From: an uncultured bacterium
GTDB lineage: Bacteria > Patescibacteriota > Minisyncoccia > Moranbacterales > UBA2206
Direction of reading: 5' to 3'
DNA length: 64,000 bases
Assembly: GCA_903831805.1 (NCBI GenBank)
Contig: CAIKZD010000014.1
Location: forward strand, 2,078-66,077
Within the stretch, counting starts at the first letter, position 1. Each line of letters opens with the position of its first letter. The position numbers were made by a program, and so were the translations under genes. Shown piece after piece: positions 1 through 64,000 of the stretch. The notes below the pieces were generated by a model. It saw only the letters and a list, made by a program, of their open reading frames with translations. It was not told the DNA's origin and ran no database searches.

Positions 1-1341
1 TTTTTTCACCGCTTCTTCCCAAGTTAAAATTTCTTCACTCATCACATATTGCGAAAATATTTTCATCATTGTGCCAAATGACCTGGGATGCACCATCTCA
101 CCCGTATCATTATGCGCAAGGCTATAGCCTGCTCCATTGGTGGCAATCATAGATAGCGGGCTTCGGAGAGCTTGGCGGATATTATTTTCACTTAAAAGCT
201 CTGCACTGGTGATCACTCGTCCGTCGGAAGCAATCAGAATGTCCAAAACCGTATCCTCCGCTGTTTTATGCTGAGACACCGCCAATTCACTCACCCTTCT
301 CCGGTTCATAGTTTTATCCAATCCACTGGAAGCAATCTCTATTTTGTCATATTCAAAAACTGAAGCTTTCATTTCCGCAATCACTTTGGCTCGGATCCCT
401 GGGTCTTTCAAACGGTTAAGCATCATTGTCCTACCACCCTCCGCCACCCAGGGCGGCAAGAAAGTGTAAAGAACTGAGCCCGTATTCGTGTATGGATAAA
501 TGTCGAAAGAAATATCTAAGTCCTTATTATTCACTCGCTCTATCAAAGAAATTGCTTCCTCCATTTTCGGCCAATTCTTGGCGCCCACCGCTTTGAGATG
601 AGAGATGTGCAATTTTACTTTGGATTTTTCCGCGACAGTTATCGCTTCCTCAATAGACTCGGCTAATTCTTCCGCCTCCCCGCGAATATGGGTTGCATAA
701 ACGCCCCCGTATTTTTGCACGATTTCCGCGAGCTCAGTCAGCTCGGAAACAGTTGCCATGCGGGCATGGGTATAAATCAGTCCGGTCGACATCCCCAAAG
801 AGCCTTGCTCTAAGGATTGAGTCAATTTCTTTTTTATAAAATTCAACTCCTTAGGGTTAGGGCTGCGCATTTCATCTTCCAGCACTCCGCGCCGCATCGT
901 ACCATGACCGGCCAGGGTGGCAAAATTGAGAGTCAAACCTTTCTTTTCCAAAAAATCGAAAAATTCTTGCGTACTCAGCCAATCGACATTCACTTTTGAC
1001 AAATCCACCCATTTTTGGATAGATTCGATATTCTTGGCAGACACGAGTGGAGCCAATGATGATCCGCAATTCCCACCGACAATAGTTGTGATGCCCTGAT
1101 AGACCAGACTTTCTAAATTCGGCTCGAGGAACATCTGCCAATAAGTGTCGCTGTGATTGTTCACGTCCACAAAACCGGGGCAAACAATTTTCCCCTTGGC
1201 ATCAATTTCAATCTCGCCTCTTTCATTGTGCAGCTCTCCAATCTCCACGATCTTGTCGTCTTTTATCCCAATATCAAAATTCCGCATCGCACTCCCGGTG
1301 CCATCGATGACTGTGCCATTTTTGATTAGAATGTCAAACAT
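1..1341 (-). CDS. N-acyl-D-amino-acid deacylase (D-aminoacylase) family amidohydrolase; 3' end runs off window start
   Basis: Reverse-complement translation from ATG at 1341: MFDILIKNGTVIDGTGSAMRNFDIG...GFVDVNNHSDTYW (metal-dependent amidohydrolase motifs). No stop codon before position 1, which is why the ORF track omits it. Confidence 0.7.
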   Translation of the reverse strand, partial: MFDILIKNGTVIDGTGSAMRNFDIGIKDDKIVEIGELHNERGEIEIDAKGKIVCPGFVDVNNHSDTYWQMFLEPNLESLVYQGITTIVGGNCGSSLAPLVSAKNIESIQKWVDLSKVNVDWLSTQEFFDFLEKKGLTLNFATLAGHGTMRRGVLEDEMRSPNPKELNFIKKKLTQSLEQGSLGMSTGLIYTHARMATVSELTELAEIVQKYGGVYATHIRGEAEELAESIEEAITVAEKSKVKLHISHLKAVGAKNWPKMEEAISLIERVNNKDLDISFDIYPYTNTGSVLYTFLPPWVAEGGRTMMLNRLKDPGIRAKVIAEMKASVFEYDKIEIASSGLDKTMNRRRVSELAVSQHKTAEDTVLDILIASDGRVITSAELLSENNIRQALRSPLSMIATNGAGYSLAHNDTGEMVHPRSFGTMMKIFSQYVMSEEILTWEEAVKK

Positions 1342-1358
1342 TAAACGTGAATTTAAAA

Positions 1359-2354
1359 TTATTTTCTACTAATATATTCCGCCATTTCCACTAATCTATT
1401 CGAGTATCCCCATTCGTTATCATACCAAGCAACCACTTTCACCAGATTGCCATTAGCCATTGTGAGCGGCAAGTCCACAATCGAACTGCGCGGATCCATC
1501 TTATAATCCATTGAGACCAGTTCGGCGTCCGTGGCGCCTAAAATATTTTTGAGTTCATTCATAGCGGCTTCACGAAAAGCACTGTTTATCTCGGAAACTG
1601 TCGCTTCTTTTTCCAATGTACAAACAAAGTCGGTGATAGAAACGACCGGAGTTGGCACTCGCAAAGAAATGCCATCCAGTTGGCCTGCCAGATGAGTGAT
1701 CACTTTACCAACAGTCTTAGCGGCTCCTGTCGTCGTAGGGATGATATTCAAAGCGGCCGCACGCGCCCGACGCAAATCACTATGCGGCAGATCCTGCAGC
1801 CGCTGATCATTCGTGTAAGAATGCGTCGTAGTCATAAAACCCTTCTCTACTCCGAACTTTTCATCCAGTACCTTGATGACTGGCGCCAAACAGTTGGTAG
1901 TGCAAGAACCGTTAGAAATGATTGTTTCATTTTTATATTCATTTTCATTCACGCCCAAAAGATAGACTGGGGTGTCATCCTTGGCCGGCGCCGACATAAC
2001 AACTTTTTTCGCACCGGCATCAATATGTTTTTGCGCTTTTTCCTTATCATTGAAAACTCCGCTACATTCCAAAACGACATCCACTGCCAATTCGCCCCAT
2101 GGCAAATTCGCTGGATCTTTTTCCATAAAATATTTTATCCGTGTGCCATCCACAATCAGCTCTGAGTTTTCTTCATCAACAGAAATTTCTTTCTCATATT
2201 TCCCGTAAGAGGAATCATATTGCAAAAGATGGGCGGCGGTCTTGATGTCCGTCAAATCATTGATGGCCACCACTTCAATATCCTCTTTGCCAAATGCAAT
2301 TTTGAAACTCAGTCGGCCGATTCGGCCAAAACCATTGATTGCAATTTTCGTCAT
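1359..2354 (-). CDS. gap: glyceraldehyde-3-phosphate dehydrogenase
   Basis: MTKIAINGFGRIGR N-terminus, SCTTNC catalytic-Cys motif and WYDNEWGYS C-terminus. Start taken at the internal Met (2354) rather than the ORF-track upstream start. Confidence 0.92.
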   Translation of the reverse strand: MTKIAINGFGRIGRLSFKIAFGKEDIEVVAINDLTDIKTAAHLLQYDSSYGKYEKEISVDEENSELIVDGTRIKYFMEKDPANLPWGELAVDVVLECSGVFNDKEKAQKHIDAGAKKVVMSAPAKDDTPVYLLGVNENEYKNETIISNGSCTTNCLAPVIKVLDEKFGVEKGFMTTTHSYTNDQRLQDLPHSDLRRARAAALNIIPTTTGAAKTVGKVITHLAGQLDGISLRVPTPVVSITDFVCTLEKEATVSEINSAFREAAMNELKNILGATDAELVSMDYKMDPRSSIVDLPLTMANGNLVKVVAWYDNEWGYSNRLVEMAEYISRK

Positions 2355-2388
2355 AGTATTTTTTACATTAAGTATTTTACTGTCCTTA

Positions 2389-2661
2389 TTATACTTCAAC
2401 TCCGGTGATTTTCCAATGATTACCCGCCACTTTTTTAATCTCAAATATAGTCTTTTCAAAAGGCGTGTTTTTCGCCACCGTCTCTAGCCCGAACCGCAAA
2501 TTCTCCTCGTTCAGGTCTTCCGTATGTTCAGGGTGGCCGTCATGCGCCAAGGAAATCTGCCCGATTTCAACTTGGACTTTTTTAATATTATCAACTTTCT
2601 GCTCAGCAGAAATTGCCTTTAGTTGATCAATAATTTCTTTGGCTAAGATAAAGTCATGCAT
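2389..2661 (-). CDS. HypA-like hydrogenase nickel-insertion protein, N-terminal domain only (lacks C-terminal CxxC...CxxC zinc site)
   Basis: Starts MHDFILAKEIIDQL (MHE-type N-terminus typical of HypA/HybF). No cysteines occur after the start. It is immediately downstream of dfx and 35 nt upstream of gap. Confidence 0.5.
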   Translation of the reverse strand: MHDFILAKEIIDQLKAISAEQKVDNIKKVQVEIGQISLAHDGHPEHTEDLNEENLRFGLETVAKNTPFEKTIFEIKKVAGNHWKITGVEV

Positions 2662-2665
2662 ATTT

Positions 2666-3040
2666 TTAGTTTTTCCACAGCCCGTGCACGTTGCAATACG
2701 CCCGTGCTTCAGCATGCTCAGCTTCCAGACAAAATTCCGCCATCGGTTCATCTCCCGGTTCTAGCTGCTTTCTATACGTGCGGTGCTCAGTGATAAGCTC
2801 GATCCATTCGATATAATGCTCGGCGGTCATCGGATGCGCGACGCTCCCCACGCGCACAATCATGCCAATGTCGGTTTTTTCGATGGTTGGCTGATGCTTT
2901 TCCGTCCCTTCCTCTTCACTCTTTGCTTGCACGAGTTCCATCGGTTGTCCACAACACACCATTTCTCCCGTGCCACTGTGGACCAATTCAGTCATATTCC
3001 CGCACACGTTGCACTTGTACACTTGATTTAATTCTGCCAT
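2666..3040 (-). CDS. dfx: desulfoferrodoxin (superoxide reductase, 2-domain Dfx)
   Basis: Desulforedoxin-like N-terminus CNVCGN...CCGQPM plus neelaredoxin-type HPMTAEHYIEW...CNVHGLW centre II. Confidence 0.85.
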   Translation of the reverse strand: MAELNQVYKCNVCGNMTELVHSGTGEMVCCGQPMELVQAKSEEEGTEKHQPTIEKTDIGMIVRVGSVAHPMTAEHYIEWIELITEHRTYRKQLEPGDEPMAEFCLEAEHAEARAYCNVHGLWKN

Positions 3041-3068
3041 ATTTTTATATTCTTAAATTAATTTATTA

Positions 3069-4328
3069 TTAATGGACTGCGCAACTGATACACGGATCAT
3101 AAGCTCGGATGAAGGCACGTAATTTTTTCTCGCGCGCTTCGCCCTCGAGACCAAGGATGGTGGGGATATATTCCGCGATGTCGTCTTCTAAATTATTCAA
3201 AAACTGAGCGGTCGGAGTGATGATGTTCACATTCTTGATATAGCCTTTCGCGTCAACATCCACATGATAGTAGAGCGTTCCACGCGGCGCCTCGATCGCG
3301 GCCACTCCCGTGCCTTCCCTCACTTCATAGCTTTTTGTGACCACTTGTTCCAAATCAGCGTGCAACAGTTCCCGCAGTAATTGCGCTGAGCTTTCGACCG
3401 AATGGATAACTTCCACCATTTGAGCCAAAATATTACCAAACGGATTGTAATACGGAAATTTCCAGGCCAAACTTGTCAGATATTTTTGCGCCGCCGGCTT
3501 TAATTTGTCACGGTTGATATTCACCCGGGCAATCGCACCGATCATATAGCTTTCTCCTCCGTGTTCCACTCGCTTGATCACTTCTTGTTGGCGTTGCAGT
3601 TCGTGGAAACTGGCTTCAAAATTTTCCACCGGGATATGAAAACCACGGTTGGAAACAATGTCACCGTCATAAATCCCATACTCGCCTTTTTTTTGCAATG
3701 AAACATATTCCGTTTCACGATAAAATTCCGGGATTTTGATTTTTTTGAAAAATGCTCCCAACTCTTGGGCGACCTGCAAGATTTCCGCCGACTCCATGGC
3801 AATACGCCGCAAAGCATCAGCCTCCGGTGCTTTTTTAAAGCCGCCCACTTCATTAGTCAGCGGATGCACCACTCGTCCCCCGATCACTTTCACAATCGAC
3901 ATGCCATATTCACGGATGCGGATCGCCATTTTGGCTTCGGCCGGATATTCCTGAACCAATTTGATATCATTATCCATATCCAAAAAATCAGCCAGCGACA
4001 AAAAGAAAAGATGCAGAGCATGCGAATGAATGATCTGCCCATATTCCATGACCGCGCGCAATTTTTCCGTCTCCGGTGTGACAGTGACCCTCATGGCATT
4101 TTCCAAAGCCTTAATCGAAGTCAGACTGTGCACCACCGGACAGATGCCACAGATCCGTTGCGCCACCACCGGCATGTCTTTATAATGCCGCCCGATGAGC
4201 ACACCTTCAATAAGGCGAATGCCCTCTTGCACTTCCAACTTGGCCGATTTAACGTTCCCCTGCAAAACACTGGCCATAAAGCCGGCGTGTCCTTCCATTT
4301 TCGCAATGTGGTTTATTTTGAGTAACAT
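3069..4328 (-). CDS. [NiFe]-hydrogenase large subunit (group 3-like, cytoplasmic)
   Basis: N-terminal RICGICPVVH (RxCGxCxxxH) and C-terminal DPCISCAVH motif. The protein ends exactly at the His with no C-terminal extension. Length 419 aa. Confidence 0.9.
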   Translation of the reverse strand: MLLKINHIAKMEGHAGFMASVLQGNVKSAKLEVQEGIRLIEGVLIGRHYKDMPVVAQRICGICPVVHSLTSIKALENAMRVTVTPETEKLRAVMEYGQIIHSHALHLFFLSLADFLDMDNDIKLVQEYPAEAKMAIRIREYGMSIVKVIGGRVVHPLTNEVGGFKKAPEADALRRIAMESAEILQVAQELGAFFKKIKIPEFYRETEYVSLQKKGEYGIYDGDIVSNRGFHIPVENFEASFHELQRQQEVIKRVEHGGESYMIGAIARVNINRDKLKPAAQKYLTSLAWKFPYYNPFGNILAQMVEVIHSVESSAQLLRELLHADLEQVVTKSYEVREGTGVAAIEAPRGTLYYHVDVDAKGYIKNVNIITPTAQFLNNLEDDIAEYIPTILGLEGEAREKKLRAFIRAYDPCISCAVH

Positions 4329-4346
4329 ATTTCCATTATACTTTAG

Positions 4347-5300
4347 TTAATTTAATTTACAAATATTTTTAAGGGCAGCGGTATCTTCCGCTGTCAACGT
4401 GGGAGTGTTAATATCTTGATCACCGATCAGATAATACATGATTGATTTGGAATTTTCCACGTGCGGCAGACCGAGATAGTGGCCCAATTCATGGATCAAA
4501 GTCAGGCGCAAATCTGACGCCGCCTTGAATTGATAAACATTGATTTCTTTTCCGTCAAAAACGCCTTTTTCAAATTCCTGCATGTCGCCGTATTGGCTTT
4601 TATAAGTCGCCACGGTGCTATTATAGTTCGCGACCATTTGATTCTCTTTTTTGGCCAAACTGTTAGTTTGATTGACCAGTGCATTGATGGCAGCGCCTTC
4701 TTGCTGGATTTTATTAAATCGATCATTTAGATCGTTCTTGGTTTTTTTCAATTTACTATATTCATCTGCCGGCGCACCACCTTGGCCATTCCAATAGCTG
4801 ACTTCGGCGTTATATTTGTCCAGCTTATTTTTGTAATCCACCACGTCGTTATTATAATTATCAATCTTTTTCTTATAATCTACGCTCAGCGAATTATATT
4901 GTTGCGTCAACACCTTATCGGTCGCTTCCAGACTTTGCAAATTTTGCTCTAACTCCGCCGCCGCCACAGATTGTTCTTGCCGATTGTCAAAAACTAAATT
5001 TATCTTGAACGCCGCCGCTGGATCATATTGCAGTAGCACCTTCCCTTCACCCTTATTCCAAACCTCCGCCGCCTGGGTAGCTAGTTTTTCTAAATCATCC
5101 TGGGAAATGCCAAATTTTGGATCGATATTGCCAATGGCATATGTCAATGGCTTAGAACACGGTTGATCCAGGCCCAATTCCTTTTGCACCGCCATTTTCA
5201 CCTCTCGCACCACTTCCTGTGTTTGAGTTTTGTTGGTCAGCACTATCCCCCAAAAAGAAAAGAGGGCGATGAGCAAGAGATATTTAAAAAAATTCTTCAT
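4347..5300 (-). CDS. membrane-anchored zinc metalloprotease (metzincin/matrixin-like HExxHxxGxxH) with central coiled-coil
   Basis: N-terminal TM helix LLLIALFSFWGIVL, HELGHYLGLPH zinc motif followed by a Met-turn-like SIMYY, and a long Q/N/K-rich coiled-coil in the middle. It lies between the hydrogenase small and large subunit genes with 18-29 nt gaps. Confidence 0.7.
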   Translation of the reverse strand: MKNFFKYLLLIALFSFWGIVLTNKTQTQEVVREVKMAVQKELGLDQPCSKPLTYAIGNIDPKFGISQDDLEKLATQAAEVWNKGEGKVLLQYDPAAAFKINLVFDNRQEQSVAAAELEQNLQSLEATDKVLTQQYNSLSVDYKKKIDNYNNDVVDYKNKLDKYNAEVSYWNGQGGAPADEYSKLKKTKNDLNDRFNKIQQEGAAINALVNQTNSLAKKENQMVANYNSTVATYKSQYGDMQEFEKGVFDGKEINVYQFKAASDLRLTLIHELGHYLGLPHVENSKSIMYYLIGDQDINTPTLTAEDTAALKNICKLN

Positions 5301-5329
5301 AGTTACGCGCTCGTATTTAATTTGTAAAA

Positions 5330-6172
5330 CTATGCCATCTTCTCCTCAATGTCATCTCGCATACCATAGATTTCCGTGGTGTTTTCAAACTCTTCATCAC
5401 TCATCATATTTTTCAGCGTGGCGCGCATGGCTTTCACATTCCCCGTCGGCCGCAGGCCGCGACAACCTTGACACATCATGCGGCTGGTTGGACACACCGC
5501 ATTGCACCCACCCAAAATCATCGGTCCAAAACACGGTTTTTTGTCGAGCAAAAGACAGCGATTGCCCGCTTTCTTGCATTCCACACACACTGGCGTATCG
5601 GAAATGGTCGGAATGCGCCCCGCAATCAGTTCCGGAATGTACTTCAAAAACTCTTCGGCGTTGATGGGACAACCCGGAAAAGTGAAGTCCACTTTCACAA
5701 AATTATCAATCTCTTTGACTTCTTCGTTCTGGATGCCTTGGATATATTTATAGACATGTTTTATAGTGTTGGTCTTTTCGTGATAGTTCCTGATTTCCGG
5801 AATGCCACCCATAGCCGCGCAGTTTCCCAAAGCGCATAAAATTTTAGACCTTTTTCGAGCCTCCTGTAATGTTTTCACATTGGCTTCTGTCATTGGGTTG
5901 CCTTCTACAAAAACTATATCCAGCTCACCGCCGGCATCCTCTTCATCTTCAATCAAACGAAAATCCACAATTTCCACCAGCTCAGTCAATTGCAGGAATC
6001 TCTCGCCGAGATCAAGTAGTGCAAATTGACAACCCTCGCACGAAGTCAGGCTAACAATGGCAATTTTAGGTTTCTTCTTGTCCCGCGATTCTGCCGTAGG
6101 CAGAATTTTGCGGGAATTTTTATTTTTCATTTTAAAAAAGTTAAGGTTATTTTCACTTCTATATTTTAACAT
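5330..6172 (-). CDS. [NiFe]-hydrogenase small subunit (group 3-type, NuoB-like fold)
   Basis: IAIVSLTSCEGCQ proximal-cluster motif, further Cys clusters (GCPINAEEF, CVECKKAGNRC, GGCNAVCPTSRMMCQGC). The start could alternatively be the ATG at 6130. Confidence 0.85.
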   Translation of the reverse strand: MLKYRSENNLNFFKMKNKNSRKILPTAESRDKKKPKIAIVSLTSCEGCQFALLDLGERFLQLTELVEIVDFRLIEDEEDAGGELDIVFVEGNPMTEANVKTLQEARKRSKILCALGNCAAMGGIPEIRNYHEKTNTIKHVYKYIQGIQNEEVKEIDNFVKVDFTFPGCPINAEEFLKYIPELIAGRIPTISDTPVCVECKKAGNRCLLLDKKPCFGPMILGGCNAVCPTSRMMCQGCRGLRPTGNVKAMRATLKNMMSDEEFENTTEIYGMRDDIEEKMA

Positions 6173-6261
6173 ATTTCAGATGATTTATGAAATATTTTTC
6201 GCCTAAATAGTAAAGTAAGCATTTTTTTGCTAAGATTAAACTATTACAACCTACTAGGCAT

Positions 6262-7560
6262 ATGCGGACCCTTAACTTTCCTAACCATAATAAAAGAACT
6301 ATTTTAGCCCTCGGCGCCGAATCCGCCGGCAATTTTTCCATATATAAAAATGGAAAAATATATTTTTCCGCAGACTTCGGAGACTTATTAGAAGAGAATA
6401 ATTTTATTGCTTTCAAAAAAGCCGTTTTGGTTTTTTTAAAAAAAGAGAAAATTACCCCGGATATTATCCTCACTGATTTGCATCCCCTCATGAAAACAAC
6501 TTTGTGGGGTGAAGAATTGGCCCAAAAATACTCCGCCAAAGGCGGATCCGCCTCTGGCGGAAAGGCTGAACATATCCAGGTCCAACACCACCACGCCCAT
6601 ATTTTTTCTGCCATCGGAGATTATCTTTCCCCCTCCTCTGTACCCAGGGGAGGGCTGGGGAGGGGTTCTGGAAATTTACCCAACACTTTATTTACCATCG
6701 CCATGGACGGCACGGGCTACGGCGAAGATGAAAAAATTTGGGGCGGAGAAATTTTCAAAGTCACCTCAAAACCCTCTCCCCTTGTACTCAGGGGGAGATG
6801 TCCGGTACTCCGGACAGAGGGGGTTCGTGTTGAACGCATCGGCCACCTAGAAAACCAAACAATGATTGGCGGAGAACTGGCTATCCGCGAGCCAGCTCGC
6901 ATACTGATTGCCATTTTATCCAAATTCCTATCCAAAAAAGAAGTTTTTAATTTTGTCAAAAAATATTATTCAAAAAATGAATTTGAATTACTGCACAGTC
7001 AACTTGGGCAAAATTTCAACTGCCTGGAAACATCCAGCACCGGAAGGATTTTAGATGCTATATCTTTACTATTAGGTTTTTGTGGCAATGTTAGAAAGTA
7101 CAAGCACGAACCAATCGACCTTTTGGAAAAAAATTCCACCGAGCCATACATCTTTAAACCAATTATAGAAAATAACATCTTGCAAACTACGCCACTTTTT
7201 GCATATCTAATAAAAAATATCCACCAAAACAAAAAACGCCTCGCCGCCACGGCGCAATTATATATCGCAAAGGGTTTACATGAAATAATTCAATCATATT
7301 GTCATCCTGAGCGGAGTCTGTACTCGGACGCAGTCGAAGGATCTGCCAATGAACACTACCAGCAATGCCACAAAGCAGATTCTTCGACTTCGCTCCGCTC
7401 CGCTCAGAATGACAGCATCTTCTTTTCCGGCGGCCTCGCCAGCAATAAAATAATTTCAGTTTACTTAGAATCCCAAGGCGCCTACGCTTCAAAAATAGTC
7501 CCGCGCGGAGACAATGGGTTAAGCTTTGGACAAATAGTCTATTACTTATTGAAAAAATAA
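6262..7560 (+). CDS. hypF: HypF-like carbamoyltransferase, Kae1/YrdC-type C-terminal domain only (no acylphosphatase or Zn-finger domains); carries 3 in-frame palindromic insertions
   Basis: ILALGAESAGNFSI, IQVQHHHAHI, AMDGTGYGEDEKIWGGE, GGELAIREPARI and a C-terminal GGLASNK...PRGDNGLSFGQ all match the HypF C-terminal domain. Length 432 aa versus about 750 for full HypF. Confidence 0.75.
   Translation: MRTLNFPNHNKRTILALGAESAGNFSIYKNGKIYFSADFGDLLEENNFIAFKKAVLVFLKKEKITPDIILTDLHPLMKTTLWGEELAQKYSAKGGSASGGKAEHIQVQHHHAHIFSAIGDYLSPSSVPRGGLGRGSGNLPNTLFTIAMDGTGYGEDEKIWGGEIFKVTSKPSPLVLRGRCPVLRTEGVRVERIGHLENQTMIGGELAIREPARILIAILSKFLSKKEVFNFVKKYYSKNEFELLHSQLGQNFNCLETSSTGRILDAISLLLGFCGNVRKYKHEPIDLLEKNSTEPYIFKPIIENNILQTTPLFAYLIKNIHQNKKRLAATAQLYIAKGLHEIIQSYCHPERSLYSDAVEGSANEHYQQCHKADSSTSLRSAQNDSIFFSGGLASNKIISVYLESQGAYASKIVPRGDNGLSFGQIVYYLLKK
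6630..6690. repeat. GC-rich palindromic insertion inside hypF reading frame (encodes SPSSVPRGGLGRGSG)
   Basis: cccctcctctgtacccaggggagggctggggagggg forms cccctcc/ggagggg arms. It interrupts the conserved HypF block between AIGDY and TLFTIAMDGTGYG. Confidence 0.6.
6770..6835. repeat. Second palindromic insertion in hypF, related to the 6630 copy, with a nested tgtccggtactccggaca hairpin
   Basis: aaccctctccccttgtactcagggggag...gagggggtt. It shares a ccctcYcc..tgtacYcaggggRag core with the 6630 element and encodes KPSPLVLRGRCPVLRTEGVRV between conserved GGEIFKV and ERIGHL. Confidence 0.6.
7300..7415. repeat. About 116-bp palindromic element (TGTCATCCTGAGCG...CGCTCAGAATGACA termini) inserted in-frame in hypF
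   Basis: Left arm tgtcatcctgagcggagtctgtactcggacgcagtcgaaggatctg, right arm cagattcttcgacttcgctccgctccgctcagaatgacag. It is homologous to the intergenic element at 19270-19409 and encodes CHPERSLYSDAVEGSANEHYQQCHKADSSTSLRSAQNDS. Confidence 0.75.
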
Positions 7561-7561
7561 T

Positions 7562-7610
7562 TGTCATTCCTGCCCCCGCCTAAGCGAGGATAAACTCCGG
7601 CAGGAATCCA
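7562..7610. repeat. Small palindromic element (GTCATTCCTGCC...GGCAGGAAT) immediately after hypF stop
   Basis: cattcctgcc / ggcaggaatc 10-bp arms. Same terminus family as 38458-38512 and 40950-40978. Confidence 0.6.
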
Positions 7611-7649
7611 GTCTCCTATCTTAGAAATTTAATATTTTTCAAAATTAAA

Positions 7650-7679
7650 GGGCCTTGTGTGGAATACAACACAAGACCC
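7650..7679 (-). terminator. Rho-independent terminator for minus-strand gene 7728-8171
   Basis: gggccttgtgt ggaataca acacaagaccc hairpin; on the minus strand it is followed by tttaatttt. Confidence 0.5.
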
Positions 7680-7727
7680 TCTTATACACAGCTGCAATAA
7701 TCACCAAACATGATGATTATCTTCTTC

Positions 7728-8171
7728 CTACTCATCAGGCTTAACTTTCATCTCGCCGATCCGCAAAATAGCAATGCGTTCGCCTGGCGCCTGACGATCA
7801 TATTCTGGGCCTAATTTTGGCGGATTAAGATTAACCGAGGTTTCATATCCTGAAACCATGCCAATGACAATCTGGATTATCCATAAAATCTGGTCTATGC
7901 CCTCAGCTTCCGCCAAGCAATCAGATAGCATAAAAAGACAACCTCGCTCTTTCTCTGATTTACCTATTCCTACCCACAAACCACGTCCATCTCTAACAGG
8001 AATTATTGATGGCCCGGTTTTTTTCCCGTCAGTACGAGTACCCTGAAAAATCCAGAGTTCATCTCCTGGCTTGCCCTTTCCAAAGATGTAGCTAATTTTT
8101 GAATCTTTTTTATCAATTTTCGTCCCAATTACTATACCAGGACAAGTCAACTCATGCTTCTTATCTCCCAT
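7728..8171 (-). CDS. hypothetical protein in hyp cluster
   Basis: ORF MGDKKHELTCPGIVIGTKIDKK... with no recognisable motif. It has its own terminator and sits between hypE and divergent hypF. Confidence 0.45.
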   Translation of the reverse strand: MGDKKHELTCPGIVIGTKIDKKDSKISYIFGKGKPGDELWIFQGTRTDGKKTGPSIIPVRDGRGLWVGIGKSEKERGCLFMLSDCLAEAEGIDQILWIIQIVIGMVSGYETSVNLNPPKLGPEYDRQAPGERIAILRIGEMKVKPDE

Positions 8172-8286
8172 AACATCCCTCCTTATCACTTATATATTTT
8201 ATGGTTTTGGAAATAAGCTCCCGTAAGAACACGACGAATTGTAAAACAGCTGCAACTATATATACTATATTAAAATAACATTTTTG

Positions 8287-9306
8287 TCAACAAATCCTCG
8301 GCACCAACTTCCCCCGTGGCACTTCTATGCGGCGCAGTCCGCCGAGTTCAGTTTTAACAAAAACCCCATTGCCGCGAAAAGTCTGGCCGATAACCCTCGC
8401 TTCAGGATTAAATTTTTGCAAAATGCTTAAAACTTTTTTGACATTTTTCGGCGCCACCGAAGCGATAAACCGCCCTTCAGACGCCAAAGAAAAAATATCA
8501 AGTCCCAAAAGTTCTGTCACAGCCACTGTTTCTTTCTTATACGGCAAAGTTTTTTCGTCCAACACCACTTTAACGCACGACTTCTCCGCCATCTCATTCA
8601 AGTTAGCGGACAGTCCGCCGCGCGTCGGGTCTTTACAAGCGTTGAGATATTTTCCCACTTTTTCAATTTCGCGGTGAAGCGGCGTGCAATCGCTTTGAAT
8701 TTTAGTTTTGTAATTAAAGCGCTTAGCCAAAAGTGTCACTGTGTGTTCACCCAAATCGCCGGAAGAAATGACATAGTCACCCGTTTGCATACCGCCATTC
8801 GAAATGATATTTTGCGCGAGACCCACGCCACTGGTAGTGATTTCAATCTTATCTATTTTACCTTTCTCCGTCACTTTCGTGTCGCCTGTCACAATCGGCA
8901 CGCCAGTTTCGCGGGAAACTTGGCCAATGGACGCCATGATTTTTTTCAAATCATTCATCGGAAATCCCTCTTCCAAAACAATACTAAGGCCAATTCCAAT
9001 CGGCCGTGCGCCCATCATCGCCAGATCATTGATCGTCCCACACATCGCAATCTTCCCAATATTCCCGCCCGGAAAGAAAATCGGATCCACAATAAAGGCA
9101 TCGGTCGTGAAGACCAAATTGCCTGCATCCGTAGAGACGCGATTAATCGCGTCTCTACCCAAGCTAAACACCGCCCCATCATCCCCCGTATTTTTCCACT
9201 TCGATTTCACGGTGAAATTCTTCCTGATTTCTGCAATGATTTCGGCCGATTTCTTCCCTCCACCACCGTGCTCGAGAGTCACCTTGTCAGATTGTTTTGT
9301 TGCCAT
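8287..9306 (-). CDS. hypE: hydrogenase maturation carbamoyl dehydratase HypE
   Basis: PurM-like fold signatures and the characteristic C-terminal PRIC. Confidence 0.88.
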   Translation of the reverse strand: MATKQSDKVTLEHGGGGKKSAEIIAEIRKNFTVKSKWKNTGDDGAVFSLGRDAINRVSTDAGNLVFTTDAFIVDPIFFPGGNIGKIAMCGTINDLAMMGARPIGIGLSIVLEEGFPMNDLKKIMASIGQVSRETGVPIVTGDTKVTEKGKIDKIEITTSGVGLAQNIISNGGMQTGDYVISSGDLGEHTVTLLAKRFNYKTKIQSDCTPLHREIEKVGKYLNACKDPTRGGLSANLNEMAEKSCVKVVLDEKTLPYKKETVAVTELLGLDIFSLASEGRFIASVAPKNVKKVLSILQKFNPEARVIGQTFRGNGVFVKTELGGLRRIEVPRGKLVPRIC

Positions 9307-9386
9307 AATGTTTTAAACATTTTTACTTATAGATTTCGGATTTTATTTGAAATTTTTAATTTAATATTTGAAATTTAAAAAGTATA

Positions 9387-10427
9387 TCATTTTAAATATC
9401 TATACCCCACATTACACGCCCCTTCCACCGAAACCATGCACGGCCCGACGGGATTGTCTGGGGTGCAGATTTTGCCAAAGAGCGGACATCTTTTGGATTC
9501 CATCAGACCACGGATGACTTCCCCGCAGCGACAACCGTCTGGATCTTTGGAATGCGAGAAATCTACTTTATCTAAAATATCTTTGTATTTAATTTTAGCA
9601 TCAAACTGCTTATATTTATTTCTGATTTTTAAACCCGATTTCGGAATGATACCAAATCCCCGCCAATCTCCGTCACCAACTTCGAAAACTTCGGCAATTA
9701 TTTTTCGGATTTTTTCATTCCCCGCATCTTTTACCACGCGAGAATATTGGTTGAGCACCTGCGTATCTTTATTTTTTATTTGATTGAGTAGTAATAATAT
9801 TCCCGCCAAAACATCTTCCATTTCAAAGCCAGTGATGACTTGGGGAATTTTCAATTTCGCGTATGGCGCCGTGCCGAGTACCACACTGACGTGTCCCGGG
9901 TCGATAAAACCATCAATCTTAATTTCCCCCATCGCCAGCAGTGCTTCCATGGCCGGCAAAAATATTTTATGCGCTGAATAGACTGTTAGGCCCTGCTGAA
10001 TCCCCCAAGCTGTCATCGGTGTAGTGGTTTCAAAACCCAACCCGAAAAAAACTAACTCCGGAATTTTCTTAGCAAGCTCAACCGCGTCCGTCACTGAATA
10101 GACGTCATATACTTTGGCGCCCTGTTCACGTGCGCCGTCCAAACTGCCGAAATATCCCGGGACGCGAAGCGCATCACCATAAGTCACTACCGGCACGCTA
10201 GCCAACGCCAAATTCACAATCGCATCAATGTCACGCTGCGCCGTCACACACACAGGACAGCCCGGCCCGGTAATGAGTTTTATATTTTTGGGCAAAATCT
10301 CCCGAATCCCAAACCGACTAATCACCTGCGTATGCGTCCCACACACTTCCATCAAATTCACAGGCCGGCCGATTTCTGCCGCCAGTTTTTCTATTTTTCG
10401 AATAAAATTATCCGTCATATCGGCCAA
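9387..10427 (-). CDS. hypD: hydrogenase maturation factor HypD
   Basis: MEVCGTHT, GPGCPVCV and CPLFGKICTPDNPVGPCMVSVEGAC motifs. Confidence 0.88.
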   Translation of the reverse strand: MADMTDNFIRKIEKLAAEIGRPVNLMEVCGTHTQVISRFGIREILPKNIKLITGPGCPVCVTAQRDIDAIVNLALASVPVVTYGDALRVPGYFGSLDGAREQGAKVYDVYSVTDAVELAKKIPELVFFGLGFETTTPMTAWGIQQGLTVYSAHKIFLPAMEALLAMGEIKIDGFIDPGHVSVVLGTAPYAKLKIPQVITGFEMEDVLAGILLLLNQIKNKDTQVLNQYSRVVKDAGNEKIRKIIAEVFEVGDGDWRGFGIIPKSGLKIRNKYKQFDAKIKYKDILDKVDFSHSKDPDGCRCGEVIRGLMESKRCPLFGKICTPDNPVGPCMVSVEGACNVGYRYLK

Positions 10428-10435
10428 GCGGACAG

Positions 10436-10469
10436 TCTGCTGTAATCAGCGGACTGTCCGCGCTCTTTT
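10436..10469 (-). promoter_or_regulatory. Strong hairpin in hypC-hypD intergenic spacer
   Basis: gcggacagtc tgctg taat cagcg gactgtccgc has a 10-bp perfect outer stem and no U-tract. Possible processing or attenuation site. Confidence 0.35.
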
Positions 10470-10486
10470 AAATTTCTCTATTCGCA

Positions 10487-10687
10487 TTATTTCAAATACT
10501 CTTCAATATCCTTAACCACATCATCTTCAATCTTTTCAATCGCAAACCCGGCGTGCACAATCACGAACTCGCCTATTTTGGGCTCGCTCAGCAAAGTTAT
10601 ATTGATTTCTTTTTGCACACCCGAAAAATCAACTGTCGCCAGATGTTCATTAATTTTGATAATTTTTCCTGGAATAGCTAAACACAT
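10487..10687 (-). CDS. hypC: hydrogenase maturation factor HypC
   Basis: MCLAIPGKIIKI N-terminus (Cys2). The ORF-track upstream extension overlaps the 165-bp repeat, so start is taken at MCLAIP. Confidence 0.85.
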   Translation of the reverse strand: MCLAIPGKIIKINEHLATVDFSGVQKEINITLLSEPKIGEFVIVHAGFAIEKIEDDVVKDIEEYLK

Positions 10688-10850
10688 GCCGATTTTGTCT
10701 GCGAGCGTAGCGAGGAGGAACAAAATCGAGCACCCCGCATAAATTCGCTCTCAAAATTATATATTAAACTACAGTTAAGCCGCAGGCGCCTACGCACACA
10801 AATCCCTACATTTTCACCATCTTCATTGGAATTTTGTGCGGGGTTGCTAT
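10685..10850. repeat. About 165-bp structured repeat element, copy A (other copies at 17325-17495 and 33376-33540)
   Basis: catgccgattttgtctgcgagcgtagcgag...aagccgcaggcgcctacgcac...cattggaattttgtgcgggg aligns along its length with copy B. It starts at the hypC start codon and ends at the stop of the [FeFe]-like gene. Confidence 0.7.
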
Positions 10851-10852
10851 TT

Positions 10853-12298
10853 TTAAATTTCCGCTGATTGCCCTCCTCCGCGTTCGCATCCCCTCGGACA
10901 CACCATCACTTCCAGAAAGTCATAATGTTTTTCTCTTTTTAATTCAGCTGATAAGGCGTTCTTGATTTCGAGCACGCCGTTGGCCGCACCGATGGAAAAA
11001 TCACCCTTGATTTTTTTGGCCGTCATGGCGGAGAGGTTGCCATATCCATACGTCGTAGCATACTCGGCGTCCGTCTCATCCAAAAACTTATCCGCCGCGG
11101 AGCCTTTGAAACGGATGTTTTCTGTTTTCTTCTCCCGCGCGATGCGGCCCAGCTCCCGCACCGTGACGATATGATCAATCGCATTACTCTTGAGTTTTTT
11201 TCTGGCGGCGCAAGATGAGATAAGTATCACTCGGATGTTTTTCGGATCGATTTTTTCTCGCTTGGCATATTCCCATTTGACCGCTTCCGCCATCAATTCT
11301 TCCGGCCGTTTTACGTCGATAATATTTTTTATTAATTCCGGAAAATATTTTTGGATATACAGCGCCGCGCTCGGGCAAAAACTGGAGATAAATTTTCGCT
11401 GGCGCACCGGCGTTTTTTTTCTGGCGTGATGCGGATGGATCTCTTCCGCCACAGCTTCGACATATTTCTGGAATCCCCAACTCAGATCGAAAACTTTTTC
11501 GCATCCCAGTGCCCGCAGATTCCCGGCCAAATTTTCCATGTTCTTCACCTCAAGAAGTTCCTGCATCGCGCTTTTCAGGACCACCGGGTCCACGATGGCC
11601 ACTGAAAGAATGTTGGTGTCATCTAAGTCGGTGATGACTTTTTGGATATCGCCCTGGTCGGCCAGCGCGCCGGTCGGGCAATGCGTCACGCAGGCTCCGC
11701 AAAAAATACAATCCAGTGGCTGGTTGTATGGCGTCCCAACCACCACATCTCCTGAGCGATGATTGAAACCATACGAACTGACGGGACAAATGTTGATGCA
11801 ACGCCGACATTCTACGCAATATTGCGAATCACGCTCAATGACCGGATTTTCTCTGTCCACCACCACGCGAGACCAGTTATCCAGCAAAAGTTCATTTTCC
11901 TCGCCACTAGTCATCTCACCTTTTCTTGGCACAAAATGAAAATTCTCTATCTTATATTCTTCCGCCAAAGTTTGCAATTCACAGCGACGGTTTTTTTTGC
12001 ACTGAAAACACTTGCCGGCATGATCCGCCCAAAGCAGTTCCAAATTGATGGCCCGCGCTTTCTGGATGTTTTCATTTTCCGTTTCCACTTTCATCCCATC
12101 AACGGCTTTGGTCGCACAAGAAGTCACCAACCGGCCAGATTTATCAATTTCTACCAAACACAACCGACAAACTGCTTCGCGTTTAAGTTTTCCATGCGAA
12201 CAAAGAGTCGGAATGCGGATCCCCTCGCGCCGACAGACATCCAAGACAGTGTCTTTTTCTTTGGCGCTATATTTTTTTCCATTTATTTTTATTTGCAT
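10853..12298 (-). CDS. [FeFe]-hydrogenase-like catalytic subunit (HydA-like, M3 architecture) with atypical H-cluster motifs
   Basis: NuoG-like N-terminus (2Fe-2S CRLCLVEI; CVECRRCINICP; CIFCGACVTHCP). H-domain motifs are L1 SSFCPSA (canonical TSCCPGW), L2 SSCAARKK (MPCxxKKxE), L3 EVMVCPRGCERGGGQS (ExMACxxGCxxGGGQ). Start taken at MQIKINGKKY (12298), overlapping the nuoF-like stop. Confidence 0.75.
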   Translation of the reverse strand: MQIKINGKKYSAKEKDTVLDVCRREGIRIPTLCSHGKLKREAVCRLCLVEIDKSGRLVTSCATKAVDGMKVETENENIQKARAINLELLWADHAGKCFQCKKNRRCELQTLAEEYKIENFHFVPRKGEMTSGEENELLLDNWSRVVVDRENPVIERDSQYCVECRRCINICPVSSYGFNHRSGDVVVGTPYNQPLDCIFCGACVTHCPTGALADQGDIQKVITDLDDTNILSVAIVDPVVLKSAMQELLEVKNMENLAGNLRALGCEKVFDLSWGFQKYVEAVAEEIHPHHARKKTPVRQRKFISSFCPSAALYIQKYFPELIKNIIDVKRPEELMAEAVKWEYAKREKIDPKNIRVILISSCAARKKLKSNAIDHIVTVRELGRIAREKKTENIRFKGSAADKFLDETDAEYATTYGYGNLSAMTAKKIKGDFSIGAANGVLEIKNALSAELKREKHYDFLEVMVCPRGCERGGGQSAEI

Positions 12299-13536
12299 AA
12301 TATTTTTAATTTTTCCACGGCATCCCCCATCGCCGTCGCCGCAAATCTGCCCAGCGGACAAAAAGTTGTATTTTCCAAAGTCCATAAAATGTCTTTGAGT
12401 GCTTCCCGATCCCGCTCGGAAATTTCTCCGTCCTGCCATCTGCTCACAATTTCATGCAGCCGAAAAGTGCCTTCGCGGCACGGCACGCATTTGCCACACG
12501 ACTCGCGACGGAAAAATTCCGTCCAAGACAAGATTAAATCATAGATATTGGCACTTTTGTCGACAACCAAAATAGATCCTGAGCCGAGGGGAATCGGACA
12601 GTCACGAGAAAATGTGAGCGGCGTATCCAATTCCTTCTCGGTGACAAGATGTCCGGACGCTCCCCCAATTTGCGCAAACCAAAATTCTTTACCCAATGTC
12701 ACGCCGCCGCCGATTTCATCAATCAACTCACGGATGGTTAGGCCAGTCGGCGCTTCCACTACGCCCGGTTTTTTCACACTTCCACCCAAGATGTACAATT
12801 TCATCCCCGGCGAACAGGTGGCCCCGAGCTTGGCATATTTTTTCCCAGAGTTTAAGATTATCCACGGAATATTGGCGATTGTCTCGGCGTTGTTCACGCA
12901 TGTCGGTTTGCCGAAAAGCCCGGTTTCCGTCGGATAGGGCGGTCTAAGTCGCGGTTCGCCGCGACGCCCTTCGATAGAATTAAGGAGGGCCGTTTCTTCA
13001 CCGCAGATATACGCCCCGGCTCCAGAAAAAATTTCAATATCCAAATCATAACTCGAACCCATGATCCCCGGTCCCCAAAAATTTTTCTTCCGCGCTGCTT
13101 CCAATGCCGTTTCTAGAATTTCTTTTTGCTTATGATAATTCCCATTGAGATAGAGATAGGCTTTATGCGCCCCGACGGCTAGTGCGGCAATAATGACCCC
13201 TTCCAAAAGCAAATGCGGATCATTATCCACAATCATGCGGTCCTTATATGTGCCCGGCTCCGATTCTTCCAAATTGCAAATGAAATATTTCTCATGGCTT
13301 GCATTCTCAGCCACTATTTTTAATTTTTCCCCGGTCAAAAATCCCGCCCCACCCCGCCCGGACAACTTGGATTTCACAATTTCAGCAATGGCTGTTTGTG
13401 GCTTCATCTCTGAGACAAACTTTTTGAGCGCGCCGTAACCGCCTACATTTATATAATCAGCAATCTTGAGAGGATTAATATGCCCCCAGTTTTTGGTCAG
13501 TATTTTTTCTGTCTTAGCCATATTTATTAAATCCAA
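12289..13536 (-). CDS. NADH-binding NuoF/HoxF/HydB-like flavoprotein subunit
   Basis: GRGGAGFLTG FMN/NAD site, C-terminal ESCGKCVPCREG 4Fe-4S motif. Length 415 aa. Confidence 0.85.
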   Translation of the reverse strand: MDLINMAKTEKILTKNWGHINPLKIADYINVGGYGALKKFVSEMKPQTAIAEIVKSKLSGRGGAGFLTGEKLKIVAENASHEKYFICNLEESEPGTYKDRMIVDNDPHLLLEGVIIAALAVGAHKAYLYLNGNYHKQKEILETALEAARKKNFWGPGIMGSSYDLDIEIFSGAGAYICGEETALLNSIEGRRGEPRLRPPYPTETGLFGKPTCVNNAETIANIPWIILNSGKKYAKLGATCSPGMKLYILGGSVKKPGVVEAPTGLTIRELIDEIGGGVTLGKEFWFAQIGGASGHLVTEKELDTPLTFSRDCPIPLGSGSILVVDKSANIYDLILSWTEFFRRESCGKCVPCREGTFRLHEIVSRWQDGEISERDREALKDILWTLENTTFCPLGRFAATAMGDAVEKLKILCK

Positions 13537-13539
13537 ATT

Positions 13540-13986
13540 TTACAGATATTCTTCCAACATCTCGTACACACTGCTCACCGTCACTCGCTCATAAACCTTA
13601 CCATTCACCATCACCACCGGGCCCTCGCCACATCTGCCCACACAACTCATCATTTCTAATTTAAATTTCGGATGATTCACGTCCCCCAACTTTATGTGCA
13701 AAATATTTTCTATTTCAGCAATTATTTTTTTGGCATCGCTCAGCGCGCAATGCGTCGAGAAACAAACCCTCACTACGAACGGCGGTTGTTTTTCGGTGTT
13801 TATATTATCATAAAAGCTGGCTGTTTCATAAATCTGCGTTTTGGTGACAGAAAAATAGTCTGCGATTTTTCCAGTCTTTTCTTCATCAACGTAACCAAAA
13901 ACAAGACTAATTTGTCGGATGGCCGGCAGAATATTCTCCGCCCTGGGCGAGAATTCTAAAAGTATTTTTTCTACAGTCAAAGACAT
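13540..13986 (-). CDS. NuoE/HoxE/HydC-like 2Fe-2S thioredoxin-fold subunit
   Basis: VCFSTHCALSDAKK...CVGRCGEGPVVMVNG Cys motif pattern of the NuoE family. Confidence 0.8.
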   Translation of the reverse strand: MSLTVEKILLEFSPRAENILPAIRQISLVFGYVDEEKTGKIADYFSVTKTQIYETASFYDNINTEKQPPFVVRVCFSTHCALSDAKKIIAEIENILHIKLGDVNHPKFKLEMMSCVGRCGEGPVVMVNGKVYERVTVSSVYEMLEEYL

Positions 13987-14048
13987 ATTGGCCTATTAAC
14001 ATTTAAGCATTTTGTTCATATGTTAAAATGCTAAAATGATTGAATGAT

Positions 14049-14909
14049 TTACGCTTTATCCGCGCTGCCAAATAAACCTATCTTTTTCACCACGCTTTTT
14101 TTGACTGCTTCGCGCGCTTGGCCCAAAATCTTTCTCACATCAAAACCCGGGTCATCATCCGAACGAAAAATAGTGCTGAGCGTATTCACGAAGGCCAGCC
14201 GAGTATTGGTATCAATATTAAAACAGCTTACCCCGTGCTTAACCGCCTCAACAGCCTTATCTTCCCAATCCGAAGCACCATGCATCACAATCGGCACCGT
14301 TACCAGACTTCTGATTTTGTCCAATCTTTCCCAATCCGGTGTTTCCCGTTCTTTGAAAAAGTCATGCGCATTGCCAATGGCCACCGCCAAGGCATCGATG
14401 CCGGTCTCCTCTACGAAATATTTCGCCTGTTCCGGATCGGTCATATACTTATCCCAATCCACTTCGCCCATCTTATTTTCACTCAAATACGGCACATTGC
14501 CCAATTCGCCCTGCACGTCCACGCCCAAATCATGACAAAAATCCACCACCTTCTTGGTCACTTCCAAATTATCCTCAAATTTTTTGCGACTGCCGTCATA
14601 CATCACGGATGTAAAACCGTTGTTCACAGTTCGTTGTACAATCTCAAAACTGTGCCCATGGTCCAGATGAATGCCGATGGGAATTTCCGGCGCATAAAAC
14701 TCCGCATAGTTTTTTATCAAATGAAAAATCCCTCGCCCGCCGGCATATTCCAAAGTATTCTCAGACACTTGGATGATAATGGGCGAACGCGCCTCTTTCG
14801 CCGCGTCCACAATGGCCTGTGTGATTTCCATGTTAACCGTATTAAAGGCGCCCACCGCATAACCGCCTTCTTTGGCTTTTTCTAAAATTTCTTTGACTGA
14901 TGTGATCAT
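14049..14909 (-). CDS. fba: class II fructose-1,6-bisphosphate aldolase
   Basis: GAFNTVNME, IHLDHGHS and a 286-aa length match class II FBA. Confidence 0.85.
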   Translation of the reverse strand: MITSVKEILEKAKEGGYAVGAFNTVNMEITQAIVDAAKEARSPIIIQVSENTLEYAGGRGIFHLIKNYAEFYAPEIPIGIHLDHGHSFEIVQRTVNNGFTSVMYDGSRKKFEDNLEVTKKVVDFCHDLGVDVQGELGNVPYLSENKMGEVDWDKYMTDPEQAKYFVEETGIDALAVAIGNAHDFFKERETPDWERLDKIRSLVTVPIVMHGASDWEDKAVEAVKHGVSCFNIDTNTRLAFVNTLSTIFRSDDDPGFDVRKILGQAREAVKKSVVKKIGLFGSADKA

Positions 14910-14913
14910 ATTT

Positions 14914-15675
14914 TTATTGGTTAATTATTTCCGCAATTTTAATAAATTCATAGGGCGCAAGGCTTTCCCGCCCAACCAGTGCTCCATCCATCCCAGAATC
15001 CACACAAATATTTTTAGCGTTCTTAGAATCGACTGATCCCCCATAAATTATTTTTACTTTATCAGCCGTTTTGGCGGAATATTTTTCCACCAAAAATCTT
15101 TTTATCAAAATCCGCGCGCTCATCACACCATCGGTTGTCGGCAGATGATCGGGGTTATTAGCGCTGATGGCCCAAACCGGTTCATAGCAGATCACGACGT
15201 TTTCGATCCGCGCCGCCCCCACTTCCTTCAAACAATTTTTGAGCTGACTCATAATCGTCGCTGAGCCGTTTCCCTGTTTCTCTTTCTCGCCGACGCAAAG
15301 AAGCGGCCGCAGACCGGTCTTCAATGCCGCCATAACCTTGAGACCGATTTCCTCATCATTTTCACCGAAGTATCGTCTCCTTTCGCTGTGGCCCAAGATC
15401 ACCCACTCCGCCCCGAAATTCCGAACCATATCAGGCGAAATTTCCCCGGTGTATGATCCGTTCCGCTCCCAAAACATATTCTGCACCCCCAGGAAAACTT
15501 TTTTGCTTTTCAATTTTTTGAACGCTTCCAAATGTATGGCCGGCGGACAAAGTACAATGCTAGTTCTGCTCAACTTTTTTCCAGCCAGTTCTTTTTTGAA
15601 CAGCTTGAAATATTGTTCGCGTTCCAACGGACTTAAGATATTCATCTTCAAATTTCCCACCACTAATTTTTCCAT
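14914..15675 (-). CDS. tpiA: triosephosphate isomerase
   Basis: VVGNLKMN, VILGHSERR and ICYEPVWAI(S) motifs. Confidence 0.9.
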   Translation of the reverse strand: MEKLVVGNLKMNILSPLEREQYFKLFKKELAGKKLSRTSIVLCPPAIHLEAFKKLKSKKVFLGVQNMFWERNGSYTGEISPDMVRNFGAEWVILGHSERRRYFGENDEEIGLKVMAALKTGLRPLLCVGEKEKQGNGSATIMSQLKNCLKEVGAARIENVVICYEPVWAISANNPDHLPTTDGVMSARILIKRFLVEKYSAKTADKVKIIYGGSVDSKNAKNICVDSGMDGALVGRESLAPYEFIKIAEIINQ

Positions 15676-15682
15676 ATTTTTA

Positions 15683-16162
15683 TTAAAGATATAATGTTAC
15701 AGCAAGGACAATCGCCCCGGAAACCATCGTGCCCGCCAAAAGAAGCGGCAATGATTTTTTCAGCGGCACATTAAAAATAAAAGCGGCTAGGGCGCCAGTC
15801 ATTCCCCCGATAAACGGGATGGGCGAAGCCGCTAGAATGAAGATTGCCCACGTACCATATTTTTGCATATGTTGGTCAGTTTTTTTGCGCGTATGTTCAA
15901 ACAGCCACGTAAAAAATTTTTCCAATAATTTTATATGCTTCGACAATATTTTCGCAATCGGATCAAGAGCGAGAACAATCACTACCATAGTGAAAAAAGT
16001 GCCGAGCACTGAATAGAACCAAGACCAAAAAGCACTGAGGCCATACAGCCTATACGCCAAAGGCAATGCCACGCGCAACTCCGTCACCGGGACAGCCCCG
16101 ATCAAAAAAGTCGCCAGTCCTTTCGGGAAATGAGAAAAATAGGAAATGATTATTTGATGCAT
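15683..16162 (-). CDS. small polytopic membrane protein (COG2426-like putative small exporter)
   Basis: Four predicted TM helices, 159 aa, no catalytic motif. Confidence 0.45.
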   Translation of the reverse strand: MHQIIISYFSHFPKGLATFLIGAVPVTELRVALPLAYRLYGLSAFWSWFYSVLGTFFTMVVIVLALDPIAKILSKHIKLLEKFFTWLFEHTRKKTDQHMQKYGTWAIFILAASPIPFIGGMTGALAAFIFNVPLKKSLPLLLAGTMVSGAIVLAVTLYL

Positions 16163-16185
16163 AACTATGTAAGATTTCAGATTGA

Positions 16186-17271
16186 TTAAATGTTTCGCAG
16201 GAACTCCGCCGCTTCTTCCGGGCGCATCGTAATGATCTCGATCCCGGTGGAAATCTCAAAGCCCGCCCAGATGTTCAGTTTTGGCACAATTTCAATATGC
16301 CAATGAAAATGCGGGTAGTCCTTCCCGTCACAAGGAGATGTGTGGATATAGAAATTGAAATCAGGATTGTTCAGGCCTGCGCTAAGTCGGCGCACCGCCT
16401 CATGCAAGGCTTCCCCCGCGGAAATTTTTTCCGCCACACTGATACGTTCGAAATAGGGCTTATGCTTTTTCGGCATGACCCACATTTCAAAATTAGCGCG
16501 CGACGCAAATGGGCAAAAAACCATAAAATCATCATTCTCGAAAACCACTCGTTCGCCCTTCTCTTTCTCCCATTCGAGCATAGCGCAATAAACGCAATGC
16601 CTATTCTGCTGATGATATCTCTCCGCGCCGTCCAGCTCGGACGCAACATACGGAGACACGACCGGAATGGCCATCAGTTGCGAATGCGGATGAGGGATGG
16701 AAGCACCGGCACTTTTTCCATGATTGTGAAAGATGTCGATATAATTCACTGATTTTTTGTTCATCAGGTCGACATAGCGCGATTGATAAGCATCCAAAAT
16801 TTCCGCCACCGCCATTGGCTCCAACTGCCCGATATGTTTCGCATGGTCGCGCGTCACAATCACCTCATGATAGCCCACTGAGTCCATCCAAAAATATGGT
16901 CCCTCTTCTTTGTGTCTCATCACTCCGCCTTTCGGATTAGTGAAAGCTGGAAATTTATTGGGAAAAACTCGTAAACTCCACTCGCCGGAAGACGTTTCAT
17001 AAATCAAAACGTCTTTTTCCTGGCCGCTCGCCACCGGATCGCAGAACAGACATGACTGATCATGAACGATCTCAGTATCGTCTTCTTTTTTGATAAACTC
17101 ATCCGGTCGACGGCCACGGATCGCCGAAACCACCACCCAATCTCCCGTCACTAAATCTTGGCGCAGCTCGCTTATCCTGTTTATTTCTTTTATTTTTTCC
17201 GGCTCTTTGGTTTTTTCAGATTCACTCTCGCTCTTTATAACTTTGATTTTTATTTTTTCTTCTTCTTCCAT
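16186..17271 (-). CDS. galT: galactose-1-phosphate uridylyltransferase
   Basis: CLFCDP zinc site and the HPHSQ (HxHxQ) active-site motif, with a lysine/glutamate-rich N-terminal extension. Confidence 0.85.
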   Translation of the reverse strand: MEEEEKIKIKVIKSESESEKTKEPEKIKEINRISELRQDLVTGDWVVVSAIRGRRPDEFIKKEDDTEIVHDQSCLFCDPVASGQEKDVLIYETSSGEWSLRVFPNKFPAFTNPKGGVMRHKEEGPYFWMDSVGYHEVIVTRDHAKHIGQLEPMAVAEILDAYQSRYVDLMNKKSVNYIDIFHNHGKSAGASIPHPHSQLMAIPVVSPYVASELDGAERYHQQNRHCVYCAMLEWEKEKGERVVFENDDFMVFCPFASRANFEMWVMPKKHKPYFERISVAEKISAGEALHEAVRRLSAGLNNPDFNFYIHTSPCDGKDYPHFHWHIEIVPKLNIWAGFEISTGIEIITMRPEEAAEFLRNI

Positions 17272-17324
17272 TTTTGTCCGCGAGTTTGTTTTATACAGTT
17301 TTTTACTTTATAAAACAACTTTTT

Positions 17325-17495
17325 TTATTTTTTATCAAATTTTATTCATCATGAGCGAGTGGAAACAAAAATGAGAACCCCGCGCCAATTCGTCATGAAT
17401 ATTTTTTATTTTTAAGAAAATGAGTCGCAGGCGGCCGCGTCTACAAATCCCAATACTACATAAAATTATCCTTGGAATTGGCGCGGGGCATGACC
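17325..17495. repeat. About 165-bp structured repeat element, divergent copy C
   Basis: ...catgagcgagtggaaacaaaaatgagaaccccgcgccaattcg...gagtcgcaggcggccgcgtctacaaatccc...ccttggaattggcgcgggg aligns to copies A and B. It has a perfect 14-bp long-range inverted repeat ccccgcgccaattc/gaattggcgcgggg and lies between the GT2 stop and galT start. Confidence 0.6.
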
Positions 17496-17502
17496 ACAAT
17501 AT

Positions 17503-18252
17503 TTACTCTTTTATTTTATACGCGCCGCTCCACAAGCGCACCCGGGTTTTCCACAGATCCAAAAGCACTTGAGGATACCCATTCGGCCCAGTCAATTTCA
17601 CAGTCGAACCTTCTTCATTAAGCCAGCGGACCGGCATCTGCTTTATCTTAAATCCCAGTTTTTTAGCCAACACGATAATTTCGAAATCAAAACCGAACCG
17701 ATCCACCACCATCCGACTAGCCACCGCTTCGGCTGCGCGCGCGCTCAGCATCTTGAAGCCGCATTGTGTGTCAGGATAACTCCACAGTCCGAGCAAAATG
17801 CGGATGGCCCAGTTGCCCATGTCCCCCATCATTTCTTTATATTTCGCTTGATGCACTTGCACGAAAGAACCGGCAATGTCACGCGAACCCATCACCACGT
17901 CAAATCCATTTTGAAACTCCGGCAAAAATTTGTCCAGATGATTGATAGCCGTCGAGCCATCCGCGTCAAAAAACAAGCGATATTCTCCTTTGGCTGCCAG
18001 TAGTCCTTGGCGCACCACATAGCCCTTGCCGTGATTTTCCGGATTATCAATCACCCGCAAATTCTTGAGCTTGCCCGCGTAGCTTCGGGCGATTTCCGCC
18101 GTATTATCCGGCGAACCGTCCACTACAATTACAAACTCATATTCATAAGTCTTATCGGCAAAATACTTCATACATGCTTCTAAATTTTCCGCAATTCTTT
18201 TTCCTTCCTTGTAAGAAGGGATAATGACCGAGAGATATGGCTTTGTTTCCAT
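17503..18252 (-). CDS. family 2 glycosyltransferase (dolichyl/polyprenyl-phosphate hexosyltransferase-like)
   Basis: LSVIIPSYKEG...VIVVDGSPDNT and DADG motifs. Confidence 0.8.
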   Translation of the reverse strand: METKPYLSVIIPSYKEGKRIAENLEACMKYFADKTYEYEFVIVVDGSPDNTAEIARSYAGKLKNLRVIDNPENHGKGYVVRQGLLAAKGEYRLFFDADGSTAINHLDKFLPEFQNGFDVVMGSRDIAGSFVQVHQAKYKEMMGDMGNWAIRILLGLWSYPDTQCGFKMLSARAAEAVASRMVVDRFGFDFEIIVLAKKLGFKIKQMPVRWLNEEGSTVKLTGPNGYPQVLLDLWKTRVRLWSGAYKIKE

Positions 18253-18335
18253 GATACTAAAATTAATATTTATTCAACAATTATGCTTCTAACGCTATTT
18301 TGATTTTACCACAAAATCACAAATTATGGAACATA

Positions 18336-18764
18336 TTAACACGCCCTGTCCAGCCACTCCTGCAAGATTATCTTGGCCGCTTCGGCGTCGTCATGTTTGC
18401 CCACGTTTTTCATGCCCTTGGCAATCAAATTATCTTGGGCCGACTTAGTGGTAAACATTTCGTTCTGATATTCAATCTTCATGCGCGAAAAAGCTTTCTG
18501 GATCACTCCTCCCAATTTCTCACCCGCCGTTTCCTTTTTTTCGCGCCGCAAATAAGTCGGAATACCGATTACAATCGTCTCGATTCTTTCTTGCTCGATA
18601 ATTTTAGCTAGATCGGTAAGAAAATTTTCATCATTTTTCAGCGTAGCGTACGTAAAAGCGATTTTCATCTCCGTGTCCGCCATTGCCAAACCAATCTTGG
18701 CTGTCCCAAAATCCACCCCCAATATTTGGCTTATCTTAGCGTTGTTTTGCATCCCTATTGACAT
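18336..18764 (-). CDS. ruvX: Holliday-junction resolvase-like nuclease RuvX/YqgF
   Basis: ILGVDFGTAKIGLAMAD N-terminus and IVIGIP motif. Confidence 0.75.
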   Translation of the reverse strand: MSIGMQNNAKISQILGVDFGTAKIGLAMADTEMKIAFTYATLKNDENFLTDLAKIIEQERIETIVIGIPTYLRREKKETAGEKLGGVIQKAFSRMKIEYQNEMFTTKSAQDNLIAKGMKNVGKHDDAEAAKIILQEWLDRAC

Positions 18765-18877
18765 TATGGTATAATTATGATAGAATTAAAAATCAGTGAT
18801 GATGTTCTTAAACAAGTTATTTCCATCAAGGTGTTCTTTGAGGAAATAGAAATAGTCAACCTATCGGAGGATACACC

Positions 18878-19198
18878 ATGCTTAGAAAAGTTCTCTACAA
18901 AACTCTCTACTCTATCCTGTTCGCGTTGTTCGTGTTGTGTTTACTCGTCTCGATCTCTTTTTTTGTAATTATTATAGCAGACGCAACATATGAAGGGTTC
19001 AGACCTGATAATTTCTTCTTCATCAATTGCACAATAGCGCTATCATCTCTTTTGCTAGCTCTCTTATTCTATGTTCTTATTTTGAAAATGGGAACGGCAA
19101 TCGCTGTGAGAAAATTGCAGGATGACATCAGAATGGCATCCGAGAGCGCAACAATAGTACATTGCCGCTCTGGACACCTTGAAACCAGTCATGCTTAG
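18878..19198 (+). CDS. hypothetical membrane protein
   Basis: GGAGG 7 nt upstream of the ATG, two TM helices, and a terminator at 19204-19250. Confidence 0.55.
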   Translation: MLRKVLYKTLYSILFALFVLCLLVSISFFVIIIADATYEGFRPDNFFFINCTIALSSLLLALLFYVLILKMGTAIAVRKLQDDIRMASESATIVHCRSGHLETSHA

Positions 19199-19203
19199 CT
19201 CCA

Positions 19204-19250
19204 GGCCGCCTTGTGAACAGTATTATCGTTCACTGGGCGGCTTTTTTTAT
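19204..19250 (+). terminator. rho-independent terminator
   Basis: ggccgcc...gtgaac...gttcac...ggcggc compound hairpin followed by ttttttt. Confidence 0.6.
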
Positions 19251-19269
19251 TTCTCAAAAAACTACTTAT

Positions 19270-19409
19270 CTGTCATCCTGAGCGAAGTCCGCACTCGGAC
19301 GCAGTCGAAGGATCTGTTCTGTGTTACCACTAGATCTATAAACATAACAGCGCCAGTGGCAACCTAAGGCAGATTCTTCGACTTCGCTGCGCTACGCTCA
19401 GAATGACAA
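19270..19409. repeat. About 140-bp palindromic element, intergenic copy of the family inserted in hypF (7300-7415)
   Basis: tgtcatcctgagcgaagtccgcactcggacgcagtcgaaggatctg...cagattcttcgacttcgctgcgctacgctcagaatgacaa matches the hypF copy arm-for-arm with a different central loop. Confidence 0.75.
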
Positions 19410-19419
19410 CGTAAAAAAT

Positions 19420-20178
19420 TTATCTCGTCAGAATTTCACAGCCATCTTTTTTCACCAAAACTGTATCTTCAAAGTGCGCGCTGAGTTTGCCGTCTTTTGT
19501 GGCGTATGTCCAGCCGTCGGAAAGGATTTTTATATAATGCGTCCCTTCATTGATCATCGGCTCCAAAGCCAGGGTCATCCCGGCTTGCAGAACCACATCA
19601 TTCCCCTTACAGCTATAGTTGGGAATCTGCGGATCTTCGTGCAACTGCCTCCCGACGCCATGCCCCACTAGGTCCCGAATAACTGAAAAGCCCTGCGCCT
19701 TGGCATAATCCTCCACGGCGGCCGAGTATTCGGAAATATTGGCGCCGGCTTTGATTTTTTTGATGCCTGCATCCAGCGCCTCGCGCGTAGCTTCCGCCAG
19801 TTTATGCGCCACGGGTGCCACTGCCCCCACGGAAAAAGTGCGCGCCATGTCCGTAATCAGCCCGTCAATTTCAATGCCCATATCAATTTTCACAATGTCC
19901 CCGCTTTGGATGATTTTTTGCTCACTCGGAATGCCATGCACAATTTCGGAATTAATTGAGGCACAAATGGCCGCCGGATAGGGGTTGTTTTTTTCACCGT
20001 AGCCCAAGAAAGCCGCTCGTCCCCCACTACGAAAAACAAGCTCAGATGCAAGCTTGTCCAATGCGAGCGTACTTACGCCAGGCGCAATTTTTTGCCCCAC
20101 GGCGTCCATAATTTCCGCCAGGATCTTTCCCCCTCGGCGCATCGCCGCTATTTCTTTTTCATTCTTGATGACTATCAT
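19420..20178 (-). CDS. map: methionine aminopeptidase type I
   Basis: MIVIKNEKEIAAMRRGG..., pita-bread metal ligands (D, D, H, E, E pattern) and VGHGVG motif. Confidence 0.88.
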   Translation of the reverse strand: MIVIKNEKEIAAMRRGGKILAEIMDAVGQKIAPGVSTLALDKLASELVFRSGGRAAFLGYGEKNNPYPAAICASINSEIVHGIPSEQKIIQSGDIVKIDMGIEIDGLITDMARTFSVGAVAPVAHKLAEATREALDAGIKKIKAGANISEYSAAVEDYAKAQGFSVIRDLVGHGVGRQLHEDPQIPNYSCKGNDVVLQAGMTLALEPMINEGTHYIKILSDGWTYATKDGKLSAHFEDTVLVKKDGCEILTR

Positions 20179-20197
20179 ATCACTTAAATAATTTTTT

Positions 20198-20845
20198 CTA
20201 AATCCCCAGCTTATCCAAAATATCATCGAACACGGCTTCAATTGATTGATTGCCGCTGATTTCAATCAGCTTCTGTTGATCTTTATAATATTCCACGACC
20301 GGCAGTGTTTCTTCTTTGAAAACTTTCAGCCGCGTGATAATTCCTTCCTTCGTATCATCCGTCCGCTGGATAATTTTCCCCCCACACTCGGAACATTTTT
20401 CTTCCACACTTTGGATATCCTTCCCCATGATGAAAACTTTTTTGCATTTGCTGCACAGAAGTCTCTTGGAAATCCTCTTCAGTGATTCTTCTTCTGACAA
20501 ATTGATGAGAATCGCCGCATCGGTTTGGCGACCAAACTCACTCATGGCTTTTTCAAAATATTGAGTCTGGTCGGCGTTACGTGGGAACCCATCAAACACA
20601 ATCGACTTCTCCCGTGGGAGACTGTTCAATTTTATCGTAAAAACTTCTTCCAAAATTCTGGCCGGCACTAGTGTCTTGGTCACATTCTGAATTTGCCAGA
20701 CTTCTTGGCCGAGCGGGGTAGGCATTTTCGCCACCTCGCGCAAAAATTTCCCCATATCTATATGTTCGGCGTCCAGCCTCTCTGCCAATTTTTCCGCTTG
20801 CGTCCCCTTACCGCTCCCTTGTGGACCAAAGATTATTATGTTCAT
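20198..20845 (-). CDS. adk: adenylate kinase (zinc-lid type)
   Basis: IFGPQGSGKGTQA P-loop and lid CSKCKK...CSECGG. Confidence 0.88.
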   Translation of the reverse strand: MNIIIFGPQGSGKGTQAEKLAERLDAEHIDMGKFLREVAKMPTPLGQEVWQIQNVTKTLVPARILEEVFTIKLNSLPREKSIVFDGFPRNADQTQYFEKAMSEFGRQTDAAILINLSEEESLKRISKRLLCSKCKKVFIMGKDIQSVEEKCSECGGKIIQRTDDTKEGIITRLKVFKEETLPVVEYYKDQQKLIEISGNQSIEAVFDDILDKLGI

Positions 20846-21036
20846 GATAAAATAATTTTAAATAAAGTTTAGGACTTACGCATTTGCCGAAAAATTATTT
20901 ACGGTCATCTTGTTTAGCAATATAAGACCTATATAGACCGGCAATAAGCTAACCAACTCCAGACAAGCGAGCTATAAGAATTTGAGGCAAATGTGCAAGT
21001 CCTAATACTACTAGAAATTCGAGCGCAGCAAGTTTT

Positions 21037-22308
21037 TTAGAATCCTTCGTAGTCTCGCATAACCAATTGCCCTTCGATTTGTTGGATGATTTCAATCACA
21101 ACCGCCACTACAATTAGAAGGCCGGTGCCGCCCACCGACACCGAAGCAATATTAGTAAAGCCTTGCACGATGAAAGGCAGAACCGCGATCAAACCCAGAA
21201 ACGACGCCCCGGAAAGAGTGACCCGATTCATAATTCTATACAGATATTCTTCAGTGTTTCCACCTGGACGGATGCCCGGGATATACCCGCCTTGTTTTTG
21301 CAAATTCTCAGCAATATTTTTCGGATCAAAAACTACGGCCGTATAGAAATAAGTGAACGCCACCACCAGGATGAAATAAGCCACGCCATAGAACAGGTGA
21401 TTTTGGAAAATGCTACTGATCATTCTAGCGGCACTGGCCACGGTCGCGTTGGCGGAAGTGGCAAAAAAATTGGCCACCATCCCCGGAAAAAGCATGATAG
21501 ACATCGCAAAGATGATTGGGATAACTCCCGCCTGATTGATGCGCAGTGGCAAATGTGTCGAAGTGCCGCCAAACACCTTGTTGCCCCGGATCCTTTTCGC
21601 GTAGGAAACAGGGATGTTCCTTTGGCCTTCTGTAATGAAAACAATCGAGCCGATAGCGCCGATAACAATCACCAAAAATATCAAATAGGTGAAAAGTTGG
21701 GAAGAGTCCCAAGTAGAAATAAGCTTTGAAAGCGTGGATGGCAAACCAGAAACAATGCCAGCAAAGATAATAATTGACACGCCGTTACCGATTTTTTTCT
21801 CTGTGATAAGTTCGCCAAGCCAAGTGAGAAAAATGGTGCCAGCGGTCGCGATAACAATGACCGTCGCCATCTGGAAAGCACCGGTCGCAGTCATAATTTG
21901 CTGGGAACGGAACAGCGCCACCATTCCGATGGTCTGCAACGCGGCCAGAGGGACAGTCAGCCACCTGGTCCATTGATTGAATTTCTCTCGTCCGGCCTCT
22001 CCCTCTTCTTTGTAAACTTGATTCAATCGCGGGCTGATCATGGTCATCAGCTGCATGATGATCGAAGAAGTGATGTATGGACCGACGCCCAACATCACGA
22101 TTGAAATACTGGAAAGTCCGCGGCCGGAAAAAAGATTCAAAAGACCGAAAAATTGATTACCTTCGAAAAAAAGCTTCAGCCTTTCCTGATCCACGCCCGG
22201 AATCGGAATGTTAGCCGCTAAGCGGAAGATGACCAAAAGCAACAAAATAAAAAGTATCTTATTTCGAATTTCCTTGACCTTAAAGATTTTGATAATTTTA
22301 TCTAGCAT
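21037..22308 (-). CDS. secY: preprotein translocase SecY
   Basis: Ten TM segments, 423 aa, located between rplO and adk. Confidence 0.9.
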   Translation of the reverse strand: MLDKIIKIFKVKEIRNKILFILLLLVIFRLAANIPIPGVDQERLKLFFEGNQFFGLLNLFSGRGLSSISIVMLGVGPYITSSIIMQLMTMISPRLNQVYKEEGEAGREKFNQWTRWLTVPLAALQTIGMVALFRSQQIMTATGAFQMATVIVIATAGTIFLTWLGELITEKKIGNGVSIIIFAGIVSGLPSTLSKLISTWDSSQLFTYLIFLVIVIGAIGSIVFITEGQRNIPVSYAKRIRGNKVFGGTSTHLPLRINQAGVIPIIFAMSIMLFPGMVANFFATSANATVASAARMISSIFQNHLFYGVAYFILVVAFTYFYTAVVFDPKNIAENLQKQGGYIPGIRPGGNTEEYLYRIMNRVTLSGASFLGLIAVLPFIVQGFTNIASVSVGGTGLLIVVAVVIEIIQQIEGQLVMRDYEGF

Positions 22309-22338
22309 TGATCATTAAAACATTAATCAATGGACCGT

Positions 22339-22770
22339 CTATTTTTTGTCGGCTGTTTCTACTTCACCAGTAATAGATTTGGAAGCTAAGATACGCTCTC
22401 CGAAAGTAAATTCAAACTTAGGAGTTTTCGGACCGAGCACTTTCACGCCGTGACAAGTGTCTGAGCCTTTCAAGAAGTTCTTTTTAACTAGCGCTTCCAT
22501 CGTGATTTCCGCCCCACTCTCGAATTTTTTGGCCAAAGCGCTAAATTGAATCACCAAGGGCTTGATGCGGTGAACTATGAAACCTTTTTTCTTTTTCATG
22601 TGATCGATCAAAGTTGAACGGCCACCTTCAAACAAAGGGTCCACATGCGCGCCACTCCTGGCCTTTTGCCCCTTGCAACCTTTACCGCAATAAGTTCCTT
22701 TCTTTCCCCCACGGCCAACAGTCTTTCTAATTTTCCGCGGCGTGGTAATTTTTAAATCGTTGATCTGCAT
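22339..22770 (-). CDS. rplO: 50S ribosomal protein L15
   Basis: GRGGKKGTYCGKG...KGQKARSG. It directly follows rpsE with no L30 gene. Confidence 0.85.
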   Translation of the reverse strand: MQINDLKITTPRKIRKTVGRGGKKGTYCGKGCKGQKARSGAHVDPLFEGGRSTLIDHMKKKKGFIVHRIKPLVIQFSALAKKFESGAEITMEALVKKNFLKGSDTCHGVKVLGPKTPKFEFTFGERILASKSITGEVETADKK

Positions 22771-22796
22771 AGCTAATTTATATTAAATTCCTTACA

Positions 22797-23330
22797 CTAT
22801 TCGACTACGGCACTATCCATCCTTTCGCGTTTGGCTTTTTCACCTGTTCTATCTTCGCGATTTCTGGCCGCTTTCAGGCTTTCTAAAGCCTTGACTGTCG
22901 CGCGCGCCACATTAAGCTTATTGGCGGTGCCTAGAGATTTAGAAACAATATCCTTAATGCCGGCATAGTCGACCACCGCTCGCACAGCGCCGCCCGCTAC
23001 GATTCCACGTCCCTTAGCCGCCGGTTTCAACATCACTTTCGCACTGCCCATCTTGATGAAAACCTCATGCGCGATGGTATTTTTTTGCATCGGCACATCA
23101 ATCAAATTCTTCTTAGCATCATCAAAAGCCTTTTTGATAGAATCGGAAACATCCGCACCTTTGCCCACGCCCACGCCCACTTTGCCTTTGCGATTTCCGA
23201 TCACCAAAGAAGCCCGGAAGCGGAATCTGCGTCCACCTTTGACCACGCGGGTCACTCTCGCCAAATCCAAAAGCTTCTGATCATATTCAGGTTTTTCCTT
23301 CTTAGTTCTTGGTCGGTTATCTCTAGACAT
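22797..23330 (-). CDS. rpsE: 30S ribosomal protein S5
   Basis: VTRVVKGGRRFRFRA motif. Confidence 0.9.
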   Translation of the reverse strand: MSRDNRPRTKKEKPEYDQKLLDLARVTRVVKGGRRFRFRASLVIGNRKGKVGVGVGKGADVSDSIKKAFDDAKKNLIDVPMQKNTIAHEVFIKMGSAKVMLKPAAKGRGIVAGGAVRAVVDYAGIKDIVSKSLGTANKLNVARATVKALESLKAARNREDRTGEKAKRERMDSAVVE

Positions 23331-23347
23331 ATTCGCTTTTATTTAAA

Positions 23348-23692
23348 TTAAAATTTAAGTCCACCTTCTCGCGCCCCTTCGGCAAAGGCCTTCACTTTTC
23401 CATGATATTTATAGCCCGATCTGTCAAATGCCACTGCGGTTATTTTTTTCGCCAGACATTTCTCCGCGATATCTTTCCCGACTTTCCCCGCCCCTTCGAT
23501 GTCATTTCTGGCTTTAGCTGCCTTACTATTGGAAGCGGCTAGAGTTTTTCCGGTAGCATCATCAATGGCTTGCGCATAAAAACCCGTCAGACTTCTAAAA
23601 ACTGTCAGTCTGATTTTTTCCGCTCCGGCAGTAATCTTCGCGCGGATACGTTTTTTTCGATGGAGTCTTAATTTGTTTCTGCTGATTGTCAT
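23348..23692 (-). CDS. rplR: 50S ribosomal protein L18
   Basis: Length and position in the operon, plus RLTVFRS..YAQ motif. Confidence 0.85.
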   Translation of the reverse strand: MTISRNKLRLHRKKRIRAKITAGAEKIRLTVFRSLTGFYAQAIDDATGKTLAASNSKAAKARNDIEGAGKVGKDIAEKCLAKKITAVAFDRSGYKYHGKVKAFAEGAREGGLKF

Positions 23693-23709
23693 AATTTTTC
23701 TAAGATTTC

Positions 23710-24255
23710 TTATTTAGCTGTTCCGGCCTTTTTCCCGACCTTTCTTCTTACGATTTCACCTTGATATCTAAAGCCCTTACCCTTATATGGTTCCACTTTT
23801 TTGAGACCGCGGATAACGGCAGCCAGTTGTCCGACTCTTTGTTTGCTGATGCCGGCGACAGACAGGACATTATTGTCTTCCACTTTGACGGTCAAGTCTT
23901 CCGGAGTATCCACTTCGACTGGATGAGAAAATCCCAAGGCCATCACCAGCTTCTTGCCTTGCATCGACATCCGATAACCCACGCCTTGCAGTTCCAATTT
24001 CTTTTCAAATCCCTCAGTTACGCCAATCACCATATTATTGATGAGTGACCGCACTAGGCCCCAAACAGCATTGGCTTCTTTCGAGCTGCCTCCTTTTTCC
24101 ACCACAATTTCCTTCTCTGAAATGATGACATTCGCCTTAGTATTAATTTCCAGCGTCAGTGTGCCCTTGGGACCTTTGACTTCTAAAAGACTGTCAGTTT
24201 TTTTGACTTCTACTCCAGCTGGAATCACTATTAGTTTTTTCCCGATCTTACTCAT
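23710..24255 (-). CDS. rplF: 50S ribosomal protein L6
   Basis: MSKIGKKLIVIPAGVEV... has the two-domain L6 pattern. Confidence 0.88.
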   Translation of the reverse strand: MSKIGKKLIVIPAGVEVKKTDSLLEVKGPKGTLTLEINTKANVIISEKEIVVEKGGSSKEANAVWGLVRSLINNMVIGVTEGFEKKLELQGVGYRMSMQGKKLVMALGFSHPVEVDTPEDLTVKVEDNNVLSVAGISKQRVGQLAAVIRGLKKVEPYKGKGFRYQGEIVRRKVGKKAGTAK

Positions 24256-24282
24256 ATAATTTCTTTAAATTAAGCTTTAAGG

Positions 24283-24681
24283 CTACCAGATTTCACAAAT
24301 GCATTCTCCGCCCAATCCCAATTTTCTGGATTCCGCCCCGGTCATCACTCCCTTAGAAGTGGAGACAATAGAAATTCCAAAATCATTTTTGACTGTTTTT
24401 ATCTCTTTGCTTTTAATATAGATCCGTTGGCCGCACTTGCTCACTTTTTTCAGTCCGCGGATAGCTGGGGTTTTTTGGGTTTTGGAAACTTGAAAATATT
24501 TTAGCACGATTTTTATCGCACCAGCTTCATCTGTATTGCGAGAAACCGCTTCGATGAAACCTTCTTTTTTCAAAATTTCAGCCAAGGCAAATTTAAACTT
24601 GGAAAATTTTATTTCCACTTCCTTATGCCCGGCCATTTGGGCATTTCTTATTTTAGTTAACATTTCAGCTATCTTATCCAT
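24283..24681 (-). CDS. rpsH: 30S ribosomal protein S8
   Basis: MDKIAEMLTKIRNA N-terminus. Confidence 0.88.
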   Translation of the reverse strand: MDKIAEMLTKIRNAQMAGHKEVEIKFSKFKFALAEILKKEGFIEAVSRNTDEAGAIKIVLKYFQVSKTQKTPAIRGLKKVSKCGQRIYIKSKEIKTVKNDFGISIVSTSKGVMTGAESRKLGLGGECICEIW

Positions 24682-24713
24682 AATTTGTGAATTTAATTTA
24701 GATTCTTTCAAGT

Positions 24714-24899
24714 CTACCAGCTGGATCTCTTCACTCCCGGGATTTGTCCCGTCGAAGCCAATTCCCTAAAACATATTCGGCAAATGTCAAACTGCCGCAT
24801 ATAGCCATGTTTTCGACCGCACTTCCAACAACGACGGACGCTGCGCGTAGAAAATTTTGGTGTTTTTCGAGCTCTTGCTTCTACTGATTTCTTTGCCAT
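24714..24899 (-). CDS. rpsN: 30S ribosomal protein S14, zinc-binding type Z
   Basis: 61 aa with [10 protein letters not shown]...CRIC. Confidence 0.88.
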
Positions 24900-24931
24900 A
24901 TATATTTATCGGTTGCTTAATTTATATTTAA

Positions 24932-25477
24932 CTATTGACTCATTTCCAATGGGAATCCCAATGCGCGAAACAGTGCCAAACCTTCAGCCTGACTCTTAGC
25001 CGTCGTCGCAATCGTAATCTGAAAAGGGAAAATGTGTTTGACTTGTTCCGGCAAAATCTCTGGGAAAATCAGATGCTCCTTGATGCCGATGTTCAAATTC
25101 CCATCCGCATCCACTGAGGATAATTTCAGGCCGTGGAAATCTTTTACCCGCGGCAACGCCGCTCCCACTGTCCGCTCGAGAAAATCCCACATTCGTCTGC
25201 CACGCAGCGTCACTTTCATCCCGATTTCCAAACCTTCTCTCGTCTTGAACCCGGCAATGGATTTGCGGGCCTTGGTCTTAATCGGTTTTTGCGCCGTAAT
25301 CACTTCCAATGATTTGAAAATATCAGCCACCTTAGCAGAGTCATTCAAAAATTTTCCAATTCCGATGTTCACTACCACCTTTTTGATTCTAGGCACTTCA
25401 AACACATTCTTCAGATTGAACTGCTTTTTCATTTCGGCCACCGCTATTTTATTGTACTTTTCATGAATGCTTTGCAT
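24932..25477 (-). CDS. rplE: 50S ribosomal protein L5
   Basis: Operon position, 181 aa, and NIGIGK motif. Confidence 0.88.
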   Translation of the reverse strand: MQSIHEKYNKIAVAEMKKQFNLKNVFEVPRIKKVVVNIGIGKFLNDSAKVADIFKSLEVITAQKPIKTKARKSIAGFKTREGLEIGMKVTLRGRRMWDFLERTVGAALPRVKDFHGLKLSSVDADGNLNIGIKEHLIFPEILPEQVKHIFPFQITIATTAKSQAEGLALFRALGFPLEMSQ

Positions 25478-25503
25478 AAATTTTTTGGCAGATATTGCGT
25501 GGT

Positions 25504-25830
25504 TTATATTTCGCTTTTACACTTTTTACAAATTCTGGCTTTCTTAACGTCCTTATCCTTAGAAACCTTATAGCCCACCCGGGTCGCCTTGGAACATTTC
25601 GGACAGACCAACATCACATCTGAAACAGTGACTTTTCTCGGCAATTCTACTCGCTGTCCCTGTTCGCCTTCGCGACGCGCTCGCATATGCTTTTTCATCA
25701 GATTGAGGCCTTCCACAACCACTTTCTCCTCGCTAGGATGCACCTTAACAACCTTCCCGGTTTTGCCGTGGTCTTTGCCAGCTAACATTTTGACTATATC
25801 GTTTTTCTTGATTTTCATAATTTTTTGCAA
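25504..25830 (-). CDS. rplX: 50S ribosomal protein L24 (C-terminal Cys4 variant)
   Basis: KOW motif KKNDIVKMLAGKDHGKTGKV. The C-terminus VMLVCPKCSKATRVGY...ICKKCKSEI carries CxxC...CxxC. Confidence 0.85.
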   Translation of the reverse strand: MQKIMKIKKNDIVKMLAGKDHGKTGKVVKVHPSEEKVVVEGLNLMKKHMRARREGEQGQRVELPRKVTVSDVMLVCPKCSKATRVGYKVSKDKDVKKARICKKCKSEI

Positions 25831-25851
25831 AATGGTCTTGCGACCTCGTAC

Positions 25852-26217
25852 TTATAAAACTTCCGGGGCCAAGGAAACTATCTTGGCAAATCCCTTATCC
25901 CGGATCTCGCGTGCGATCGGCCCAAAAATTCTCGTGCCTTTCGGTTCTTTGCCATCCACAATCACGGCCGCATTTTCATCAAAACGGATATAGGATCCAT
26001 CCTTGCGGCGGAATTCTTTCCGCTGTCTGACAATCACCGCTCTGACCTTATCGCCCTTTTTCACCAGTCCGCGCGGTTCAGCCACTTTTACCGCTGCCAC
26101 CACAATATCGCCGAGTTGAGCGAAGCGTCTTCTGGTCCCACCAAGGACCTTAAAGCACTCCACCACTTTGGCGCCGCTGTTATCCGCTACTTTTAATCTT
26201 GTTCTATCTTGAATCAT
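25852..26217 (-). CDS. rplN: 50S ribosomal protein L14
   Basis: [18 protein letters not shown]-terminus. Confidence 0.92.
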
Positions 26218-26226
26218 ATATTTGGT

Positions 26227-26475
26227 CTATTTTACGATATATCTTTTGCCTAAGCTACGTGGTCGACAAGGCACGATTTCCACAGTGTCGCCAGTCTTAT
26301 ATTTATTTTCCTCGTCATGCGCTTTATATTTCTTGGTCACACGGTATTTCTTCTTATATTTGGCATGCGTTTTATAGGAACCGACAGCCACTACTACGGT
26401 TTTGTCGCCCTTATCACTCACCACCACTCCCTTTTTCTTGGATATTATTTTATTTTTTTCTGCGTTATTTTCCAT
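26227..26475 (-). CDS. rpsQ: 30S ribosomal protein S17
   Basis: GVVVSDKGDKTVVV...YKAHDE motif. Confidence 0.88.
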   Translation of the reverse strand: MENNAEKNKIISKKKGVVVSDKGDKTVVVAVGSYKTHAKYKKKYRVTKKYKAHDEENKYKTGDTVEIVPCRPRSLGKRYIVK

Positions 26476-26486
26476 ATGGGAGTCGA

Positions 26487-26681
26487 TTATTTTTCTTTAA
26501 TTAGAGTGAGGAGCCTGGCCACATCTTTCTTCTCTCTTCTGATTTCTCGAATATTCTTAACTTGCTTTGAGACAATATCAAATCTAAGCTTCCGGATTTT
26601 TTCCATTTTTTCAGCCAGAAGATTCTTAGCCTCTTCCAAACTGATTTCTCGAATTTTTTGACGTATTTCTTTGACCTTCAT
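26487..26681 (-). CDS. rpmC: 50S ribosomal protein L29
   Basis: 64 aa, lies between L16 and S17, and has the MKVKEIRQKIRE..L.EAKNLLAE helix pattern. Confidence 0.8.
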   Translation of the reverse strand: MKVKEIRQKIREISLEEAKNLLAEKMEKIRKLRFDIVSKQVKNIREIRREKKDVARLLTLIKEK

Positions 26682-26703
26682 AATATTTTTCCAAAAATTT
26701 GGA

Positions 26704-27114
26704 TTACTCCTTAACGATAAACTTAGTCTTTACATTTAATTTATAAGCCGCCAGTCGCATCGCTTCTTTCGCCACTTCCACCTTCACTCCGTCCATTTCA
26801 AATAGCATCGTTCCGGGTTTGACTACAGCCACAAAATGATCCACGGCGCCCTTTCCCTTTCCCATTGGAGTCTCATCTCCCTTTTTGGTCATCGGCTTAT
26901 CCGGGAAAATTCTGATCCAAATTTTTCCGCCGCGTTGGATATATCTGGTCATCGCGCGCCGGGCTGATTCGATCTGTCTGGCTGATACCAAATTGTTGCT
27001 CAATGACTTTAATCCGAAACTGCCGAAACTTATTTCATTGTTCCTTTGAGCGATTCCTCGAAGCGGTCCACCTCGTTGGATCTTCCTGTGTTTTACTTTG
27101 CGTGGCATTAACAT
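26704..27114 (-). CDS. rplP: 50S ribosomal protein L16
   Basis: [16 protein letters not shown]-terminus. Confidence 0.9.
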
Positions 27115-27139
27115 AACAATTGCAGCTTAAAAATCATTC

Positions 27140-27799
27140 TTAATTAGTATCGTTCTTAAACACTTCACCTTTATACAACCAAACCTTGACGCCGAGCGTT
27201 CCATAAGTAGTGAACGCAGTGGCTCGGGAAAAATCAATATCCGCTCTCATCGTGTGCAGCGGGACACTACCTTTAGACGCTTTTTCCGTACGGGACATTT
27301 CTGCGCCTCCTAATCGGCCGGACATTTCAATCTTCATCCCCCGCATGCCTTTATTCTTCATGACTTGTTCCAACGCCGTTTTCATCGCTCTCCTGAAGGG
27401 CATTCTTTTTTCCAACTGTTCTACGATGTTTTGCGCGATGATTGAAGCACTTTCTTCAAAACGTTTTACCTCTTGCACTTCTACTTTTAAATTGGTAGTG
27501 CGGCTTTTATTGAAAAATTTCGTGTGGATGTAGCTTTTCACTTCTTCGATTCCGCTCCCGCCGCGACCGATGAGCACGCCCGGACGAGCAGTCTTGATAA
27601 TAACCTTGATCATCTTAGCCGAACGGACAATTTCAACTTCAGAAATCAAAGCCGCCTTCCATTTCTTGGAAACTTCTTGACGGATTTCAATATCCTGTCT
27701 GAGATTGACCCTGTATTCCTTTTTTTTGCTAAACCATTTGGATTTCCAGTCTTGCGTGATACCGAGTCTGAATCCAATTGGGTTAATCTTATTTCCCAT
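27140..27799 (-). CDS. rpsC: 30S ribosomal protein S3
   Basis: MGNKINPIGFRLGIT N-terminus and KH domain. Confidence 0.92.
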   Translation of the reverse strand: MGNKINPIGFRLGITQDWKSKWFSKKKEYRVNLRQDIEIRQEVSKKWKAALISEVEIVRSAKMIKVIIKTARPGVLIGRGGSGIEEVKSYIHTKFFNKSRTTNLKVEVQEVKRFEESASIIAQNIVEQLEKRMPFRRAMKTALEQVMKNKGMRGMKIEMSGRLGGAEMSRTEKASKGSVPLHTMRADIDFSRATAFTTYGTLGVKVWLYKGEVFKNDTN

Positions 27800-27843
27800 A
27801 AAACTTAATCTTGTTATTCTTTATTTAACCTTTTGCCTAAAAA

Positions 27844-28401
27844 CTACATCGATTTTCTTCTGAATATTTTCTCTCCCCACTTATTCTTAGTTTCTTTCTG
27901 GCTTTTTTCCACATCTTTCTTGCCTTCAATTTTTTCTGTTTTGCCTGGTTTGTTGTCAGTCGTAGCTTCCTTCTCCTTAGCCATTTCCTTTAATTCTTTT
28001 TTCTTATCTTCTAAGCGCTTCTTTTTTTCTTTGTCCATTTCTTCTTTGGTTTTGCGTCCCTTGCCTTCTATTCTTTCCTCCAAGGTCAATTTTATTTTAG
28101 AAGTTCTTTTCAGAATGCGACCGGCGCGGCCGAAAGCTTTCGGCATCCAGCGTTTCAACACCGGTCCTTCGCCGACCAAGACATCATATACATAAAGATT
28201 GTTCTTGTCCAATCCAAAATTGTTCTCGCCATTGGCCACCGCGCTGTTTAGAAGCTTCGCCATGAAAGAACTGGTTTTTTTCACATTCACATCCAGTTGC
28301 CCCAAAGCTTCGGAAACATTCATCCCCTTCACCAATCTGGCGACCAGTCTGGATTTTCGCGGAGCGATTCTTATATTGTTCAGTTGTGCCGTTACCTTCA
28401 T
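27844..28401 (-). CDS. rplV: 50S ribosomal protein L22 with a ~75-aa lysine/glutamate-rich C-terminal extension
   Basis: RIAPRKSRLVARLVKGMNVSEAL core followed by a K/E-rich tail. Length 185 aa versus a typical 110. Confidence 0.85.
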   Translation of the reverse strand: MKVTAQLNNIRIAPRKSRLVARLVKGMNVSEALGQLDVNVKKTSSFMAKLLNSAVANGENNFGLDKNNLYVYDVLVGEGPVLKRWMPKAFGRAGRILKRTSKIKLTLEERIEGKGRKTKEEMDKEKKKRLEDKKKELKEMAKEKEATTDNKPGKTEKIEGKKDVEKSQKETKNKWGEKIFRRKSM

Positions 28402-28418
28402 ATCGATATTCGATTAAT

Positions 28419-28763
28419 TTATTTTTTCTTAGCCGGCTCGGAAGTTTTGGCCGCTTTAGCCGCATCCAATTCCCGTTGCTTAGCCGCCGTTTCCATTTCC
28501 TTCTGCATCTTACCACCATGTTTGGTGAATTTTCTGGTTGGAGAAAATTCGCCCAACTTGTGTCCCACCATTTCTTCCGCCACCATCACTGAGATAAAAT
28601 CCTTGCCATTATGCACACCGAAGGTAAACCCGACCATTTCAGGAGAGATAACAGAAGCCCGCGACCATGTTTTGATCGGTGTTCTGTCACCCGGCGCCTT
28701 GTTTTGAATTTTTTTGATCAGTCTCTCATCAACATAGAGACCTTTCTTTAAACTTCGTGTCAT
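28419..28763 (-). CDS. rpsS: 30S ribosomal protein S19 (C-terminal extension)
   Basis: [28 protein letters not shown] motif. Confidence 0.88.
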
Positions 28764-28776
28764 AATGATTGGTGTT

Positions 28777-29610
28777 TTACTTTCTCTTAGCTCTGCGCTT
28801 AATTATATATTTATTGGTCTCCTTATTCTTCTTGCGAGTTTTCTTGCCGAGAGCCGGCTTGCCCCAAGGAGTTTTCGGATGTTTGAGTCCAATACCTTGG
28901 CGACCTTCTCCTCCACCATGTGGATGATCTACCGGATTCATGGCTGAACCACGCACGCCTGGTCTGACTCCCATATGTCTCTTCCTTCCAGCTTTCCCGA
29001 CATTAATGGAATTATGTTCAAAATTGCTCACTTGTCCAATTGTCGCGAAACAATCACTTTTCACGGCGCGAATTTCTCCCGAAGACATTTTTATCTGAGC
29101 ATTTTTTTCATCTACTGCAGTTAAAATCACTTTCGCTCCGGCGGTTCTGGCAATTTGCGCTCCCTTGCCGGGGAAAAATTCTACATTGGAAATGATTGTG
29201 CCGGCGGGAATATTTTTGATCATGGTGCGATTGCCCAATTCTATCGGCGCATTGTCAGCGGTCAGCACCTTACTGCCTTCTTGGAGGCCATCCGTAGCCA
29301 AAACATAGCGCTTTTCTCCATCAGCATAATTGATAAGCGCGATGAAGCCGCTGCGACAAGGATCTCTTTCGATCGAAGCCACCACGCCTGGAATGTTTTT
29401 CTTATCTTGCTTGAAATCCACCATACGATAGCGTTGTTTATGTCCACCGCCTTGATGACGCACGGATATTTTTCCATTTGATCGTCCGGCCAAACTTTTT
29501 TTCTTCGCCAAAAGGGACTTCTCCGGTTTTTTCTTCGTCAAAAGAGAAGATTTCACGATAGACATGTTTCTTCTCCCTGCATGATTTCTTTTGTAAACTT
29601 TAATAGCCAT
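28777..29610 (-). CDS. rplB: 50S ribosomal protein L2
   Basis: [13 protein letters not shown] motifs; 277 aa. Confidence 0.92.
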
Positions 29611-29633
29611 ATATTCAGACTTAACAACTTTTC

Positions 29634-29948
29634 TTATTTATTGCCGAACAGATCAATGCTCTCGCCTGCCTTCACAGTCACAATCGCTTTTTTGTAACTA
29701 GCGGTTTTGCCTTCAATCCGGCCGCGCATCCTTTTTTTGCCACCGACATTGATGGTGCGGACTGAGATAACCTTCACTTGATACAACGCTTCAATAGCTT
29801 TTTCCACTTGTTTTTTGGTCGCGTCACGAGTCACTCGAAAAATATACTTATTCAGTTCGGCGGCCGCGGTCGAAGCTTCCGTTATCCACGGGGCAACTAG
29901 TACTTTAGCGGCGATATTCAAATTGGTAGTTTTTTTATCTGCAGTCAT
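29634..29948 (-). CDS. rplW: 50S ribosomal protein L23
   Basis: Operon position and ~100 aa length; YIFRVTRDATKKQVEKAIE motif. Confidence 0.82.
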   Translation of the reverse strand: MTADKKTTNLNIAAKVLVAPWITEASTAAAELNKYIFRVTRDATKKQVEKAIEALYQVKVISVRTINVGGKKRMRGRIEGKTASYKKAIVTVKAGESIDLFGNK

Positions 29949-29959
29949 TGCGTTGGTTA

Positions 29960-30598
29960 TTATTTTTTATCTTCGGTGTATTTTTCTTCTAAATATTTCA
30001 GCGAATCTTTTGACATGAGCAAATATTTATTATTCAACATATCCACAATATTCAACTGAGCTGTCATGATATTTTCCGCTTTGGCAATGTTGCGGCTGGC
30101 TATTCTGGCATCTTTTTCAGCGGCGGCGAAAGCCATCAAAATTCTGGAAGTAATCCCTAAATTTTTCAAAACTGCAGCCACTTCTTTCGTCTTGCCATCC
30201 TTAAAATCTATCTTATCAATAATTCGGAGTTCATTATCCTTGAATTTTCCGCTCAAGACCAGCTTAATTGCTTGTGTATTCATCTTTTTGTTGATCTTCT
30301 TTTTGAAATTGCGGTCATTTCTCGGCCCGAAAGCCACGCCACCCTTCCTCCAGGTCGGAGTTCGTACCGAACCGACGCGCGCGCGCCCCGTGCCCTTTTG
30401 TTTCCAGGGCTTGATGCCGGAACCGGCTCGCTCTCCACGATTTTTGGTGTGAGCCAGAACTTGTCTTTGGTTGGACTGAATGGAAACAAAAACCTGTTGC
30501 ACCAACTCGTCATTCGGTTTAGCACCAAAAACAGCATCGGAAACTTCGATCTCTTCCACTTCTTTGCCAGCTATATTGTAAACTTTAAGTTTTGCCAT
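29960..30598 (-). CDS. rplD: 50S ribosomal protein L4
   Basis: Operon position; 212 aa; KPWKQKGTGRAR motif. Confidence 0.88.
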   Translation of the reverse strand: MAKLKVYNIAGKEVEEIEVSDAVFGAKPNDELVQQVFVSIQSNQRQVLAHTKNRGERAGSGIKPWKQKGTGRARVGSVRTPTWRKGGVAFGPRNDRNFKKKINKKMNTQAIKLVLSGKFKDNELRIIDKIDFKDGKTKEVAAVLKNLGITSRILMAFAAAEKDARIASRNIAKAENIMTAQLNIVDMLNNKYLLMSKDSLKYLEEKYTEDKK

Positions 30599-30615
30599 TT
30601 TTTTATTCGTAGAAA

Positions 30616-31170
30616 CTACGTGCTTTTAATTTCAATAATATTGCCTAAGATTCCCGGCACCGCCCCTTTCACTCCGATAATTTTTTTCACTGGATCCACC
30701 AAGACAACCTTAATATTCTTGCCGGTAGCTTGCACTCCGCCCATGCGACCAGCCATGCGCTTGCCTTTCACCACATGCTCCGGAAAACCTGAACCAATGG
30801 CGCCTGGTGCGCGCAAGTCATGCTTGTGCCCATGTGTTTTAGGAGAACCGGCAAAGCCATGTCTCTTCACCACTCCTTGGAAGCCTTTCGCTTTGGTGAT
30901 GCCGCTAACATCCACAATATCTCCGGCTTGGAAAATTGAAACATCGATGATGTCACCTTCTTTCAAATCGGTTTTCTCCACTCTAAATTCTTTTTTGAAA
31001 ATTCTTTTAGCAGTTTTTTGAATTTCAATCTGCACAGCGCTATATTTATCCTTTTCAACGCTACGAATCAAGCTGACGCGCGAAGCACACTCAACCAAAG
31101 TGACATTCTCGGCCCCATTTTCGCTATATATAGTCGTCATTCCTAATTTTTTACCGAGTATGAATTTCAT
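30616..31170 (-). CDS. rplC: 50S ribosomal protein L3
   Basis: ILGKKLGMTTIY N-terminus and FQGVVKRHGFAG motif. Confidence 0.9.
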   Translation of the reverse strand: MKFILGKKLGMTTIYSENGAENVTLVECASRVSLIRSVEKDKYSAVQIEIQKTAKRIFKKEFRVEKTDLKEGDIIDVSIFQAGDIVDVSGITKAKGFQGVVKRHGFAGSPKTHGHKHDLRAPGAIGSGFPEHVVKGKRMAGRMGGVQATGKNIKVVLVDPVKKIIGVKGAVPGILGNIIEIKST

Positions 31171-31303
31171 TTGATTAAATTAAACAATTTTTTCTGATAA
31201 ATAAAAAATGGCTTTGACCAGCCAATGCCCTTCTGCAGGGTCTTTGAGGCTAGTTTAGTATCCCCGCGCGTGGCAGCCAGGACTTTAACTAGATTATATT
31301 TTC

Positions 31304-31630
31304 TTACATTTTTATTTCAATATCCACTCCAGCCGGCAAATCCAGATTAATCAAACTATCGATGGTTTTTGGAGTTGGGTTAGTGATGTCTATGAGCCGC
31401 TTATGCGTTCTCATTTCATATTGATCACGTGCATCCTTATGTTTGAAAGTTGACCGGTTGACTGTGTACTTCCTTATTTCAGTCGGCAAAGGAATCGGAC
31501 CGGAAACCCCGGCACCGGATCTCTCCGCGGTATCAACAATAAGCTTAGCTGACTGATCAATAATTTTATGATCATAAGCCTTAATCTTAATCCTGATTCT
31601 TGGTTTTACTTCTTCCACCTGGTTCGACAT
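31304..31630 (-). CDS. rpsJ: 30S ribosomal protein S10
   Basis: [29 protein letters not shown] motif. Confidence 0.9.
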
Positions 31631-31690
31631 TACTTTGTATTTATTGAACAAACAACTATTTACTGAGTAAAAATAACTTCACTCTATAAA

Positions 31691-31714
31691 CCAGTCCCGC
31701 CCTAGCGGGACTGG
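31691..31714 (-). terminator. hairpin in tuf-rpsJ spacer (terminator/attenuator)
   Basis: ccagtcccgc ccta gcgggactgg, a perfect 10-bp stem. Confidence 0.45.
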
Positions 31715-31727
31715 TCAAAGAATAACC

Positions 31728-32921
31728 TTATTTCAATATTTTTGTCGCTACGCCAGCACCCACGGTGCGTCCACCTTCTCGAATGGCAAAGCGCATACCT
31801 TCTTCCAAAGCGACCGGAGCTCCCAAAACAACTTTAAAGCTGATTGTGTCTCCCGGCATCACCATTTCAGTTCCTTCCGGTAGTATCACTTCACCAGTCA
31901 CATCAGTAGTACGGATATAGAATTGCGGTTTGTAACCTTTGAAAAATGGAGTATGTCGTCCGCCTTCTTCTTTGTTCAAGATATAGACTTCACATTCAAA
32001 TTCAGTGTGAGGAGTGATGGAACCGATTTTGGCCAACACCTGACCTCTTTCCACGTCTTCTTTCTTAGTGCCGCGGAGCAGGATGCCTGCATTGTCTCCA
32101 GCTGTACCTTTGTCCAAAGTCTTGTTGAACATTTCAATACCAGTCACAGTAGTCTTAGCCGTTGGGCGCAGTCCCACAATTTCCACTTCACCATTAACAT
32201 TGATTTCCCCTCTTTCAATTCGGCCAGTGACCACAGTGCCACGACCTTCAATGGAGAAGATATCTTCAATCGGCATAAGGAAAGGTTTCTCAGTTTCTCG
32301 CACCGGGTCAGGAATTTTTTCGTCCAAAGCCGCCATCAATTCAAGAATCGGTTTAGCTGCTTCATCCTCAGCTGAGGCAGATTCCAGCGCCTTAAGAGCG
32401 GAACCTCGAATCACCTTAGCGTTTTCTCCATCAAATTCATATTTGGTCAAAAGTTCCCGCACTTCCGCTTCCACCAATTCTACGAGCTCAGGATCATCCA
32501 CCATATCCACCTTATTGAGGAAAACTACGATTTCCGGCACACCCACTTGATGAGCGAGCAAAATGTGTTCACGCGTCTGAGGCATTGGGCCATCAGTCGC
32601 GGCCACCACAATGATGGCACCATCCATCTGAGCTGCACCAGTAATCATATTCTTGATATAGTCAGCATGTCCTGGGCAGTCCACATGAGCATAATGTCTC
32701 TTATCAGTTTCATATTCACAGTGAGCAGTCGCAATGGTGATGCCACGTTCCTTTTCTTCCGGGGCCTTGTCAATTTCGTCAATGCCCTTTTCTACAGCCT
32801 GTCCTTTAAAAGCCAAGACGTGCAAAATAGCCGCTGTCAGAGTGGTTTTGCCATGATCAACGTGTCCGATGGTACCGACGTTAACATGAGGTTTAGTTCT
32901 TTCAAATTTTGCTGTTGCCAT
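31728..32921 (-). CDS. tuf: elongation factor Tu
   Basis: [28 protein letters not shown]-terminus, DCPGHADY and NKVD motifs. Confidence 0.95.
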
Positions 32922-33101
32922 AGGTTTGTCTTTTTTTTCGCTTCCTTCGCGCGACCTGCCGATGAGGCAGGAAATTCCGGAATAAAACACCGGATTCGCG
33001 AAACTTGGCGAATTTTTATTGTTATTAAATTATCACAATTATTACAAAATTCAGTCTACTCTACTTTTTGATATTTAGCAAGATTATCCCCTGTGGATAT
33101 C

Positions 33102-33380
33102 TCAAGCAGTCTTTTCGTATCTGATTTCTTCGGTCTTTTCTTGACCCAACTCGGTCAAATCCATGTCGGCCACTTTTTCCTCTTCCTGGAGCACTTTCCA
33201 ACTGGCAATATCATTGTTAATCTTATCAATCAACTCCTGCTTTGTCAAGCCCTCCACCCCTTCTTTTTTGATTTTCCTAAATTCCTTCAAACTGAGCAAG
33301 ACAAAATATTGATTTCCGTCTTTCAACACGGCTTTTCCTCCGAGGAGTTCCAGCGCTTCTTTGAGTTTTTCGTCTAGCAT
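33102..33380 (-). CDS. hypothetical small protein at head of tuf-S10 operon
   Basis: 92-aa ORF with a charged helical C-terminus. Its start codon abuts copy B of the 165-bp repeat. Confidence 0.4.
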   Translation of the reverse strand: MLDEKLKEALELLGGKAVLKDGNQYFVLLSLKEFRKIKKEGVEGLTKQELIDKINNDIASWKVLQEEEKVADMDLTELGQEKTEEIRYEKTA

Positions 33381-33540
33381 GCCAATTTTGTCTGCGAGCG
33401 AAGCGAGTAGCTACAAAATTGAGCATCCCGCGCGTATTCGCTCTCAAAACGTTATCTTATTTTCAAACTAAGCCGCAGGCGACCACGCACGAAAAACCAA
33501 ATACATTATGAAATCATTATTGGAATTTTGTGCAGGATAA
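33376..33540. repeat. About 165-bp structured repeat element, copy B
   Basis: catgccaattttgtctgcgagcgaagcgag...aagccgcaggcgaccacgcac...cattattggaattttgtgcagg aligns with copy A. Confidence 0.7.
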
Positions 33541-33625
33541 AAAAGAAGTTTACTTTTATAATCCGTAAATAGATATTAACTGATTGAGAAAGTTATGTCA
33601 AATATTTTTGGTTATTCCTTCCCCG

Positions 33626-33665
33626 CAGACGTAGAGACGCAGCACTGCTGCGTCTCTACGCTGCG
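33626..33665 (-). terminator. hairpin terminator downstream of giant surface protein gene
   Basis: cgtagagacgcagca ctgctgcgtctctacg is a perfect 15-bp inverted repeat. It shares the GTAGAGACG core with the palindrome at 39706-39734. Confidence 0.5.
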
Positions 33666-33670
33666 CGAAT

Positions 33671-36600
33671 CTACCACCCAAATAAATTTCTAGTCAACGT
33701 CCCGAAATTCCCGGTCGGTAAGATATTTCTCAGTTGTTGCAGTTTAGTGACCGCTTGTTGGGTGAGACTTTTGTAAACTCCATAGGTGGTGTCTTTGATT
33801 TTTAAGAGGCCCAGTTTTTGGAGGGCTGTTTGCAAAGCACCTACGTCTTGACCTTGCGAGCCAAGACTGAGATTACGGTTAATAGTGACACTTTGTTTGT
33901 GGAACCATTTTTTAGTAGCCGTGATCTTTTGGGTGAATTTCTGTTGGAAAGTTTTGGGCTTAGGTTTCTTATGGTGGGTCTGGTGGTGATGGCTACTACT
34001 GGAAGACGTGGTAACAATGGCCGCTTGAGTAATAGTGAAACTGACGGTCGTAGCATTATTGGCGGCGTCAGTCACAATAAGAGTGTAGATGCCAATAGCT
34101 GAGATGGCTGTGCCGGAAGTGTAGGGGTCGCCATTCAGGGTAGCGGTGCCTTCGGTGAAGGTGGGGGCTTGGGGAGTGGTGTAGGTTTGGCCGTCAATCA
34201 CCCTCATTACAACTGGCGGAATGATGTCGATGATGACACTCGCACTAAGGCTGCTTGAAACATTGCCCGCCGCATCTTTGGCCCAAGCGTGGAGGGTTTT
34301 GGAACCGGCAGAGGAGAAGTTATAAGAAGAAGGCGCGCTTCCCGTCCATCCAGCGTCCCCAGAAGCAGGGGCAGAAGATGACTCGGTAACCATACAGCCA
34401 GCCACCGCAATATCATCAGTAGCGGTAAAGGTGGTTATTGGAACTGTGGGTGAATTGGAAATGGCAGGAATACTGAAAGCAGTGACAGTCGGGGCAGATG
34501 AGTCTAGAGATGTCATTGATAAATTTATACTTTTTGTGCTGTCCATAGTTGCTTGGGTTGATGCGTCATTAAAACCCGTTTTCGAAACAGTAATAGTGTG
34601 GGGTGTATATTGATTATAATTAGAAGTCGCCGGATATGTGACTCCATATCGCTTGAATTGAGTAAGTGTTAAACGCGCGTTCCCTGAACCGTCGGTCGTT
34701 CCGGAAACAGTTTCGGCCGCTCCGCCAGTCGCGTTGACCGTAACAGTTGCGCCAGAAATTGGTAAGCTAGTCGATGAATTTTGGACATTAACGTTCAAAT
34801 ACCATTTGGTGTACAGACTGTAATTTCCCCCGCCAGAACCAGCCAGCGCTAGATCGTCCCCGCTGGCACCATTTTGCCAATTGTTATCAATGAAGTTGTT
34901 TTCGGTTGCACTATTCGTCCAATATCCAGCACGAATTGAATTAAATCCATGGGGATTTGTGCCTTTAATGAATGTATTGGAAACTACGTTGAAATTGCTT
35001 CCGGCTCCGTCAGGACCGTTAGCGTCTACAATTAGAGAATTGCTTGTGACCGTGTTATTGTGAAAAGTTGAACTGCTGTCAGCGGTACCATCAAGGTATA
35101 AACCAGCTGCCGTGAGTGTAGCATCGGTTGTTTCTACTGTCACTGTATTGTTATAGATCTGATTATTAACAGCATATTGTCCGCCGACAACTTTAATGCC
35201 CTCAGCAATACAATCATTACCTGTTTGAGTCGGAAATTGCGACGGACAGGCATTTAATCCAGCATGGGCAGTAATCGTATTGCTATAAATCTGCACGTCA
35301 TGAGCGCCAAACCTTAATTGAATGCCAACGTCTGTTCCCGGCGTTCTCAAATATTCTCCTGAGTCTTCTGCTTCTCGCACATCTATATTATTGTCATGGA
35401 CTGTCCCCAATCCAGGCCCAGGACTATCTGCATTATAATTGCCTGCAACAAGTATCCCGCGGCCGGAACTTTGGACTATAGTATTATTGGCAATCTCAAA
35501 ATCTATATTGTCGTTACTTCCACTTCCTATTGAAATGGCATAGCCATCTCTTACCGTAGCCGCCATTTTTATGGTGTTATTGTTAATATGCAAAGTGTCG
35601 GTGAGAGCTCCCACGTAACCAAAACCTATGCCTGAACATCCTGTTCCATCAATATCGTTATTGTAAATATCAACATTTCCAGTTGAACTAACTGTGATTG
35701 TATTAAAACCACCATAATGAGTTGCGCCATAAGTTACGTTAAGCAGTAGTCCTCCTGCTTCGGCCACACTACAGTTACTAGTTGGCGGAAGGACAGTATA
35801 ACCACCATTATCATATGGGCTTACACTAGTCACTACTCCGCCGGAACTAACCCCACTAACAGTAAAGACACCAGCCGATGTTCCCGTGCCTCCAACCAAA
35901 GTAACGTGCTGTCCTACGCTATAGACACTTCCTCCGTTTGCAATAGTCGCATAAACTGCTCCTGTGGCTCTTTTGGTTCCATTCGGATGAATAACATTGT
36001 CATGAATTTGGACGCTTTGGCCTCCCGCGCCGTTGGTATCAATAATCGCCTCGTTATTATCACCCGTATAGCTAATAGACAGATGATCAGCTTCAATATT
36101 CACCCCTTGCCTAAAATAAATCGCGATGCTTTGATAACCATTTCCTGCTCCCTGGACAAAACTGCCATTGGTTACTCTGGCTCCGTTCGGATTCCAGGCT
36201 GACAAATAGCCATAGACGCTATCACCTGCGGCGGTGTTATATGTAACAGTGTGCCCGTTCAGGTCGAGTATTGTGCCGTTGGCGGACGTAGTGAAACAGG
36301 TTCCGGCTGAAGAAACATCATTGTCTAAAATGTAGGTTGTATTGGCCGAACTCAATGTCCCGCAAGCGCTGATATGCGTAATGATCGCTGTAGTAGATAG
36401 TGATGAAGATAAAGCGCTGGCAATATCGGTGGGAGCTAAGACACCATCCCCGTTCTTAGCTTGCGTGCTGAAAGTATAGGAAGTACTGGCGCTAAGTCCC
36501 GTCACATTAATTGCAATTCCGCTCGGATTCCAGGTTGCCGCAGTTTGCCAGACCGGACTGGTTCCCAAAGAACCATCAGCCTGCGTATATTTAGAGTCAG

Positions 36601-38272
36601 TTGCATCGTAAATCGCATAAGTCGTATTGGCAGGATTATTATTAGCACTAATGACGACTCCGATTGATGACCAGGAATTCGTGCCGGCAGAAAGCGTCGG
36701 GGTGCTTGGAGCGTTCGCCAACGTGGTAAAAGCCTGACAGGAACTGGTTCCAGTACCCTCAGGATTGGTGGCGTAGGCAGTGTAATGGTAGACAGTATTC
36801 ACAGACATGGCACTACTGTTAGAAAGGGAATAGACACCCGCCCCATAATTTCCATTTTCGTGGGGACTCTGGATTGGAGATCCACTGCAATCGCTGGAAG
36901 TATAAATATTGAATCCCCGTTCGGTAGCCTCTTGGCCCTGAACATCGGTGATGTTGCCGTTAAAAGTGGCCGAGCTAGCTGTCACATCGGTAGAATCTGA
37001 GCCCGTCAAAATTGGCACAGCTGACAAAGTAGTGAAGCTTTGGCAGGAGCTAGAACCAGAACCTCCACTGTTTATGGCGTAAGAAGTATATGAATATTGG
37101 GTTTGAGCGGTTAAACTAGTAATATCCTTACTAAATACACCGGTATTATATGAGCCCCCAGTATCTTTGGGATTTTGGATGGAACCACCCGAACAAGTTC
37201 CCCCACTATATAGATTGAATCCCCGTTCAGTAGCGTTTTGGCCGCCGGTATCGCTGATATCCCCGTGGAGCGTGGCAGTTGTTGTAATAATCGGATTAGC
37301 TGCCGAAACGGTAACGGTCGGCGCTGACGCCTGCCCGGCAAATGTCTTAAAAACAATGTACTGATAGACCTTAGTGTTCCAGTTCACATTAGAGCTGGCT
37401 CCGATTTGAAATCCATCTGCTTCTAATGCTTGGACTAAATCAGCAGCAGGAGGACCACCTAATTGATCTAGCTCAGGCGTCAGATCATCCACCCAACTGC
37501 TCGTACGCCAATTAGTATACCCACCCGCGCTCGACGCTCGAACCAATGCAGCATTGGGTTGAAAACCTACACCGATGATTGATCGATTATCGGCGCCGTT
37601 ACCCGTATACGTTCCCACTTTAATGTAACCAGCGTGGTTTTTAAAAGCTAGATAATAGTAAACAGTAGTGCTTTGATTTACTCCAGCAGCAGTACCTACC
37701 GTAAAACCGTCAGTATCAAACGACTGAATTTGATCGGCGGCTTCAGAAGAGCCGTAAGCGAGATTTACGGAAGCATCCCCAACTTCCGTTGACCACCTCG
37801 CCACACCACTTGTCCAAGTATTCCCGCCTGCCTTCGTTAATACAAAATCCGGTTGAAAACCAACGCTGGTAATCTGACGATTATCAGAGCCATCTCCAGT
37901 ATACGTGCCAATGTGAAAATCTCCGCCGCTATTATCTTTCCAGGCGGTCCATTGATAAGTGGCTGTGCTTTTGTTGACTGAAGCATTTGTACCCAAGGTG
38001 AAACCATCCGAGTCAAGTGTCTGAATAATATTTGACGCAGAAGGTTGGCCTACAGCAATTGGAATAGAGTAATCGCCCACCATCGCTGAAGACCGAAATT
38101 CCGGCATCTGCCCTTCTGAGGTACAAACAATCAAAACCGCACTGGGCTGGAAACCAATCCCGATTATTGGTCGATTATCATTACCATCTCCGGTATAAGT
38201 TCCGACAGCCATTTGCATCTGGCCGCTAGCATGAGCGGTTTTCGGATAATTAAAGACAAAAAAACTTCCCAA
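33671..38272 (-). CDS. giant (1533 aa) secreted cell-surface protein: N-terminal tandem ~85-aa repeats, Ig/Fn-like repeats, right-handed beta-helix region, C-terminal peptidoglycan-binding domain
   Basis: Four GTYTGDGxDNRxIxxVGFQP...DxDGFTxGT..VNxSTxxYxYxAWK repeats and three ~95-aa repeats with ATERGFNxY...C. There are many N-x-(N/T/D)-rich beta-helix rungs. The C-terminal LGSQGQDVGALQTALQKLGLL...GNFGTLTRNLFGW matches the PG_binding_1 fold. The annotated TTG start at 38272 gives a poor signal peptide. Confidence 0.8.
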   Translation of the reverse strand: MGSFFVFNYPKTAHASGQMQMAVGTYTGDGNDNRPIIGIGFQPSAVLIVCTSEGQMPEFRSSAMVGDYSIPIAVGQPSASNIIQTLDSDGFTLGTNASVNKSTATYQWTAWKDNSGGDFHIGTYTGDGSDNRQITSVGFQPDFVLTKAGGNTWTSGVARWSTEVGDASVNLAYGSSEAADQIQSFDTDGFTVGTAAGVNQSTTVYYYLAFKNHAGYIKVGTYTGNGADNRSIIGVGFQPNAALVRASSAGGYTNWRTSSWVDDLTPELDQLGGPPAADLVQALEADGFQIGASSNVNWNTKVYQYIVFKTFAGQASAPTVTVSAANPIITTTATLHGDISDTGGQNATERGFNLYSGGTCSGGSIQNPKDTGGSYNTGVFSKDITSLTAQTQYSYTSYAINSGGSGSSSCQSFTTLSAVPILTGSDSTDVTASSATFNGNITDVQGQEATERGFNIYTSSDCSGSPIQSPHENGNYGAGVYSLSNSSAMSVNTVYHYTAYATNPEGTGTSSCQAFTTLANAPSTPTLSAGTNSWSSIGVVISANNNPANTTYAIYDATDSKYTQADGSLGTSPVWQTAATWNPSGIAINVTGLSASTSYTFSTQAKNGDGVLAPTDIASALSSSLSTTAIITHISACGTLSSANTTYILDNDVSSAGTCFTTSANGTILDLNGHTVTYNTAAGDSVYGYLSAWNPNGARVTNGSFVQGAGNGYQSIAIYFRQGVNIEADHLSISYTGDNNEAIIDTNGAGGQSVQIHDNVIHPNGTKRATGAVYATIANGGSVYSVGQHVTLVGGTGTSAGVFTVSGVSSGGVVTSVSPYDNGGYTVLPPTSNCSVAEAGGLLLNVTYGATHYGGFNTITVSSTGNVDIYNNDIDGTGCSGIGFGYVGALTDTLHINNNTIKMAATVRDGYAISIGSGSNDNIDFEIANNTIVQSSGRGILVAGNYNADSPGPGLGTVHDNNIDVREAEDSGEYLRTPGTDVGIQLRFGAHDVQIYSNTITAHAGLNACPSQFPTQTGNDCIAEGIKVVGGQYAVNNQIYNNTVTVETTDATLTAAGLYLDGTADSSSTFHNNTVTSNSLIVDANGPDGAGSNFNVVSNTFIKGTNPHGFNSIRAGYWTNSATENNFIDNNWQNGASGDDLALAGSGGGNYSLYTKWYLNVNVQNSSTSLPISGATVTVNATGGAAETVSGTTDGSGNARLTLTQFKRYGVTYPATSNYNQYTPHTITVSKTGFNDASTQATMDSTKSINLSMTSLDSSAPTVTAFSIPAISNSPTVPITTFTATDDIAVAGCMVTESSSAPASGDAGWTGSAPSSYNFSSAGSKTLHAWAKDAAGNVSSSLSASVIIDIIPPVVMRVIDGQTYTTPQAPTFTEGTATLNGDPYTSGTAISAIGIYTLIVTDAANNATTVSFTITQAAIVTTSSSSSHHHQTHHKKPKPKTFQQKFTQKITATKKWFHKQSVTINRNLSLGSQGQDVGALQTALQKLGLLKIKDTTYGVYKSLTQQAVTKLQQLRNILPTGNFGTLTRNLFGW

Positions 38273-38325
38273 TAAAATTGCGAAGAGAAAAACAAAATTA
38301 ACAAAAGTTTTTAGCGTCCTATTTC

Positions 38326-38342
38326 GAGAGAGAGAGAGAGAG
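38326..38342 (-). repeat. (GA)8G / (CT)8C dinucleotide simple-sequence tract between an ATG and the signal-peptide coding region of the giant gene
   Basis: + strand gagagagagagagagag at 38326-38342; the ATG (minus strand) is at 38358-38356. Removing one CT unit fuses that ATG in-frame to MHEKFTLSLSRNRTLKTFVNFVFLFAILLGSFFVFNYPKTAHA|SGQ... Confidence 0.8.
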
Positions 38343-38457
38343 TAAATTTTTCATGCATTTTTGTTTTTATTATAAAAAGTTTTATGTGTATTTGTCATAC
38401 TCGCGTATGCGGGTATCCAGTCGCTAAGTAATAAGTTTCTACACTAGATTCCTGCCC

Positions 38458-38512
38458 GCTTCGCCATAGCTCCAGCGAGGCGAGCCTGCGCAGGAATGAC
38501 ATATTGACTGTT
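38458..38512. repeat. palindromic element (TTCCTGC...GCAGGAATGACA family) between ORF6N gene and giant gene
   Basis: gattcctgcccgcttcgccatagctccagcgaggcgagcctgcgcaggaatgacat. Confidence 0.55.
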
Positions 38513-38570
38513 TTTAGTATATCAAATTTTGGAGTTTTCACAAAATAGCATTGCGTAAAAAATACTTCTT

Positions 38571-39101
38571 TCATCCTTTGAAACCTATCGGCGACTGCGG
38601 CTTGATGTCTTTCTCTTTTGTTTCTATAATAGACTTTATCGCGTCAAAAACTATCTTGAACTTGTTGTCATATTTCTTTTCCATCAACTCGATCTTAGCT
38701 TGTAAATCCTTATGGCTAGAGAGTACTTCGCGCAATTTTATGAAAACCCGAACGATTTGAATACTCACTCCAATGGCAATCTCACTCTTTAATACTGCCG
38801 ATAACATCATCACGCCTTGCTCTGTAAAAACATAAGTCCTATATTTAGAATATTTCCCCATTTCTAAGGTACCAAATTGGTACCTTAGAAATTCTGTTTC
38901 TTTTTTATCCAATTGAAACATGAAGTCTTCAGGAAAACGTGATATATTCCTTTTAACAGCTCTATTGAGCGCTTTGGTTTCCACGCCATAAAGCTCCGCT
39001 AAATCACGATCAAACATCACCTTTTTGCTACGAATATAATATATTTTCCCCATTATCCTTTCAAATGGAATAGCCGATACTGCTTTTTGTTTTTGTTTCA
39101 T
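38571..39101 (-). CDS. ORF6N (KilA-N-like) domain protein
   Basis: KVMFDRDLAELYGVETKALNRAVKRNISRFPEDFMFQL matches the ORF6N DNA-binding domain found in phage antirepressor-like proteins. Confidence 0.7.
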   Translation of the reverse strand: MKQKQKAVSAIPFERIMGKIYYIRSKKVMFDRDLAELYGVETKALNRAVKRNISRFPEDFMFQLDKKETEFLRYQFGTLEMGKYSKYRTYVFTEQGVMMLSAVLKSEIAIGVSIQIVRVFIKLREVLSSHKDLQAKIELMEKKYDNKFKIVFDAIKSIIETKEKDIKPQSPIGFKG

Positions 39102-39136
39102 TGCGCTAAGTTTTATTTTATTACAATGTTATTCTA

Positions 39137-40432
39137 TCACTCTTTTATTTTTCCGCAAGCTGTCCCGGCTGCATGTCCCGTGCTCCAGGCTATCTGCAAA
39201 TTGTAGCCGCCAGTTGGGCCGTCGAGATCCAAGACTTCGCCAACTAGATACAGGTTGGGCACAATTTTAGAACGCAGCGTTTTCGGCTCGACTTCTTTCA
39301 GGTCCACTCCGCCGCGCGTCATCATTGCTTGCTCAAAGCCGGTGTGGCCGATGACCGTCAGGCGCAGATCTTTGAGCAAACTTACAATGCACGCCCGCTC
39401 AAGCTTAGTAACGATATTGATTTTTTTCGCTGGCAAAATATCCGCCAGGCGCAAGATAATTTTCGCCAGCTTGGGCGGACATAGTTCAGGCAAGTAATTA
39501 AGGATATCTTTATTGGCAAATTTTATGAAATCTTTTTGCAAAAATATATCCAGTGCCTTTCTATCTATTTCCGGTTTTAAATCTATAGAGATGGAAAGTG
39601 GCATGTTTTCCGGTGTAAATTCCGTTATCTTCCGACTGAGGTTCAAAACCGCCGGACCACTGAGACCGAAATGGGTGAAGATCGCATCGCCCATTGTAGA
39701 GACGAGGCAGTGCCTCGTCTCTACGGGTAATTTACCGCGCACTAAACTAATCTTAACATTTTCCAAACTCACGCCCTGCGCTTCTTTGACCCATTTTTCC
39801 TGAATCTTTAGAGGCACCAACGTCGGCATGGGCGTGATAATTTTATGTCCGCAATCGCGCGCCCATGAATATCCGTCCCCCGTCGCACCGGTCGCCGGAT
39901 AAGACTTTCCACCGCTGGCCAGGATAAACTTTTTGGCATGAATAATTTTATTTTTCAAACGTACCCCTGTGATTCTTTTTTGATTGCCGTCCTCCGAAAA
40001 CTCAAAGCCTAAAACTGTCGCACCGAACAAAATTTCCACTCCATTTTTTTGCAAATAATTTTTGAGTGCCCGCAAAACATCCGCGGCTTTATCTGACACT
40101 GGAAAAACTTTTCCTCCCTTTTCAATCTTAGTCGGCACTTTTCGCTCGGCCAAAAAATCCATCATTTCTTGCGGCCCGAACAGACTAAGCGAGGAAAAAA
40201 GAAATTTTCCCTTCTTACCAATTTCTGCCACTAATTTTTTATCGTCAAACTCAGCCTGCGTCACATTGCACCGCCCGCCGCCCGTCATCAAAAGTTTATT
40301 CCCCAAGCTTTCATTTTTTTCCACCAAAAGCACCCGCGCGCCCAATTCCGCGGCCCTCCCCGCCGCCATCATCCCAGCTGGCCCGCCGCCGATGACGATG
40401 ACATCATATTGTTGATTCTTCAATTTTCTCAT
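39137..40432 (-). CDS. HI0933-like FAD-dependent oxidoreductase (aminoacetone oxidase family) with in-frame palindrome insertion
   Basis: YDVIVIGGGPAGMMAAGRAAELGARVLLVEKN...GGGRCNVTQ N-terminus and a C-terminal GxVLDLDGPTGGYNLQ(I)AW motif. Confidence 0.8.
   Translation of the reverse strand: MRKLKNQQYDVIVIGGGPAGMMAAGRAAELGARVLLVEKNESLGNKLLMTGGGRCNVTQAEFDDKKLVAEIGKKGKFLFSSLSLFGPQEMMDFLAERKVPTKIEKGGKVFPVSDKAADVLRALKNYLQKNGVEILFGATVLGFEFSEDGNQKRITGVRLKNKIIHAKKFILASGGKSYPATGATGDGYSWARDCGHKIITPMPTLVPLKIQEKWVKEAQGVSLENVKISLVRGKLPVETRHCLVSTMGDAIFTHFGLSGPAVLNLSRKITEFTPENMPLSISIDLKPEIDRKALDIFLQKDFIKFANKDILNYLPELCPPKLAKIILRLADILPAKKINIVTKLERACIVSLLKDLRLTVIGHTGFEQAMMTRGGVDLKEVEPKTLRSKIVPNLYLVGEVLDLDGPTGGYNLQIAWSTGHAAGTACGKIKE
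39706..39734. repeat. 29-bp perfect palindrome inside the HI0933-like CDS (encodes VETRHCLVST)
   Basis: gtagagacgaggca g tgcctcgtctctac. Confidence 0.65.
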
Positions 40433-40436
40433 AAGA

Positions 40437-40853
40437 TTAAATATCCATCTCTAAATACTCGCGTGCACTGAACAATAGATCTAATTTCAAAACATCTTCT
40501 TTTTTCATCCAGCGCAATTCTTTTATCTTTGGATCTTGGGTTTTGAGCTCTCCTGATATGGCTTTACACGTATAACAAAAAATCAAAGTATGTTGAAAAT
40601 ATCCAGGCAGCTCCCAATTCTTACAAATACTTTTCGGCAAAAATTCTTTAATTTCTATCTCAAGTCCCGATTCCTCTCTTGTTTCGCGGCGAAGTGTCTC
40701 TTCCAGCGACTCGCCCATCTCATTTTTTCCACCGACAAAATCCCACTTAAGATGGGCTTCGGGAAACCTTGGGTCATTGCGAAGTGACACCAGAACCTCG
40801 CCTTTTTTATTTTCAATAAGTCCTAAGACTACGACAATTGATTTCTTTTCCAT
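40437..40853 (-). CDS. Nudix hydrolase
   Basis: Nudix box GGKNEMGESLEETLRRETREESGLEI. Confidence 0.85.
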   Translation of the reverse strand: MEKKSIVVVLGLIENKKGEVLVSLRNDPRFPEAHLKWDFVGGKNEMGESLEETLRRETREESGLEIEIKEFLPKSICKNWELPGYFQHTLIFCYTCKAISGELKTQDPKIKELRWMKKEDVLKLDLLFSAREYLEMDI

Positions 40854-40949
40854 ATTTAGATTGTTTCACGAAAGCGCTAGATTGTAAAATTTTATTTCCA
40901 ATTCAAACAAAAACAGCCCTACATCTCTGCCAGGCTGTTTTTATATATT

Positions 40950-40978
40950 TGTCATTCCTGCCTACGCAGGAATGACAG
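40950..40978. repeat. perfect hairpin element tgtcattcctgc ctac gcaggaatgacag downstream of fusA (likely terminator)
   Basis: 12-bp perfect stem, same terminus family as 7562 and 38458. Confidence 0.6.
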
Positions 40979-40984
40979 TAGAAT

Positions 40985-43075
40985 TTATTTCTTCTCCCCA
41001 CTCATAATGGCTTCGGCCACGGATTTAGGCACTTCGTTGTAATGAGAAAATTCCATGGCATAACTGGCGCGACCCTGGGTCATAGAACGGAGTTGTGTAG
41101 CATAACCGAACATCGCAGCCAAGGGCACTTCAGATTCGATTTCTTTCACAGCCGTATTGCCTTCTCCACGACTGTTCATTTCCTTGATGAGGCCACGTTT
41201 AGAATTCAAATCTCCCACCACGTCTCCCATAAATTGCTCTGGGGTGGTGACCACCACTTTCATGATCGGCTCCATAATGATCGGCGTGGAACGTCGACAG
41301 GCTTCTTTGAAAGCCATGGAACCGGCGATACGGAAAGCCGCTTCGTTGGAATCCACTTCATGGAAAGATCCGTCATAGACGGTAGCTTTGATATCCACCA
41401 TCGGGTAACCGGCCAACACTCCATTATCCATGGCGTCTTTGATCCCTTTCCCGATCGGTACGATATATTCTTGCGGAATGACTCCTCCCTTAATTTCATT
41501 GACAAACTCAAACCCAGCCCCAGCCTCTTGCGGCTCCACTTTGACCCAACAATGACCATATTGTCCCCGTCCACCGGATTGTTTGATATATTTTCCTTCA
41601 GCTTGCGCGCTTCCCTTGATGGTTTCACGATAGGCCACTTGCGGCGCTCCCACATTGGCTTCCACATGAAACTCTCGCTTCATCCGGTCCACAATGATGT
41701 CGAGGTGCAATTCACCCATACCGGAAATGATTGTTTGTCCGGTTTCTTCATCGCTATGCACTTTAAAAGTTGGATCTTCTTCGGCCAATTTGCGAAGAGC
41801 CATCCCCATCTTTTCTTGGTCAGCCTTGGTTTTCGGCTCCACCGCAATCGAAATGACCGGTTCCGGAAAAGTAATCGATTCGAGAAGGACCGGATGTTCG
41901 ATATCGCACAAGGTGTCACCGGTCGTAGTGGCTTTCATGCCTACAAGTGCGCCGATGCCACCGGTGTAGATTTCATCGATTTCTTCTCTGTGATTGGAAT
42001 GCATCTGCAAAATTCGACTCACGCGTTCTTTCTCACCTTTGGAAGAATTCAATATATATGAACCGGCTTTAAGTTTTCCGGAATAGACGCGAAAGAAAGT
42101 CACTTGTCCCACGAATGGATCAGTGGCCACTTTGAAAGCCAAAGCGGCAAATGGCGCGTCATCATCAAATTTCACCTCTACCACTTTTTCCGGATCTTTG
42201 ATGTCCATGCCTTTGATATTGGGCACGTCGATCGGAGAAGGCAGATAGTCCACAACAGCGTCCAACACCAATTGCACGCCCTTATTGCGAAGAGCGGTGC
42301 CAGTGAAGACCGGCACCAATTTTGTAGCAATCACACCACGACGGAGGGCCGCTTTCAGCTCAGGAACGCTAATTTCTTCTCCATTCAAATATTTTTCGGT
42401 GAGAGCCTCGTCCGTTTCAGAAATTTTTTCCACCATCTTTTCTCTCCATTCTTTAGCTTTATCCAGCAGTTCGGCCGGAATTTCTTTTTCATCCACCACT
42501 TCACCCATCGGACCGGAAAAAGTGTAAGCTTTCATCTTCATAAGATCTACTACGCCTTCGAAATCACCGCGTTCGCCAATCGGAATTTGCGCAGCAAAAG
42601 CGTTCGGAGTCAGACGATCCCAAATAGTTCGGAGGGCATAATAAAAATCCGCACCTTCTTTGTCGATCTTGTTGATGAAACACATTCTGGGCACGCTATA
42701 TTTTTCCGCTTGACGCCAGACAGTTTCCGATTGTGGTTCCACGCCTTCCTTCCCGTCAAAAACCACCACACCGCCGTCCAAAACGCGCAGTGACCGTTCC
42801 ACCTCCACGGTGAAATCCACATGGCCCGGGGTGTCGATGATATTGATCTGATGATCTTTCCAATAACAGGTCGTGGCGGCTGAAGTAATGGTGATGCCAC
42901 GCTCTCGTTCTTGTTCCATCCAGTCCATCGTCGCTTCACCTTCGTGTACTTCGCCGATCTTATGCGTGATGCCGGTGTAGAACAAAACTCGCTCAGTCGT
43001 TGTGGTTTTCCCAGCATCGATGTGAGCGATGATGCCAATATTACGATATCTTTCAATAGGAGTCTGTCTGGCCAT
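40985..43075 (-). CDS. fusA: elongation factor G
   Basis: [18 protein letters not shown] and DTPGHVDF motifs; 696 aa. Confidence 0.95.
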
Positions 43076-43223
43076 ATTTTTTTATTTCAATAAAATTATA
43101 GACTAATTTTGAATTTTTAATTTCAAATTTCGAAATAATTTTGAATGTGTCAATGTTTAAAACATTTAAAATTAAAACATTATTTCAAAATTCATCATTC
43201 GAAATTCAAAATTCCATTTTGCC

Positions 43224-43691
43224 TTAGGCAAAATGTGCGAAGGCTTTGTTGGCGTCGGCCATGCGATGCACATCGTCTCGTTTTTTGATAGCGGCGCCGG
43301 TCTTGTTCGAGGCGTCAATCAGTTCTTCCGCCAATTTAAGGGCCATTTTCTTGCCTTTCTTAGCGGCGCAAGCATTCTTTATCCAACGAATAGCTAGCGT
43401 GGTTCGGCGATCGCCGGACACCGGCACAGGCACTTGATAGTTCGCTCCACCCACGCGGCGGCTCTTGAGCTCTACCAAAGGAGACACATTTTTTAAAGCT
43501 TGTTCAAAAATATTCAAACCGCCCTTTTTGGTCTGTTCGTGAATAATATCAAAAGCATCATACATGATGACTTCTGCCATGGTCCGCTTACCATCTTTCA
43601 TGATGTTGGCCATAAACTTGCCCACCAAAACATTGCCGTATTTTGAATCCGGTCTAGAAATTTTCTTATAAATTCTTTTTCTTCTTGGCAT
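43224..43691 (-). CDS. rpsG: 30S ribosomal protein S7
   Basis: 155 aa; lies between rpsL and fusA; KRRTMAEVIMY-like motif and C-terminal AFAHF. Confidence 0.9.
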   Translation of the reverse strand: MPRRKRIYKKISRPDSKYGNVLVGKFMANIMKDGKRTMAEVIMYDAFDIIHEQTKKGGLNIFEQALKNVSPLVELKSRRVGGANYQVPVPVSGDRRTTLAIRWIKNACAAKKGKKMALKLAEELIDASNKTGAAIKKRDDVHRMADANKAFAHFA

Positions 43692-43723
43692 AACTTTAAA
43701 ACTTTATGAACTTTAAAACTTAT

Positions 43724-44143
43724 TTATTCTTTCGCTTTCTCTCTCTTGGCTCCATATTTTGAGCGTCCTTGTTTGCGGTTGGCTGTACCAGCCGTATCCA
43801 AAACTCCGCGCACGATATGATATCTCACTCCAGGCAAGTCCTTTACTCGGCCACCGCGAATAGCCACAATGGAATGCTCTTGCAGATTATGTCCGACGCC
43901 TGGGATATAGGCGGTCACTTCCATGCCATTGGTCAAGCGCACGCGCGCAATTTTCCGCAAAGCGGAGTTCGGTTTTTTCGGCGTGGTGGTGGAAACTTTC
44001 AGACACACTCCGCGCTTAAAAGGGCTGGCCGTGTCGATCGGTTTGTTCTGAAGCGTATTAAAAACATACTTGAAAGCCGGAGTCTTTGATTTGTTAGCTC
44101 CGCTGGTTCGAGGTTTTCTTTTGAGTTGATTTATTGTTGGCAT
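43724..44143 (-). CDS. rpsL: 30S ribosomal protein S12
   Basis: MPTINQL N-terminus and [10 protein letters not shown] motif. Confidence 0.93.
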
Positions 44144-44243
44144 GTTCTATCCTTAAAGGGTTAAATAAAAATAAGCCAGTTGCCTAGCAAAATAATCATA
44201 TAGGATATATCCTAAGCTGTCAATACTATGGCGCCCTCCGCCG

Positions 44244-44933
44244 CTAAAGCGCAATTCCTAAGAATAGATTCAGCATCGTGTTCAAAAATGTGCCCAAGGG
44301 GGCGGAGAAGAAAACGACAAAAAACAAGAGCAAAAAGAAACCAAACTGCTCAAGCATCAGGGCGGTTTCCGCTTTCATATCGAAAATGAAGAAAAGAATC
44401 TTAGAACCATCCAATGGAGGGATCGGGATGAGGTTGAAAAAGGCTAAAATCACATTAATGATAACCACGACCACTAGCAATTCGAACAAAATCGAACTAC
44501 CGCTGCCGGCAATAAGGAGCGCGGCGCCGGAAGGACTAAGAGCACTGGCGATTATTTCTTGCTTGACGGCCAAGGGAATGAAAATCAGCCCGGCTAAAAT
44601 TGCCGCCACTAAAGCAATGATAATATTAGACAGTGGGCCGGCCAAAGCCACCAAGGCTGGTCCCCATTTTTGATTGCGCAGGTTGTATGGATTATACGGC
44701 ACCGGCTTGGCCCAGCCGAAAGCGAACCCTACTGACAAAAACATCAAAATGGGCACGACAAACGATCCCCAAAAATCCAGATGCTTCAAGGGGTTCAGGT
44801 TCAATCTTTCGGCATACTTAGCCGTGGTGTCCCCAAGCCAAAGAGCCATGACACCATGCGACACTTCATGGATGATAACACTGTAAAGCAGGATAACTAT
44901 ATAGAAGGCGATAAGCACAATTTCATTTAACAT
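44244..44933 (-). CDS. site-2 protease family (peptidase M50) membrane metalloprotease
   Basis: HEVSHG (HExxH) in the first TM region, polytopic, and a second LDG motif. Confidence 0.7.
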   Translation of the reverse strand: MLNEIVLIAFYIVILLYSVIIHEVSHGVMALWLGDTTAKYAERLNLNPLKHLDFWGSFVVPILMFLSVGFAFGWAKPVPYNPYNLRNQKWGPALVALAGPLSNIIIALVAAILAGLIFIPLAVKQEIIASALSPSGAALLIAGSGSSILFELLVVVVIINVILAFFNLIPIPPLDGSKILFFIFDMKAETALMLEQFGFFLLLFFVVFFSAPLGTFLNTMLNLFLGIAL

Positions 44934-45002
44934 AATTGATACTCTTGCTATTATTACTTTCTTATGCTAACTTATATTCTGTAATAAATCAACAGCAAAA
45001 CT

Positions 45003-54934: not shown

Positions 54935-55546
54935 ATGCGAAAAATAATAACTACAACTTTCCTGTCGCTGGACGGCGTGATGCAGGCGCCGGGCGGACCA
55001 GAAGAAGACACTGTAGGAGGTTTTAAGTACGGGGGTTGGACATTCAGTTATTGGGACGAAATGATGGGCGGCGTCATGGGCGGCTTCATCGATCTCCCCT
55101 TCGAGCTGCTACTAGGAAGAAAGACCTATGATATTTTCGCGGGCTATTGGCCGGACGCGAAGGACGATTTTCAAATTAAGGAAAAATTTAACGCCAACAA
55201 GAAATATGTTGTCTCTCACAATAAACTTGAGCTTGCTTGGAACAACTCGGAACTGATTACAGGCGACGTGGTGAAAAAAATTCAAGATTTAAAAAGTCAG
55301 GATGGTCCTGATTTGTGGGTGCATGGCAGTGGCAACCTCATTCAGACTCTTCTAGCCGAGCAGCTCATTGACCGCATGCACGTATGGCTTTTCCCAGTGA
55401 CCATTGGCCAAGGCAAAAGACTTTTTGCAGAAGGCACACTGGCGCAAGGGCTAAAGTTAGTGGAAACCAAAACTGCTTCCACCGGGGTAATCATTGCGAC
55501 CTACGAGCCAGCCGGCGAACTCAAAACCGGCACGATAGGGAGTTAG
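54935..55546 (+). CDS. dihydrofolate reductase-like (RibD C-terminal domain family) protein
   Basis: MRKIITTTFLSLDGVMQAPGGPEE...LWVHGSGNLIQTLL. Confidence 0.7.
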   Translation: MRKIITTTFLSLDGVMQAPGGPEEDTVGGFKYGGWTFSYWDEMMGGVMGGFIDLPFELLLGRKTYDIFAGYWPDAKDDFQIKEKFNANKKYVVSHNKLELAWNNSELITGDVVKKIQDLKSQDGPDLWVHGSGNLIQTLLAEQLIDRMHVWLFPVTIGQGKRLFAEGTLAQGLKLVETKTASTGVIIATYEPAGELKTGTIGS

Positions 55547-55610
55547 GGGTGAAGTCGAAGACGATCATCGACTTGCTATTTAGGACCATTGCGTGAGTCA
55601 AAAAAATTAC

Positions 55611-55672
55611 GTAATTAATTACGTAATTTTTTCGTTTGGCGCGTGTATGCAAGAATGCGTAACTTATTTTTC
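55611..55672 (+). promoter_or_regulatory. promoter-like repeat with doubled TTACGTAA (copy 2), no downstream + strand ORF
   Basis: attacgtaattaattacgtaattttttcgtttggcgcgtgtatgcaagaatgcgtaacttattttt. Confidence 0.4.
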
Positions 55673-55682
55673 TTAGAATGGT

Positions 55683-56129
55683 TTAGAATCCGGCAGGTAC
55701 TTGGGTAACATTGCCTTGGCTATCGACAACGACAGCTGTATCGTCACCGATGTTCGACTCTGTGTTGCCTTGATCATCTCCCAAAAATTTGTCGATGAAA
55801 TAAAGCTGCTCTCCAGACTTGAGTGTGTAGGACTGGTCGTGGTACTTCGCTTCCTCCGCCTTCAAGTTAATTTGCACCGTGCCGTCCGGCAAGACCTTTT
55901 TTTCCATCTTGAATCCAGCCAGCGCAGCAGTGGCATCAGCGCTTAAGGTGTCTCCGGATATTAGATAGGCATTTTTGAAATAGGACTGGTCAGAAAACTT
56001 CACCATTGTAGATGATGCCGATAATTGAGATGACGTTTTTGTGGGGGTGGGATTATTGCTGGCTGTTTGACCACAACCTGACAGCACTAGCGCCACAACC
56101 GGCACAATGATCCAAAGTAATTTTTTCAT
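55683..56129 (-). CDS. hypothetical lipoprotein
   Basis: MKKLLWIIVPVVALVLSGC has a signal peptide plus lipobox. Confidence 0.6.
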   Translation of the reverse strand: MKKLLWIIVPVVALVLSGCGQTASNNPTPTKTSSQLSASSTMVKFSDQSYFKNAYLISGDTLSADATAALAGFKMEKKVLPDGTVQINLKAEEAKYHDQSYTLKSGEQLYFIDKFLGDDQGNTESNIGDDTAVVVDSQGNVTQVPAGF

Positions 56130-56221
56130 AGTGATTATACGTTTAAATATTAGACAGCGTCTTATTGCTGTATATTACATTACTAGCTAAGGATTATTCT
56201 GTTATATTCGCCAATATTTTT

Positions 56222-56584
56222 CTAGTCTTGATACTCCTCTTTTTTTGGCTCGAAGTGATTAATGGCCGCGCCGACCAGTGAGAGCACCAAGCTGAAAATC
56301 AGGGCCCACCCGAAACTTTTCACATAGAAACCGTGCACCAAGCTACTGGCGAGCATAACGAGCGCGGCATTGATGACCAAGGTGAAAAGGCCAAGGGTCA
56401 AAAGTTGTATCGGTAAAGTTAGGATAATCAGGATCGGTCTGATGATGCTATTTAGAAATCCTAGAACGACCGCTACTACCAGCGCCGTAAAAAAGCTTTG
56501 TACGAAAATCGCTTCAGTAGGCAATAGATAGGCCGTAATAATGATGGCCAAGGCATAGAGCAGCCAACGCATGATAATTCTCAT
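56222..56584 (-). CDS. DUF360/holin-4-like four-TM membrane protein
   Basis: FLNSIIRPILIILTLPIQLLTLGLFTLVINAALV pattern. Confidence 0.55.
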   Translation of the reverse strand: MRIIMRWLLYALAIIITAYLLPTEAIFVQSFFTALVVAVVLGFLNSIIRPILIILTLPIQLLTLGLFTLVINAALVMLASSLVHGFYVKSFGWALIFSLVLSLVGAAINHFEPKKEEYQD

Positions 56585-56694
56585 AGTTTTTTTATTATAT
56601 TTATATCCCGAGTATAATACATAATCGCCTCAAACACAAAAAATCGGTCAGAGAATCCTCGCTGGGAAGCCCTGACCATTTACAACGTCTTGGA

Positions 56695-57048
56695 TTAGAA
56701 CCTTCGCCTTGGAGAGTTGAAGCGTGAAGAGGAAAATCTTGACGGCCCATCAAAATCTGACCGATGACCAAAGTCCCCTTCTCTACCCATGCGATCGAAA
56801 TCCATTCTCCCGTGACCAAAGTCCATTCTCCTGCCGTCAAATCTCCCTCGATCAAAGCCCCCTTGTCTATGACCAAAGTTCATTGGCCTATCATGGCTAA
56901 AGTTTCTGCCTCCTTGTTGAAAGGTTTGACTGCGCATATTATTCATGCCACCACTATGCATACCGCCACCATGGCCGCCGCCATAGGCTAGCGCCGACCC
57001 CGCTCCAGCTATGAACATAACTAAAAAGAACATGATAATTTTTTTCAT
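56695..57048 (-). CDS. small secreted Gly/His/Arg-rich repeat protein
   Basis: Signal peptide MKKIIMFFLVMFIAGAGSALA, then GGGHGGGMHSGG and repeated (M/R)DFGH(G/R) / FD(R/G)(G/M) units. Confidence 0.5.
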   Translation of the reverse strand: MKKIIMFFLVMFIAGAGSALAYGGGHGGGMHSGGMNNMRSQTFQQGGRNFSHDRPMNFGHRQGGFDRGRFDGRRMDFGHGRMDFDRMGREGDFGHRSDFDGPSRFSSSRFNSPRRRF

Positions 57049-57307
57049 ACTCTCCCTCCCGCGTTATTTTTCGTTTGACCATTCCTCTATTACGCCGTGC
57101 CTCCTTAGGCACTCAAATTGATTTGTGCTAAATTGGTCAACCAAATAGCACTCCTCGTCACATAATACAACAGCCGCACTTGAATATTCTAAAAAACCGC
57201 TTATCATGGCGTCCGTTTGACAAGAGCTCGGATGCGCGTTAAGATTGGCTACTTACTTGAGCTCTGCAAAATAAAAATAATTTCGACCTAACACAGTAGT
57301 AATAAAC

Positions 57308-59446
57308 ATGAAAACAGTCACCCGAAAAATCAGTTCCATCCTTAAATTAATCCTAAGAGAAGTCCTATTGATTTCTGCCTACGTTTTTGTGATGCTCATT
57401 CTCATAGCCGGCGGCGTGTTCACCTATCTCATGATCAGGACCCCGCTCGGTGGCAACCTCTACACTAGAAATATCGCCCAAACCAGCTTTATCTATGACC
57501 GCACCGGTACGCATATTTTGTACGAGATGCACGGCGAGGAGAATCGGACTATCGTGACGCACAGTGAAATTCCGGACACTATGCGGATTGCCACCGTAGC
57601 CACCGAGGACGAAAATTTTTACCAACATCCGGGCGTCGATCCGACCGCCATTCTCCGCGCGTTGAAAGTCGACTTTGAGAGCGGCACTTCGTCCCAAGGC
57701 GCTTCCACCATCACCCAGCAATTGGCCCGGAACGCATTCCTCAGCCGCGACAAAACCATCCAACGAAAAATTATGGAAGCCGTCTATGCGGTTAAGATTG
57801 AACGCAAATATAGTAAAGATGAAATTCTGGACGCCTATCTTAATCAAGTGCCATATGGTTCTAATGCTTATGGCATCGAGGCGGCGGCGGAAACTTATTT
57901 TGGAAAACCGGCTAAAAATTTAACCTTGGACGAAGCAGCCCTCATCGCCGCCCTAACGAAAGCACCCACTTTTTATTCGCCATACGGCGAGCATAAAGCG
58001 GCACTTCTCGCGCGGCAAAAACAGATTCTCATAAAGATTGCCACTTTGAAATTAGCTAGTCAAGCTTCAGTGACAGTAGCAGCCTCACAAAATACTTTGC
58101 AAAAAATTATCCCCTTTACCCAACAAATCACGGCGCCGCATTTCGTTTTCTATGTCAAAGACCAATTGGAAAAGCAGTACGGCCAAAAAATCATGCAACA
58201 AGGCGGCCTTAAGATCTACACCACACTGGATTATGACAAACAAAAACTGGCTGAACAAATCTTACAAGGCAGTGATGCGACACTGAAGCAATATGGCGCC
58301 GGGAATGCCGCGCTGGTAGCGATTGATCCGAAAAACGGCCAGATTTTGGCGATGGTTGGCAGCAAAAATTATTTTGATTCGGGAATAGATGGCCAGGTGA
58401 ATGTCGCCACCAGTCCACGCCAACCAGGCTCCTCTTTTAAGCCCTTCGTTTATGCTAAAGCCTTTGAAGATGGCTACCAACCGGAAACTTTAGTGCTGGA
58501 TGCTCCCACTGATTTCGGACCGGATGGTTCAGGCAAAGATTATGTCCCCCACAATTATGACAGTAAGTTCCATGGCGTGGTTTCAATGCGCCAAGCGCTG
58601 GCGATGTCCCTCAATGTCCCAGCGATAAAAACCCTCCGCCAAGTCGGGGTGGACGCAGCTTTGGAAATGGCGCATCGCCTCGGCATCACCACTCTCAATG
58701 ATCGCAACCGCTATGGATTGTCACTGGTCATTGGTGGCGGCGAAGTGACCCTCCTAGACGAGACTTCCGGCTTTTCCGTCTTTGCCAATGACGGAAAAAG
58801 AAATCCGGTCGATCCCATCTTGAAAATTGTCGATAACTTTGGCCGTGTTATCCGAACTAACCAAGCCCCTAACCTGCCGGTACTCGACCCGCAAATCGCC
58901 CGGAAGATTGATTCCATTTTGTCTGACAACGCTGCGCGAGTGCCAATTTTCGGACCGAATAATAAACTGTTCATTCCCGGCCGAACGGTGGCCGCCAAAA
59001 CTGGTACCACGCAAGAATTTCATGACGCTTGGACAGTCGGCTTCACCCCTGACATCGCCGTGGGCGTGTGGGCCGGCAATAATGATAATTCTCCCATGCG
59101 AGCCGGCGCCGATGGATCTTTTGTCGCGGCGCCGATTTGGAACAAATTCATGTCACAAGTCCTAGGAAATTATCCCAATGAAGATTTTATCGCCTATACT
59201 AAATCCGCCACCGATCTATCATCCACCTCGCAGCAGCTAGCTGATGCTTCGCAGCAGCAAGTCAAAATTACTTATTTTAAAATTGCCAGCGGCAAAAAAA
59301 TTTCTGCCGAAAAAGCTAGCAAGCTCGATGCCGATAAGGTGAGAAAACAAATAGAGTTCGTCACTGCTGATGGCAGCACTACTCCTGTTGATCTTTCCAA
59401 TACCGATTCTGGCGCAGTTTATAGCTCGGGCGTCCCTGTTTTCTAA
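57308..59446 (+). CDS. class A penicillin-binding protein (PBP1A: glycosyltransferase + transpeptidase)
   Basis: N-terminal TM, GT51 motifs EDENFYQHPGVD and RKIMEA, and transpeptidase SSFKP (SxxK), SLN, KTGT motifs. Confidence 0.88.
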   Translation: MKTVTRKISSILKLILREVLLISAYVFVMLILIAGGVFTYLMIRTPLGGNLYTRNIAQTSFIYDRTGTHILYEMHGEENRTIVTHSEIPDTMRIATVATEDENFYQHPGVDPTAILRALKVDFESGTSSQGASTITQQLARNAFLSRDKTIQRKIMEAVYAVKIERKYSKDEILDAYLNQVPYGSNAYGIEAAAETYFGKPAKNLTLDEAALIAALTKAPTFYSPYGEHKAALLARQKQILIKIATLKLASQASVTVAASQNTLQKIIPFTQQITAPHFVFYVKDQLEKQYGQKIMQQGGLKIYTTLDYDKQKLAEQILQGSDATLKQYGAGNAALVAIDPKNGQILAMVGSKNYFDSGIDGQVNVATSPRQPGSSFKPFVYAKAFEDGYQPETLVLDAPTDFGPDGSGKDYVPHNYDSKFHGVVSMRQALAMSLNVPAIKTLRQVGVDAALEMAHRLGITTLNDRNRYGLSLVIGGGEVTLLDETSGFSVFANDGKRNPVDPILKIVDNFGRVIRTNQAPNLPVLDPQIARKIDSILSDNAARVPIFGPNNKLFIPGRTVAAKTGTTQEFHDAWTVGFTPDIAVGVWAGNNDNSPMRAGADGSFVAAPIWNKFMSQVLGNYPNEDFIAYTKSATDLSSTSQQLADASQQQVKITYFKIASGKKISAEKASKLDADKVRKQIEFVTADGSTTPVDLSNTDSGAVYSSGVPVF

Positions 59447-59539
59447 ATTCTAGCTCCAGACATATCTTTGCTTATATAGCCACTTGAAAAATAGGCTCTC
59501 TCTGGTATACTATATCAAAAGCAACATAGCCTGATCCAT

Positions 59540-61150
59540 ATGGGCAAAAGCACAAAAAAAACTCTCCCTTCTGTCAGCAAACAATTAGCTTCTTTCTCCA
59601 GGCTCAAACCAAACCCAGCCATCAAGCTTGACCGATCTGGCCAGATTATCTTTGACAATGCAACCTTTGAGAAATCCAGACAATATTTATCAGCGACCAA
59701 CAGACTGCTCCGCCTATCCCAGCAGTCAGATTCAAAAAAAGAATACCTTAATAATGTAACGATCTATATCAAAAAAATCAGCCGGTGTAACCATATCGGC
59801 ATCCGCGTCCGCAGCGAAGATGGCGCTATCCCCTACAACTCAACTATCGGATTCAGCTATGATTTTCATCGATCAGAGAATGAGCTTGTCTTGGCCAAAG
59901 ACAACTGCATCTGCATCCGAGTCATTGCCGGCAAACATGAACCACAAGACAAAGCCGCCATGACTCGCTTCGGCTCATTTTACACCGGCGACAGCTTGAA
60001 CTATATTTCCAATCTTAAAGACCACGAACAAAAAAGGTTCCGCGGGAAATGCATTCGTTGCGGCTTAACCTCTCTCGCTGTCATCCCCATCCGCATGAAG
60101 AAGAAAATCATCGGCGCTATCCATCTAGCCGACGAAAAACCTGATCTTCTCACGTTGGAAAAAATTGAATTTATCGAATCCCTGACATCTGTGATTGGCG
60201 AAGGCATTGAGAAGTTCACGGCGTCTGATGGTCTCAGGGAAAGTGAAATGAAATATCGAGAATTGGTCGAAAATGCCAATAGTATTATCTTGCGCCTGGA
60301 TACTGCCGGAAACATCGTTTTCTTCAATGAATTTGCGGAAAGATTTTTCGGATACAAAAAAGAAGAAATCATCGGCCGCAACTCCATAGGCACGATTATC
60401 CCCAAAAAGGAATCCTCGGGCCGTGACCTCGGAAACATGATTAAAAGCCTCCTAAAAAATCCACTGAAGTATGCCCGCAATGAAAATGAAAATATCAAAA
60501 AGAACGGCGAACGAGCCTGGATAATCTGGCGCAATAAGGCCCTCTACGACAAGGAAGGTCGCATAGAAGGCATTCTCTCGGTCGGCAATGATAATACAGA
60601 AAGAAAAGTTCGCGAGGAACAGCTACTCGAATCGTACAAGCACCTAGGGACCATCAATCGCAAAATATCTTTCCTGGCAGAACTGAACCAGTTGACCATA
60701 AAACATAAACACAACAAGAAAGTCGTTTCAGAAAGGATGCTGCGTCCCCTGCTCAATTTCACCGGTGCGAGCTTTGGAGCGCTTTTCAAGTATGATGAAG
60801 AAAAAACTAAAACTTTTAGAGTGTTAGCCAGCGTCAATGCGGAACATTATACCGCACCCTCCAATATTGAAATAACCGCCAAAGACACGCGCAAGATTAT
60901 GAAAATGTTTACCTGCCATAAATATTGTCTGCGGGAACATTGCCGCAATCTGCCACTCGGGAAACTCAGTCTTCAAAAAAAATTGAACTACTGCATGATG
61001 ATACCCTTTAATTGGGAGAATAAACTTAAGGCTTTTATCTTTTTGGGCTTTGAAAGCAAAAAGGATTTTTCCAGCCAAGACATCGAATTTTTGAATATTT
61101 TTTCCACTTATTCCGCGGCCCTGCTTATCAACACCAAGGTCTTCAAATAA
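59540..61150 (+). CDS. PAS/GAF-domain sensor protein without recognisable output domain
   Basis: Central PAS (ILRLDTAGNIVFFNEFAERFFGYKKEEIIGRNSIGTIIP...ERAWIIWRNKALYDKEGRIEGILSVGNDNTERK) flanked by GAF-like regions. No HisKA/HATPase or GGDEF motifs. Confidence 0.6.
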   Translation: MGKSTKKTLPSVSKQLASFSRLKPNPAIKLDRSGQIIFDNATFEKSRQYLSATNRLLRLSQQSDSKKEYLNNVTIYIKKISRCNHIGIRVRSEDGAIPYNSTIGFSYDFHRSENELVLAKDNCICIRVIAGKHEPQDKAAMTRFGSFYTGDSLNYISNLKDHEQKRFRGKCIRCGLTSLAVIPIRMKKKIIGAIHLADEKPDLLTLEKIEFIESLTSVIGEGIEKFTASDGLRESEMKYRELVENANSIILRLDTAGNIVFFNEFAERFFGYKKEEIIGRNSIGTIIPKKESSGRDLGNMIKSLLKNPLKYARNENENIKKNGERAWIIWRNKALYDKEGRIEGILSVGNDNTERKVREEQLLESYKHLGTINRKISFLAELNQLTIKHKHNKKVVSERMLRPLLNFTGASFGALFKYDEEKTKTFRVLASVNAEHYTAPSNIEITAKDTRKIMKMFTCHKYCLREHCRNLPLGKLSLQKKLNYCMMIPFNWENKLKAFIFLGFESKKDFSSQDIEFLNIFSTYSAALLINTKVFK

Positions 61151-61180
61151 AAACTCACACAACGGACGTTGCATAATTCT

Positions 61181-61726
61181 TTACCGGCGGCGGAAATAAA
61201 GTTTCCCGCGATGGAGCAAAAGAAGCACGAAAATGGCCCCTGTAACGCCATAAAGCCAAAGCATAAAAACGCTTCTTGAGTCCGTACCGATAAAAAAGCC
61301 ATGCGCTATGGCTAAGACGAATAACGGATATACCAAAAAATGCAGCGTGCGCCACCAAGCTGAACGCTGCCAGCGGCCAACAAGAGAGCTCACCATTACA
61401 ATCAGGACCAGATACATTCCTACCGTGCCGAAGGCGGCGAAGAATGGTTGGTAACTGGTATGGAATGGGATCAACACATCCGCCAGACTGAATGGTAAAA
61501 GATTATCAAATAGCAGTGACCCGATGTGCGTAAGTAGCGCCACAGCGAAAGAAATCCCCAAATATTTATGCACCAACCACGCGCGTGGCGGGGTAATAAA
61601 TTTATAAGCCACACCGCTGGCCATGCTTTCGCCCATAACAATCTGCAGAAACAGCAGGATATAGGCCGTAATCGCCGCGGCGCGGGTGATGTACCAAGGC
61701 AAATTGTTGATAATAGTATCTGACAT
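61181..61726 (-). CDS. ferric-reductase-like transmembrane (di-heme, FRD) domain protein
   Basis: Six TM helices with paired His (HKYLG...LTHIGS; HFLVYPL...IAHGF) typical of the NOX/FRE/MsrQ TM domain. Confidence 0.6.
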   Translation of the reverse strand: MSDTIINNLPWYITRAAAITAYILLFLQIVMGESMASGVAYKFITPPRAWLVHKYLGISFAVALLTHIGSLLFDNLLPFSLADVLIPFHTSYQPFFAAFGTVGMYLVLIVMVSSLVGRWQRSAWWRTLHFLVYPLFVLAIAHGFFIGTDSRSVFMLWLYGVTGAIFVLLLLHRGKLYFRRR

Positions 61727-61794
61727 AAATTATTTCAAAAATATTTATAACCATCTTCCGACATTTTTCCTCCCCTTAAATTCTAGCACAGAAA

Positions 61795-62781
61795 TCAGGA
61801 TGTTCTGGTTTTTCTCACCGGCAAGGCAACTGTGGCCGGAACTTGTGCGGCGCTGGGCGCAGAAACAGTCACGGGTGAAATCTCTCCTACGGGCGCAGCA
61901 GCCGAAGAATTTAAATCGGCCGTTGGAACATTGCTATCGACCACTGTTGCACTCTTTGCCGCTTGCTGGATAAAATAGAACGGCACCAGAAAAACTAGCG
62001 CCGCAAACCCGACCGCATAAATAGTATTGCGTAATTTCGCGTACCAACCATCATCCGGTATCATAGAGAATGCTTCCATTTCAATCTGGGAAGCCTGCAC
62101 ACCAATACTCTGCAAATTTTCCGTCATCGCGCGGATAAAGTTCGGCGGGCCACAGATGAAAAAAGTTTTTCCATAAACGTGGCCGATAAAATTTTGGATA
62201 ACCTCAGGGTCCAAGCGCCGGTTCAACACTCCGGCCGTTTCATAGGGCAACTTTTCATCCGTTATATTGAAAAGGGTGCGAATATTTTTGTTTTCTTTCT
62301 CCAATTCCAGAAGTTCTTCTAAAAATAACGCCGAGCGAAGCGTACGATTACTGTATAGTAGCGTAAGATGATTGGACAGGCGCTGCGCCGTGGCGTAACG
62401 CAAAGCGCTGATAAAAGGCGTGATGCCTACGCCGCCAGCCAAAAAAACCAAGTCTGTATGCTTCTCTTTTTTAAAAGTGAACTTACCATAAGGCCCCTCC
62501 ACAAAAATTTCTGTTCCAACTGACAACTGCGCCAGCCCGGTTGTGAAAGCGCCGCCCAATCTGATGCCTAGGCGGATAGAGCCGTTTTCCGTAGGCGAAC
62601 TGGCGATGGAAAAAGTGTGTCTTTGCGTAAGGTTACCATTTGCGTCTTTGTAGCAAATCATTGCGTATTGTCCCGGAACGAAATCAAAAACTGGGATTCC
62701 GCGCACATCCCCCAGTTCTAAAATTATCGTATCTTCCTCATTTTTCGTGATTTTTTTGATATAATACCTGTATTCGTGCAT
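61795..62781 (-). CDS. FNR-like FAD/NAD(P)H-binding oxidoreductase domain protein with C-terminal TM helix
   Basis: RHTFSIAS (RxYS FAD), GGVGITP (NAD), CGPP; a C-terminal TM helix; and a P/A/S/V-rich tail. Confidence 0.65.
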   Translation of the reverse strand: MHEYRYYIKKITKNEEDTIILELGDVRGIPVFDFVPGQYAMICYKDANGNLTQRHTFSIASSPTENGSIRLGIRLGGAFTTGLAQLSVGTEIFVEGPYGKFTFKKEKHTDLVFLAGGVGITPFISALRYATAQRLSNHLTLLYSNRTLRSALFLEELLELEKENKNIRTLFNITDEKLPYETAGVLNRRLDPEVIQNFIGHVYGKTFFICGPPNFIRAMTENLQSIGVQASQIEMEAFSMIPDDGWYAKLRNTIYAVGFAALVFLVPFYFIQQAAKSATVVDSNVPTADLNSSAAAPVGEISPVTVSAPSAAQVPATVALPVRKTRTS

Positions 62782-62904
62782 AATGTTTACTCTCAGAATA
62801 GCTTAATTATTCTCCTAGTACAAGAGACCCGGCGGAATTATTCAGTCCGTCTTTCGACCTATCTGACACCGAAATATTTTTATGTTTATGCTATACTAAG
62901 GCAT

Positions 62905-63762
62905 ATGAAAAAAAGCTTGCTTATTATTTTGACGGTAGTTTTACTTTTGACCTTTTTCTGGTGGTCGAAAAATAAACCGGCCAAAAATGTTTCGCCGGCA
63001 GCACCTATTCCCGCCCAGACCACCCAGGAAGCTCTTCCGACGGAAAAAATAGCGCCGGAAAATTTACGCGCTAAACTCCAGACTGAATTTCAGCATGCGA
63101 CGCCCAAAGTCTGGAGTGAACAAGCACCAGGCGTCGAAACTAAATTACCAACCCAAAACAAAGTACTAGCTCTCACTTTTGACGCTTGTGGTGGCACAGG
63201 CAGCGACGGCTATGACGCCAAATTGATTGATTTCCTGACTGAAGAAAAAATTCCCGCCACCCTTTTCATTAACGGCCAGTGGCTGGCGACTAATGCCGAT
63301 AATTTTCAAAAAATAGCCGCCGATCCCCTCTTTGAAATTGAGAATCACGGCACCAACCATATCCCCTGTTCAGCCAACGGACATTCAGCCTACAACATTA
63401 CCGGCACAAAAAATATTAGCGCGATGATTGATGAAATGGATTTGAACGCCCAAAAAATCGAAAGTCTGACGGGTAAGAAGCCACTTTTCTACCGCAGTGC
63501 CACCGCATTCACCGATGAAATTTGTCCGCAAGTCGCGCATCAGTTGGGCTATACTGTCGTGAGCTTCAATGTTCTAGGCGATGCAGGCGCCACCTATTCC
63601 GCTGCCCAAATTGAAAAAGTCCTCCTGGCCGCCCCGCCCGGCGCCATCATCATCTTGCACATGAACCACCCGGAAAAAGACACGGCCGAAGGCGTGATGC
63701 AAGTTGTGCCAAAATTGCAAAAAGCTGGTTTTAAATTTGTGAAACTGGAAGATTATCGATAA
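62905..63762 (+). CDS. polysaccharide deacetylase (NodB/CE4) family protein, signal-anchored
   Basis: MKKSLLIILTVVLLL anchor, LTFDACGG (TFDD-like motif 1) and HGTNH (motif 2). Confidence 0.7.
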   Translation: MKKSLLIILTVVLLLTFFWWSKNKPAKNVSPAAPIPAQTTQEALPTEKIAPENLRAKLQTEFQHATPKVWSEQAPGVETKLPTQNKVLALTFDACGGTGSDGYDAKLIDFLTEEKIPATLFINGQWLATNADNFQKIAADPLFEIENHGTNHIPCSANGHSAYNITGTKNISAMIDEMDLNAQKIESLTGKKPLFYRSATAFTDEICPQVAHQLGYTVVSFNVLGDAGATYSAAQIEKVLLAAPPGAIIILHMNHPEKDTAEGVMQVVPKLQKAGFKFVKLEDYR

Positions 63763-63770
63763 CTTCAACC

Positions 63771-63816
63771 TAAAGCTCGGCTTTAGGAATTTCCTAAAGC
63801 CGAGCTTTAGGTTTAG
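63771..63816. terminator. 21-bp perfect inverted repeat (bidirectional terminator-like) after deacetylase gene
   Basis: cctaaagctcggctttaggaa tt tcctaaagccgagctttagg. Confidence 0.5.
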
Positions 63817-63898
63817 CGGAGCCCCCTTCCCTTTTTCTGTCAAATGCGCTAGAATAAAAACTCAGTGCATTTTTTCATAAAAATTTATCTCTAAAATA

Positions 63899-64000
63899 AT
63901 GGCCACTAATGACGTTGCAGTAAGATTTAATACCGTTTCTTTCGAATATCGGAAAGACAAACCCATCCTGGATGAAGTGTCTTTTGCGCTCCGCCAAGGC
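63899..64000 (+). CDS. ABC transporter ATP-binding protein, N-terminus only (runs off window)
   Basis: MATNDVAVRFNTVSFEYRKDKPILDEVSFALRQG. Confidence 0.6.
   Translation, partial: MATNDVAVRFNTVSFEYRKDKPILDEVSFALRQG

Follow-up and report, generated by a model that had tools for sequence, protein, structure and literature searches.

A matrixin-like, probably outward-facing metalloprotease encoded between the [NiFe]-hydrogenase subunit genes of a Patescibacteria genome, a likely passenger of the operon

The window analyzed here, a single 64-kb stretch of DNA, encodes a group-3 [NiFe]-hydrogenase whose small and large subunit genes, hydS and hydL, are separated by a metalloprotease gene (Table 1). 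The spacers are short, 29 nt on the hydS side and 18 nt on the hydL side. A sequence-only reading of the window had described a membrane-anchored metzincin between the small and large subunit genes, and all elements of that description are in place. Homologs that align over the full length at 100-35% identity, together with at least 1384 clusters (50% identity) that match the protease at E<=1e-30 and share the same full-length architecture, establish that the ORF is a real gene. It has no paralogue in the 64-kb window. Its GC content is 0.40 versus 0.45-0.50, which is probably due to the Lys/Asn/Gln-rich hairpin that it encodes; a recent horizontal insertion was considered and rejected, given that the gene is held in the same place in relatives.

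Table 1. Positions of the hydrogenase subunit genes, the protease gene with its parts, and the promoter-like element in the window.
Feature	Position	Strand	Basis
hydS, group-3 [NiFe]-hydrogenase small subunit	5330..6172	-	Pfam Oxidored_q6; best NCBIfam match ShyD/HydD
Protease gene, 317 aa, matrixin-like zinc metalloprotease with N-terminal membrane anchor and internal helical hairpin	4347..5300	-	ORF, Pfam PF00413, full-length homologs, AF2 model, Foldseek
Hydrophobic segment, residues 4-23, putative signal anchor or uncleaved signal peptide	5232..5291	-	Kyte-Doolittle scan; modeled helix 2-23
Catalytic domain, N-terminal half, residues 48-105: Cys48, strand 1, helix A, strands 2-3	4986..5159	-	Model secondary structure; Pfam start at residue 50
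Antiparallel helical hairpin, ~132 aa, helices 106-172 and 178-237, GGAP turn, at the MMP S-loop position	4590..4985	-	AF2 pLDDT 85-98
Catalytic domain, C-terminal half: strands 4-5, active-site helix, Met-turn, helix C ending at Cys314	4350..4589	-	Model; PDB profile matches
Zinc motif HELGHYLGLPH, residues 270-280 (H270, E271, H274, H280)	4461..4493	-	Sequence
Met288 of the Met-turn SIMYY, eight residues past the third zinc His, as in MMPs	4437..4439	-	Sequence; MMP-16/MMP-7 alignment
Promoter-like TTGTAA-16-TATAAT, 10/12 consensus matches, directly upstream of the hydL ATG	4335..4362	-	Consensus scan
hydL, group-3 [NiFe]-hydrogenase large subunit	3069..4328	-	Pfam NiFeSe_Hases; best NCBIfam match ShyA/HydA

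The hydrogenase itself resembles the group 3b (sulfhydrogenase-like) enzymes of CPR operons (e.g., PMC10811913). The subunits find their best matches in ShyD/ShyA and HydD/HydA, and the neighborhood includes a NuoE/NuoF-type module as well as hypA, C, D, E, and F. Among named organisms, Moranbacteria and Parcubacteria are the nearest relatives. Unlike those operons, the present sub-lineage has its hydS-hydL pair split by the protease gene. A term search of PMC10811913 returned no mention of protease, peptidase, or maturation, and our search of the literature on hydrogenase-matrixin links, coiled-coil matrixins in Patescibacteria, and Moranbacteria hydrogenases found no description of the gene or of the arrangement.

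HydL ends in DPCISCAVH followed directly by the stop codon and, as had been noticed from the sequence, carries no C-terminal extension. All 73 complete related HydL sequences (73/73) end in DPCI(S/A)CAVH, with or without a protease gene in the operon; the missing extension characterizes the hydrogenase clade as a whole. In many [NiFe]-hydrogenases the C-terminal extension is naturally absent (PMC7294309).

The protease matches Pfam Peptidase_M10 (PF00413) with 46.4 bits against a gathering cut-off of 24 (E=5.2e-12). Residues 50-313 align to positions 5-157 of the 159-position profile, a span which indicates that the domain is split by an insert. The ORF has no PF01750 match and its matches belong to metallopeptidase families, in agreement with the earlier statement that it is unrelated to HycI and HybD. 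Profile matches in the PDB to MMP-16 (5e-10), MMP-7, and MMP-12 cover residues 258-310. Structure prediction, which the sequence-only reading had recommended, yields a confident AF2 model (pLDDT 88.9) whose order of strands and helices fits the MMP catalytic domain (five-stranded sheet, three helices); when this model was searched with Foldseek, the top 40 matches were MMP catalytic domains with target-normalized TM-scores of 0.57-0.68, the best being MMP-12, MMP-7, and MMP-13. The fold is MMP-like, as the model shows. The insert is a Q/N/K-rich hairpin that ranges from 103 to 166 aa over 102 family members, and conservation analysis reveals an aromatic ladder with exact heptad spacing (Y135, Y142, Y149, Y156, Y163, W170). 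As modeled, the hairpin would be a rigid element of roughly 90 Angstrom that takes the place of the MMP S-loop.

Conservation of the active site is nearly complete. H270, E271, H274, and H280 are invariant in 102/102 family members and the position of Met288 is Met in 101/102 which, given divergence to ~25% identity, is the pattern expected of a functional active site; the only three His of the whole protease fall within this catalytic motif. The protein is expected, from its residues and predicted topology, to be a catalytically active zinc endopeptidase with a matrixin (MMP-like) fold and to face the cell exterior. Residues ~4-23 form its sole hydrophobic segment by Kyte-Doolittle analysis, and this single N-terminal helix would anchor the protease in the membrane. 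Cys48 is invariant in A1 and A2. Among the 102 sequences, Cys48 and Cys314 occur together in 87, are both missing from 12, and are discordant in 3, and 77 of the 102 contain exactly two Cys. At the position of the anchor, classical Sec signal peptides are found in Acinetobacter homologs and a lipobox in a Chlorobi-like homolog. The lone N-terminal hydrophobic segment, the covarying Cys pair, and the export signals of homologs together predict a location outside the membrane, so that the protease is probably outward-facing (extracytoplasmic) with only ~3 residues in the cytoplasm. A Cys48-Cys314 disulfide, which the covariation makes probable, would tie the N-terminal segment to helix C. We also considered Cys48 (PCSKP) as a vestigial cysteine switch and rejected this candidate; the residue lies 4 positions before strand 1 and covaries with Cys314, and such a position and covariation fit a disulfide rather than a zinc ligand. 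For the hydrogenase, we found neither a Tat motif (HydS has no twin-arginine RRxF) nor any strongly hydrophobic segment.

Bacterial matrixins include karilysin of Tannerella forsythia. The protease described here shares with the matrixins (MMP catalytic domain, MEROPS M10A, PF00413) the HExxHxxGxxH motif, a Met-turn Met placed eight residues beyond the third His, the succession of strands and helices, and helix C. It differs from them in several respects. Propeptide and PRCGxPD cysteine switch are both lacking, with only ~25 residues between the membrane helix and the catalytic domain, and a hemopexin domain is likewise absent. The S-loop, which in MMPs carries a structural zinc (three His and one Asp) and calcium sites, is swapped for the ~132-aa hairpin between strands 3 and 4. 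The covarying Cys pair joins the N-terminal segment to helix C, the third His is followed by Val, Thr, or Leu rather than Ser, and the anchor is an N-terminal helix, whereas MT-MMPs use a C-terminal TM segment or GPI. Overall, the protease belongs to a known type but in a structurally new form.

Two further comparisons help to place it. With HycI, HybD, and HoxW (MEROPS A31, PF01750), it has in common only a genomic address, namely a protease gene within a hydrogenase cluster; fold and catalytic type are unrelated, HydL here has no extension, and the protease is predicted to face outward. EnvC, PcsB, CwlO, and RipC are coiled-coil-bearing regulators or enzymes of cell-wall hydrolysis under FtsEX control. 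They offer a speculative analogy in that each is a membrane-associated protein with a long antiparallel coiled-coil hairpin on an extracytoplasmic hydrolase-type domain. Their LytM, CHAP, and NlpC/P60 domains, however, are not homologous to a metzincin, and the hairpin lies N-terminal to the domain in those proteins but inside the catalytic domain in the protease.

The hydS-hydL junction was surveyed in 80 related operons with HydL 64-85% identical, of which 71 were scorable and 9 unscorable; the 80 loci are not independent lineages. The protease gene does not always lie between the subunit genes: it is present at the junction in 31 of the 71, the subunit genes are directly adjacent in 24, and unrelated genes intervene in 16. 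These other inserts are PDDEXK_3, 23S_rRNA_IVP, NYN, or PaaX/Cas2-like genes, membrane proteins, or secreted-protein paralogues spanning more than 6 kb. Where the protease gene is present, its spacers measure -4 to 82 nt upstream and 13-133 nt downstream, and the order hydS-protease-hydL, found in ~44% of the scorable operons, is kept down to ~42% protease identity. Short spacers and a junction position retained over such divergence could reflect selection for co-expression.

The gene had been described as almost certainly co-transcribed with the subunit genes. Neither spacer contains a terminator-like site on the coding strand, and the protease gene probably rides on transcription of the operon; a promoter-like element ahead of hydL nevertheless makes a single transcript only plausible. 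The -10 box of this element, TATAAT at 4335-4340, ends 6 nt before the hydL ATG and, as a consensus match, is a candidate internal hydL promoter. A TATAAT that ends 4-10 nt before the hydL ATG occurs at 9/20 protease-type and 5/25 other-insert loci but at 0/20 loci with adjacent hydS-hydL, and hydL may have gained a -10 box of its own where the pair is interrupted.

Away from the hydrogenase, the family is widespread. Its members come mostly from Patescibacteria and also from Acinetobacter, Bacteroidota/Ignavibacteria, and others, and at 0/80 genome loci of family members (Patescibacteria, Acinetobacter, Bacteroidota, others) was hydL or hydS found within 10 kb. Close relatives of the protease (44-49% identity) at three loci, L093, L175, and L176, lie in unrelated contexts. 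One locus, L091, has no hydrogenase or hyp genes and retains the protease gene in the same syntenic block, which there consists of TIM, FBA, NuoE, NuoF, a truncated NuoG-like gene, the protease, GAPDH, MurL-like, and MurD-like genes. We considered whether L091 represents the ancestral state and rejected this, as its protease is nested inside the hydrogenase-linked clade; hydrogenase genes would, moreover, have had to insert around the protease gene on two separate occasions. The gene is thus neither present wherever a related hydrogenase operon is found nor absent where the hydrogenase is absent, and the protease is independent of the hydrogenase. Clustering of the three genes on each side over the 80 genome loci revealed no recurrent neighbor except local synteny in Acinetobacter, e.g., DnaK; neither ftsEX nor any other conserved neighbor was found.

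In simple neighbor-joining trees, the hydrogenase-linked protease copies form one clade of the family, and pairwise identities of HydL and protease correlate over 21 loci (Pearson r=0.67, Spearman 0.28). We infer a single insertion of the protease gene into the hydS-hydL junction in the ancestor of a Moranbacteria-like lineage. Vertical inheritance would have followed, with loss or relocation in several lineages and with one lineage keeping the protease gene after it lost the hydrogenase. The junction, for its part, appears to tolerate insertion of many unrelated genes. Trees of this simple kind would also allow several independent insertions.

Taken together, we consider it likely that the gene encodes an outward-facing, MMP-like zinc endopeptidase and is a hydrogenase-independent passenger that was inserted once at a permissive junction and then inherited. 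An unrelated insertion was the fallback of the sequence-only reading, and it is the option favored by the junction survey, by L091, and by the unlinked family members. Its leading proposal, a novel hydrogenase-associated factor for tethering or assembly, finds no such support. A true accessory factor might anchor the soluble group-3 enzyme at the membrane or help to assemble or proteolytically mature a hydrogenase subunit, and the gene does sit exactly between the core subunit genes with short spacers, in an arrangement kept in 31 of the 71 scorable related operons. Nor did a gene for a HycI-type protease turn up close to the cluster, although the sequence part of that search relied on approximate E. 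coli HycI/HybD-like queries, which matched the 64-kb window at noise level (E>=0.45), and is no more than a lead. But 40 of the 71 operons do without the gene, either with hydS and hydL adjacent or with unrelated inserts; the protease gene outlasts complete loss of the hydrogenase; and most family members by far show no linkage to hydrogenases. HydL offers no extension for cleavage, and this is equally true of operons without the protease gene. A role of the HycI/HybD/HoxW type would place the protease in the cytoplasm with the apo-large subunit, whereas its predicted topology leaves almost none of it there, and HydS has no Tat motif. The synteny data largely refute an accessory role, which we regard as very improbable. 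Many relatives lack the gene and orthologues occur in unrelated contexts, both of which the sequence-only reading had named as evidence against its proposal; the insertion nonetheless appears old and is stably inherited in one sub-lineage.

An unlikely but less remote explanation is that the protease is functionally separate and that its place is kept by selected co-expression within a 'supra-operon' for fermentative growth, comprising glycolysis genes, the NuoEF-like module, hyp genes, hydrogenase, and desulfoferrodoxin, such that external proteolysis or surface remodeling would be switched on with fermentation and H2 metabolism. The arrangement is stable over a wide clade, neither of the short spacers has a terminator-like site, the block from TIM to the MurD-like gene is syntenic as a whole across these genomes, and the protease gene remains in the block even after hydrogenase loss. 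The block, however, includes clearly unrelated genes for GAPDH and a Mur ligase, so its synteny alone is no evidence of co-regulation; moreover, the 40 operons without the gene at the junction manage without it, and close relatives are located elsewhere in the genome. A non-catalytic, adhesin-like or structural surface protein that keeps a protease-like fold, with the coiled-coil hairpin as its functional part, would account for the length, confident modeling, and strongly conserved aromatic ladder of the hairpin and for the missing structural metal sites of MMPs, the only His being those of the catalytic motif. The invariance of the H/E/H/H residues and the near-invariance of the Met-turn Met across such divergent sequences make this scarcely credible. 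Finally, as a long shot, the hairpin-bearing matrixins may constitute an unrecognized class of cell-envelope metalloproteases in which the hairpin positions or gates the active site in the cell wall or towards a host cell, and the fixed place at the junction in the Moranbacteria-like lineage would, in that case, be the outcome of selection for co-expression with fermentative H2 metabolism or, at the extreme, of functional coupling with the hydrogenase.

For the passenger reading that we favor, the protease would most likely process or turn over proteins that are secreted or sit on the cell surface, or break down external peptides, in an ultra-small monoderm Patescibacteria cell. The family offers neither a substrate nor a conserved partner gene, and the physiological role therefore stays generic. 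With respect to hydrogenase biology, the result is mostly a negative one, as the gene at the junction is very unlikely to encode a new factor for maturation or tethering. The hydS-hydL junction of these CPR operons is instead a recurrent and tolerated landing site for unrelated genes, which bears on operon evolution in reduced genomes. Beyond the operon, the protease belongs to a large, uncharacterized family of surface proteases that resemble MMPs, lack a propeptide, and have a long helical hairpin in place of the S-loop, and such surface proteases may plausibly help ultra-small symbiotic bacteria to scavenge nutrients or to make contact with a host.

The ORF between hydS and hydL, the small- and large-subunit genes of a group-3 [NiFe]-hydrogenase, is a real, conserved matrixin-like metalloprotease gene, and its product (the protease) is a matrixin superfamily member by profile, motif and fold. 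The sequence-only reading had described a metzincin-like protease with an N-terminal anchor, a zinc site and a Met-turn; the Pfam M10 match, the motifs and an AlphaFold2 model (alignment of 70 sequences; mean pLDDT 88.9) agree, and the ORF coordinates bear out its placement among three consecutive minus-strand ORFs, with spacers of 29 nt (hydS side) and 18 nt (hydL side). The Peptidase_M10 match (46.4 bits, threshold 24) aligns residues 50-313, so that an insert interrupts the domain. The zinc motif HELGHYLGLPH spans residues 270-280, and Met288 lies eight residues past the third His. The top Foldseek matches in the PDB were MMP catalytic domains only (MMP-12, -7, -13, -3 and -8; target-normalised TM-score 0.57-0.68), and the family profile, searched against PDB sequences, matched MMP-16 (5e-10), MMP-7 and MMP-12.

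Features of the hydrogenase locus and of the protease model
Feature	Position	Strand	Remarks
hypA	2389-2751		downstream of hydL
Desulfoferrodoxin gene	2666-3040		downstream of hydL
GAPDH gene			downstream of hydL
hydL	3069-4328	-	419 aa; Pfam NiFeSe_Hases
Promoter-like TTGTAA-16-TATAAT	4362->4335	-	-10 box ends 6 nt ahead of hydL ATG
Protease ORF	4347-5300	-	317 aa
Hairpin-coding part	4590-4985	-	
hydS	5330-6172	-	280 aa; Pfam Oxidored_q6
hypF	6262-7560	+	Kae1-like domain only; upstream side of hydS
GC-rich palindromic hairpin	6531-6562		within hypF
MITE-like element	7300-7414		in frame within hypF
153-aa ORF	7728-8189	-	between hypE and hypF
hypE, hypD, hypC			upstream side of hydS
NuoG/[FeFe]-hydrogenase-like gene	10853-12439	-	upstream of hypC
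MITE-like element, second copy	19271-19408		
Protease: helix; short helix	residues 2-23; 25-42		2-23 is the sole hydrophobic segment
Protease: strand; helix; strands	residues 52-59; 67-85; 90-92, 99-102		
Protease: hairpin helices	residues 106-172; 178-237		very long; conserved GGAP turn between
Protease: strands	residues 246-248, 252-255		
Protease: active-site helix; C-terminal helix	residues 261-275; 304-314		

Unlike MMPs, the protease has no propeptide or cysteine switch, and a modelled helical hairpin, probably projecting from the catalytic domain, stands where MMPs have the S-loop. An MMP structural zinc site is impossible because its only three His are all catalytic. With the cysteine-switch propeptide and S-loop metal sites both failing and a hairpin added, the protein is a structural variant within the matrixins. 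The first hairpin helix bears a conserved aromatic ladder at exact heptad spacing (Y135, Y142, Y149, Y156, Y163, W170), opposite conserved Leu and Asn of the return helix; conserved YN pairs accompany these six aromatics (residues 135-170). An exhaustive profile search (E<=1e-30) returned 1384 clusters at 50% identity, and nearly all of the best 150 listed are proteins of ~300 aa matching end to end; this hairpin-bearing family is large and uncharacterised. We found no literature on it or on an interrupted hydS-hydL operon. Coiled-coil-bearing hydrolases regulated by FtsEX are known, and these show a loose architectural resemblance to the protease, without homology or gene linkage.

The best NCBIfam matches are ShyD/HydD (sulfhydrogenase delta) for HydS and ShyA/HydA (alpha) for HydL, both well under equivalog cut-offs and thus indicating a divergent, 3b-like group-3 enzyme. 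For protease and HydL alike, the nearest named homologues are in MAGs of Moranbacteria, Parcubacteria and other Patescibacteria. NuoF-like, NuoE-like, FBP aldolase and TIM genes lie ahead of the NuoG-like gene on the source contig; the latter, which follows the NuoE-/NuoF-like genes, has an [FeFe]-hydrogenase large-subunit C-terminal domain (Fe_hyd_lg_C). The hypF gene, which runs on the opposite strand in the hyp-hyd cluster, encodes HypF_C and HypF_C_2 only; canonical HypF has acylphosphatase, zinc-finger and YrdC-like parts as well. Orthologues of this hypF carry in-frame insertions that differ lineage by lineage. Within hypF are a palindromic MITE-like element of ~115 nt (termini TGTCATCCTGAGCG...CGCTCAGAATGACA), whose second copy, 12 kb off, is 93% identical, and a palindrome encoding an extra GGSASGG stretch. 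The neighbouring 153-aa ORF, included in the source contig's gene calls, has no Pfam match and is missing in relatives such as L086 and L092.

HydL was confirmed to end at the His of DPCISCAVH, as the sequence-only reading had noted. All 73 complete related sequences likewise stop at the final His of the motif (DPCISCAVH in 72, DPCIACAVH in one) without extension; since this holds whatever lies upstream, it characterises the hydrogenase clade and has no connection to the protease. A C-terminal extension is naturally absent from many [NiFe]-hydrogenases, which use the Hyp machinery all the same (PMC7294309). Gene calls over ~19 kb of the source contig showed neither a HycI-type protease gene nor hypB.

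Relatives with proteases 74, 72, 67, 61, 53 and 50% identical share the hydS-protease-hydL order, and a survey of 80 metagenomic loci (HydL 64-85% identical) found the protease gene in 31 hydS-hydL junctions, alone in 19 and with a further gene or long spacer in 12. It is not a constant occupant: 24 junctions have adjacent subunit genes (gap <=120 nt), 16 hold other, unrelated inserts and nine were not scorable. Those inserts include PDDEXK_3 (GxxExxY-type), 23S-rRNA-IVS-type four-helix-bundle, NYN-domain and PaaX/Cas2-like genes, small membrane proteins and unknown ORFs; the junction, therefore, is a recurrent, tolerated insertion site in this hydrogenase clade. Loci with such inserts fall among L112-L173 (e.g., L115, L119, L129, L131, L135 and L137), at the equivalent of window positions 4329-5329; L137 has >6 kb with four tandem secreted-protein paralogues immediately upstream of hydL, and no hydS within reach. 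At L177 (1788-2996), where the subunit genes adjoin, HydS has a histone H1-like, Lys/Ala-rich N-terminal extension of ~150 aa.

Nor are orthologues confined to hydrogenase operons. Locus L091 (protease 53% identical) shares the larger gene block of the window, with TIM, FBP aldolase, NuoE, NuoF, a truncated NuoG-like protein and the protease encoded ahead of GAPDH, a MurL-like amidohydrolase and a MurD-like ligase; an intact protease gene is packed tightly against its neighbours there, and hydS, hydL, dfx and hyp genes are all missing. The NuoG-like orthologue at L091 (6928-7947), which has lost the [NiFe] genes, is shortened to 339 aa and lacks Fe_hyd_lg_C. Three further loci (L093, L175 and L176; 44-49% identity) have unrelated contexts. 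The unlinked gene at L175 is followed by one for a 451-aa PG_binding_1 protein (8066-9421); animal MMPs have a propeptide formed by this type of domain. Around more distant members (25-40% identity), hydL or hydS occurred within 10 kb at 0 of 80 reference-genome loci (many Patescibacteria, also Acinetobacter, Moraxella, Bacteroidota, Ignavibacteria, Elusimicrobia and others), and no recurrent neighbour gene was found across the family. Locus L117, whose HydL is identical to the related sequence P0201, has adjacent subunit genes and very probably shares a contig with L047, a family member 31% identical to the protease; on that assumption they lie ~50 kb apart, which suggests that hydrogenase and protease-family member can coexist unlinked.

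Neighbour-joining of 102 family members placed every hydrogenase-linked copy in one clade, the remaining family being unlinked; nested in that clade are the unlinked L091 and L093 and L004, where the gene's contig-edge position leaves linkage unscorable. Operons that carry the protease gene interleave with those lacking it in the HydL tree, and HydL and protease pairwise identities correlate (Pearson r=0.67, Spearman 0.28; 21 loci). Judged from these sequences, the simplest history would be a single old insertion, vertical inheritance and several later losses or replacements, with the number of events uncertain, given simple distance trees and non-independent loci.

The protease is predicted to lie outside the membrane, in a different compartment from the hydrogenase. 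Its only hydrophobic stretch is N-terminal; in Acinetobacter, homologues begin with a classical Sec signal peptide, and a lipobox is present in one Chlorobi-like homologue. A twin-arginine motif is missing from HydS, and strongly hydrophobic segments are missing from both HydS and HydL. Cys48 lies directly ahead of strand 1, and Cys314 is the end residue of helix C, the helix against which MMPs pack their N-terminal segment. Among 102 family sequences, both cysteines are present in 87, both absent in 12 and discordant in three (two from loci with the protease gene close to a contig end), and 77 have exactly two cysteines. This covariation is consistent with a disulfide.

That the protease is a true hydrogenase accessory factor, as the sequence-only reading had entertained, is very unlikely: the gene recurs in many junctions, yet the adjacent subunit genes, the other inserts and L091 do not support such a role. 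Selection for co-expression with the hydrogenase, the protease functioning separately, is also improbable, if less so. Co-transcription of hydS, protease and hydL is plausible, and no terminator-like site was found on the coding strand of either spacer, yet "almost certainly co-transcribed" was too strong because a TATAAT pattern hints at hydL's own start. TATAAT ends 4-10 nt before the hydL start at 9/20 loci with the protease gene upstream, 5/25 with another insert and 0/20 with adjacent subunit genes (interrupted 14/45 versus adjacent 0/20, loci L084-L174; Fisher p=0.003, uncorrected for phylogeny). In interrupted operons, hydL may thus have an internal promoter and possibly a leaderless or very short-leader mRNA. 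Least probable of all is a non-catalytic surface protein; a surface location is predicted, and the H, E, H and H of the zinc motif occur in 102/102 family members and the Met-turn Met in 101/102.

Overall, the protease is probably a membrane-anchored, outward-facing, constitutively folded MMP-like zinc endopeptidase that would act on surface, secreted or external proteins or peptides, its gene riding as a passenger within the hydrogenase operon.

Follow-up and report, generated by a model that had tools for sequence, protein, structure and literature searches.

Palindromic repeats that reside within bacterial coding sequences, as well as between genes, are known from several systems. The Rickettsia palindromic elements (RPEs) form families that are found both intergenically and in frame in unrelated housekeeping genes, where they are judged compatible with the fold of the encoded protein (Ogata et al. 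2000 Science, 2002 Genome Res; as summarised in PMC10969869). GC-rich stem-loops of 20-40 bp, the GTAG/CGTC REPs, occur inside genes of Opitutus, Thauera and Xanthomonas, including uvrA/uvrB and sometimes two to a gene, and add 10-30 residues that have been argued to occupy loops or linkers (Di Nocera et al. 2013, PMC3733652). REPs also combine into doublets, termed REPINs, which are mobilised by RAYT transposases (Bertels and Rainey 2011, PMC3116915), and a number of MITEs, such as ERIC, Correia, BOX and Anabaena MITEs, have been found to make in-frame fusions (review PMC10969869). In the mitochondrial genes of Nematomorpha, long inverted repeats lie in frame within the coding sequence (PMC6649704).

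The gene described here, which hosts an unusually dense set of such repeats, encodes a reduced form of the hydrogenase maturation protein HypF. The nearest described counterpart is HypF1 of Cupriavidus necator, a truncated protein with one canonical domain, encoded in a hyp operon, that is thought to need pre-formed carbamoyl-adenylate (Wolf 1998; Paschos 2002; as recounted in PMC9100943). The gene lies within a 64-kb stretch of DNA, which is the part of the source genome that the analysis covered and is referred to as the window, and the features discussed are as follows.

6262..7560, forward strand: hypF CDS, 432 aa, Kae1-like carbamoyltransferase domain only, HypF1-type
6532..6561, forward strand: element a, 30-nt double-hairpin palindrome TCCGCCAAAGGCGGATCCGCCTCTGGCGGA, in frame, peptide SAKGGSASGG (aa 91-100)
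6628..6668, forward strand: element b, C-run/G-run repeat TCCCCCTCCTCTGTACCCAGGGGAGGGCTGGGGAGGGG, in frame, peptide SPSSVPRGGLGRG (about aa 123-136)
6772..6826, forward strand: element c, compound double hairpin CCCTCTCCCCTTGTACTCAGGGGGAGATGTCCGGTACTCCGGACAGAGGGGGTTC, in frame, peptide PSPLVLRGRCPVLRTEGV (about aa 171-188)
7300..7414, forward strand: element d, 115-nt MITE/REPIN-like long palindrome, in frame, peptide CHPERSLYSDAVEGSANEHYQQCHKADSSTSLRSAQND (aa 347-384)
7561..7611, forward strand: palindromic repeat TTGTCATTCCTGC...GCAGGAATCCAG, immediately 3' of the hypF stop codon, fold z -3.1
9131..9158, reverse strand: GTAG-tagged perfect palindrome GTAGAGACGCGATT/AATCGCGTCTCTAC, in frame in hypE, peptide RDAINRVSTD, fold z -7.0
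19271..19408, forward strand: intergenic copy of element d, flanked by convergent genes and closely preceded by a terminator-like hairpin, fold z -6.7

The protein encoded by the ORF at 6262-7560 begins MRTLNFPNHNKRTILALGAES. Pfam matches in its 432 aa are to HypF_C (aa 10-119, E 4e-20) and HypF_C_2 (E 7e-40, broken into three stretches) only, and the TIGR00143 hypF profile is matched over positions 383-684 of 741 with 204 bits, below the 466-bit cutoff for a full-length HypF equivalog, the N-terminal domains being missing and the ORF beginning at the Kae1-like domain. Neither Pfam nor TIGR00143 revealed an acylphosphatase, the two zinc-finger motifs or a YrdC-like domain, bearing out the preliminary description of this gene as a minimal HypF without acylphosphatase and zinc-finger domains, although its label of 'Kae1/YrdC-type' was imprecise, as the YrdC-like domain is missing too. 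The NiFe small-subunit gene is directly upstream in divergent orientation, so no N-terminal HypF domains are hidden there. Residues 401-754 of the Thermococcus kodakarensis HypF (PDB 4G9I) align with the protein (E 7e-24), the AF2 model of which (pLDDT 88.6) has the HypF structures 3VTI, 3VTH and 4G9I as its best Foldseek matches (TM 0.72-0.73), and comparison of homologues identified 35 invariant HypF residues, including H109, H110, H113, D149 and G150-G152. The neighbouring genes, also in relatives, are hypA, those for the NiFe large and small subunits, hypE, hypD and hypC; both this hyp/NiFe-hydrogenase association and the Kae1-like (ASKHA) C-terminal domain mark the protein as a HypF.

Judged from its sequence, the gene is a one-domain hypF in the NiFe-hydrogenase cluster of a Moranbacteria-type Patescibacterium. 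This form, with 789 homologues at E < 1e-5, is widespread in Patescibacteria and DPANN archaea. The Kae1-like module is the part of HypF that hands the carbamoyl group to HypE, and by analogy with C. necator HypF1 (PMC9100943) its carbamoyl-adenylate would presumably have to be supplied from elsewhere; no YrdC/Sua5 partner gene was found among the tested ORFs of the window. The likeness to HypF1 is one of domain content, the Patescibacteria/DPANN form being a large, separate and repeat-riddled set.

Four in-frame insertions interrupt the gene (6532-6561, 6628-6668, 6772-6826 and 7300-7414; elements a to d respectively). Elements a-c correspond to gaps in the alignment to 4G9I, and element d lies inside query residues 339-384, which are unaligned between two HMMER domains. 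Few or no other sequences occupy the columns of the four elements in an alignment of 120 homologues (at element a, P0002 only), and neither the insertion-free orthologues nor the solved HypF structures have any of the four. Confidence in the AF2 model drops in just four places, each flanked by confident helices and strands: about residues 91-100, 121-140, 171-190 and 351-385, with pLDDT falling to 77 in the region of a, 59-72 in that of b, < 50 in that of c and 45-58 in that of d. Folded with DNA parameters and compared to dinucleotide shuffles, element a has a z of -4.9, c of -4.7, d of -6.7 and b of 0.0; element b thus folds no better than expected by chance, and it is identified as a repeat by its copies in other genomes, not by its fold.

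The preliminary description had reported three hairpin-forming repeats that keep the frame and fall between conserved segments. All three exist, but a fourth, at 6532-6561, had been missed, and the first two are better delimited at 6628-6668 and 6772-6826 than at 6630-6690 and 6770-6835. The hairpin claim stands for c and d, which fold far better than shuffles, and fails for b. Two Logan runs and one JGI metagenome, assembled independently of each other, have the same hypF DNA base for base, which rules out the assembly chimera that had been considered a possible source of the repeats, and an identical HypF protein is encoded on 18 contigs. Overall, the original observation is confirmed as real, was if anything understated, and its interpretation is supported.

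The elements had no match to any family, intron or ribozyme in Rfam, and the GTAG/CGTC end tag is missing in all four. Within the window, element d is present twice and each of the others once. A scan for peaks of GC content, tried as an element finder, returned 135 peaks that were mostly ordinary coding sequence in this window of 44% GC, and was not discriminating.

Insertions of at least 5 aa are common in related genes, with one or more in 89 of the 120 closest homologues, 217 in total and a maximum of six per gene; as the remaining 31 have none, segments a-d are not ancestral, and the expectation that orthologue alignment would show them to be lineage-specific was borne out. In 33 intact hypF orthologues, all 81 insertions keep the frame and contain no stop codons. 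There are 2.45 insertions per hypF gene, compared to 0.59 in HypE, 0.24 in HypD and none in the NiFe large subunit, and the load per kb in HypF is about four times that in HypE. Within HypF homologues the insertions cluster at loop positions (core 115, 152, 188-192, 272 and 319).

A search for further copies, covering the window and related loci (designated L), found them at other hypF sites and in other frames, in other genes and intergenically. Element a is found in hypF genes at core site 90 or 291, with a copy at the same site as here in L087 and at core position 291 in L004 and L085. Copies of element b, 91-95% identical, occupy core sites 28, 115 and 320 in L086 and site 192 in L084, and are read in two to three frames; a and b are each stop-free in six of six frames. 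Element c, with an RNA fold z of -3.6, is 98% identical at the DNA level in L084, at sites 152 and 115, and has three copies in L085. Beyond hypF, the families were found in genes for HypE (c, in L086), an FeFe-hydrogenase-like subunit (b, in L086), PGM/PMM (a), a GalT-like protein (b, in L095) and UvrB (c, in L111), and in a Mur-ligase-like gene. Element c is read as SPLVLRGRCPVLR in the window and as PLPLYSGGDVRYSGQRGF, in another frame, in L084. The difference in frame at site 152 was considered as a sign of independent insertion, but this argument is weakened by a 1-nt indel at the 5' edge of the element, compensated 3' of it, such that separate insertion need not be invoked.

Element d is delimited by 17-nt terminal inverted repeats (TIR), TGTCATCCTGAGCGGAG and CTCCGCTCAGAATGACA, with 94% complementarity, and has an RNA fold of -56 kcal/mol (z -7.7). 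An intergenic copy had been placed near 19270-19409, and is indeed present at 19271-19408; its arms are 93% identical to those of the copy in hypF, whereas the spacers are unrelated and differ in length (28 nt in the gene and 51 nt, or 23 nt longer, intergenically). The terminal 19-mer has three matches in the window, compared to 0.00 expected from shuffles. The copy in hypF is open in four of six frames, whereas the intergenic copy has stops in all six. Members of the family, 115-138 nt long, comprise the two in the window and seven in related loci, being found at the same site in L004 and L006 and at core site 115 in L029, L025 and L030, with variants at sites 188 and 319 in L008. The length from TIR to TIR is 1 mod 3 in all six in-gene copies, but also in two of the three intergenic ones, and so does not discriminate between them. 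Element d resembles a MITE in its terminal inverted repeats, small size, lack of a transposase ORF and multiple copies, but not in generating target site duplications, as no matching di- to deca-nucleotides flank the nine d-family copies.

Other palindromes in the window extend the pattern. The repeat that follows the hypF stop codon, at 7561-7611, represents a third family, to which related hairpins in intergenic DNA at 38446-38501 and 40950-40978 also belong. That within hypE, at 9131-9158, has sister copies at 39696-39724, inside an HI0933-like gene, and at 33630-33660, in intergenic DNA, and all three have GTAG at the start and CTAC at the end. Many HypE orthologues from Patescibacteria lack it, with nothing inserted at the loop concerned, which is an insertion hot spot; its in-frame presence means that the phenomenon is not confined to hypF.

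Between genomes the elements are 91-98% identical, compared to just 35-54% identity at hypF four-fold sites, while HypF cores are 66-73% identical in amino acid sequence. This contrast with near-saturated four-fold sites indicates that the elements are mobile or homogenised DNA rather than ancestral loops. No transposase-like Pfam match, whether to RAYT, IS200/605 or any other type, was found among the examined ORFs of the window, and as target site duplications are also lacking, it is from the distribution of the elements only that their mobility is inferred. In a scan of metagenomes with the core common to b and c, CCCNTGTACTCAGGGG, the matches listed were mainly high-GC soil contigs with a related motif, CCCCTCTCCCCTGTACTCAGGGGAGAGGG..GGGGTGAGGGG, often in the form of inverted pairs; among these same matches the b-type motif forms inverted pairs 80-100 nt apart in high-GC contigs, and five contigs are low-GC and Patescibacteria-like. 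These matches are informative in that they point to a putative cross-phylum superfamily, but do not amount to a census. Scans of viral contigs yielded no match to element c, nine to element a, mostly on high-GC contigs, and 12 to the terminus of element d, with the complete element in one only, and hence provide no clear evidence of carriage by phage. With the 42-aa peptide of element d as query, an exhaustive phmmer search found just two matches, one being a repeat protein.

The inserts are very probably frame-preserving, palindromic selfish repeats, translated into tolerated loops of the one-domain HypF. Four short palindromic repeats, of at least three or four DNA families, have lodged in the coding sequence, with families a-c being REP-like and 30-55 nt in length, and family d a 115-nt MITE/REPIN-like element with TIR. 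For a copy to persist, its added length would have to keep the frame, the frame used would have to lack stops and the site would have to lie in a surface loop; the second condition is easily met, as the GC-rich elements are stop-free in five to six of six frames. Most likely the elements are translated as floppy surface loops, which are predicted to be disordered and which the ASKHA-fold core would tolerate, so that their presence may be close to neutral. They would then represent selfish DNA circulating among Patescibacteria lineages, with the one-domain HypF an unusually permissive host.

Alternatively, the segments could be surface loops that this clade of HypF inherited and that evolve fast, their resemblances reflecting convergence of low-complexity sequence. 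The gathering of insertions at a few loop positions would fit this, as would the finding of the same peptide at the same site in some orthologues. Some orthologues also have the same element at the same site, namely d at core 319 (L004, L006) and c at 152 (L084, L085). Yet these shared sites do not rescue the idea, given that element identity of 91-98% contrasts with four-fold sites close to saturation in the gene; such DNA recurs at other sites, in other frames, in unrelated genes and intergenically, and is missing from 31 of the 120 homologues and from every solved HypF structure. The ancestral-loop explanation is extremely improbable and, for practical purposes, refuted. Inheritance may still play some part where several orthologues have an element at one site, as with d at 319 and c at 152. 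Ribosomes are able to bypass untranslated segments of a message, as in T4 gene 60 and the yeast mitochondrial byp elements, and GC-rich palindromic bypass elements exist in the mitochondria of Magnusiomyces. With this precedent, and given RNA hairpins as stable as that of d, which would be awkward for ribosomes, the elements might instead go untranslated, through intron-like removal or RNase processing and religation of the mRNA, through bypassing, or through excision from the protein. However, any such removal would lift the constraint evident in the 81 of 81 insertions that keep the frame without a stop, and in the stop-free state of element d within the gene but not between genes; there is, in addition, no intron or ribozyme match in Rfam, no intein motif and no Pfam domain other than those of HypF, making this explanation highly unlikely.

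The inserts could also have been co-opted, either as RNA hairpins that tune the stability or translation of hypF mRNA or as peptides with an added role, for example in docking to HypE or the hydrogenase. An influence of REPs on mRNA stability and on termination is known (PMC3733652), the elements are conserved far beyond neutral sites, and hypF holds many more of them than its neighbours do. By contrast, a single element read in different frames gives unrelated peptides, presence and position vary freely among close orthologues to the point of complete absence from 31 of 120, the inserts are predicted to be disordered and the same families inhabit unrelated genes, such that co-option is improbable. 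That hypF has the highest insertion load of the genes compared, and lacks three of the four canonical HypF domains, might rather suggest a decaying relic under relaxed selection, in which the insertions mark early pseudogenisation. This is very unlikely for a gene with an intact frame in 33 of 33 orthologues, 35 invariant residues that include the histidines and the D149-G152 segment listed above, a place in a conserved hyp cluster and a form widespread in both Patescibacteria and DPANN archaea; furthermore, amino acid identity of 66-73% in the core alongside near-saturated four-fold sites implies purifying selection on hypF.

Regarded as selfish repeats, the elements match a known kind of pattern, that of RPEs and intragenic REPs, at unusual density in hypF. 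The parallel with RPEs drawn in the preliminary description holds insofar as several palindromic families lie both in frame in functional genes and intergenically, in a reduced, gene-dense genome, although in-frame palindromes are not unique to Rickettsia (PMC3733652). Unlike RPEs, described as about 100-150 bp in length (as summarised in PMC10969869), three of the four hypF elements are only 30-55 nt; they also lack stop codons in almost every frame, two or three of which are actually in use, members of several families accumulate within a single gene (four here and up to six in orthologues), and near-identical copies are common to genomes whose genes are synonymously saturated. The likeness is functional, with no sequence relationship apparent and a different phylum involved, and the elements are not filed as RPEs. 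Elements a (z -4.9) and c (z -4.7) are, as REPs are, short, GC-rich, imperfect palindromes repeated at multiple loci. The palindromes in hypE, the HI0933-like gene and intergenic DNA share the GTAG start and CTAC end of GTAG REPs, whereas the hypF elements are untagged and no RAYT was seen in the window; most REPs in the study that described these tags were intergenic (PMC3733652), whereas 21 of 21 copies of a-c were inside ORFs, in sampled loci biased toward hypF. Element d, with two conserved inverted arms around a variable spacer, and the inverted pairs of the b-type motif recall REPINs, but these are described as lying outside genes, being passed on vertically and depending on a RAYT present in single copy, whereas the present elements are intragenic and spread across divergent lineages, with no RAYT found. 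Similarly, element d is like MITEs in being small, multi-copy, bounded by 17-nt TIR and devoid of transposase coding capacity, but unlike them has no target site duplication at nine copies and no known parent IS. Both arms of the Nematomorpha repeats encode conserved parts of proteins and, in contrast to the hypF elements, they are not multi-copy elements common to different genes and genomes.

A limited literature search found no paper linking REPs, MITEs or REPINs to CPR/Patescibacteria, in agreement with the suggestion that such elements had not been described there. Their occurrence inside the coding sequence of small, gene-dense genomes of this group parallels Rickettsia, and suggests that protein loops may become a refuge for mobile DNA where genomes are reduced and gene-dense. 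The inserts inflate apparent protein divergence and split domain matches, as with HypF_C_2, found in three pieces, and so can mislead the annotation, alignment, phylogeny and structure prediction of CPR proteins. The one-domain HypF itself, common to DPANN archaea, raises the question of the source of carbamoyl-adenylate. Near-identical elements alongside saturated host genes point to ongoing exchange or to sequence-specific machinery. It is conceivable, if rather doubtful, that Patescibacteria harbour a guild of tiny palindromes, stop-free in nearly all frames, whose main niche is the loops of protein genes rather than intergenic DNA, and which move between deeply diverged lineages without a recognisable dedicated transposase, the one-domain HypF being their most permissive landing pad. 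If so, this would represent a distinct selfish-DNA lifestyle adapted to gene-dense, reduced genomes, and would provide a continuing supply of new protein loops across a large share of bacterial diversity.

The HypF encoded in the window is the Kae1-like module by itself, without acylphosphatase, zinc-finger or YrdC-like domains, as judged from Pfam, NCBIfam, PDB alignment and model superposition. It matches only HypF_C (aa 10-119) and HypF_C_2 (in three stretches) in Pfam, scores 204 bits over profile positions 383-684 of 741 in the NCBIfam full-length hypF model, below the cutoff of 466 bits, and is aligned by phmmer with residues 401-754 of Thermococcus kodakarensis HypF (PDB 4G9I). Modelled with AlphaFold2 from 120 homologues (mean pLDDT 88.6), the protein superposes on the HypF structures 3VTI, 3VTH and 4G9I with TM scores of 0.72-0.73. 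Hidden N-terminal domains are excluded by an N-terminus that agrees with the family consensus and by the divergent orientation of the upstream gene. The preliminary description, which recognised a Kae1/YrdC-type domain only, was thus correct in all but the YrdC-like domain, which is missing too.

One-domain HypF proteins are common, with 789 homologues found at E < 1e-5; the best 120 of these all share this pair of Pfam domains, are 339-500 aa long and carry the labels Moranbacteria, Parcubacteria or Patescibacteria. DPANN archaeal contigs (L033-L045; Woesearchaeota, Aenigmatarchaeota, Nanoarchaeota and Altiarchaeales) also encode one-domain forms of about 330 aa (31-38% identity), making the truncated form common to both ultra-small-cell radiations. 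Cupriavidus necator HypF1 is an earlier case, for which a pre-formed carbamoyl-adenylate is thought to be needed (PMC9100943).

When the 120 homologues are aligned with MAFFT (about 371 core columns of 926 in total), the window HypF shows four non-core segments:

6262-7560, plus strand: hypF ORF, 432 aa
6532-6561, plus strand: insertion a, peptide SAKGGSASGG
6628-6668, plus strand: insertion b, peptide about SPSSVPRGGLGRG
6772-6826, plus strand: insertion c, peptide about PSPLVLRGRCPVLRTEGV
7300-7414, plus strand: insertion d, peptide CHPERS...SAQND
19271-19408: second copy of element d, intergenic, between convergent genes

These four insertions are repeat DNA, not loops. The proposal of in-frame palindromic repeats within a minimal HypF is therefore upheld, although it had counted three, all of them real, and missed a. 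Insertions a-c are gaps in the alignment to 4G9I, and d lies within a stretch left unaligned by HMMER between its two matched domains; the model has low confidence only at about residues 91-100, 121-140, 171-190 and 351-385, each flanked by confident helices or strands. The three counted at first had been presumed to form hairpins. The DNA of a, c and d folds far more stably than shuffled controls (z of -4.9, -4.7 and -6.7, respectively), but that of b does not (z 0.0). The possibility of an assembly chimera is excluded, as the hypF DNA is identical across three independent assemblies and the identical protein is found on 18 contigs.

As originally noted, element d also occurs intergenically; the arms of its two copies are 93% identical and the spacer differs, and its 19-nt terminus is matched three times in the window, with 0.00 matches expected by chance from shuffles. 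Comparing the DNA of 33 orthologous hypF genes, from loci of other genomes or metagenomes, placed the same elements at varied positions along the conserved core: a at 90 in the window and L087 and at 291 in L004 and L085; b at 28, 115 and 320 in L086 and at 192 in L084; c at 115 and 152 in L084 and at 115, 152 and 320 in L085; and the d-family at 319 (L004, L006), 115 (L029, L025, L030) or both 188 and 319 (L008). Element c is read as SPLVLRGRCPVLR in the window and, in another frame, as PLPLYSGGDVRYSGQRGF in L084; b likewise gives SPVLRGGLGRG or PLPCTQGRAGEG. The families extend to HypE and an FeFe-hydrogenase-like subunit (both L086), PGM/PMM (L004), a GalT-like gene (L095), UvrB (L111) and a Mur-ligase-like gene (L206). 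Between the window and the genomes compared, the elements are 91-98% identical, the sole exception being the L085 copy of c (84%), whereas the hypF core is 35-54% identical at four-fold degenerate sites; hence the elements are much younger than their host genes, or are held uniform by something. The core itself, 66-73% identical in amino acids, is under purifying selection.

Frames free of stops number six of six in a and b, five in c and four in the hypF copy of d; the intergenic copy of d has stops in all six. Across the 33 orthologues, 81 insertions of at least 5 aa include no frameshift or internal stop, bearing out the claim that frame is preserved and as predicted by selection on a translated insert. 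Removal of the elements from RNA or protein would not predict such frame-keeping, stop-free insertions, and we infer that the hypF inserts are translated.

Insertions are present in 89 of the 120 homologues (217 in total, mean 1.8, maximum 6), with hot spots after core positions 320, 151, 274 and 192. AT-rich families (FPISN..., KSQISNLK...) and LPAGRQ-type hairpins occur alongside the GC-rich ones. In the same loci, HypF carries 2.45 insertions per gene, HypE 0.59, HypD 0.24, the small subunit 0.11, and the NiFe large subunit and M10-like gene none.

Further palindromes and genes of the window are as follows:

4347-5300, minus strand: Peptidase_M10 (matrixin)-like gene, flanked by the genes of the NiFe large and small subunits
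6082-6114: hairpin CCCGCGATTCTGCCgtaGGCAGAATTTTGCGGG, small-subunit ORF (5330-6172, minus strand), 5' part
7561-7611, 38446-38501 and 40950-40978: hairpin family TGTCATTCCTGC...GCAGGAATGACA, three intergenic copies
7728-8189, minus strand: ORF between hypF and hypE, 147-153 aa
9131-9158: GTAG...CTAC perfect palindrome GTAGAGACGCGATT/AATCGCGTCTCTAC (14+14 nt), inside hypE (8287-9306, minus strand)
10428-10461: near-perfect palindrome, 15-nt arms, between hypD and hypC
33630-33660: third copy of GTAGAGACG...CGTCTCTAC, intergenic
38860-38892: near-perfect palindrome, 16-nt arms, within an ORF6N-domain gene
39696-39724: GTAGAGACG...CGTCTCTAC, sister of the hypE copy, in an HI0933-like gene (39137-40432, minus strand)
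45269-45877, minus strand: nucleoside diphosphate kinase, 202 aa
63767-63813: near-perfect palindrome, 23-nt arms, intergenic

The hypE palindrome encodes RDAINRVSTD and is absent from the many Patescibacteria orthologues without an insertion at that loop, a hot spot at which others hold different inserts. Its sister encodes VETRHCLVST, about five residues extra relative to PDB 2I0Z. The first TGTCATTCCTGC...GCAGGAATGACA copy begins directly 3' of the hypF stop codon. The Pfam NDK match of the kinase falls in two stretches, indicating an internal extra segment, in which no obvious palindrome was seen.

The hypF cluster comprises hypA, desulfoferrodoxin, NiFe large subunit, Peptidase_M10-like and small-subunit genes, hypE, hypD, hypC and an FeFe-hydrogenase-like/NuoF/NuoE set. 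The ORF between hypF and hypE, without a Pfam match, looks like a lineage-specific addition, as hypE directly follows hypF in L085, L086 and L087. The M10-like gene, which is out of the ordinary for a hydrogenase operon, contains a long coiled-coil-like insert and keeps its position in relatives. The small-subunit hairpin, which may be a further in-frame element, lies within an N-terminal extension; this subunit has 280 aa, against 253-266 aa in relatives.

Among the matches listed, high-GC metagenome contigs are rich in the b/c core motif, in the form CCCCTCTCCCCTGTACTCAGGGGAGAGGG..GGGGTGAGGGG, and CCCCTCTCCCCTGTACTCAGGGGAGAGGG(T/C)..GGGGTGAGGGG is often found in inverted pairs 80-100 nt apart (L088-L207). 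These pairs resemble REPINs, and the motif looks like a large cross-phylum REPIN-like superfamily related to b. The terminus of d is found singly in assorted viral contigs. No Rfam family matching the elements was found; from their metagenomic and viral occurrences, they are members of wide repeat superfamilies that have been little described.

The suggested parallel with Rickettsia palindromic elements (RPEs) stands for behaviour (PMC10969869), but the phenomenon is already known beyond Rickettsia, in intragenic GTAG/CGTC REPs (PMC3733652); both likenesses are of behaviour, with family membership not established, and the GTAG/CGTC tag is missing from a-d. The architecture of d is like that of a MITE or REPIN; no RAYT transposase was seen among the ORFs examined in the window, nor a target-site duplication at nine d-family copies. 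A literature search of limited breadth found no paper that links MITE, REP, REPIN or RAYT to CPR/Patescibacteria, nor any that treats HypF in these groups. What makes the hypF case notable is its insertion density, the number of families, the multiple frames in which they are read and how well the elements are conserved between lineages.

What the first reader, a model, noticed from the sequence alone, without database searches (positions are those of the whole stretch)
7300..40978. Family of small palindromic (MITE/REP-like) elements with TGTCAT(T)CCTG... termini scattered through the window
- **Copies with TGTCAT terminus.** 7300-7415 (in hypF), 7562-7610 (just after the hypF stop), 19270-19409 (between a terminator and map) and 40950-40978 (after fusA; perfect hairpin tgtcattcctgc ctac gcaggaatgaca). 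The 7300 and 19270 copies have long arms (tgtcatcctgagcg-N-agtcgaaggatctg / cagattcttcgacttcgct-N-cgctcagaatgaca) with different loops.
- **Partial copy.** 38458-38512 (between ORF6N and the giant gene) has ttcctgc...gcaggaatgaca and lacks the left TGTCAT.
- **Variants.** The shorter ones end ...ttcctgc(c) N ggcaggaa...
- **Interpretation.** This looks like a proliferating, strongly structured repeat family that doubles as terminators when intergenic. Such mobile hairpins are not well catalogued for CPR lineages.
Basis: seen in the sequence. Interest (0 to 1): 0.55.

Follow-up and report, generated by a model that had tools for sequence, protein, structure and literature searches.

The report
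Nuclease-target hairpin repeats in a CPR genome
The scattered TGTCAT hairpins are real copies of a repeat class already known from Neisseria and Rickettsia, the hairpins that small GIY-YIG "Ssn" nucleases cut in single-stranded DNA; here they sit in a candidate-phyla-radiation (CPR) bacterium, one copy in frame inside a working gene.

Summary
The window carries six element loci made of ten tagged arms.
- Inverted doublets: 7300-7414 (in frame inside a HypF-like gene), 19271-19408, and a mixed doublet 38393-38501.
- A single unit at 7562-7611.
- A symmetric hairpin at 40950-40977.

Each unit has an unpaired TGTC tag, a stem that starts with AT, a loop, the return stem, and usually a C. This is the anatomy of the "CGTC/TGTC-tagged REPs" (Di Nocera 2013: Neisseria dRS3, Rickettsia RPE-4/-6). 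It is also the anatomy of the NTS/SRM hairpins that flank small GIY-YIG ssDNA nucleases and are cut by them (Ssn family, Chenal 2025).

I found the nuclease link independently. The arm sequence occurs in at least 14 phyla. In 80 metagenome loci of one GIY-YIG clade, tagged units lie within 150 nt of the gene in 52-65% of loci, against 2-3% further away.

The same 115-nt doublet sits in recG of another CPR genome at 94% identity. A syntenic relative lacks two of the window's insertions.

None of the copies is a T-tract terminator, none has target-site duplications, and no ssn gene lies in the 71 kb examined.

Verdict: a known kind. The new points are the host lineage and a long-loop variant that the published search pattern misses. 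How the repeats copy themselves remains unknown.

The parts
7300..7414 (.). 115-nt inverted doublet, tags outward. Left unit 7300-7345 (+): TGTC-ATCCT-GAGCGGAGTCTGTACTCGGACGCAGTCGA-AGGAT-C. Right unit 7372-7414 (-), of the TGTCATTCTGAGCG type. About 30-nt loop between them.
   Evidence: Single-stranded DNA fold -31.3 kcal/mol, z = -6.5. In frame inside the HypF-like ORF. 94% identical to the recG copy in L039.
6262..7560 (+). Host gene: HypF-like protein with the Kae1-like domains only, 432 aa, inside a NiFe-hydrogenase maturation cluster. It carries the doublet as 38 extra residues in the loop before the ...FFSGG... strand.
   Evidence: Pfam HypF_C 4e-20 and HypF_C_2 7e-40. 120 homologues of 357-500 aa; the closest one (P0002, 63% identity) has no insertion at this site. 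Gene neighbourhood.
7562..7611 (+). Single unit two bases after the hypF stop: TGTC-ATTCCTGCC-24 nt loop-GGCAGGAAT-CCAG.
   Evidence: Fold z = -4.1. No T-tract. Absent from syntenic L260, where hypF and hypE are 5 nt apart.
19271..19408 (.). 138-nt inverted doublet with the same arms as 7300-7414 (93% identity) and an unrelated 53-nt loop. Intergenic, between a conventional terminator (19226-19249) and the 3' end of map (19420-20265, minus strand).
   Evidence: Fold z = -5.5. The terminator scan calls only the neighbouring hairpin.
38393..38420 (+). Single unit TGTC-ATACTCGC-GTAT-GCGGGTAT-CCAG (8-bp stem with one T.G pair, 4-nt loop, CCA tail). It is the left half of a 109-nt mixed doublet.
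   Evidence: The only match in the window to the published SRM pattern; 0.12 expected in Markov simulations. Sequence. It resembles NTSvar, CGTCATACTCGGG-N5-CCCGAGTATC (PMC11893778).
38447..38501 (-).
40950..40977 (.). Perfect 28-nt symmetric hairpin TGTCATTCCTGC-CTAC-GCAGGAATGACA (12-bp stem, 4-nt loop). It carries the tag on both strands and lacks the C after the palindrome. It lies 8 nt past the fusA stop (fusA 40985-43075, minus strand).
   Evidence: Fold -12.8 kcal/mol, z = -8.6. Not called as a terminator, no T-tract.

Best explanation
**What they are.** These are TGTC-tagged hairpin repeats of the superfamily described as CGTC-tagged REPs. That superfamily includes Neisseria dRS3/NTS, Rickettsia RPE-4/-6 and the 'Ssn-related motifs' (SRM).

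**Anatomy.** Each unit has an unpaired 5' (T/C)GTC tag, a stem whose first two pairs are A-T and T-A, a loop, the return stem, and usually a C.

**How they most likely work.** When the DNA is single-stranded (replication, transformation, repair), the unit folds. A roughly 95-aa single-domain GIY-YIG nuclease of the Ssn type binds the hairpin. It nicks that strand a few bases 5' of the tag.

**Gene association.** In many genomes the nuclease gene sits between two such units with tags outward, an insertion-sequence-like cassette. Gene-less units and gene-less inverted doublets are dispersed around the chromosome. The window holds only gene-less forms: one single unit, three doublets and one symmetric hairpin.

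**Spread.** The doublet behaves as a copyable unit, much as REPINs do for RAYT transposases. Insertions that keep the reading frame in a surface loop survive inside genes, as Rickettsia palindromic elements do.

**Shown here.**
- The anatomy, and covariation in the stem.
- The cross-phylum spread.
- The association with the GIY-YIG gene.
- The same doublet at non-homologous sites.
- Absence of two insertions from a syntenic relative.

**Taken from the literature.** ssDNA-specific binding and cleavage by Ssn, and which bases matter.

**Inferred.**
- That this genome has, or once had, a cognate nuclease.
- That the nuclease drives copying. No one has shown the copying step.
For: **1. Anatomy.** All ten tagged arms start with TGTC then AT. 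Eight are followed by C after the return stem; the two strands of the symmetric hairpin are not.

**2. Covariation.** In 259 non-redundant units anchored only on GTC and the loop core, stem positions 2-5 pair in 84-97% of units. With shuffled partners they pair in 47-84%. Position 3 shows C-G, T-A, G-C and A-T.

**3. Spread.** They represent at least 14 phyla, including three CPR lineages.

**4. Unbiased neighbour search.** All-against-all comparison of ORFs near those hits gave one recurrent family, a small GIY-YIG protein. In five loci it is bracketed by the units in inverted orientation. A viral contig has a perfect 30-nt inverted repeat, TGTCATTCTGAGCGAAGCGAAGAATCTCTC, on both sides of the gene.

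**5. Eighty metagenome loci of that GIY-YIG clade.**
- The tag GTCAT-N2-4-GAR lies within 150 nt upstream in 40 of 77 loci.
- Its reverse complement lies within 150 nt downstream in 47 of 72.
- More than 500 nt away the figures are 3 of 102 and 2 of 102.
- The commonest flanking type is GTCAT-CCT-GAG, the window's long-arm type (22 loci).
- One member (L235) is preceded by the NTS-like TGTCATTCCCACGAAAGTGGGAATCC, the window's short type.

**6. Literature.**
- PMC3733652 defines CGTC REPs: the tag is often TGTC, the stem starts with AT, the tail is CCA, and dimers and intragenic copies occur.
- PMC11893778 shows that NTS/SRM units flank ssnA.
- It also shows that SsnA binds and cuts only the ssDNA form, a few bases upstream of the tag.
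- The GTC is critical for cutting, and the C after the palindrome is critical for binding.

**7. Mobility of the doublet.**
- The window's hypF copy is 94% identical to the recG copy in L039, loop included.
- It is 86% identical to the copy at the orthologous hypF site in L261.
- Flanking hypF DNA is 68-70% identical between the window and L261 or L259.
- A further copy sits at a different hypF site in L258.

**8. Presence or absence.** Syntenic L260 lacks the intragenic doublet and the 7562 unit.
Against: - No ssn/GIY-YIG gene lies in the window or in the 7 kb beyond its right end (tblastn). A cognate nuclease in this organism is therefore unproven.
- Only one of the ten arms matches the published SRM search pattern.
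- None of 131 long-type units and none of my 80 GIY-YIG loci matches that pattern. The pattern does match NTS and NTSvar as implemented.
- I could not obtain the Neisseria SsnA sequence. That my GIY-YIG clade belongs to the Ssn family (cd10448) rests on three things:
  - size;
  - single-domain architecture and flanking tagged hairpins;
  - identical spacing of the catalytic Tyr-Tyr-Glu residues (7/18/65 in P0224 against 6/17/64 in SsnA).
- The long arms alone fold no better than shuffles (z about 0 and +1.7).
- A nuclease is not a transposase, and no strand-transfer activity is known for this family. On one strand of a doublet only one arm is in the cleavable orientation, so simple excision is not explained.
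- Palindrome arms can also stay complementary through intrastrand repair rather than selection.
Confidence: 0.75

Rival explanations
1. Same repeat family, but inert in this genome. The copies are relics of past invasions. No cognate nuclease remains, and they persist only because they are harmless in loops and spacers.
For: - No GIY-YIG gene in 71 kb.
- The hypF insertion is shared at one site by several orthologues whose host proteins are only 55-59% identical, so it looks old.
Against: - The arms of the two long copies in the window are 93% identical.
- The hypF copy is 94% identical, loop included, to a recG copy in another genome. Flanking hypF DNA compared between the window and its orthologues is about 69% identical. 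This points to recent copying, transfer or ongoing homogenisation.
- In PMC11893778, 81% of genomes with more than 200 SRMs encode an SsnA homologue.
Confidence: 0.3
2. Host-selected structural elements: transcription terminators, mRNA-stabilising hairpins or other RNA motifs kept in place by selection, rather than copies of a selfish repeat.
For: - Four of the six loci lie just downstream of genes or between convergent genes. PMC3733652 reports the same pattern for REPs.
- Strong hairpins.
- Stem covariation.
Against: - No T-tract at any copy. The scan calls none of them, and it calls a conventional terminator beside the 19271 copy.
- One copy is translated inside a gene.
- Rfam gives nothing at gathering threshold or up to E = 5.
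- Two copies are absent from the syntenic relative.
- The same sequence recurs in unrelated contexts in at least 14 phyla.
- SsnA does not bind the RNA form (PMC11893778).
Confidence: 0.08
3. REP/REPIN-type elements mobilised by a RAYT or another IS200/IS605-like Y1 (HUH) transposase acting on single-stranded hairpins.
For: - The overall logic is the same: a tagged hairpin, inverted doublets, and no target-site duplication.
- PMC3733652 left open that RAYTs might mobilise CGTC repeats.
Against: - The tag is TGTC, not GTAG.
- The only ORF family recurrent next to the units in 119 loci is GIY-YIG, not a Y1 transposase.
- PMC3733652 found no RAYT or IS200 gene flanked by CGTC units.
Confidence: 0.05
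4. Classical MITEs: internally deleted insertion sequences moved in trans by a DDE transposase that recognises the TGTCAT...ATGACA terminal inverted repeats.
For: - Terminal inverted repeats that begin TGT...ACA, as in several DDE families (my own knowledge).
- Size of 115-138 nt.
Against: - No direct repeats flank any of about ten inspected doublets or cassettes.
- Single units with only one tagged end are the majority: 104 of 126 units in the genome loci have no inverted partner.
- No transposase gene was found between such ends.
Confidence: 0.03

Closest known systems
NTS / Ssn-related motifs (SRM) and the Ssn family of GIY-YIG ssDNA nucleases (Chenal et al., Nat Commun 2025, PMC11893778)
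   Same: - An oriented hairpin with a conserved xGTC just 5' of a stem that starts with AT, and a C after the stem.
- Hundreds of copies in some genomes.
- Units flank a roughly 94-aa single-domain GIY-YIG gene in the arrangement unit-gene-unit.
- 38393-38420 matches the SRM pattern, and the TGTCATTCC... units resemble NTS (CGTCATTCCCGCG...).
   Different: - The window's long arms have a 5-bp stem and a conserved loop of at least 12 nt (GAGCGRAGTCGA), with an optional nested hairpin. They do not match the SRM pattern (0 of 131 units).
- The host is a CPR bacterium, a group not mentioned in the paper's main text.
- No ssn gene was seen in the 71 kb examined.
- Cleavage was not tested here.
CGTC-tagged REP superfamily, including Neisseria dRS3 and Rickettsia RPE-4/-6 (Di Nocera et al., BMC Genomics 2013, PMC3733652)
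   Same: - Unpaired tag, with TGTC listed as a frequent variant.
- AT as the first two stem positions.
- 8-9 bp stems with 4-5 nt loops (38393-38420; the AT-initiated stem of 40950-40977).
- CCA tail (7562 and 38393 units).
- Dimers.
- Copies inside genes, often DNA-repair genes. Here the genes are hypF and, in L039, recG.
   Different: - Loops of 24 and 34 nt in two short units.
- The long arms fall outside the four described families.
- The phylum is new relative to the five listed there.
- That paper found no dedicated enzyme.
REPINs and RAYT transposases (Pseudomonas and E. coli REP doublets)
   Same: An inverted doublet of tagged hairpins acts as the copyable unit. The single-copy enzyme gene sits between such units. 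There are no target-site duplications.
   Different: The tag is GTAG there and TGTC here. The associated enzyme is a Y1 HUH transposase there and a GIY-YIG nuclease here, with no known joining activity.
Rickettsia palindromic elements (RPE-1 type; Ogata et al. 2000, from my own knowledge)
   Same: Palindromic repeats inserted in frame into genes that remain functional, adding a peptide segment in a tolerated loop.
   Different: RPE-1 is longer and unrelated in sequence. The window's intragenic copy is a doublet of tagged units.

Membership tests
CGTC-tagged REP superfamily (PMC3733652) | Unpaired 5' tag CGTC, often TGTC or CCTC | tested here: met
   All ten tagged arms begin with TGTC.
CGTC-tagged REP superfamily (PMC3733652) | The stem starts with complementary A-T and T-A pairs | tested here: met
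   True of every arm in the window. Among 259 related units, position 2 forms a Watson-Crick pair in 84% and position 1 is A in nearly all.
CGTC-tagged REP superfamily (PMC3733652) | Stem of 8-9 bp with a loop of 4-5 nt (short units) | tested here: inconclusive
   Met by 38393-38420 (8 bp, 4 nt) and by the AT-initiated stem of 40950-40977 (8 bp, 4 nt). The stem is met but the loops are 24 and 34 nt in 7562-7611 and 38447-38501.
CGTC-tagged REP superfamily (PMC3733652) | Stem of 8-9 bp with a loop of 4-5 nt (the four long arms) | tested here: not met
   The stem is 5 bp (ATCCT/AGGAT or ATTCT/AGAAT) and the loop is 23-30 nt in the window, 12 nt in the basic form elsewhere.
CGTC-tagged REP superfamily (PMC3733652) | Short unpaired 3' tail, mostly CCA | tested here: inconclusive
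   CCA at the 7562 and 38393 units; CTA at the 38447 unit; CTG at the long arms; GAC at 40950.
CGTC-tagged REP superfamily (PMC3733652) | Many dispersed copies per genome, often as inverted dimers, some inside genes | tested here: inconclusive
   Six loci, three of them dimers and one intragenic, in 64 kb. The whole genome was not available.
Ssn-related motif (SRM) / NTS (PMC11893778) | Match to HGTCWYN(0-2)YYVSBRHN(0-5)WNVSBRGN(0-2)RNCYNB | tested here: not met
   Only 38393-38420 matches. The other nine arms, 131 long-type units and 80 GIY-YIG loci give no match. The pattern as implemented does match NTS and NTSvar.
Ssn-related motif (SRM) / NTS (PMC11893778) | GTC immediately 5' of the palindrome (needed for cutting) and C immediately 3' of it (needed for binding) | tested here: met
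   GTC is present in all ten arms and the C in eight; the two strands of the symmetric 40950 hairpin have G instead. C follows the stem in 159 of 259 related units.
Ssn-related motif (SRM) / NTS (PMC11893778) | Units of the same type flank a small single-domain GIY-YIG (ssn) gene | tested here: met
   Met in other genomes: five genome loci, L131, and 40 of 77 and 47 of 72 metagenome loci against 2-3% at a distance. GTCAT-CCT-GAG is the commonest flanking type. L235 carries the short type.
Ssn-related motif (SRM) / NTS (PMC11893778) | A cognate ssn gene in the same genome | not testable with these tools
   None in the window or in 7 kb beyond it. The rest of the genome could not be fetched.
Ssn-related motif (SRM) / NTS (PMC11893778) | Bound and cut by the nuclease as ssDNA only, a few bases 5' of the tag | not testable with these tools
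   This needs biochemistry.
Ssn nuclease family (cd10448): are the flanked GIY-YIG genes I found members? | About 94 aa, GIY-YIG domain only, catalytic Tyr6/Tyr17/Glu64, assignment to cd10448 | tested here: inconclusive
   - Proteins of 90-105 aa with PF01541 as the only Pfam domain (a minority also carry PF10544).
- Tyr7/Tyr18/Glu65 in P0224, the same spacing as in SsnA.
- The nearest solved structures are UPF0213 proteins, at only 1e-6.
- No CDD search and no SsnA sequence were available.
MITE derived from a DDE-transposase insertion sequence | Target-site duplications and a parent element that encodes a transposase | tested here: not met
   No flanking direct repeats. No transposase gene was found between such ends.
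REP/REPIN mobilised by RAYT | GTAG tag, and a RAYT gene flanked by the repeats | tested here: not met
   The tag is TGTC. No Y1-transposase family recurs next to the units.
Intrinsic (Rho-independent) terminator | A GC-rich hairpin followed directly by a T-tract | tested here: not met
   The scan calls none of the six loci and no T-tract follows any of them.

The most novel reading that the evidence does not exclude
The most novel reading my evidence leaves open has three parts.

1. The long-loop 'GAGCG...GTCGAAGG' units form a major class of Ssn-type target hairpins found across phyla. They were the commonest type around the GIY-YIG clade I sampled, and the published SRM pattern does not see them.
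2. Their gene-less inverted doublets are the actual copyable unit, a REPIN analogue for a nuclease rather than a transposase.
3. In CPR bacteria these doublets, together with several other palindrome families, are being written in frame into surface loops of core proteins often enough to account for part of the well-known length inflation of CPR proteins.

Supporting counts:
- The HypF-like family alone shows such inserts at about 15 loop sites.
- At least 8 apparently independent TGTCAT-type inserts all use the same reading frame (Cys-His-...).
Probability: 0.35. Interest if true: 0.55.

Novelty: new variant of a known kind. Interest (0 to 1): 0.4.

Why it matters
**What it extends.** It places a recently characterised nuclease-and-hairpin system (Ssn/NTS), and the older CGTC-REP catalogue, in the candidate phyla radiation. 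Repeats there have hardly been described.

**A gap in the published search pattern.** The published pattern misses a whole class of units: a 5-bp stem with a conserved GAGCG...GTCGAAGG loop. These units surround the same kind of nuclease gene in many phyla.

**Consequences for annotation.**
- Peptides such as CHPERS...VEGS and ...SLRSAQND inside CPR proteins are repeat insertions, not domains.
- Spurious small ORFs made of these repeats can be masked.

**The open question.** How a bare nuclease could spread its own target sites remains unknown. The 115-nt doublet found at three independent sites, in hypF and recG, gives a concrete substrate for testing this.

Tried and rejected
- **Rfam.** The gathering threshold over the whole window found only a tRNA. 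Searches up to E = 5 on 7250-7650 and 19230-19440 gave only chance microRNA-like hits.
- **Terminator scans.** None of the six loci was called.
- **Target-site duplications.** None was seen at the window copies, at doublets in other genomes, or at GIY-YIG cassettes.
- **GIY-YIG gene nearby.** tblastn found nothing in the window or in 7 kb beyond it.
- **ORF 7728-8189.** This unknown 153-aa ORF is part of the indel next to the 7562 unit. It has no Pfam hit and no similarity to the GIY-YIG profile.
- **Relaxed tagged-hairpin search.** It gave 8 hits against 2.9 expected. The best extra candidate, 46372-46404, is native conserved recA sequence ([13 protein letters not shown]), so I rejected it as chance.
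- **GIY-YIG genes in viral contigs.** Of 33 loci, only one (L131) has the tagged inverted repeats. The phage-type proteins of about 80 aa are a different group.
- **Literature searches.** The exact arm sequence and 'GIY-YIG plus terminal inverted repeats' returned nothing relevant. The link came from a search on the CGTC tag.
- **Supplementary files of PMC11893778.** Not held.
- **Protein look-up for 62776-63762.** It failed, probably because the called start differs.
- **Unit type against protein similarity.** The correlation is significant but tiny: 62.2% against 60.8% identity, 2 of 500 permutations. I do not lean on it.

Full report
**1. What is in the window**

*Two long copies.* They lie at 7300-7414 (115 nt) and 19271-19408 (138 nt).
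- Each is an inverted pair of arms.
- The left arms (46 nt) and right arms (43 nt) are 93% identical between the two copies, and the loops are unrelated.
- The arm motifs occur nowhere else in the window. They are far above chance: 4 matches against 0.70 expected, and 0 of 100 shuffles reached 4.

*Short copies.* The motif TGTCATTCCTGC occurs exactly four times: at 7562 (+), at 38490-38501 (-), and on both strands of the 40950-40977 hairpin.

*Folding.*
- As single-stranded DNA the doublets fold with z = -6.5 and -5.5.
- The short hairpins at 7562 and 40950 fold with z = -4.1 and -8.6.
- A single long arm folds no better than shuffles, and the 38450-38501 fragment gives z = -0.9.

*Two corrections.*
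- The 'partial copy' is a complete unit on the minus strand (38447-38501).
- It has an overlooked partner at 38393-38420 (+). Together they make a 109-nt mixed doublet with tags facing outward.

**2. Anatomy of a unit**

Every arm reads: TGTC, then a stem that begins with AT, then a loop, then the return stem ending in AT, then usually C.

- Short units have 8-9 bp stems (ATTCCTGC(C), ATACTCGC).
- Long arms have a 5-bp stem (ATCCT/AGGAT on the left, ATTCT/AGAAT on the right). The stem encloses GAGCG-R-AGTC...G-N-AGTCGA, with a small nested hairpin.
- In both long copies the two arms differ at exactly the positions that keep each arm's own stem complementary.

Covariation supports the stem. In 259 non-redundant related units, anchored only on GTC and the loop core, stem positions 2-5 pair in 84-97% of units. 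With shuffled partners they pair in 47-84%. All four Watson-Crick pairs occur at position 3.

**3. Context in the window**

*The intragenic copy.*
- The 7300 copy lies in frame in ORF 6262-7560, a HypF-like protein with only the Kae1-like domains.
- The gene sits in a NiFe-hydrogenase maturation cluster.
- The insert reads CHPERSLYSDAVEGSANEHYQQCHKADSSTSLRSAQND and precedes the conserved FFSGG strand.

*The HypF-like family.* The 120 homologues, all from CPR, range from 357 to 500 aa. Palindrome-derived peptides occupy about 15 loop sites.
- At this particular site many lineages carry an insert that begins Cys-His (TGTCAT) and ends Asn-Asp, Met-Thr or His-Asp (...ATGACA).
- The interiors of these inserts differ, and their positions shift by one to three residues.
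- The closest homologue, P0002, has no insert at this site.

*The other copies* are intergenic:
- 7562-7611 starts two bases after the hypF stop.
- 19271-19408 lies between a conventional terminator and the 3' end of map.
- 38393-38501 lies between the ORF6N gene and the 1533-aa gene.
- 40950-40977 lies 8 nt past the fusA stop.

None has a T-tract, and none is called as a terminator. Rfam has nothing for them.

**4. Relatives elsewhere**

- They come from at least 14 phyla. Examples are Acidobacteriota, Bacteroidota, Bacillota, Pseudomonadota, Verrucomicrobiota, Eremiobacterota and Planctomycetota.
- Three CPR lineages are among them.
- Most units are solo. Of 126 units, 22 have an inverted partner, giving doublets of 66-219 nt.

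One hit, L039 from a Parcubacteria-group genome, is the same 115-nt doublet as window 7300-7414, loop included. It sits in frame inside recG.

**5. The associated gene**

*Genome loci.*
- An all-against-all comparison of ORFs within 2.5 kb of the hits gave one recurrent family, a small GIY-YIG protein.
- In all five loci the gene is bracketed by the units in inverted orientation with tags outward.
- In about 1 Mb of these loci there are seven GIY-YIG genes. Five of them lie within about 115 nt of a hit.

*Viral contigs.* One contig has a perfect 30-nt inverted repeat, TGTCATTCTGAGCGAAGCGAAGAATCTCTC, on both sides of the gene.

*Family size.* The family is very large: 7991 of 8000 candidates scored E <= 0.001, and every listed hit carries PF01541.

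*Eighty metagenome loci of this clade.*
- The tag GTCAT-N2-4-GAR lies within 150 nt upstream in 40 of 77 loci.
- Its reverse complement lies within 150 nt downstream in 47 of 72.
- More than 500 nt away the figures are 3 of 102 and 2 of 102.
- The commonest flanking type, GTCAT-CCT-GAG, is the window's long-arm type.
- One member (L235) is preceded by TGTCATTCCCACGAAAGTGGGAATCC, the window's short type.

*Strain variation.* Different assemblies of one gut or rumen population vary in the number of units and carry one or two gene copies at a single locus.

**6. What the literature already says**

*Di Nocera et al. 2013 (PMC3733652)* defined CGTC-tagged REPs.
- The tag is often TGTC.
- Stems are 8-9 bp and start with AT; loops are 4-5 nt.
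- The tail is CCA, the units mostly occur as dimers, and some copies lie inside genes.
- The class includes Neisseria dRS3 and Rickettsia RPE-4/-6.
- The authors noted that these repeats 'lack a dedicated transposase'.

*Chenal et al. 2025 (PMC11893778)* gave the functional link.
- The Neisseria unit NTS (CGTCATTCCCGCGMAVGCGGGAATCYRG) and related 'SRM' hairpins flank ssnA, a 94-aa single-domain GIY-YIG gene.
- SsnA binds and cuts only the single-stranded form of the tagged strand, a few bases 5' of the tag.
- The GTC matters for cutting, and the C after the palindrome matters for binding.
- RNA and duplex DNA are not substrates.
- The unit-gene-unit layout resembles an insertion sequence.

So the gene association in section 5 is an independent rediscovery, not a new finding.

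**7. Where the window departs from the published descriptions**

- Only 38393-38420 matches the published SRM pattern.
- None of 131 long-type units and none of my 80 GIY-YIG loci matches it. The pattern as implemented does match NTS and NTSvar.
- The long arms also fall outside the four CGTC families: their stem is 5 bp and their loop is at least 12 nt.
- The main text of the Ssn paper mentions neither CPR nor intragenic copies.
- I found no paper on such repeats in CPR.

I therefore file the short units as members of the known superfamily. The long arms and their doublets are a variant of it.

**8. Evidence for copying**

| Comparison | Identity |
|---|---|
| Window hypF doublet vs recG doublet in L039 (loop included) | 94% |
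| Window hypF doublet vs orthologous-site copy in L261 | 86% |
| Window hypF doublet vs copy at a different hypF site in L258 | 71% |
| hypF DNA flanking the insert, window vs L261 or L259 | 68-70% |

- The syntenic contig L260 shares the gene order from murD through hypC.
- It lacks the intragenic doublet.
- It also lacks the 7562 unit and the adjacent unknown ORF: its hypF and hypE are 5 nt apart.
- No target-site duplications were seen anywhere.

These facts fit repeated insertion plus a filter for in-frame, loop-located events. They could also reflect homogenisation between copies. They do not fit conserved in-place terminators.

**9. Mechanism and its limits**

The best-supported reading is that these are recognition hairpins for an Ssn-type nuclease acting on single-stranded DNA.

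*Not shown:*
- That this organism has such a nuclease. None lies in 71 kb.
- How a nuclease with no known joining activity would copy its sites.

*Homology caveat.* That my GIY-YIG clade is homologous to Neisseria SsnA rests on four things:
- size;
- domain content;
- flanking hairpins;
- identical spacing of the catalytic residues.

The nearest solved structures are UPF0213 proteins, at only 1e-6.

**10. Verdict**

The finding is real and correctly spotted, and it belongs to a known kind. The terminator idea and the MITE label do not hold. The residual interest lies in three things: the new host lineage, the long-loop variant that the published search pattern misses, and the density of in-frame palindrome insertions in CPR proteins.

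Noticed in passing
window 6536-6563, 6628-6667, 6772-6830: Three more palindromic inserts of other families lie inside the same HypF-like ORF. They encode ...GGSASGG..., ...SVPRGGLGRGS... and ...PSPLVLRGRCPVLRTEG.... The GGSASGG peptide recurs at a different site in three other homologues (P0008, P0012, P0042). About 70 of this protein's 432 residues appear to come from repeats.
   Followed up: partly
window 33630-33668 and 39687-39725: A second palindrome family, CGTAGAGACG-N-CGTCTCTACG (82% complementary between the two sites). One copy is intergenic, just past the stop of the 1533-aa gene. The other is in frame inside the HI0933-like flavoprotein gene 39137-40432 (-), where it encodes LPVETRHCLVSTM.
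   Followed up: partly
HypF-like homologues P0001-P0120; L039 recG: Every intragenic TGTCAT-type insert I saw is read in the frame TGT CAT (Cys-His...). There are at least 8 apparently independent events at 5 or more sites in hypF, plus recG. The frame GTC ATC CTG (Val-Ile-Leu...) is also free of stop codons but was never used.
   Followed up: no
window 7612-8286, including ORF 7728-8189 (-): Compared with syntenic L260, the window has about 720 extra bases between hypF and hypE. They consist of the 7562 unit and a 153-aa ORF. The ORF has no Pfam hit and no similarity to the GIY-YIG profile.
   Followed up: partly
L083 781-1440 (Flavobacterium soyae): Two tandem copies of a different small GIY-YIG gene. 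Each is followed by a duplicated 3' fragment of a tRNA gene, next to an intact tRNA. This looks like a tRNA-targeting GIY-YIG cassette, distinct from the hairpin-flanked kind.
   Followed up: no
L104, L181, L186, L195, L200, L250 (flanks of GIY-YIG genes): Tandem arrays of 20-30-nt repeats, each starting with TGTCAT (for example TGTCATCTCGAACTCCCACC repeated several times), lie beside many of the nuclease genes. They look like strings of tags with half-stems rather than full hairpins.
   Followed up: no
L165-L174 (contigs that encode the identical protein P0224): One locus, between an ABC permease gene and a CzcB-like gene, varies among assemblies. It holds one or two GIY-YIG gene copies and one to three unit modules, which suggests recombination or copying within populations.
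   Followed up: partly
window 63767-63813: A perfect 23-nt palindrome (AACCTAAAGCTCGGCTTTAGGAA / TTCCTAAAGCCGAGCTTTAGGTT) with one base between the arms. It has no TGTC tag.
   Followed up: no
window 43105-43213: A 54-nt AT-rich imperfect palindrome (74% complementary) in the spacer upstream of fusA.
   Followed up: no
window 36901-38203 (inside the 1533-aa ORF 33671-38272, minus strand): Diverged repeats with a period of 294-306 nt (70-73% identity), that is, repeated domains of about 100 aa. The protein carries DUF7483 and a C-terminal peptidoglycan-binding domain. A (GA)n run lies at about 38326-38343, upstream of its start.
   Followed up: no
window, whole length: GC skew is negative in every 8-kb bin and most genes are on the minus strand. 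The window probably lies within one replichore, with the plus strand as the lagging strand. This would matter for a nuclease that acts on single-stranded DNA, but there are too few single units to test orientation.
   Followed up: no

Follow-up and report, generated by a model that had tools for sequence, protein, structure and literature searches.

What kind of element sits at the 5' ends of hypC, a galT-like gene, and the ORF that heads the tuf operon in this Moranbacteria genome? The window (the whole 64-kb stretch of DNA analyzed) contains exactly three copies of it (A, B, and C), all in the same orientation. [quoted passage not shown] Copies A and B were 78% identical over 162 nt (blastn E value, 3e-20), and an nhmmer profile built from the three copies detected no fourth one in the 64 kb. 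The covariance model placed A at positions 10686 to 10851, B at 33379 to 33545, and C at 17322 to 17496. The coordinates first given for A and B held broadly, while the start of C (17325) had to be moved to 17266, on the far side of a hairpin insertion. All the sequence blocks originally listed as shared were present in the copies.

Copy A (score, 151 bits) occupies positions 10686 to 10851 on the plus strand, here the folding strand, as delimited by the covariance model and the sequence, between a [FeFe]-hydrogenase-like gene and hypC, both identified by Pfam. Its first helix, P1 (10687 to 10732, plus strand), consists of an outer stem (TGCCGATTTTGT/ACAAAATC-G-A-GCA) and an inner stem (CTGC/GGAG), beyond which come tandem G·A pairs and then a GC-GTA-GC mini-hairpin (GAGCGTAGCGAG, 10703 to 10714). 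The second helix, P2, follows with zero spacer on the same strand: its 5' arm (CCCCGCATAAATTC, 10733 to 10746) abuts P1, its loop holds a further mini-hairpin, P3 (GCC-GCA-GGC, 10779 to 10787), and its 3' arm (GAATTTTGTGCGGGG) spans 10829 to 10843. The right flank (TTGCTATTT, 10844 to 10852, plus strand) repeats the left end, TGCC(A/G)ATTTT, in degenerate form and in direct orientation. As first noted, the copy directly follows the stop codon of the [FeFe]-hydrogenase-like gene (10853 to 10855), which lies 9 nt beyond the last helix.

The left edge of every copy was indeed found at the start codon of a minus-strand gene. In copy A, this is the hypC start codon (CAT on the plus strand, 10685 to 10687), whose A is the first base of P1. 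Copy C (17266 to 17496, plus strand) has a GT2 glycosyltransferase gene on one side and the galT-like gene on the other; in its P1, the 5' strand (TTCCATTTTTGT, 17266 to 17277) contains the galT ATG (CAT, 17269 to 17271) and is split from the remainder of the element by a hairpin insertion of about 65 nt (about 17285 to 17352), with the 3' strand of P1 at 17365 to 17377. The perfect 14-bp long-range stem already described for this copy is formed by its P2 arms (17378 to 17391 and 17475 to 17488). Copy B (33379 to 33545, plus strand) lies ahead of a 92-aa ORF and tuf, with P1 at 33380 to 33425 and P2 arms at 33426 to 33439 and 33523 to 33537, the weakest P2 among the three copies. The 92-aa ORF, which heads the tuf operon, starts at 33378 to 33380 (CAT on the plus strand). 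A sigma-70-type promoter, TTGACA-17-TAATAT (33573 to 33601), precedes copy B by about 30 nt on the gene (minus) strand; it lies outside the element and puts all of copy B inside the 5' untranslated region (UTR).

A search with a 22-base pattern brought up 57 more loci, spread over about 30 genomes of Moranbacteria/Parcubacteria. The family has about 75 copies altogether, with an element length of about 165 bp; one MAG, as far as it was sampled, contains at least 17. On the gene strand, the copies terminate in ...CTCGCAGACAAAA-ATG-GCA, and the downstream gene begins at that ATG or at a second ATG 5 nt later; almost every copy has an ORF start at offset -10 or -5. The other end of the element lies 0 to 15 nt past the stop codon of a co-directional gene, usually filling the whole spacer; the upstream gene was co-directional in 64 of 70 copies and mostly ≤15 nt away. 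Downstream genes were strongly skewed to housekeeping and highly expressed functions: copies precede rpsL, rplK, rplN, rpsM, rplM, mraZ, groEL, recA, and gap, and the neighboring products are SecY, ribosomal proteins, GroEL, RecA, MreB, GAPDH, and similar proteins. Conservation was 0.71 to 0.99 in the copies versus 0.36 to 0.80 at neighboring wobble positions, almost all copies were intact, and orthologous copies differed through compensatory changes. The near-total bias toward gene starts and the abundance of compensatory changes are not what the preliminary description had associated with a plain dispersed repeat. At the gathering score, Rfam matched only tRNA in the window, and a search around copy A with E values of up to 10 returned only noise (mir-9441 and snoR12, neither of which came near its gathering score), in keeping with the initial impression that no recognized noncoding RNA family was involved. 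Viral contigs gave 0 matches to the element, nor was it found in a limited search of the literature on Moranbacteria/Patescibacteria repeats, leaders, and start-codon MITEs. Going by Rfam and this limited search, the family appears to be undescribed.

The fold consists of two helices, the P1 hairpin and the long-range P2 stem around a 95-nt core, which abut without a spacer, so that the two flanks are brought together. Covariation supports both: eighteen pairs had changed on both sides, versus 6.2 ± 1.3 in shuffles, none of 500 of which reached 18; paired cells amounted to 95.7%, and slid controls collapsed. P2 showed many compensatory haplotypes across copies when its pairing was scored by duplex folding of each copy (a MAFFT-only alignment gave spurious wobble counts because of bulges). 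The inner stem of P1 covaried as well, with the haplotypes GTAG, GCAG, GTGG, GAAG, and GGAG among others.

The composition of the P1 pairs bears on which strand folds. Across copies, we counted 55 G·T versus 4 A·C pairs, the latter being absent from the inner stem, and on the folding strand, P1 carries tandem G·A pairs and GNA triloops, the apex reading GC-G(A/G/T)A-GC on the template strand in most copies. These features indicate that P1 folds on the strand antisense to the gene. Its stability favored the template strand in 46 of 47 copies (-16.2 versus -12.9 kcal/mol), and RNAalifold gave -23.7 for the template strand versus -16.7 for the gene strand. For P2 and the outer P1 stem, the pairs are Watson-Crick on either strand. 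Mutation bias was rejected by inference as the source of the G·T excess; the C-to-T bias linked to transcription and replication affects the sense/leading strand and would give the folding strand A·C pairs instead of G·T. With its pairing kept on the strand opposite the gene, the element looks like a hairpin-type mobile cassette, not an RNA gene.

The idea of a leader, promoter, or cis-regulatory RNA survives in part, given that the element supplies the last ~25 nt of the leader and the start codon, which P1 encloses. On this basis, the copies could be sense-strand mRNA leaders or intercistronic elements in which P2 and the outer P1 stem control processing, stability, or start-codon access. 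Gene-strand transcription is necessary in any case (copy B is part of a 5' UTR, and co-directional genes flank most copies), and both of these stems could form in the transcript. However, the covarying inner hairpin pairs on the opposite strand only: on the mRNA, about a third of copies would have A·C mismatches in the inner P1 stem, the best-covarying helix, the G·A pairs would become tandem U·C/C·U, and RNAalifold did not recover the inner stem on the gene strand. Furthermore, there is no Rfam match, and an AUG hidden in a 12-bp stem would be odd for highly expressed genes of an organism without Shine-Dalgarno sequences. The latter are missing across the whole window, and their lack was therefore rejected as a trait specific to the element. 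We consider an mRNA leader of this kind unlikely.

The promoter part of the same idea did not hold. An internal sigma-70 promoter was rejected, as the element offers only a -10-like TAAA(A/G)T box (79% of copies have A at position 2, and 66% have T at position 6), TGCGGC occupies the -35 position, and the quality of the box was unrelated to lack of upstream space (P = 0.87). Canonical sigma-70 promoters are present elsewhere in the window. Sigma-54 and Bacteroidetes-type (TAnnTTTG) promoters were discarded because their spacings misfit, as judged by eye, and the genome uses canonical sigma-70 promoters. An intrinsic terminator was discarded too; there were weak 5- to 6-bp matches at the P3 hairpin only, and no U-run follows P1 or P2.

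The second proposal was an independent small RNA gene on the plus strand of the window, running antisense to the flanking genes at their 5' ends. The element does fold on that strand in an RNA-like manner, with G·U pairs, tandem G·A pairs, triloops, and loop expansions all located there, and at one locus (L047), the folding strand is the strand of the adjacent tRNA gene. But P1 starts at codon 2 of the neighboring gene, so the promoter of such an RNA would need to sit in unrelated coding sequences, and promoter-like sites on the folding strand were not enriched in the coding sequence to the left (5 in the last 40 nt versus 1 to 5 per 40-nt bin further in, in 64 copies). With no terminator after P2 and no match to an Rfam family, a small RNA gene is very improbable.

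The third proposal, a MITE with an outward promoter, came closest in spirit, the family being dispersed and gained or lost between species. Several observations point to mobility, among them a patchy species distribution. The hyd-hypC spacer measures 165 nt here versus 10 to 11 nt (an empty site) in two relatives, and the ribosomal-protein cluster of the window is empty, while copies in other species precede rplN, rpsN, rpsH, and rplX. Four contig-end loci in one genome are 97 to 99% identical, variable core included; nested insertions occur in one further locus (L023) and in copy C; and a tRNA pseudogene contains a minimal 76-nt copy, placed exactly between nucleotides 34 and 35 of the anticodon. 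A GCCAT repeat in the right flank was exact in 7 of 65 copies (0.3 expected) and within one mismatch in 22 of 65 (6.7 expected), several of these cases abutting the upstream stop codon as TAATGGC or TGATGGC. Nevertheless, in the one filled/empty comparison, at hyd-hypC, the flanking repeat was missing from both empty sites and so is not a target duplication there. Terminal inverted repeats are also absent: the P2 arms begin 47 nt inside the left end, and nothing at the right terminus is an inverted match to the left terminus, TGCCATTTTTGT. With the material limited to 8-kb windows around the copies, no transposase or recombinase, including RAYT and TnpA, was found; the segment between an inverted pair of copies (L036) holds rpsL and a membrane protein only, and the empty allele of site A gave 0 matches in JGI metagenomes. 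Intact, well-conserved copies with compensatory differences between orthologues fit a host function better than selfish DNA. The skew of downstream genes to housekeeping and highly expressed functions also counts against a mobile element. Along similar lines, if the genes are co-oriented with replication, the folding strand would be the leading-strand template and less exposed, which would speak against mobility.

Dispersed structured repeats are known from many bacteria. REP/REPIN sequences (mobilized by RAYT) and hairpin derivatives of IS200/IS605 are likewise short, multicopy, extragenic, and conserved across species, and they consist of imperfect hairpins, not coding sequence, with no classical terminal inverted repeats. 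Their pairing, too, is preserved on just one strand, pointing to single-stranded DNA as the substrate; the G·T bias of P1 and the 46 of 47 copies favoring one strand follow the same pattern. Unlike REP/REPIN, the Moranbacteria elements lie at gene 5' ends, overlapping start codons, and not at 3' ends; they join a hairpin to an abutting long-range stem around a 95-nt core; and they lack the invariant GTAG of REP at the 5' foot of the hairpin, GTAG being just one covarying inner-stem haplotype. Integron attC sites (57 to 141 nt) likewise fill spacers between co-directional ORFs, have imperfect inverted repeats with bulged bases around a variable core, and fold on the bottom strand, the template strand of the cassette genes. 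However, the RYYYAAC/GTTRRRY core sites are absent here (the gene-strand ends read (T)ATCCCGCACCAATTC... and ...GACAAAAATGGCA), the neighbors are core housekeeping genes at conserved positions and not cassettes, and an additional hairpin bears the start codon. Among MITEs, which are multicopy and vary in presence between genomes, as does our element, the Correia (NEMIS) repeats of Neisseria and similar promoter-bearing elements are also dispersed 100- to 160-bp repeats near gene starts, and Correia is co-transcribed with the gene, can alter its expression, and is variably present between strains. It differs in having 26-bp terminal inverted repeats, a TA duplication, a symmetric fold, and no start codon. 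In Rfam and a limited literature search, we found no described repeat that embeds the downstream start codon, fills entire spacers within conserved operons, and folds on the template strand.

The template hairpin has a further parallel in single-stranded DNA promoters, of which Frpo is one. The promoter of the phage N4 virion RNA polymerase, a single-subunit enzyme, has a G:C-closed template hairpin whose 3-nt loop has a 5' G and a 3' A; this hairpin is stable while the nontemplate one is melted, with the start of transcription about 11 nt downstream from the loop center (PMC4496689). Like N4 and Frpo, the Moranbacteria element has a template hairpin with a 3-nt loop, sheared G-A, and G:C closure that is more stable than its complement and stands at a fixed short distance upstream of the product start, the hairpin base being 7 to 9 nt from the ATG. 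At locus L012, the same mini-hairpin lies 9 nt ahead of a tRNA 5' end and 7 nt ahead of an ATG. The element might be a host cis-acting DNA structure at the 5' end of highly expressed genes. Under negative supercoiling, the template hairpin would be extruded and/or the AT-rich core inside P2 would melt, and transcription initiation would thereby be tuned or positioned, for instance through supercoil sensing or through a hairpin start signal like that of the N4 early promoters. Short leaders are plausible in a genome without Shine-Dalgarno sequences, and the conserved, intact copies stand before housekeeping genes from rpsL to gap. Yet N4 and Frpo are phage and plasmid signals served by a dedicated or specially recruited polymerase, whereas the host here is cellular and uses ordinary sigma-70 promoters (copy B has one immediately upstream), with no known single-subunit RNA polymerase; the internal -10-like box has no -35, and its quality does not follow need. 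The Moranbacteria hairpin is, moreover, embedded in a larger two-helix element, and a DNA-structure role leaves P2, the flanking repeat, the tRNA-pseudogene copy, and the near-identical paralogs unexplained. We judge such a role rather doubtful. Its strongest form, in which the supercoil-extruded template hairpin is itself the transcription-start signal 7 to 9 nt upstream of the ATG or tRNA 5' end and gives near-leaderless mRNAs for the most highly expressed genes, is a long shot; if true, this signal would be a cellular counterpart of the N4 hairpin promoters, spread on a portable cassette.

We tentatively favor a mobile cassette that is nonautonomous, defined by its hairpins, and active as single-stranded DNA, and whose cargo is a portable leader plus start codon. 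In this reading, the three copies belong to one Moranbacteria/Parcubacteria cassette family defined by structure, not by terminal repeats. Such DNA would spread via a single-stranded form of the template strand, its folded ends perhaps recognized by a putative enzyme, as for REP/REPIN, IS200/IS605 derivatives, or integron attC. It may persist in compact genomes without Shine-Dalgarno sequences because the cassette would bring its own A-rich leader and start codon, so that the downstream gene stays translatable. The intactness of individual copies makes a secondary host function likely. In practical terms, such repeats break assemblies of these genomes and can mislead start-codon calling. If the cassette is mobile as single-stranded DNA, it would illustrate how selfish DNA can establish itself in genomes with almost no room to spare, by means of a ready-made translation start. 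The promoters and translation signals of the candidate phyla radiation are hardly characterized, and if the hairpin has a host role, it would represent an unrecognized layer of gene-expression control in this radiation.

The preliminary description reported three copies of an element of ca. 165 bp, and the sequence blocks it listed as shared can be read in all three regions. Copies A (10686-10851) and B (33379-33545) are 78% identical across 162 nt (E value, 3e-20), and a profile built from A, B, and C matched those three alone in the 64 kb. Copy C is also real but had been drawn too short. It spans 17266 to 17496; its first hairpin has a 5' strand at 17266-17277, which includes the galT start codon and is parted from the remainder by an AT-rich hairpin insertion of ca. 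65 nt. The genes beside all three copies lie on the minus strand, in the order [FeFe]-hydrogenase-like gene, A, and hypC-hypD; GT2 glycosyltransferase gene, C, and galT-like gene; and 1,533-aa cell-wall protein gene, B, 92-aa ORF, and tuf.

Several of these neighbors deserve comment. The hydrogenase-like gene (10853-12439, minus strand) has an identical database protein of 481 aa, placing its true start ca. 47 codons downstream of the longest-ORF start. Immediately after copy B, the tuf operon opens with the 92-aa ORF (33102-33380, minus strand), for which Pfam gave no match; the listed start of tuf itself is a GTG ca. 30 codons ahead of the GTPase domain, so the real one may lie further downstream. 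The 1,533-aa product (33671-38272, minus strand) carries DUF7483 repeats and, at its C terminus, a peptidoglycan-binding domain; it is one of the giant surface or cell-wall proteins common in this group. A run of CT dinucleotides is present in the region upstream of its gene (between 38219 and 38570), and a long GC-rich palindrome, GCGTAGAGACGCAGCAGTGCTGCGTCTCTACG (33626-33660), located between this gene and the promoter that precedes copy B, is probably its terminator. A second palindromic repeat family, GTCATTCCTGCGYAGGC...GGAATGAC, unrelated to the element, occurs in two intergenic regions (38484-38500 and 40951-40976; 3 matches versus 0.05 expected).

A search of one genome for each prokaryotic species with a 22-base pattern present in A, B, and C gave 57 loci, nearly all labeled Moranbacteria, Moraniibacteriota, Parcubacteria, or Patescibacteria. 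Within these loci, profile and covariance-model searches yielded ca. 75 copies, with up to five per 8 kb. Homologs of the hydrogenase gene in the window bear those taxon names as well, so that such a genome is the most likely source of the window. No Rfam family matched the element, viral contigs gave no matches, and a literature search did not find it described. The family is real and appears to be undescribed.

Almost all copies contain, within their left end, the start of a long ORF on the gene strand (opposite to the window plus orientation), lying at either of two fixed positions: ...GACAAAA-ATG-GCA, giving proteins that begin MAK, MAH, MAR, etc., or ...ACAAAA(A/T)TGGC-ATG, located 5 nt beyond the first and used by copies A and B. 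The upstream neighbor was codirectional with the downstream gene in 64 of 70 cases, and in ca. 45 of them its stop codon lay no more than 15 nt from the element, which thus constitutes the entire intergenic spacer. Core genes, most of them highly expressed, lie downstream, with products including SecY, S7, S8, S12, S13, L11, L13, L14, GroEL, RecA, MreB, MraZ, GAPDH, SHMT, SMC, Fmt, and MraY. No Shine-Dalgarno sequence precedes any gene start from 8 to 38 kb in the window, so its absence from the element is not special; these starts have A/T-rich leaders (e.g., AATAAAAAT-ATG), and translation initiation in this organism seems to proceed without Shine-Dalgarno pairing.

The fold consists of a left-end hairpin (P1) and a long-range stem (P2) with zero nucleotides between the two helices. 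P1 (46 nt) has an A/T-rich 12-bp outer stem containing ATG-GCA, followed by a 2-nt bulge, a 4-bp inner stem, tandem G·A pairs, and a GC-GNA-GC apex. P2 (14 to 15 bp) closes a core of ca. 95 nt, made up of a constant-length AT-rich stretch, a mini-hairpin (P3, GCC-GNA-GGC), and a variable part. Copies differ in length through extra hairpins in the P1 and P3 apical loops. Across 56 copies, pairing held in 95.7% of cells, and 18 pairs had changed on both sides, versus 6.2 ± 1.3 in shuffles (reached by 0 of 500); sliding the partners by 1 to 3 columns as a control lowered pairing to 37 to 51%. P2 showed many distinct compensated haplotypes, divergent lineages included.

The key result is the strand on which this fold is selected. 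Read on the window plus strand, P1 contains 55 G·T versus 4 A·C pairs (50 versus 0 in the inner stem, where all four Watson-Crick types also occur). On the gene strand the equivalents would be A·C mismatches in ca. one-third of the copies, U·C in place of G·A, and UNC in place of GNA loops. RNAalifold recovered the inner stem on the plus strand only (-23.7 versus -16.7 kcal/mol for the gene strand), and P1 was more stable on the plus strand in 46 of 47 distinct copies. Known strand-biased mutation would, we infer, act in the opposite direction to the observed pair bias. The G·T excess, the RNAalifold result, and the stabilities together indicate that the fold is selected on the template strand, antisense to the gene. 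An antisense RNA gene would use that strand, which has no promoter of its own; the coding sequence to the left of P1 showed no enrichment of promoter-like sites, and no terminator was found after P2, which makes an independent antisense RNA very improbable and single-stranded DNA the most plausible folded form.

A leader RNA folding on the sense strand is also unlikely. An ordinary TTGACA-17-TAnAAT-type promoter, of a kind present elsewhere in the genome, lies ca. 30 nt upstream of copy B, so that all of B is 5' untranslated region. The gene strand has a TAAA(A/G)T box 8 to 9 nt ahead of the P2 arm, with TGCGGC at the -35 position; the box is of equal quality with or without room for an outside promoter; in copy A it is a perfect TATAAT. 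Some copies, such as A, may possibly carry a portable promoter, but this is not a defining feature of the element.

Several observations point to mobility. The hydrogenase-hypC spacer measures 165 nt in the window versus 10 nt in one relative and 11 nt in another (proteins 70 to 72% identical), and in a third (L058, 1797-1928) it is filled by a different 132-nt repeat. That repeat has direct and inverted AAGGTAAAAAGTAAAA units, ends in GAGCGAAGCGAGT-ATG, and carries the apex motif in the orientation opposite to the gene. The ribosomal-protein cluster of the window has no copies, while in other species copies precede rplN, rplX, rpsN, rpsH, rplO, secY, rpmJ, infA, and rpsM in varying combinations. 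One metagenome-assembled genome has four contig-end copies that are 97 to 99% identical, the normally variable core included; copies thus break assemblies. In copy C and at another locus (L023), a hairpin has been inserted into the P1 apex. At locus L047 (6684-6895, minus strand), a minimal 76-nt element, P1 plus a P2 reduced to a plain hairpin, sits in a truncated extra tRNA-Arg(TCT), exactly between nucleotides 34 and 35 of the anticodon, without duplication and with the folding strand the same as the tRNA strand; an intact tRNA-Arg lies 27 nt past the truncated one. The left terminus is often repeated at the right flank (RGCCAT, significantly enriched), frequently adjoining the upstream stop as TAATGGC or TGATGGC; this repeat was absent from the empty hydrogenase-hypC sites of the two relatives.

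In its working the element most closely resembles REP/REPIN elements, IS200/IS605 derivatives, and attC sites, but it lacks the testable sequence hallmarks of attC, Correia-type MITEs, and REP and is therefore filed under none of them.

There are also signs of constraint at the host level. Nearly all copies are intact, and orthologous copies are 0.71 to 0.99 identical, versus 0.36 to 0.80 at neighboring wobble positions, the differences in some being compensatory changes. At locus L012 (505-545 and 2795-2835), a bare mini-hairpin, ATTC-GA-GC-GAA-GC-GA-GAAT, precedes a shared block of ca. 30 nt, in both cases on the template strand, once 9 nt ahead of the 5' end of a tRNA and once 7 nt ahead of an ATG, which suggests that the P1 apex is a module also used by other small elements. 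A regulatory element acting through DNA structure would suit such conservation, yet we regard it as improbable. Our leading, still tentative, reading is a hairpin-defined nonautonomous mobile cassette that acts as single-stranded template-strand DNA, brings genes a portable leader and start codon, and probably has a secondary role in the host.
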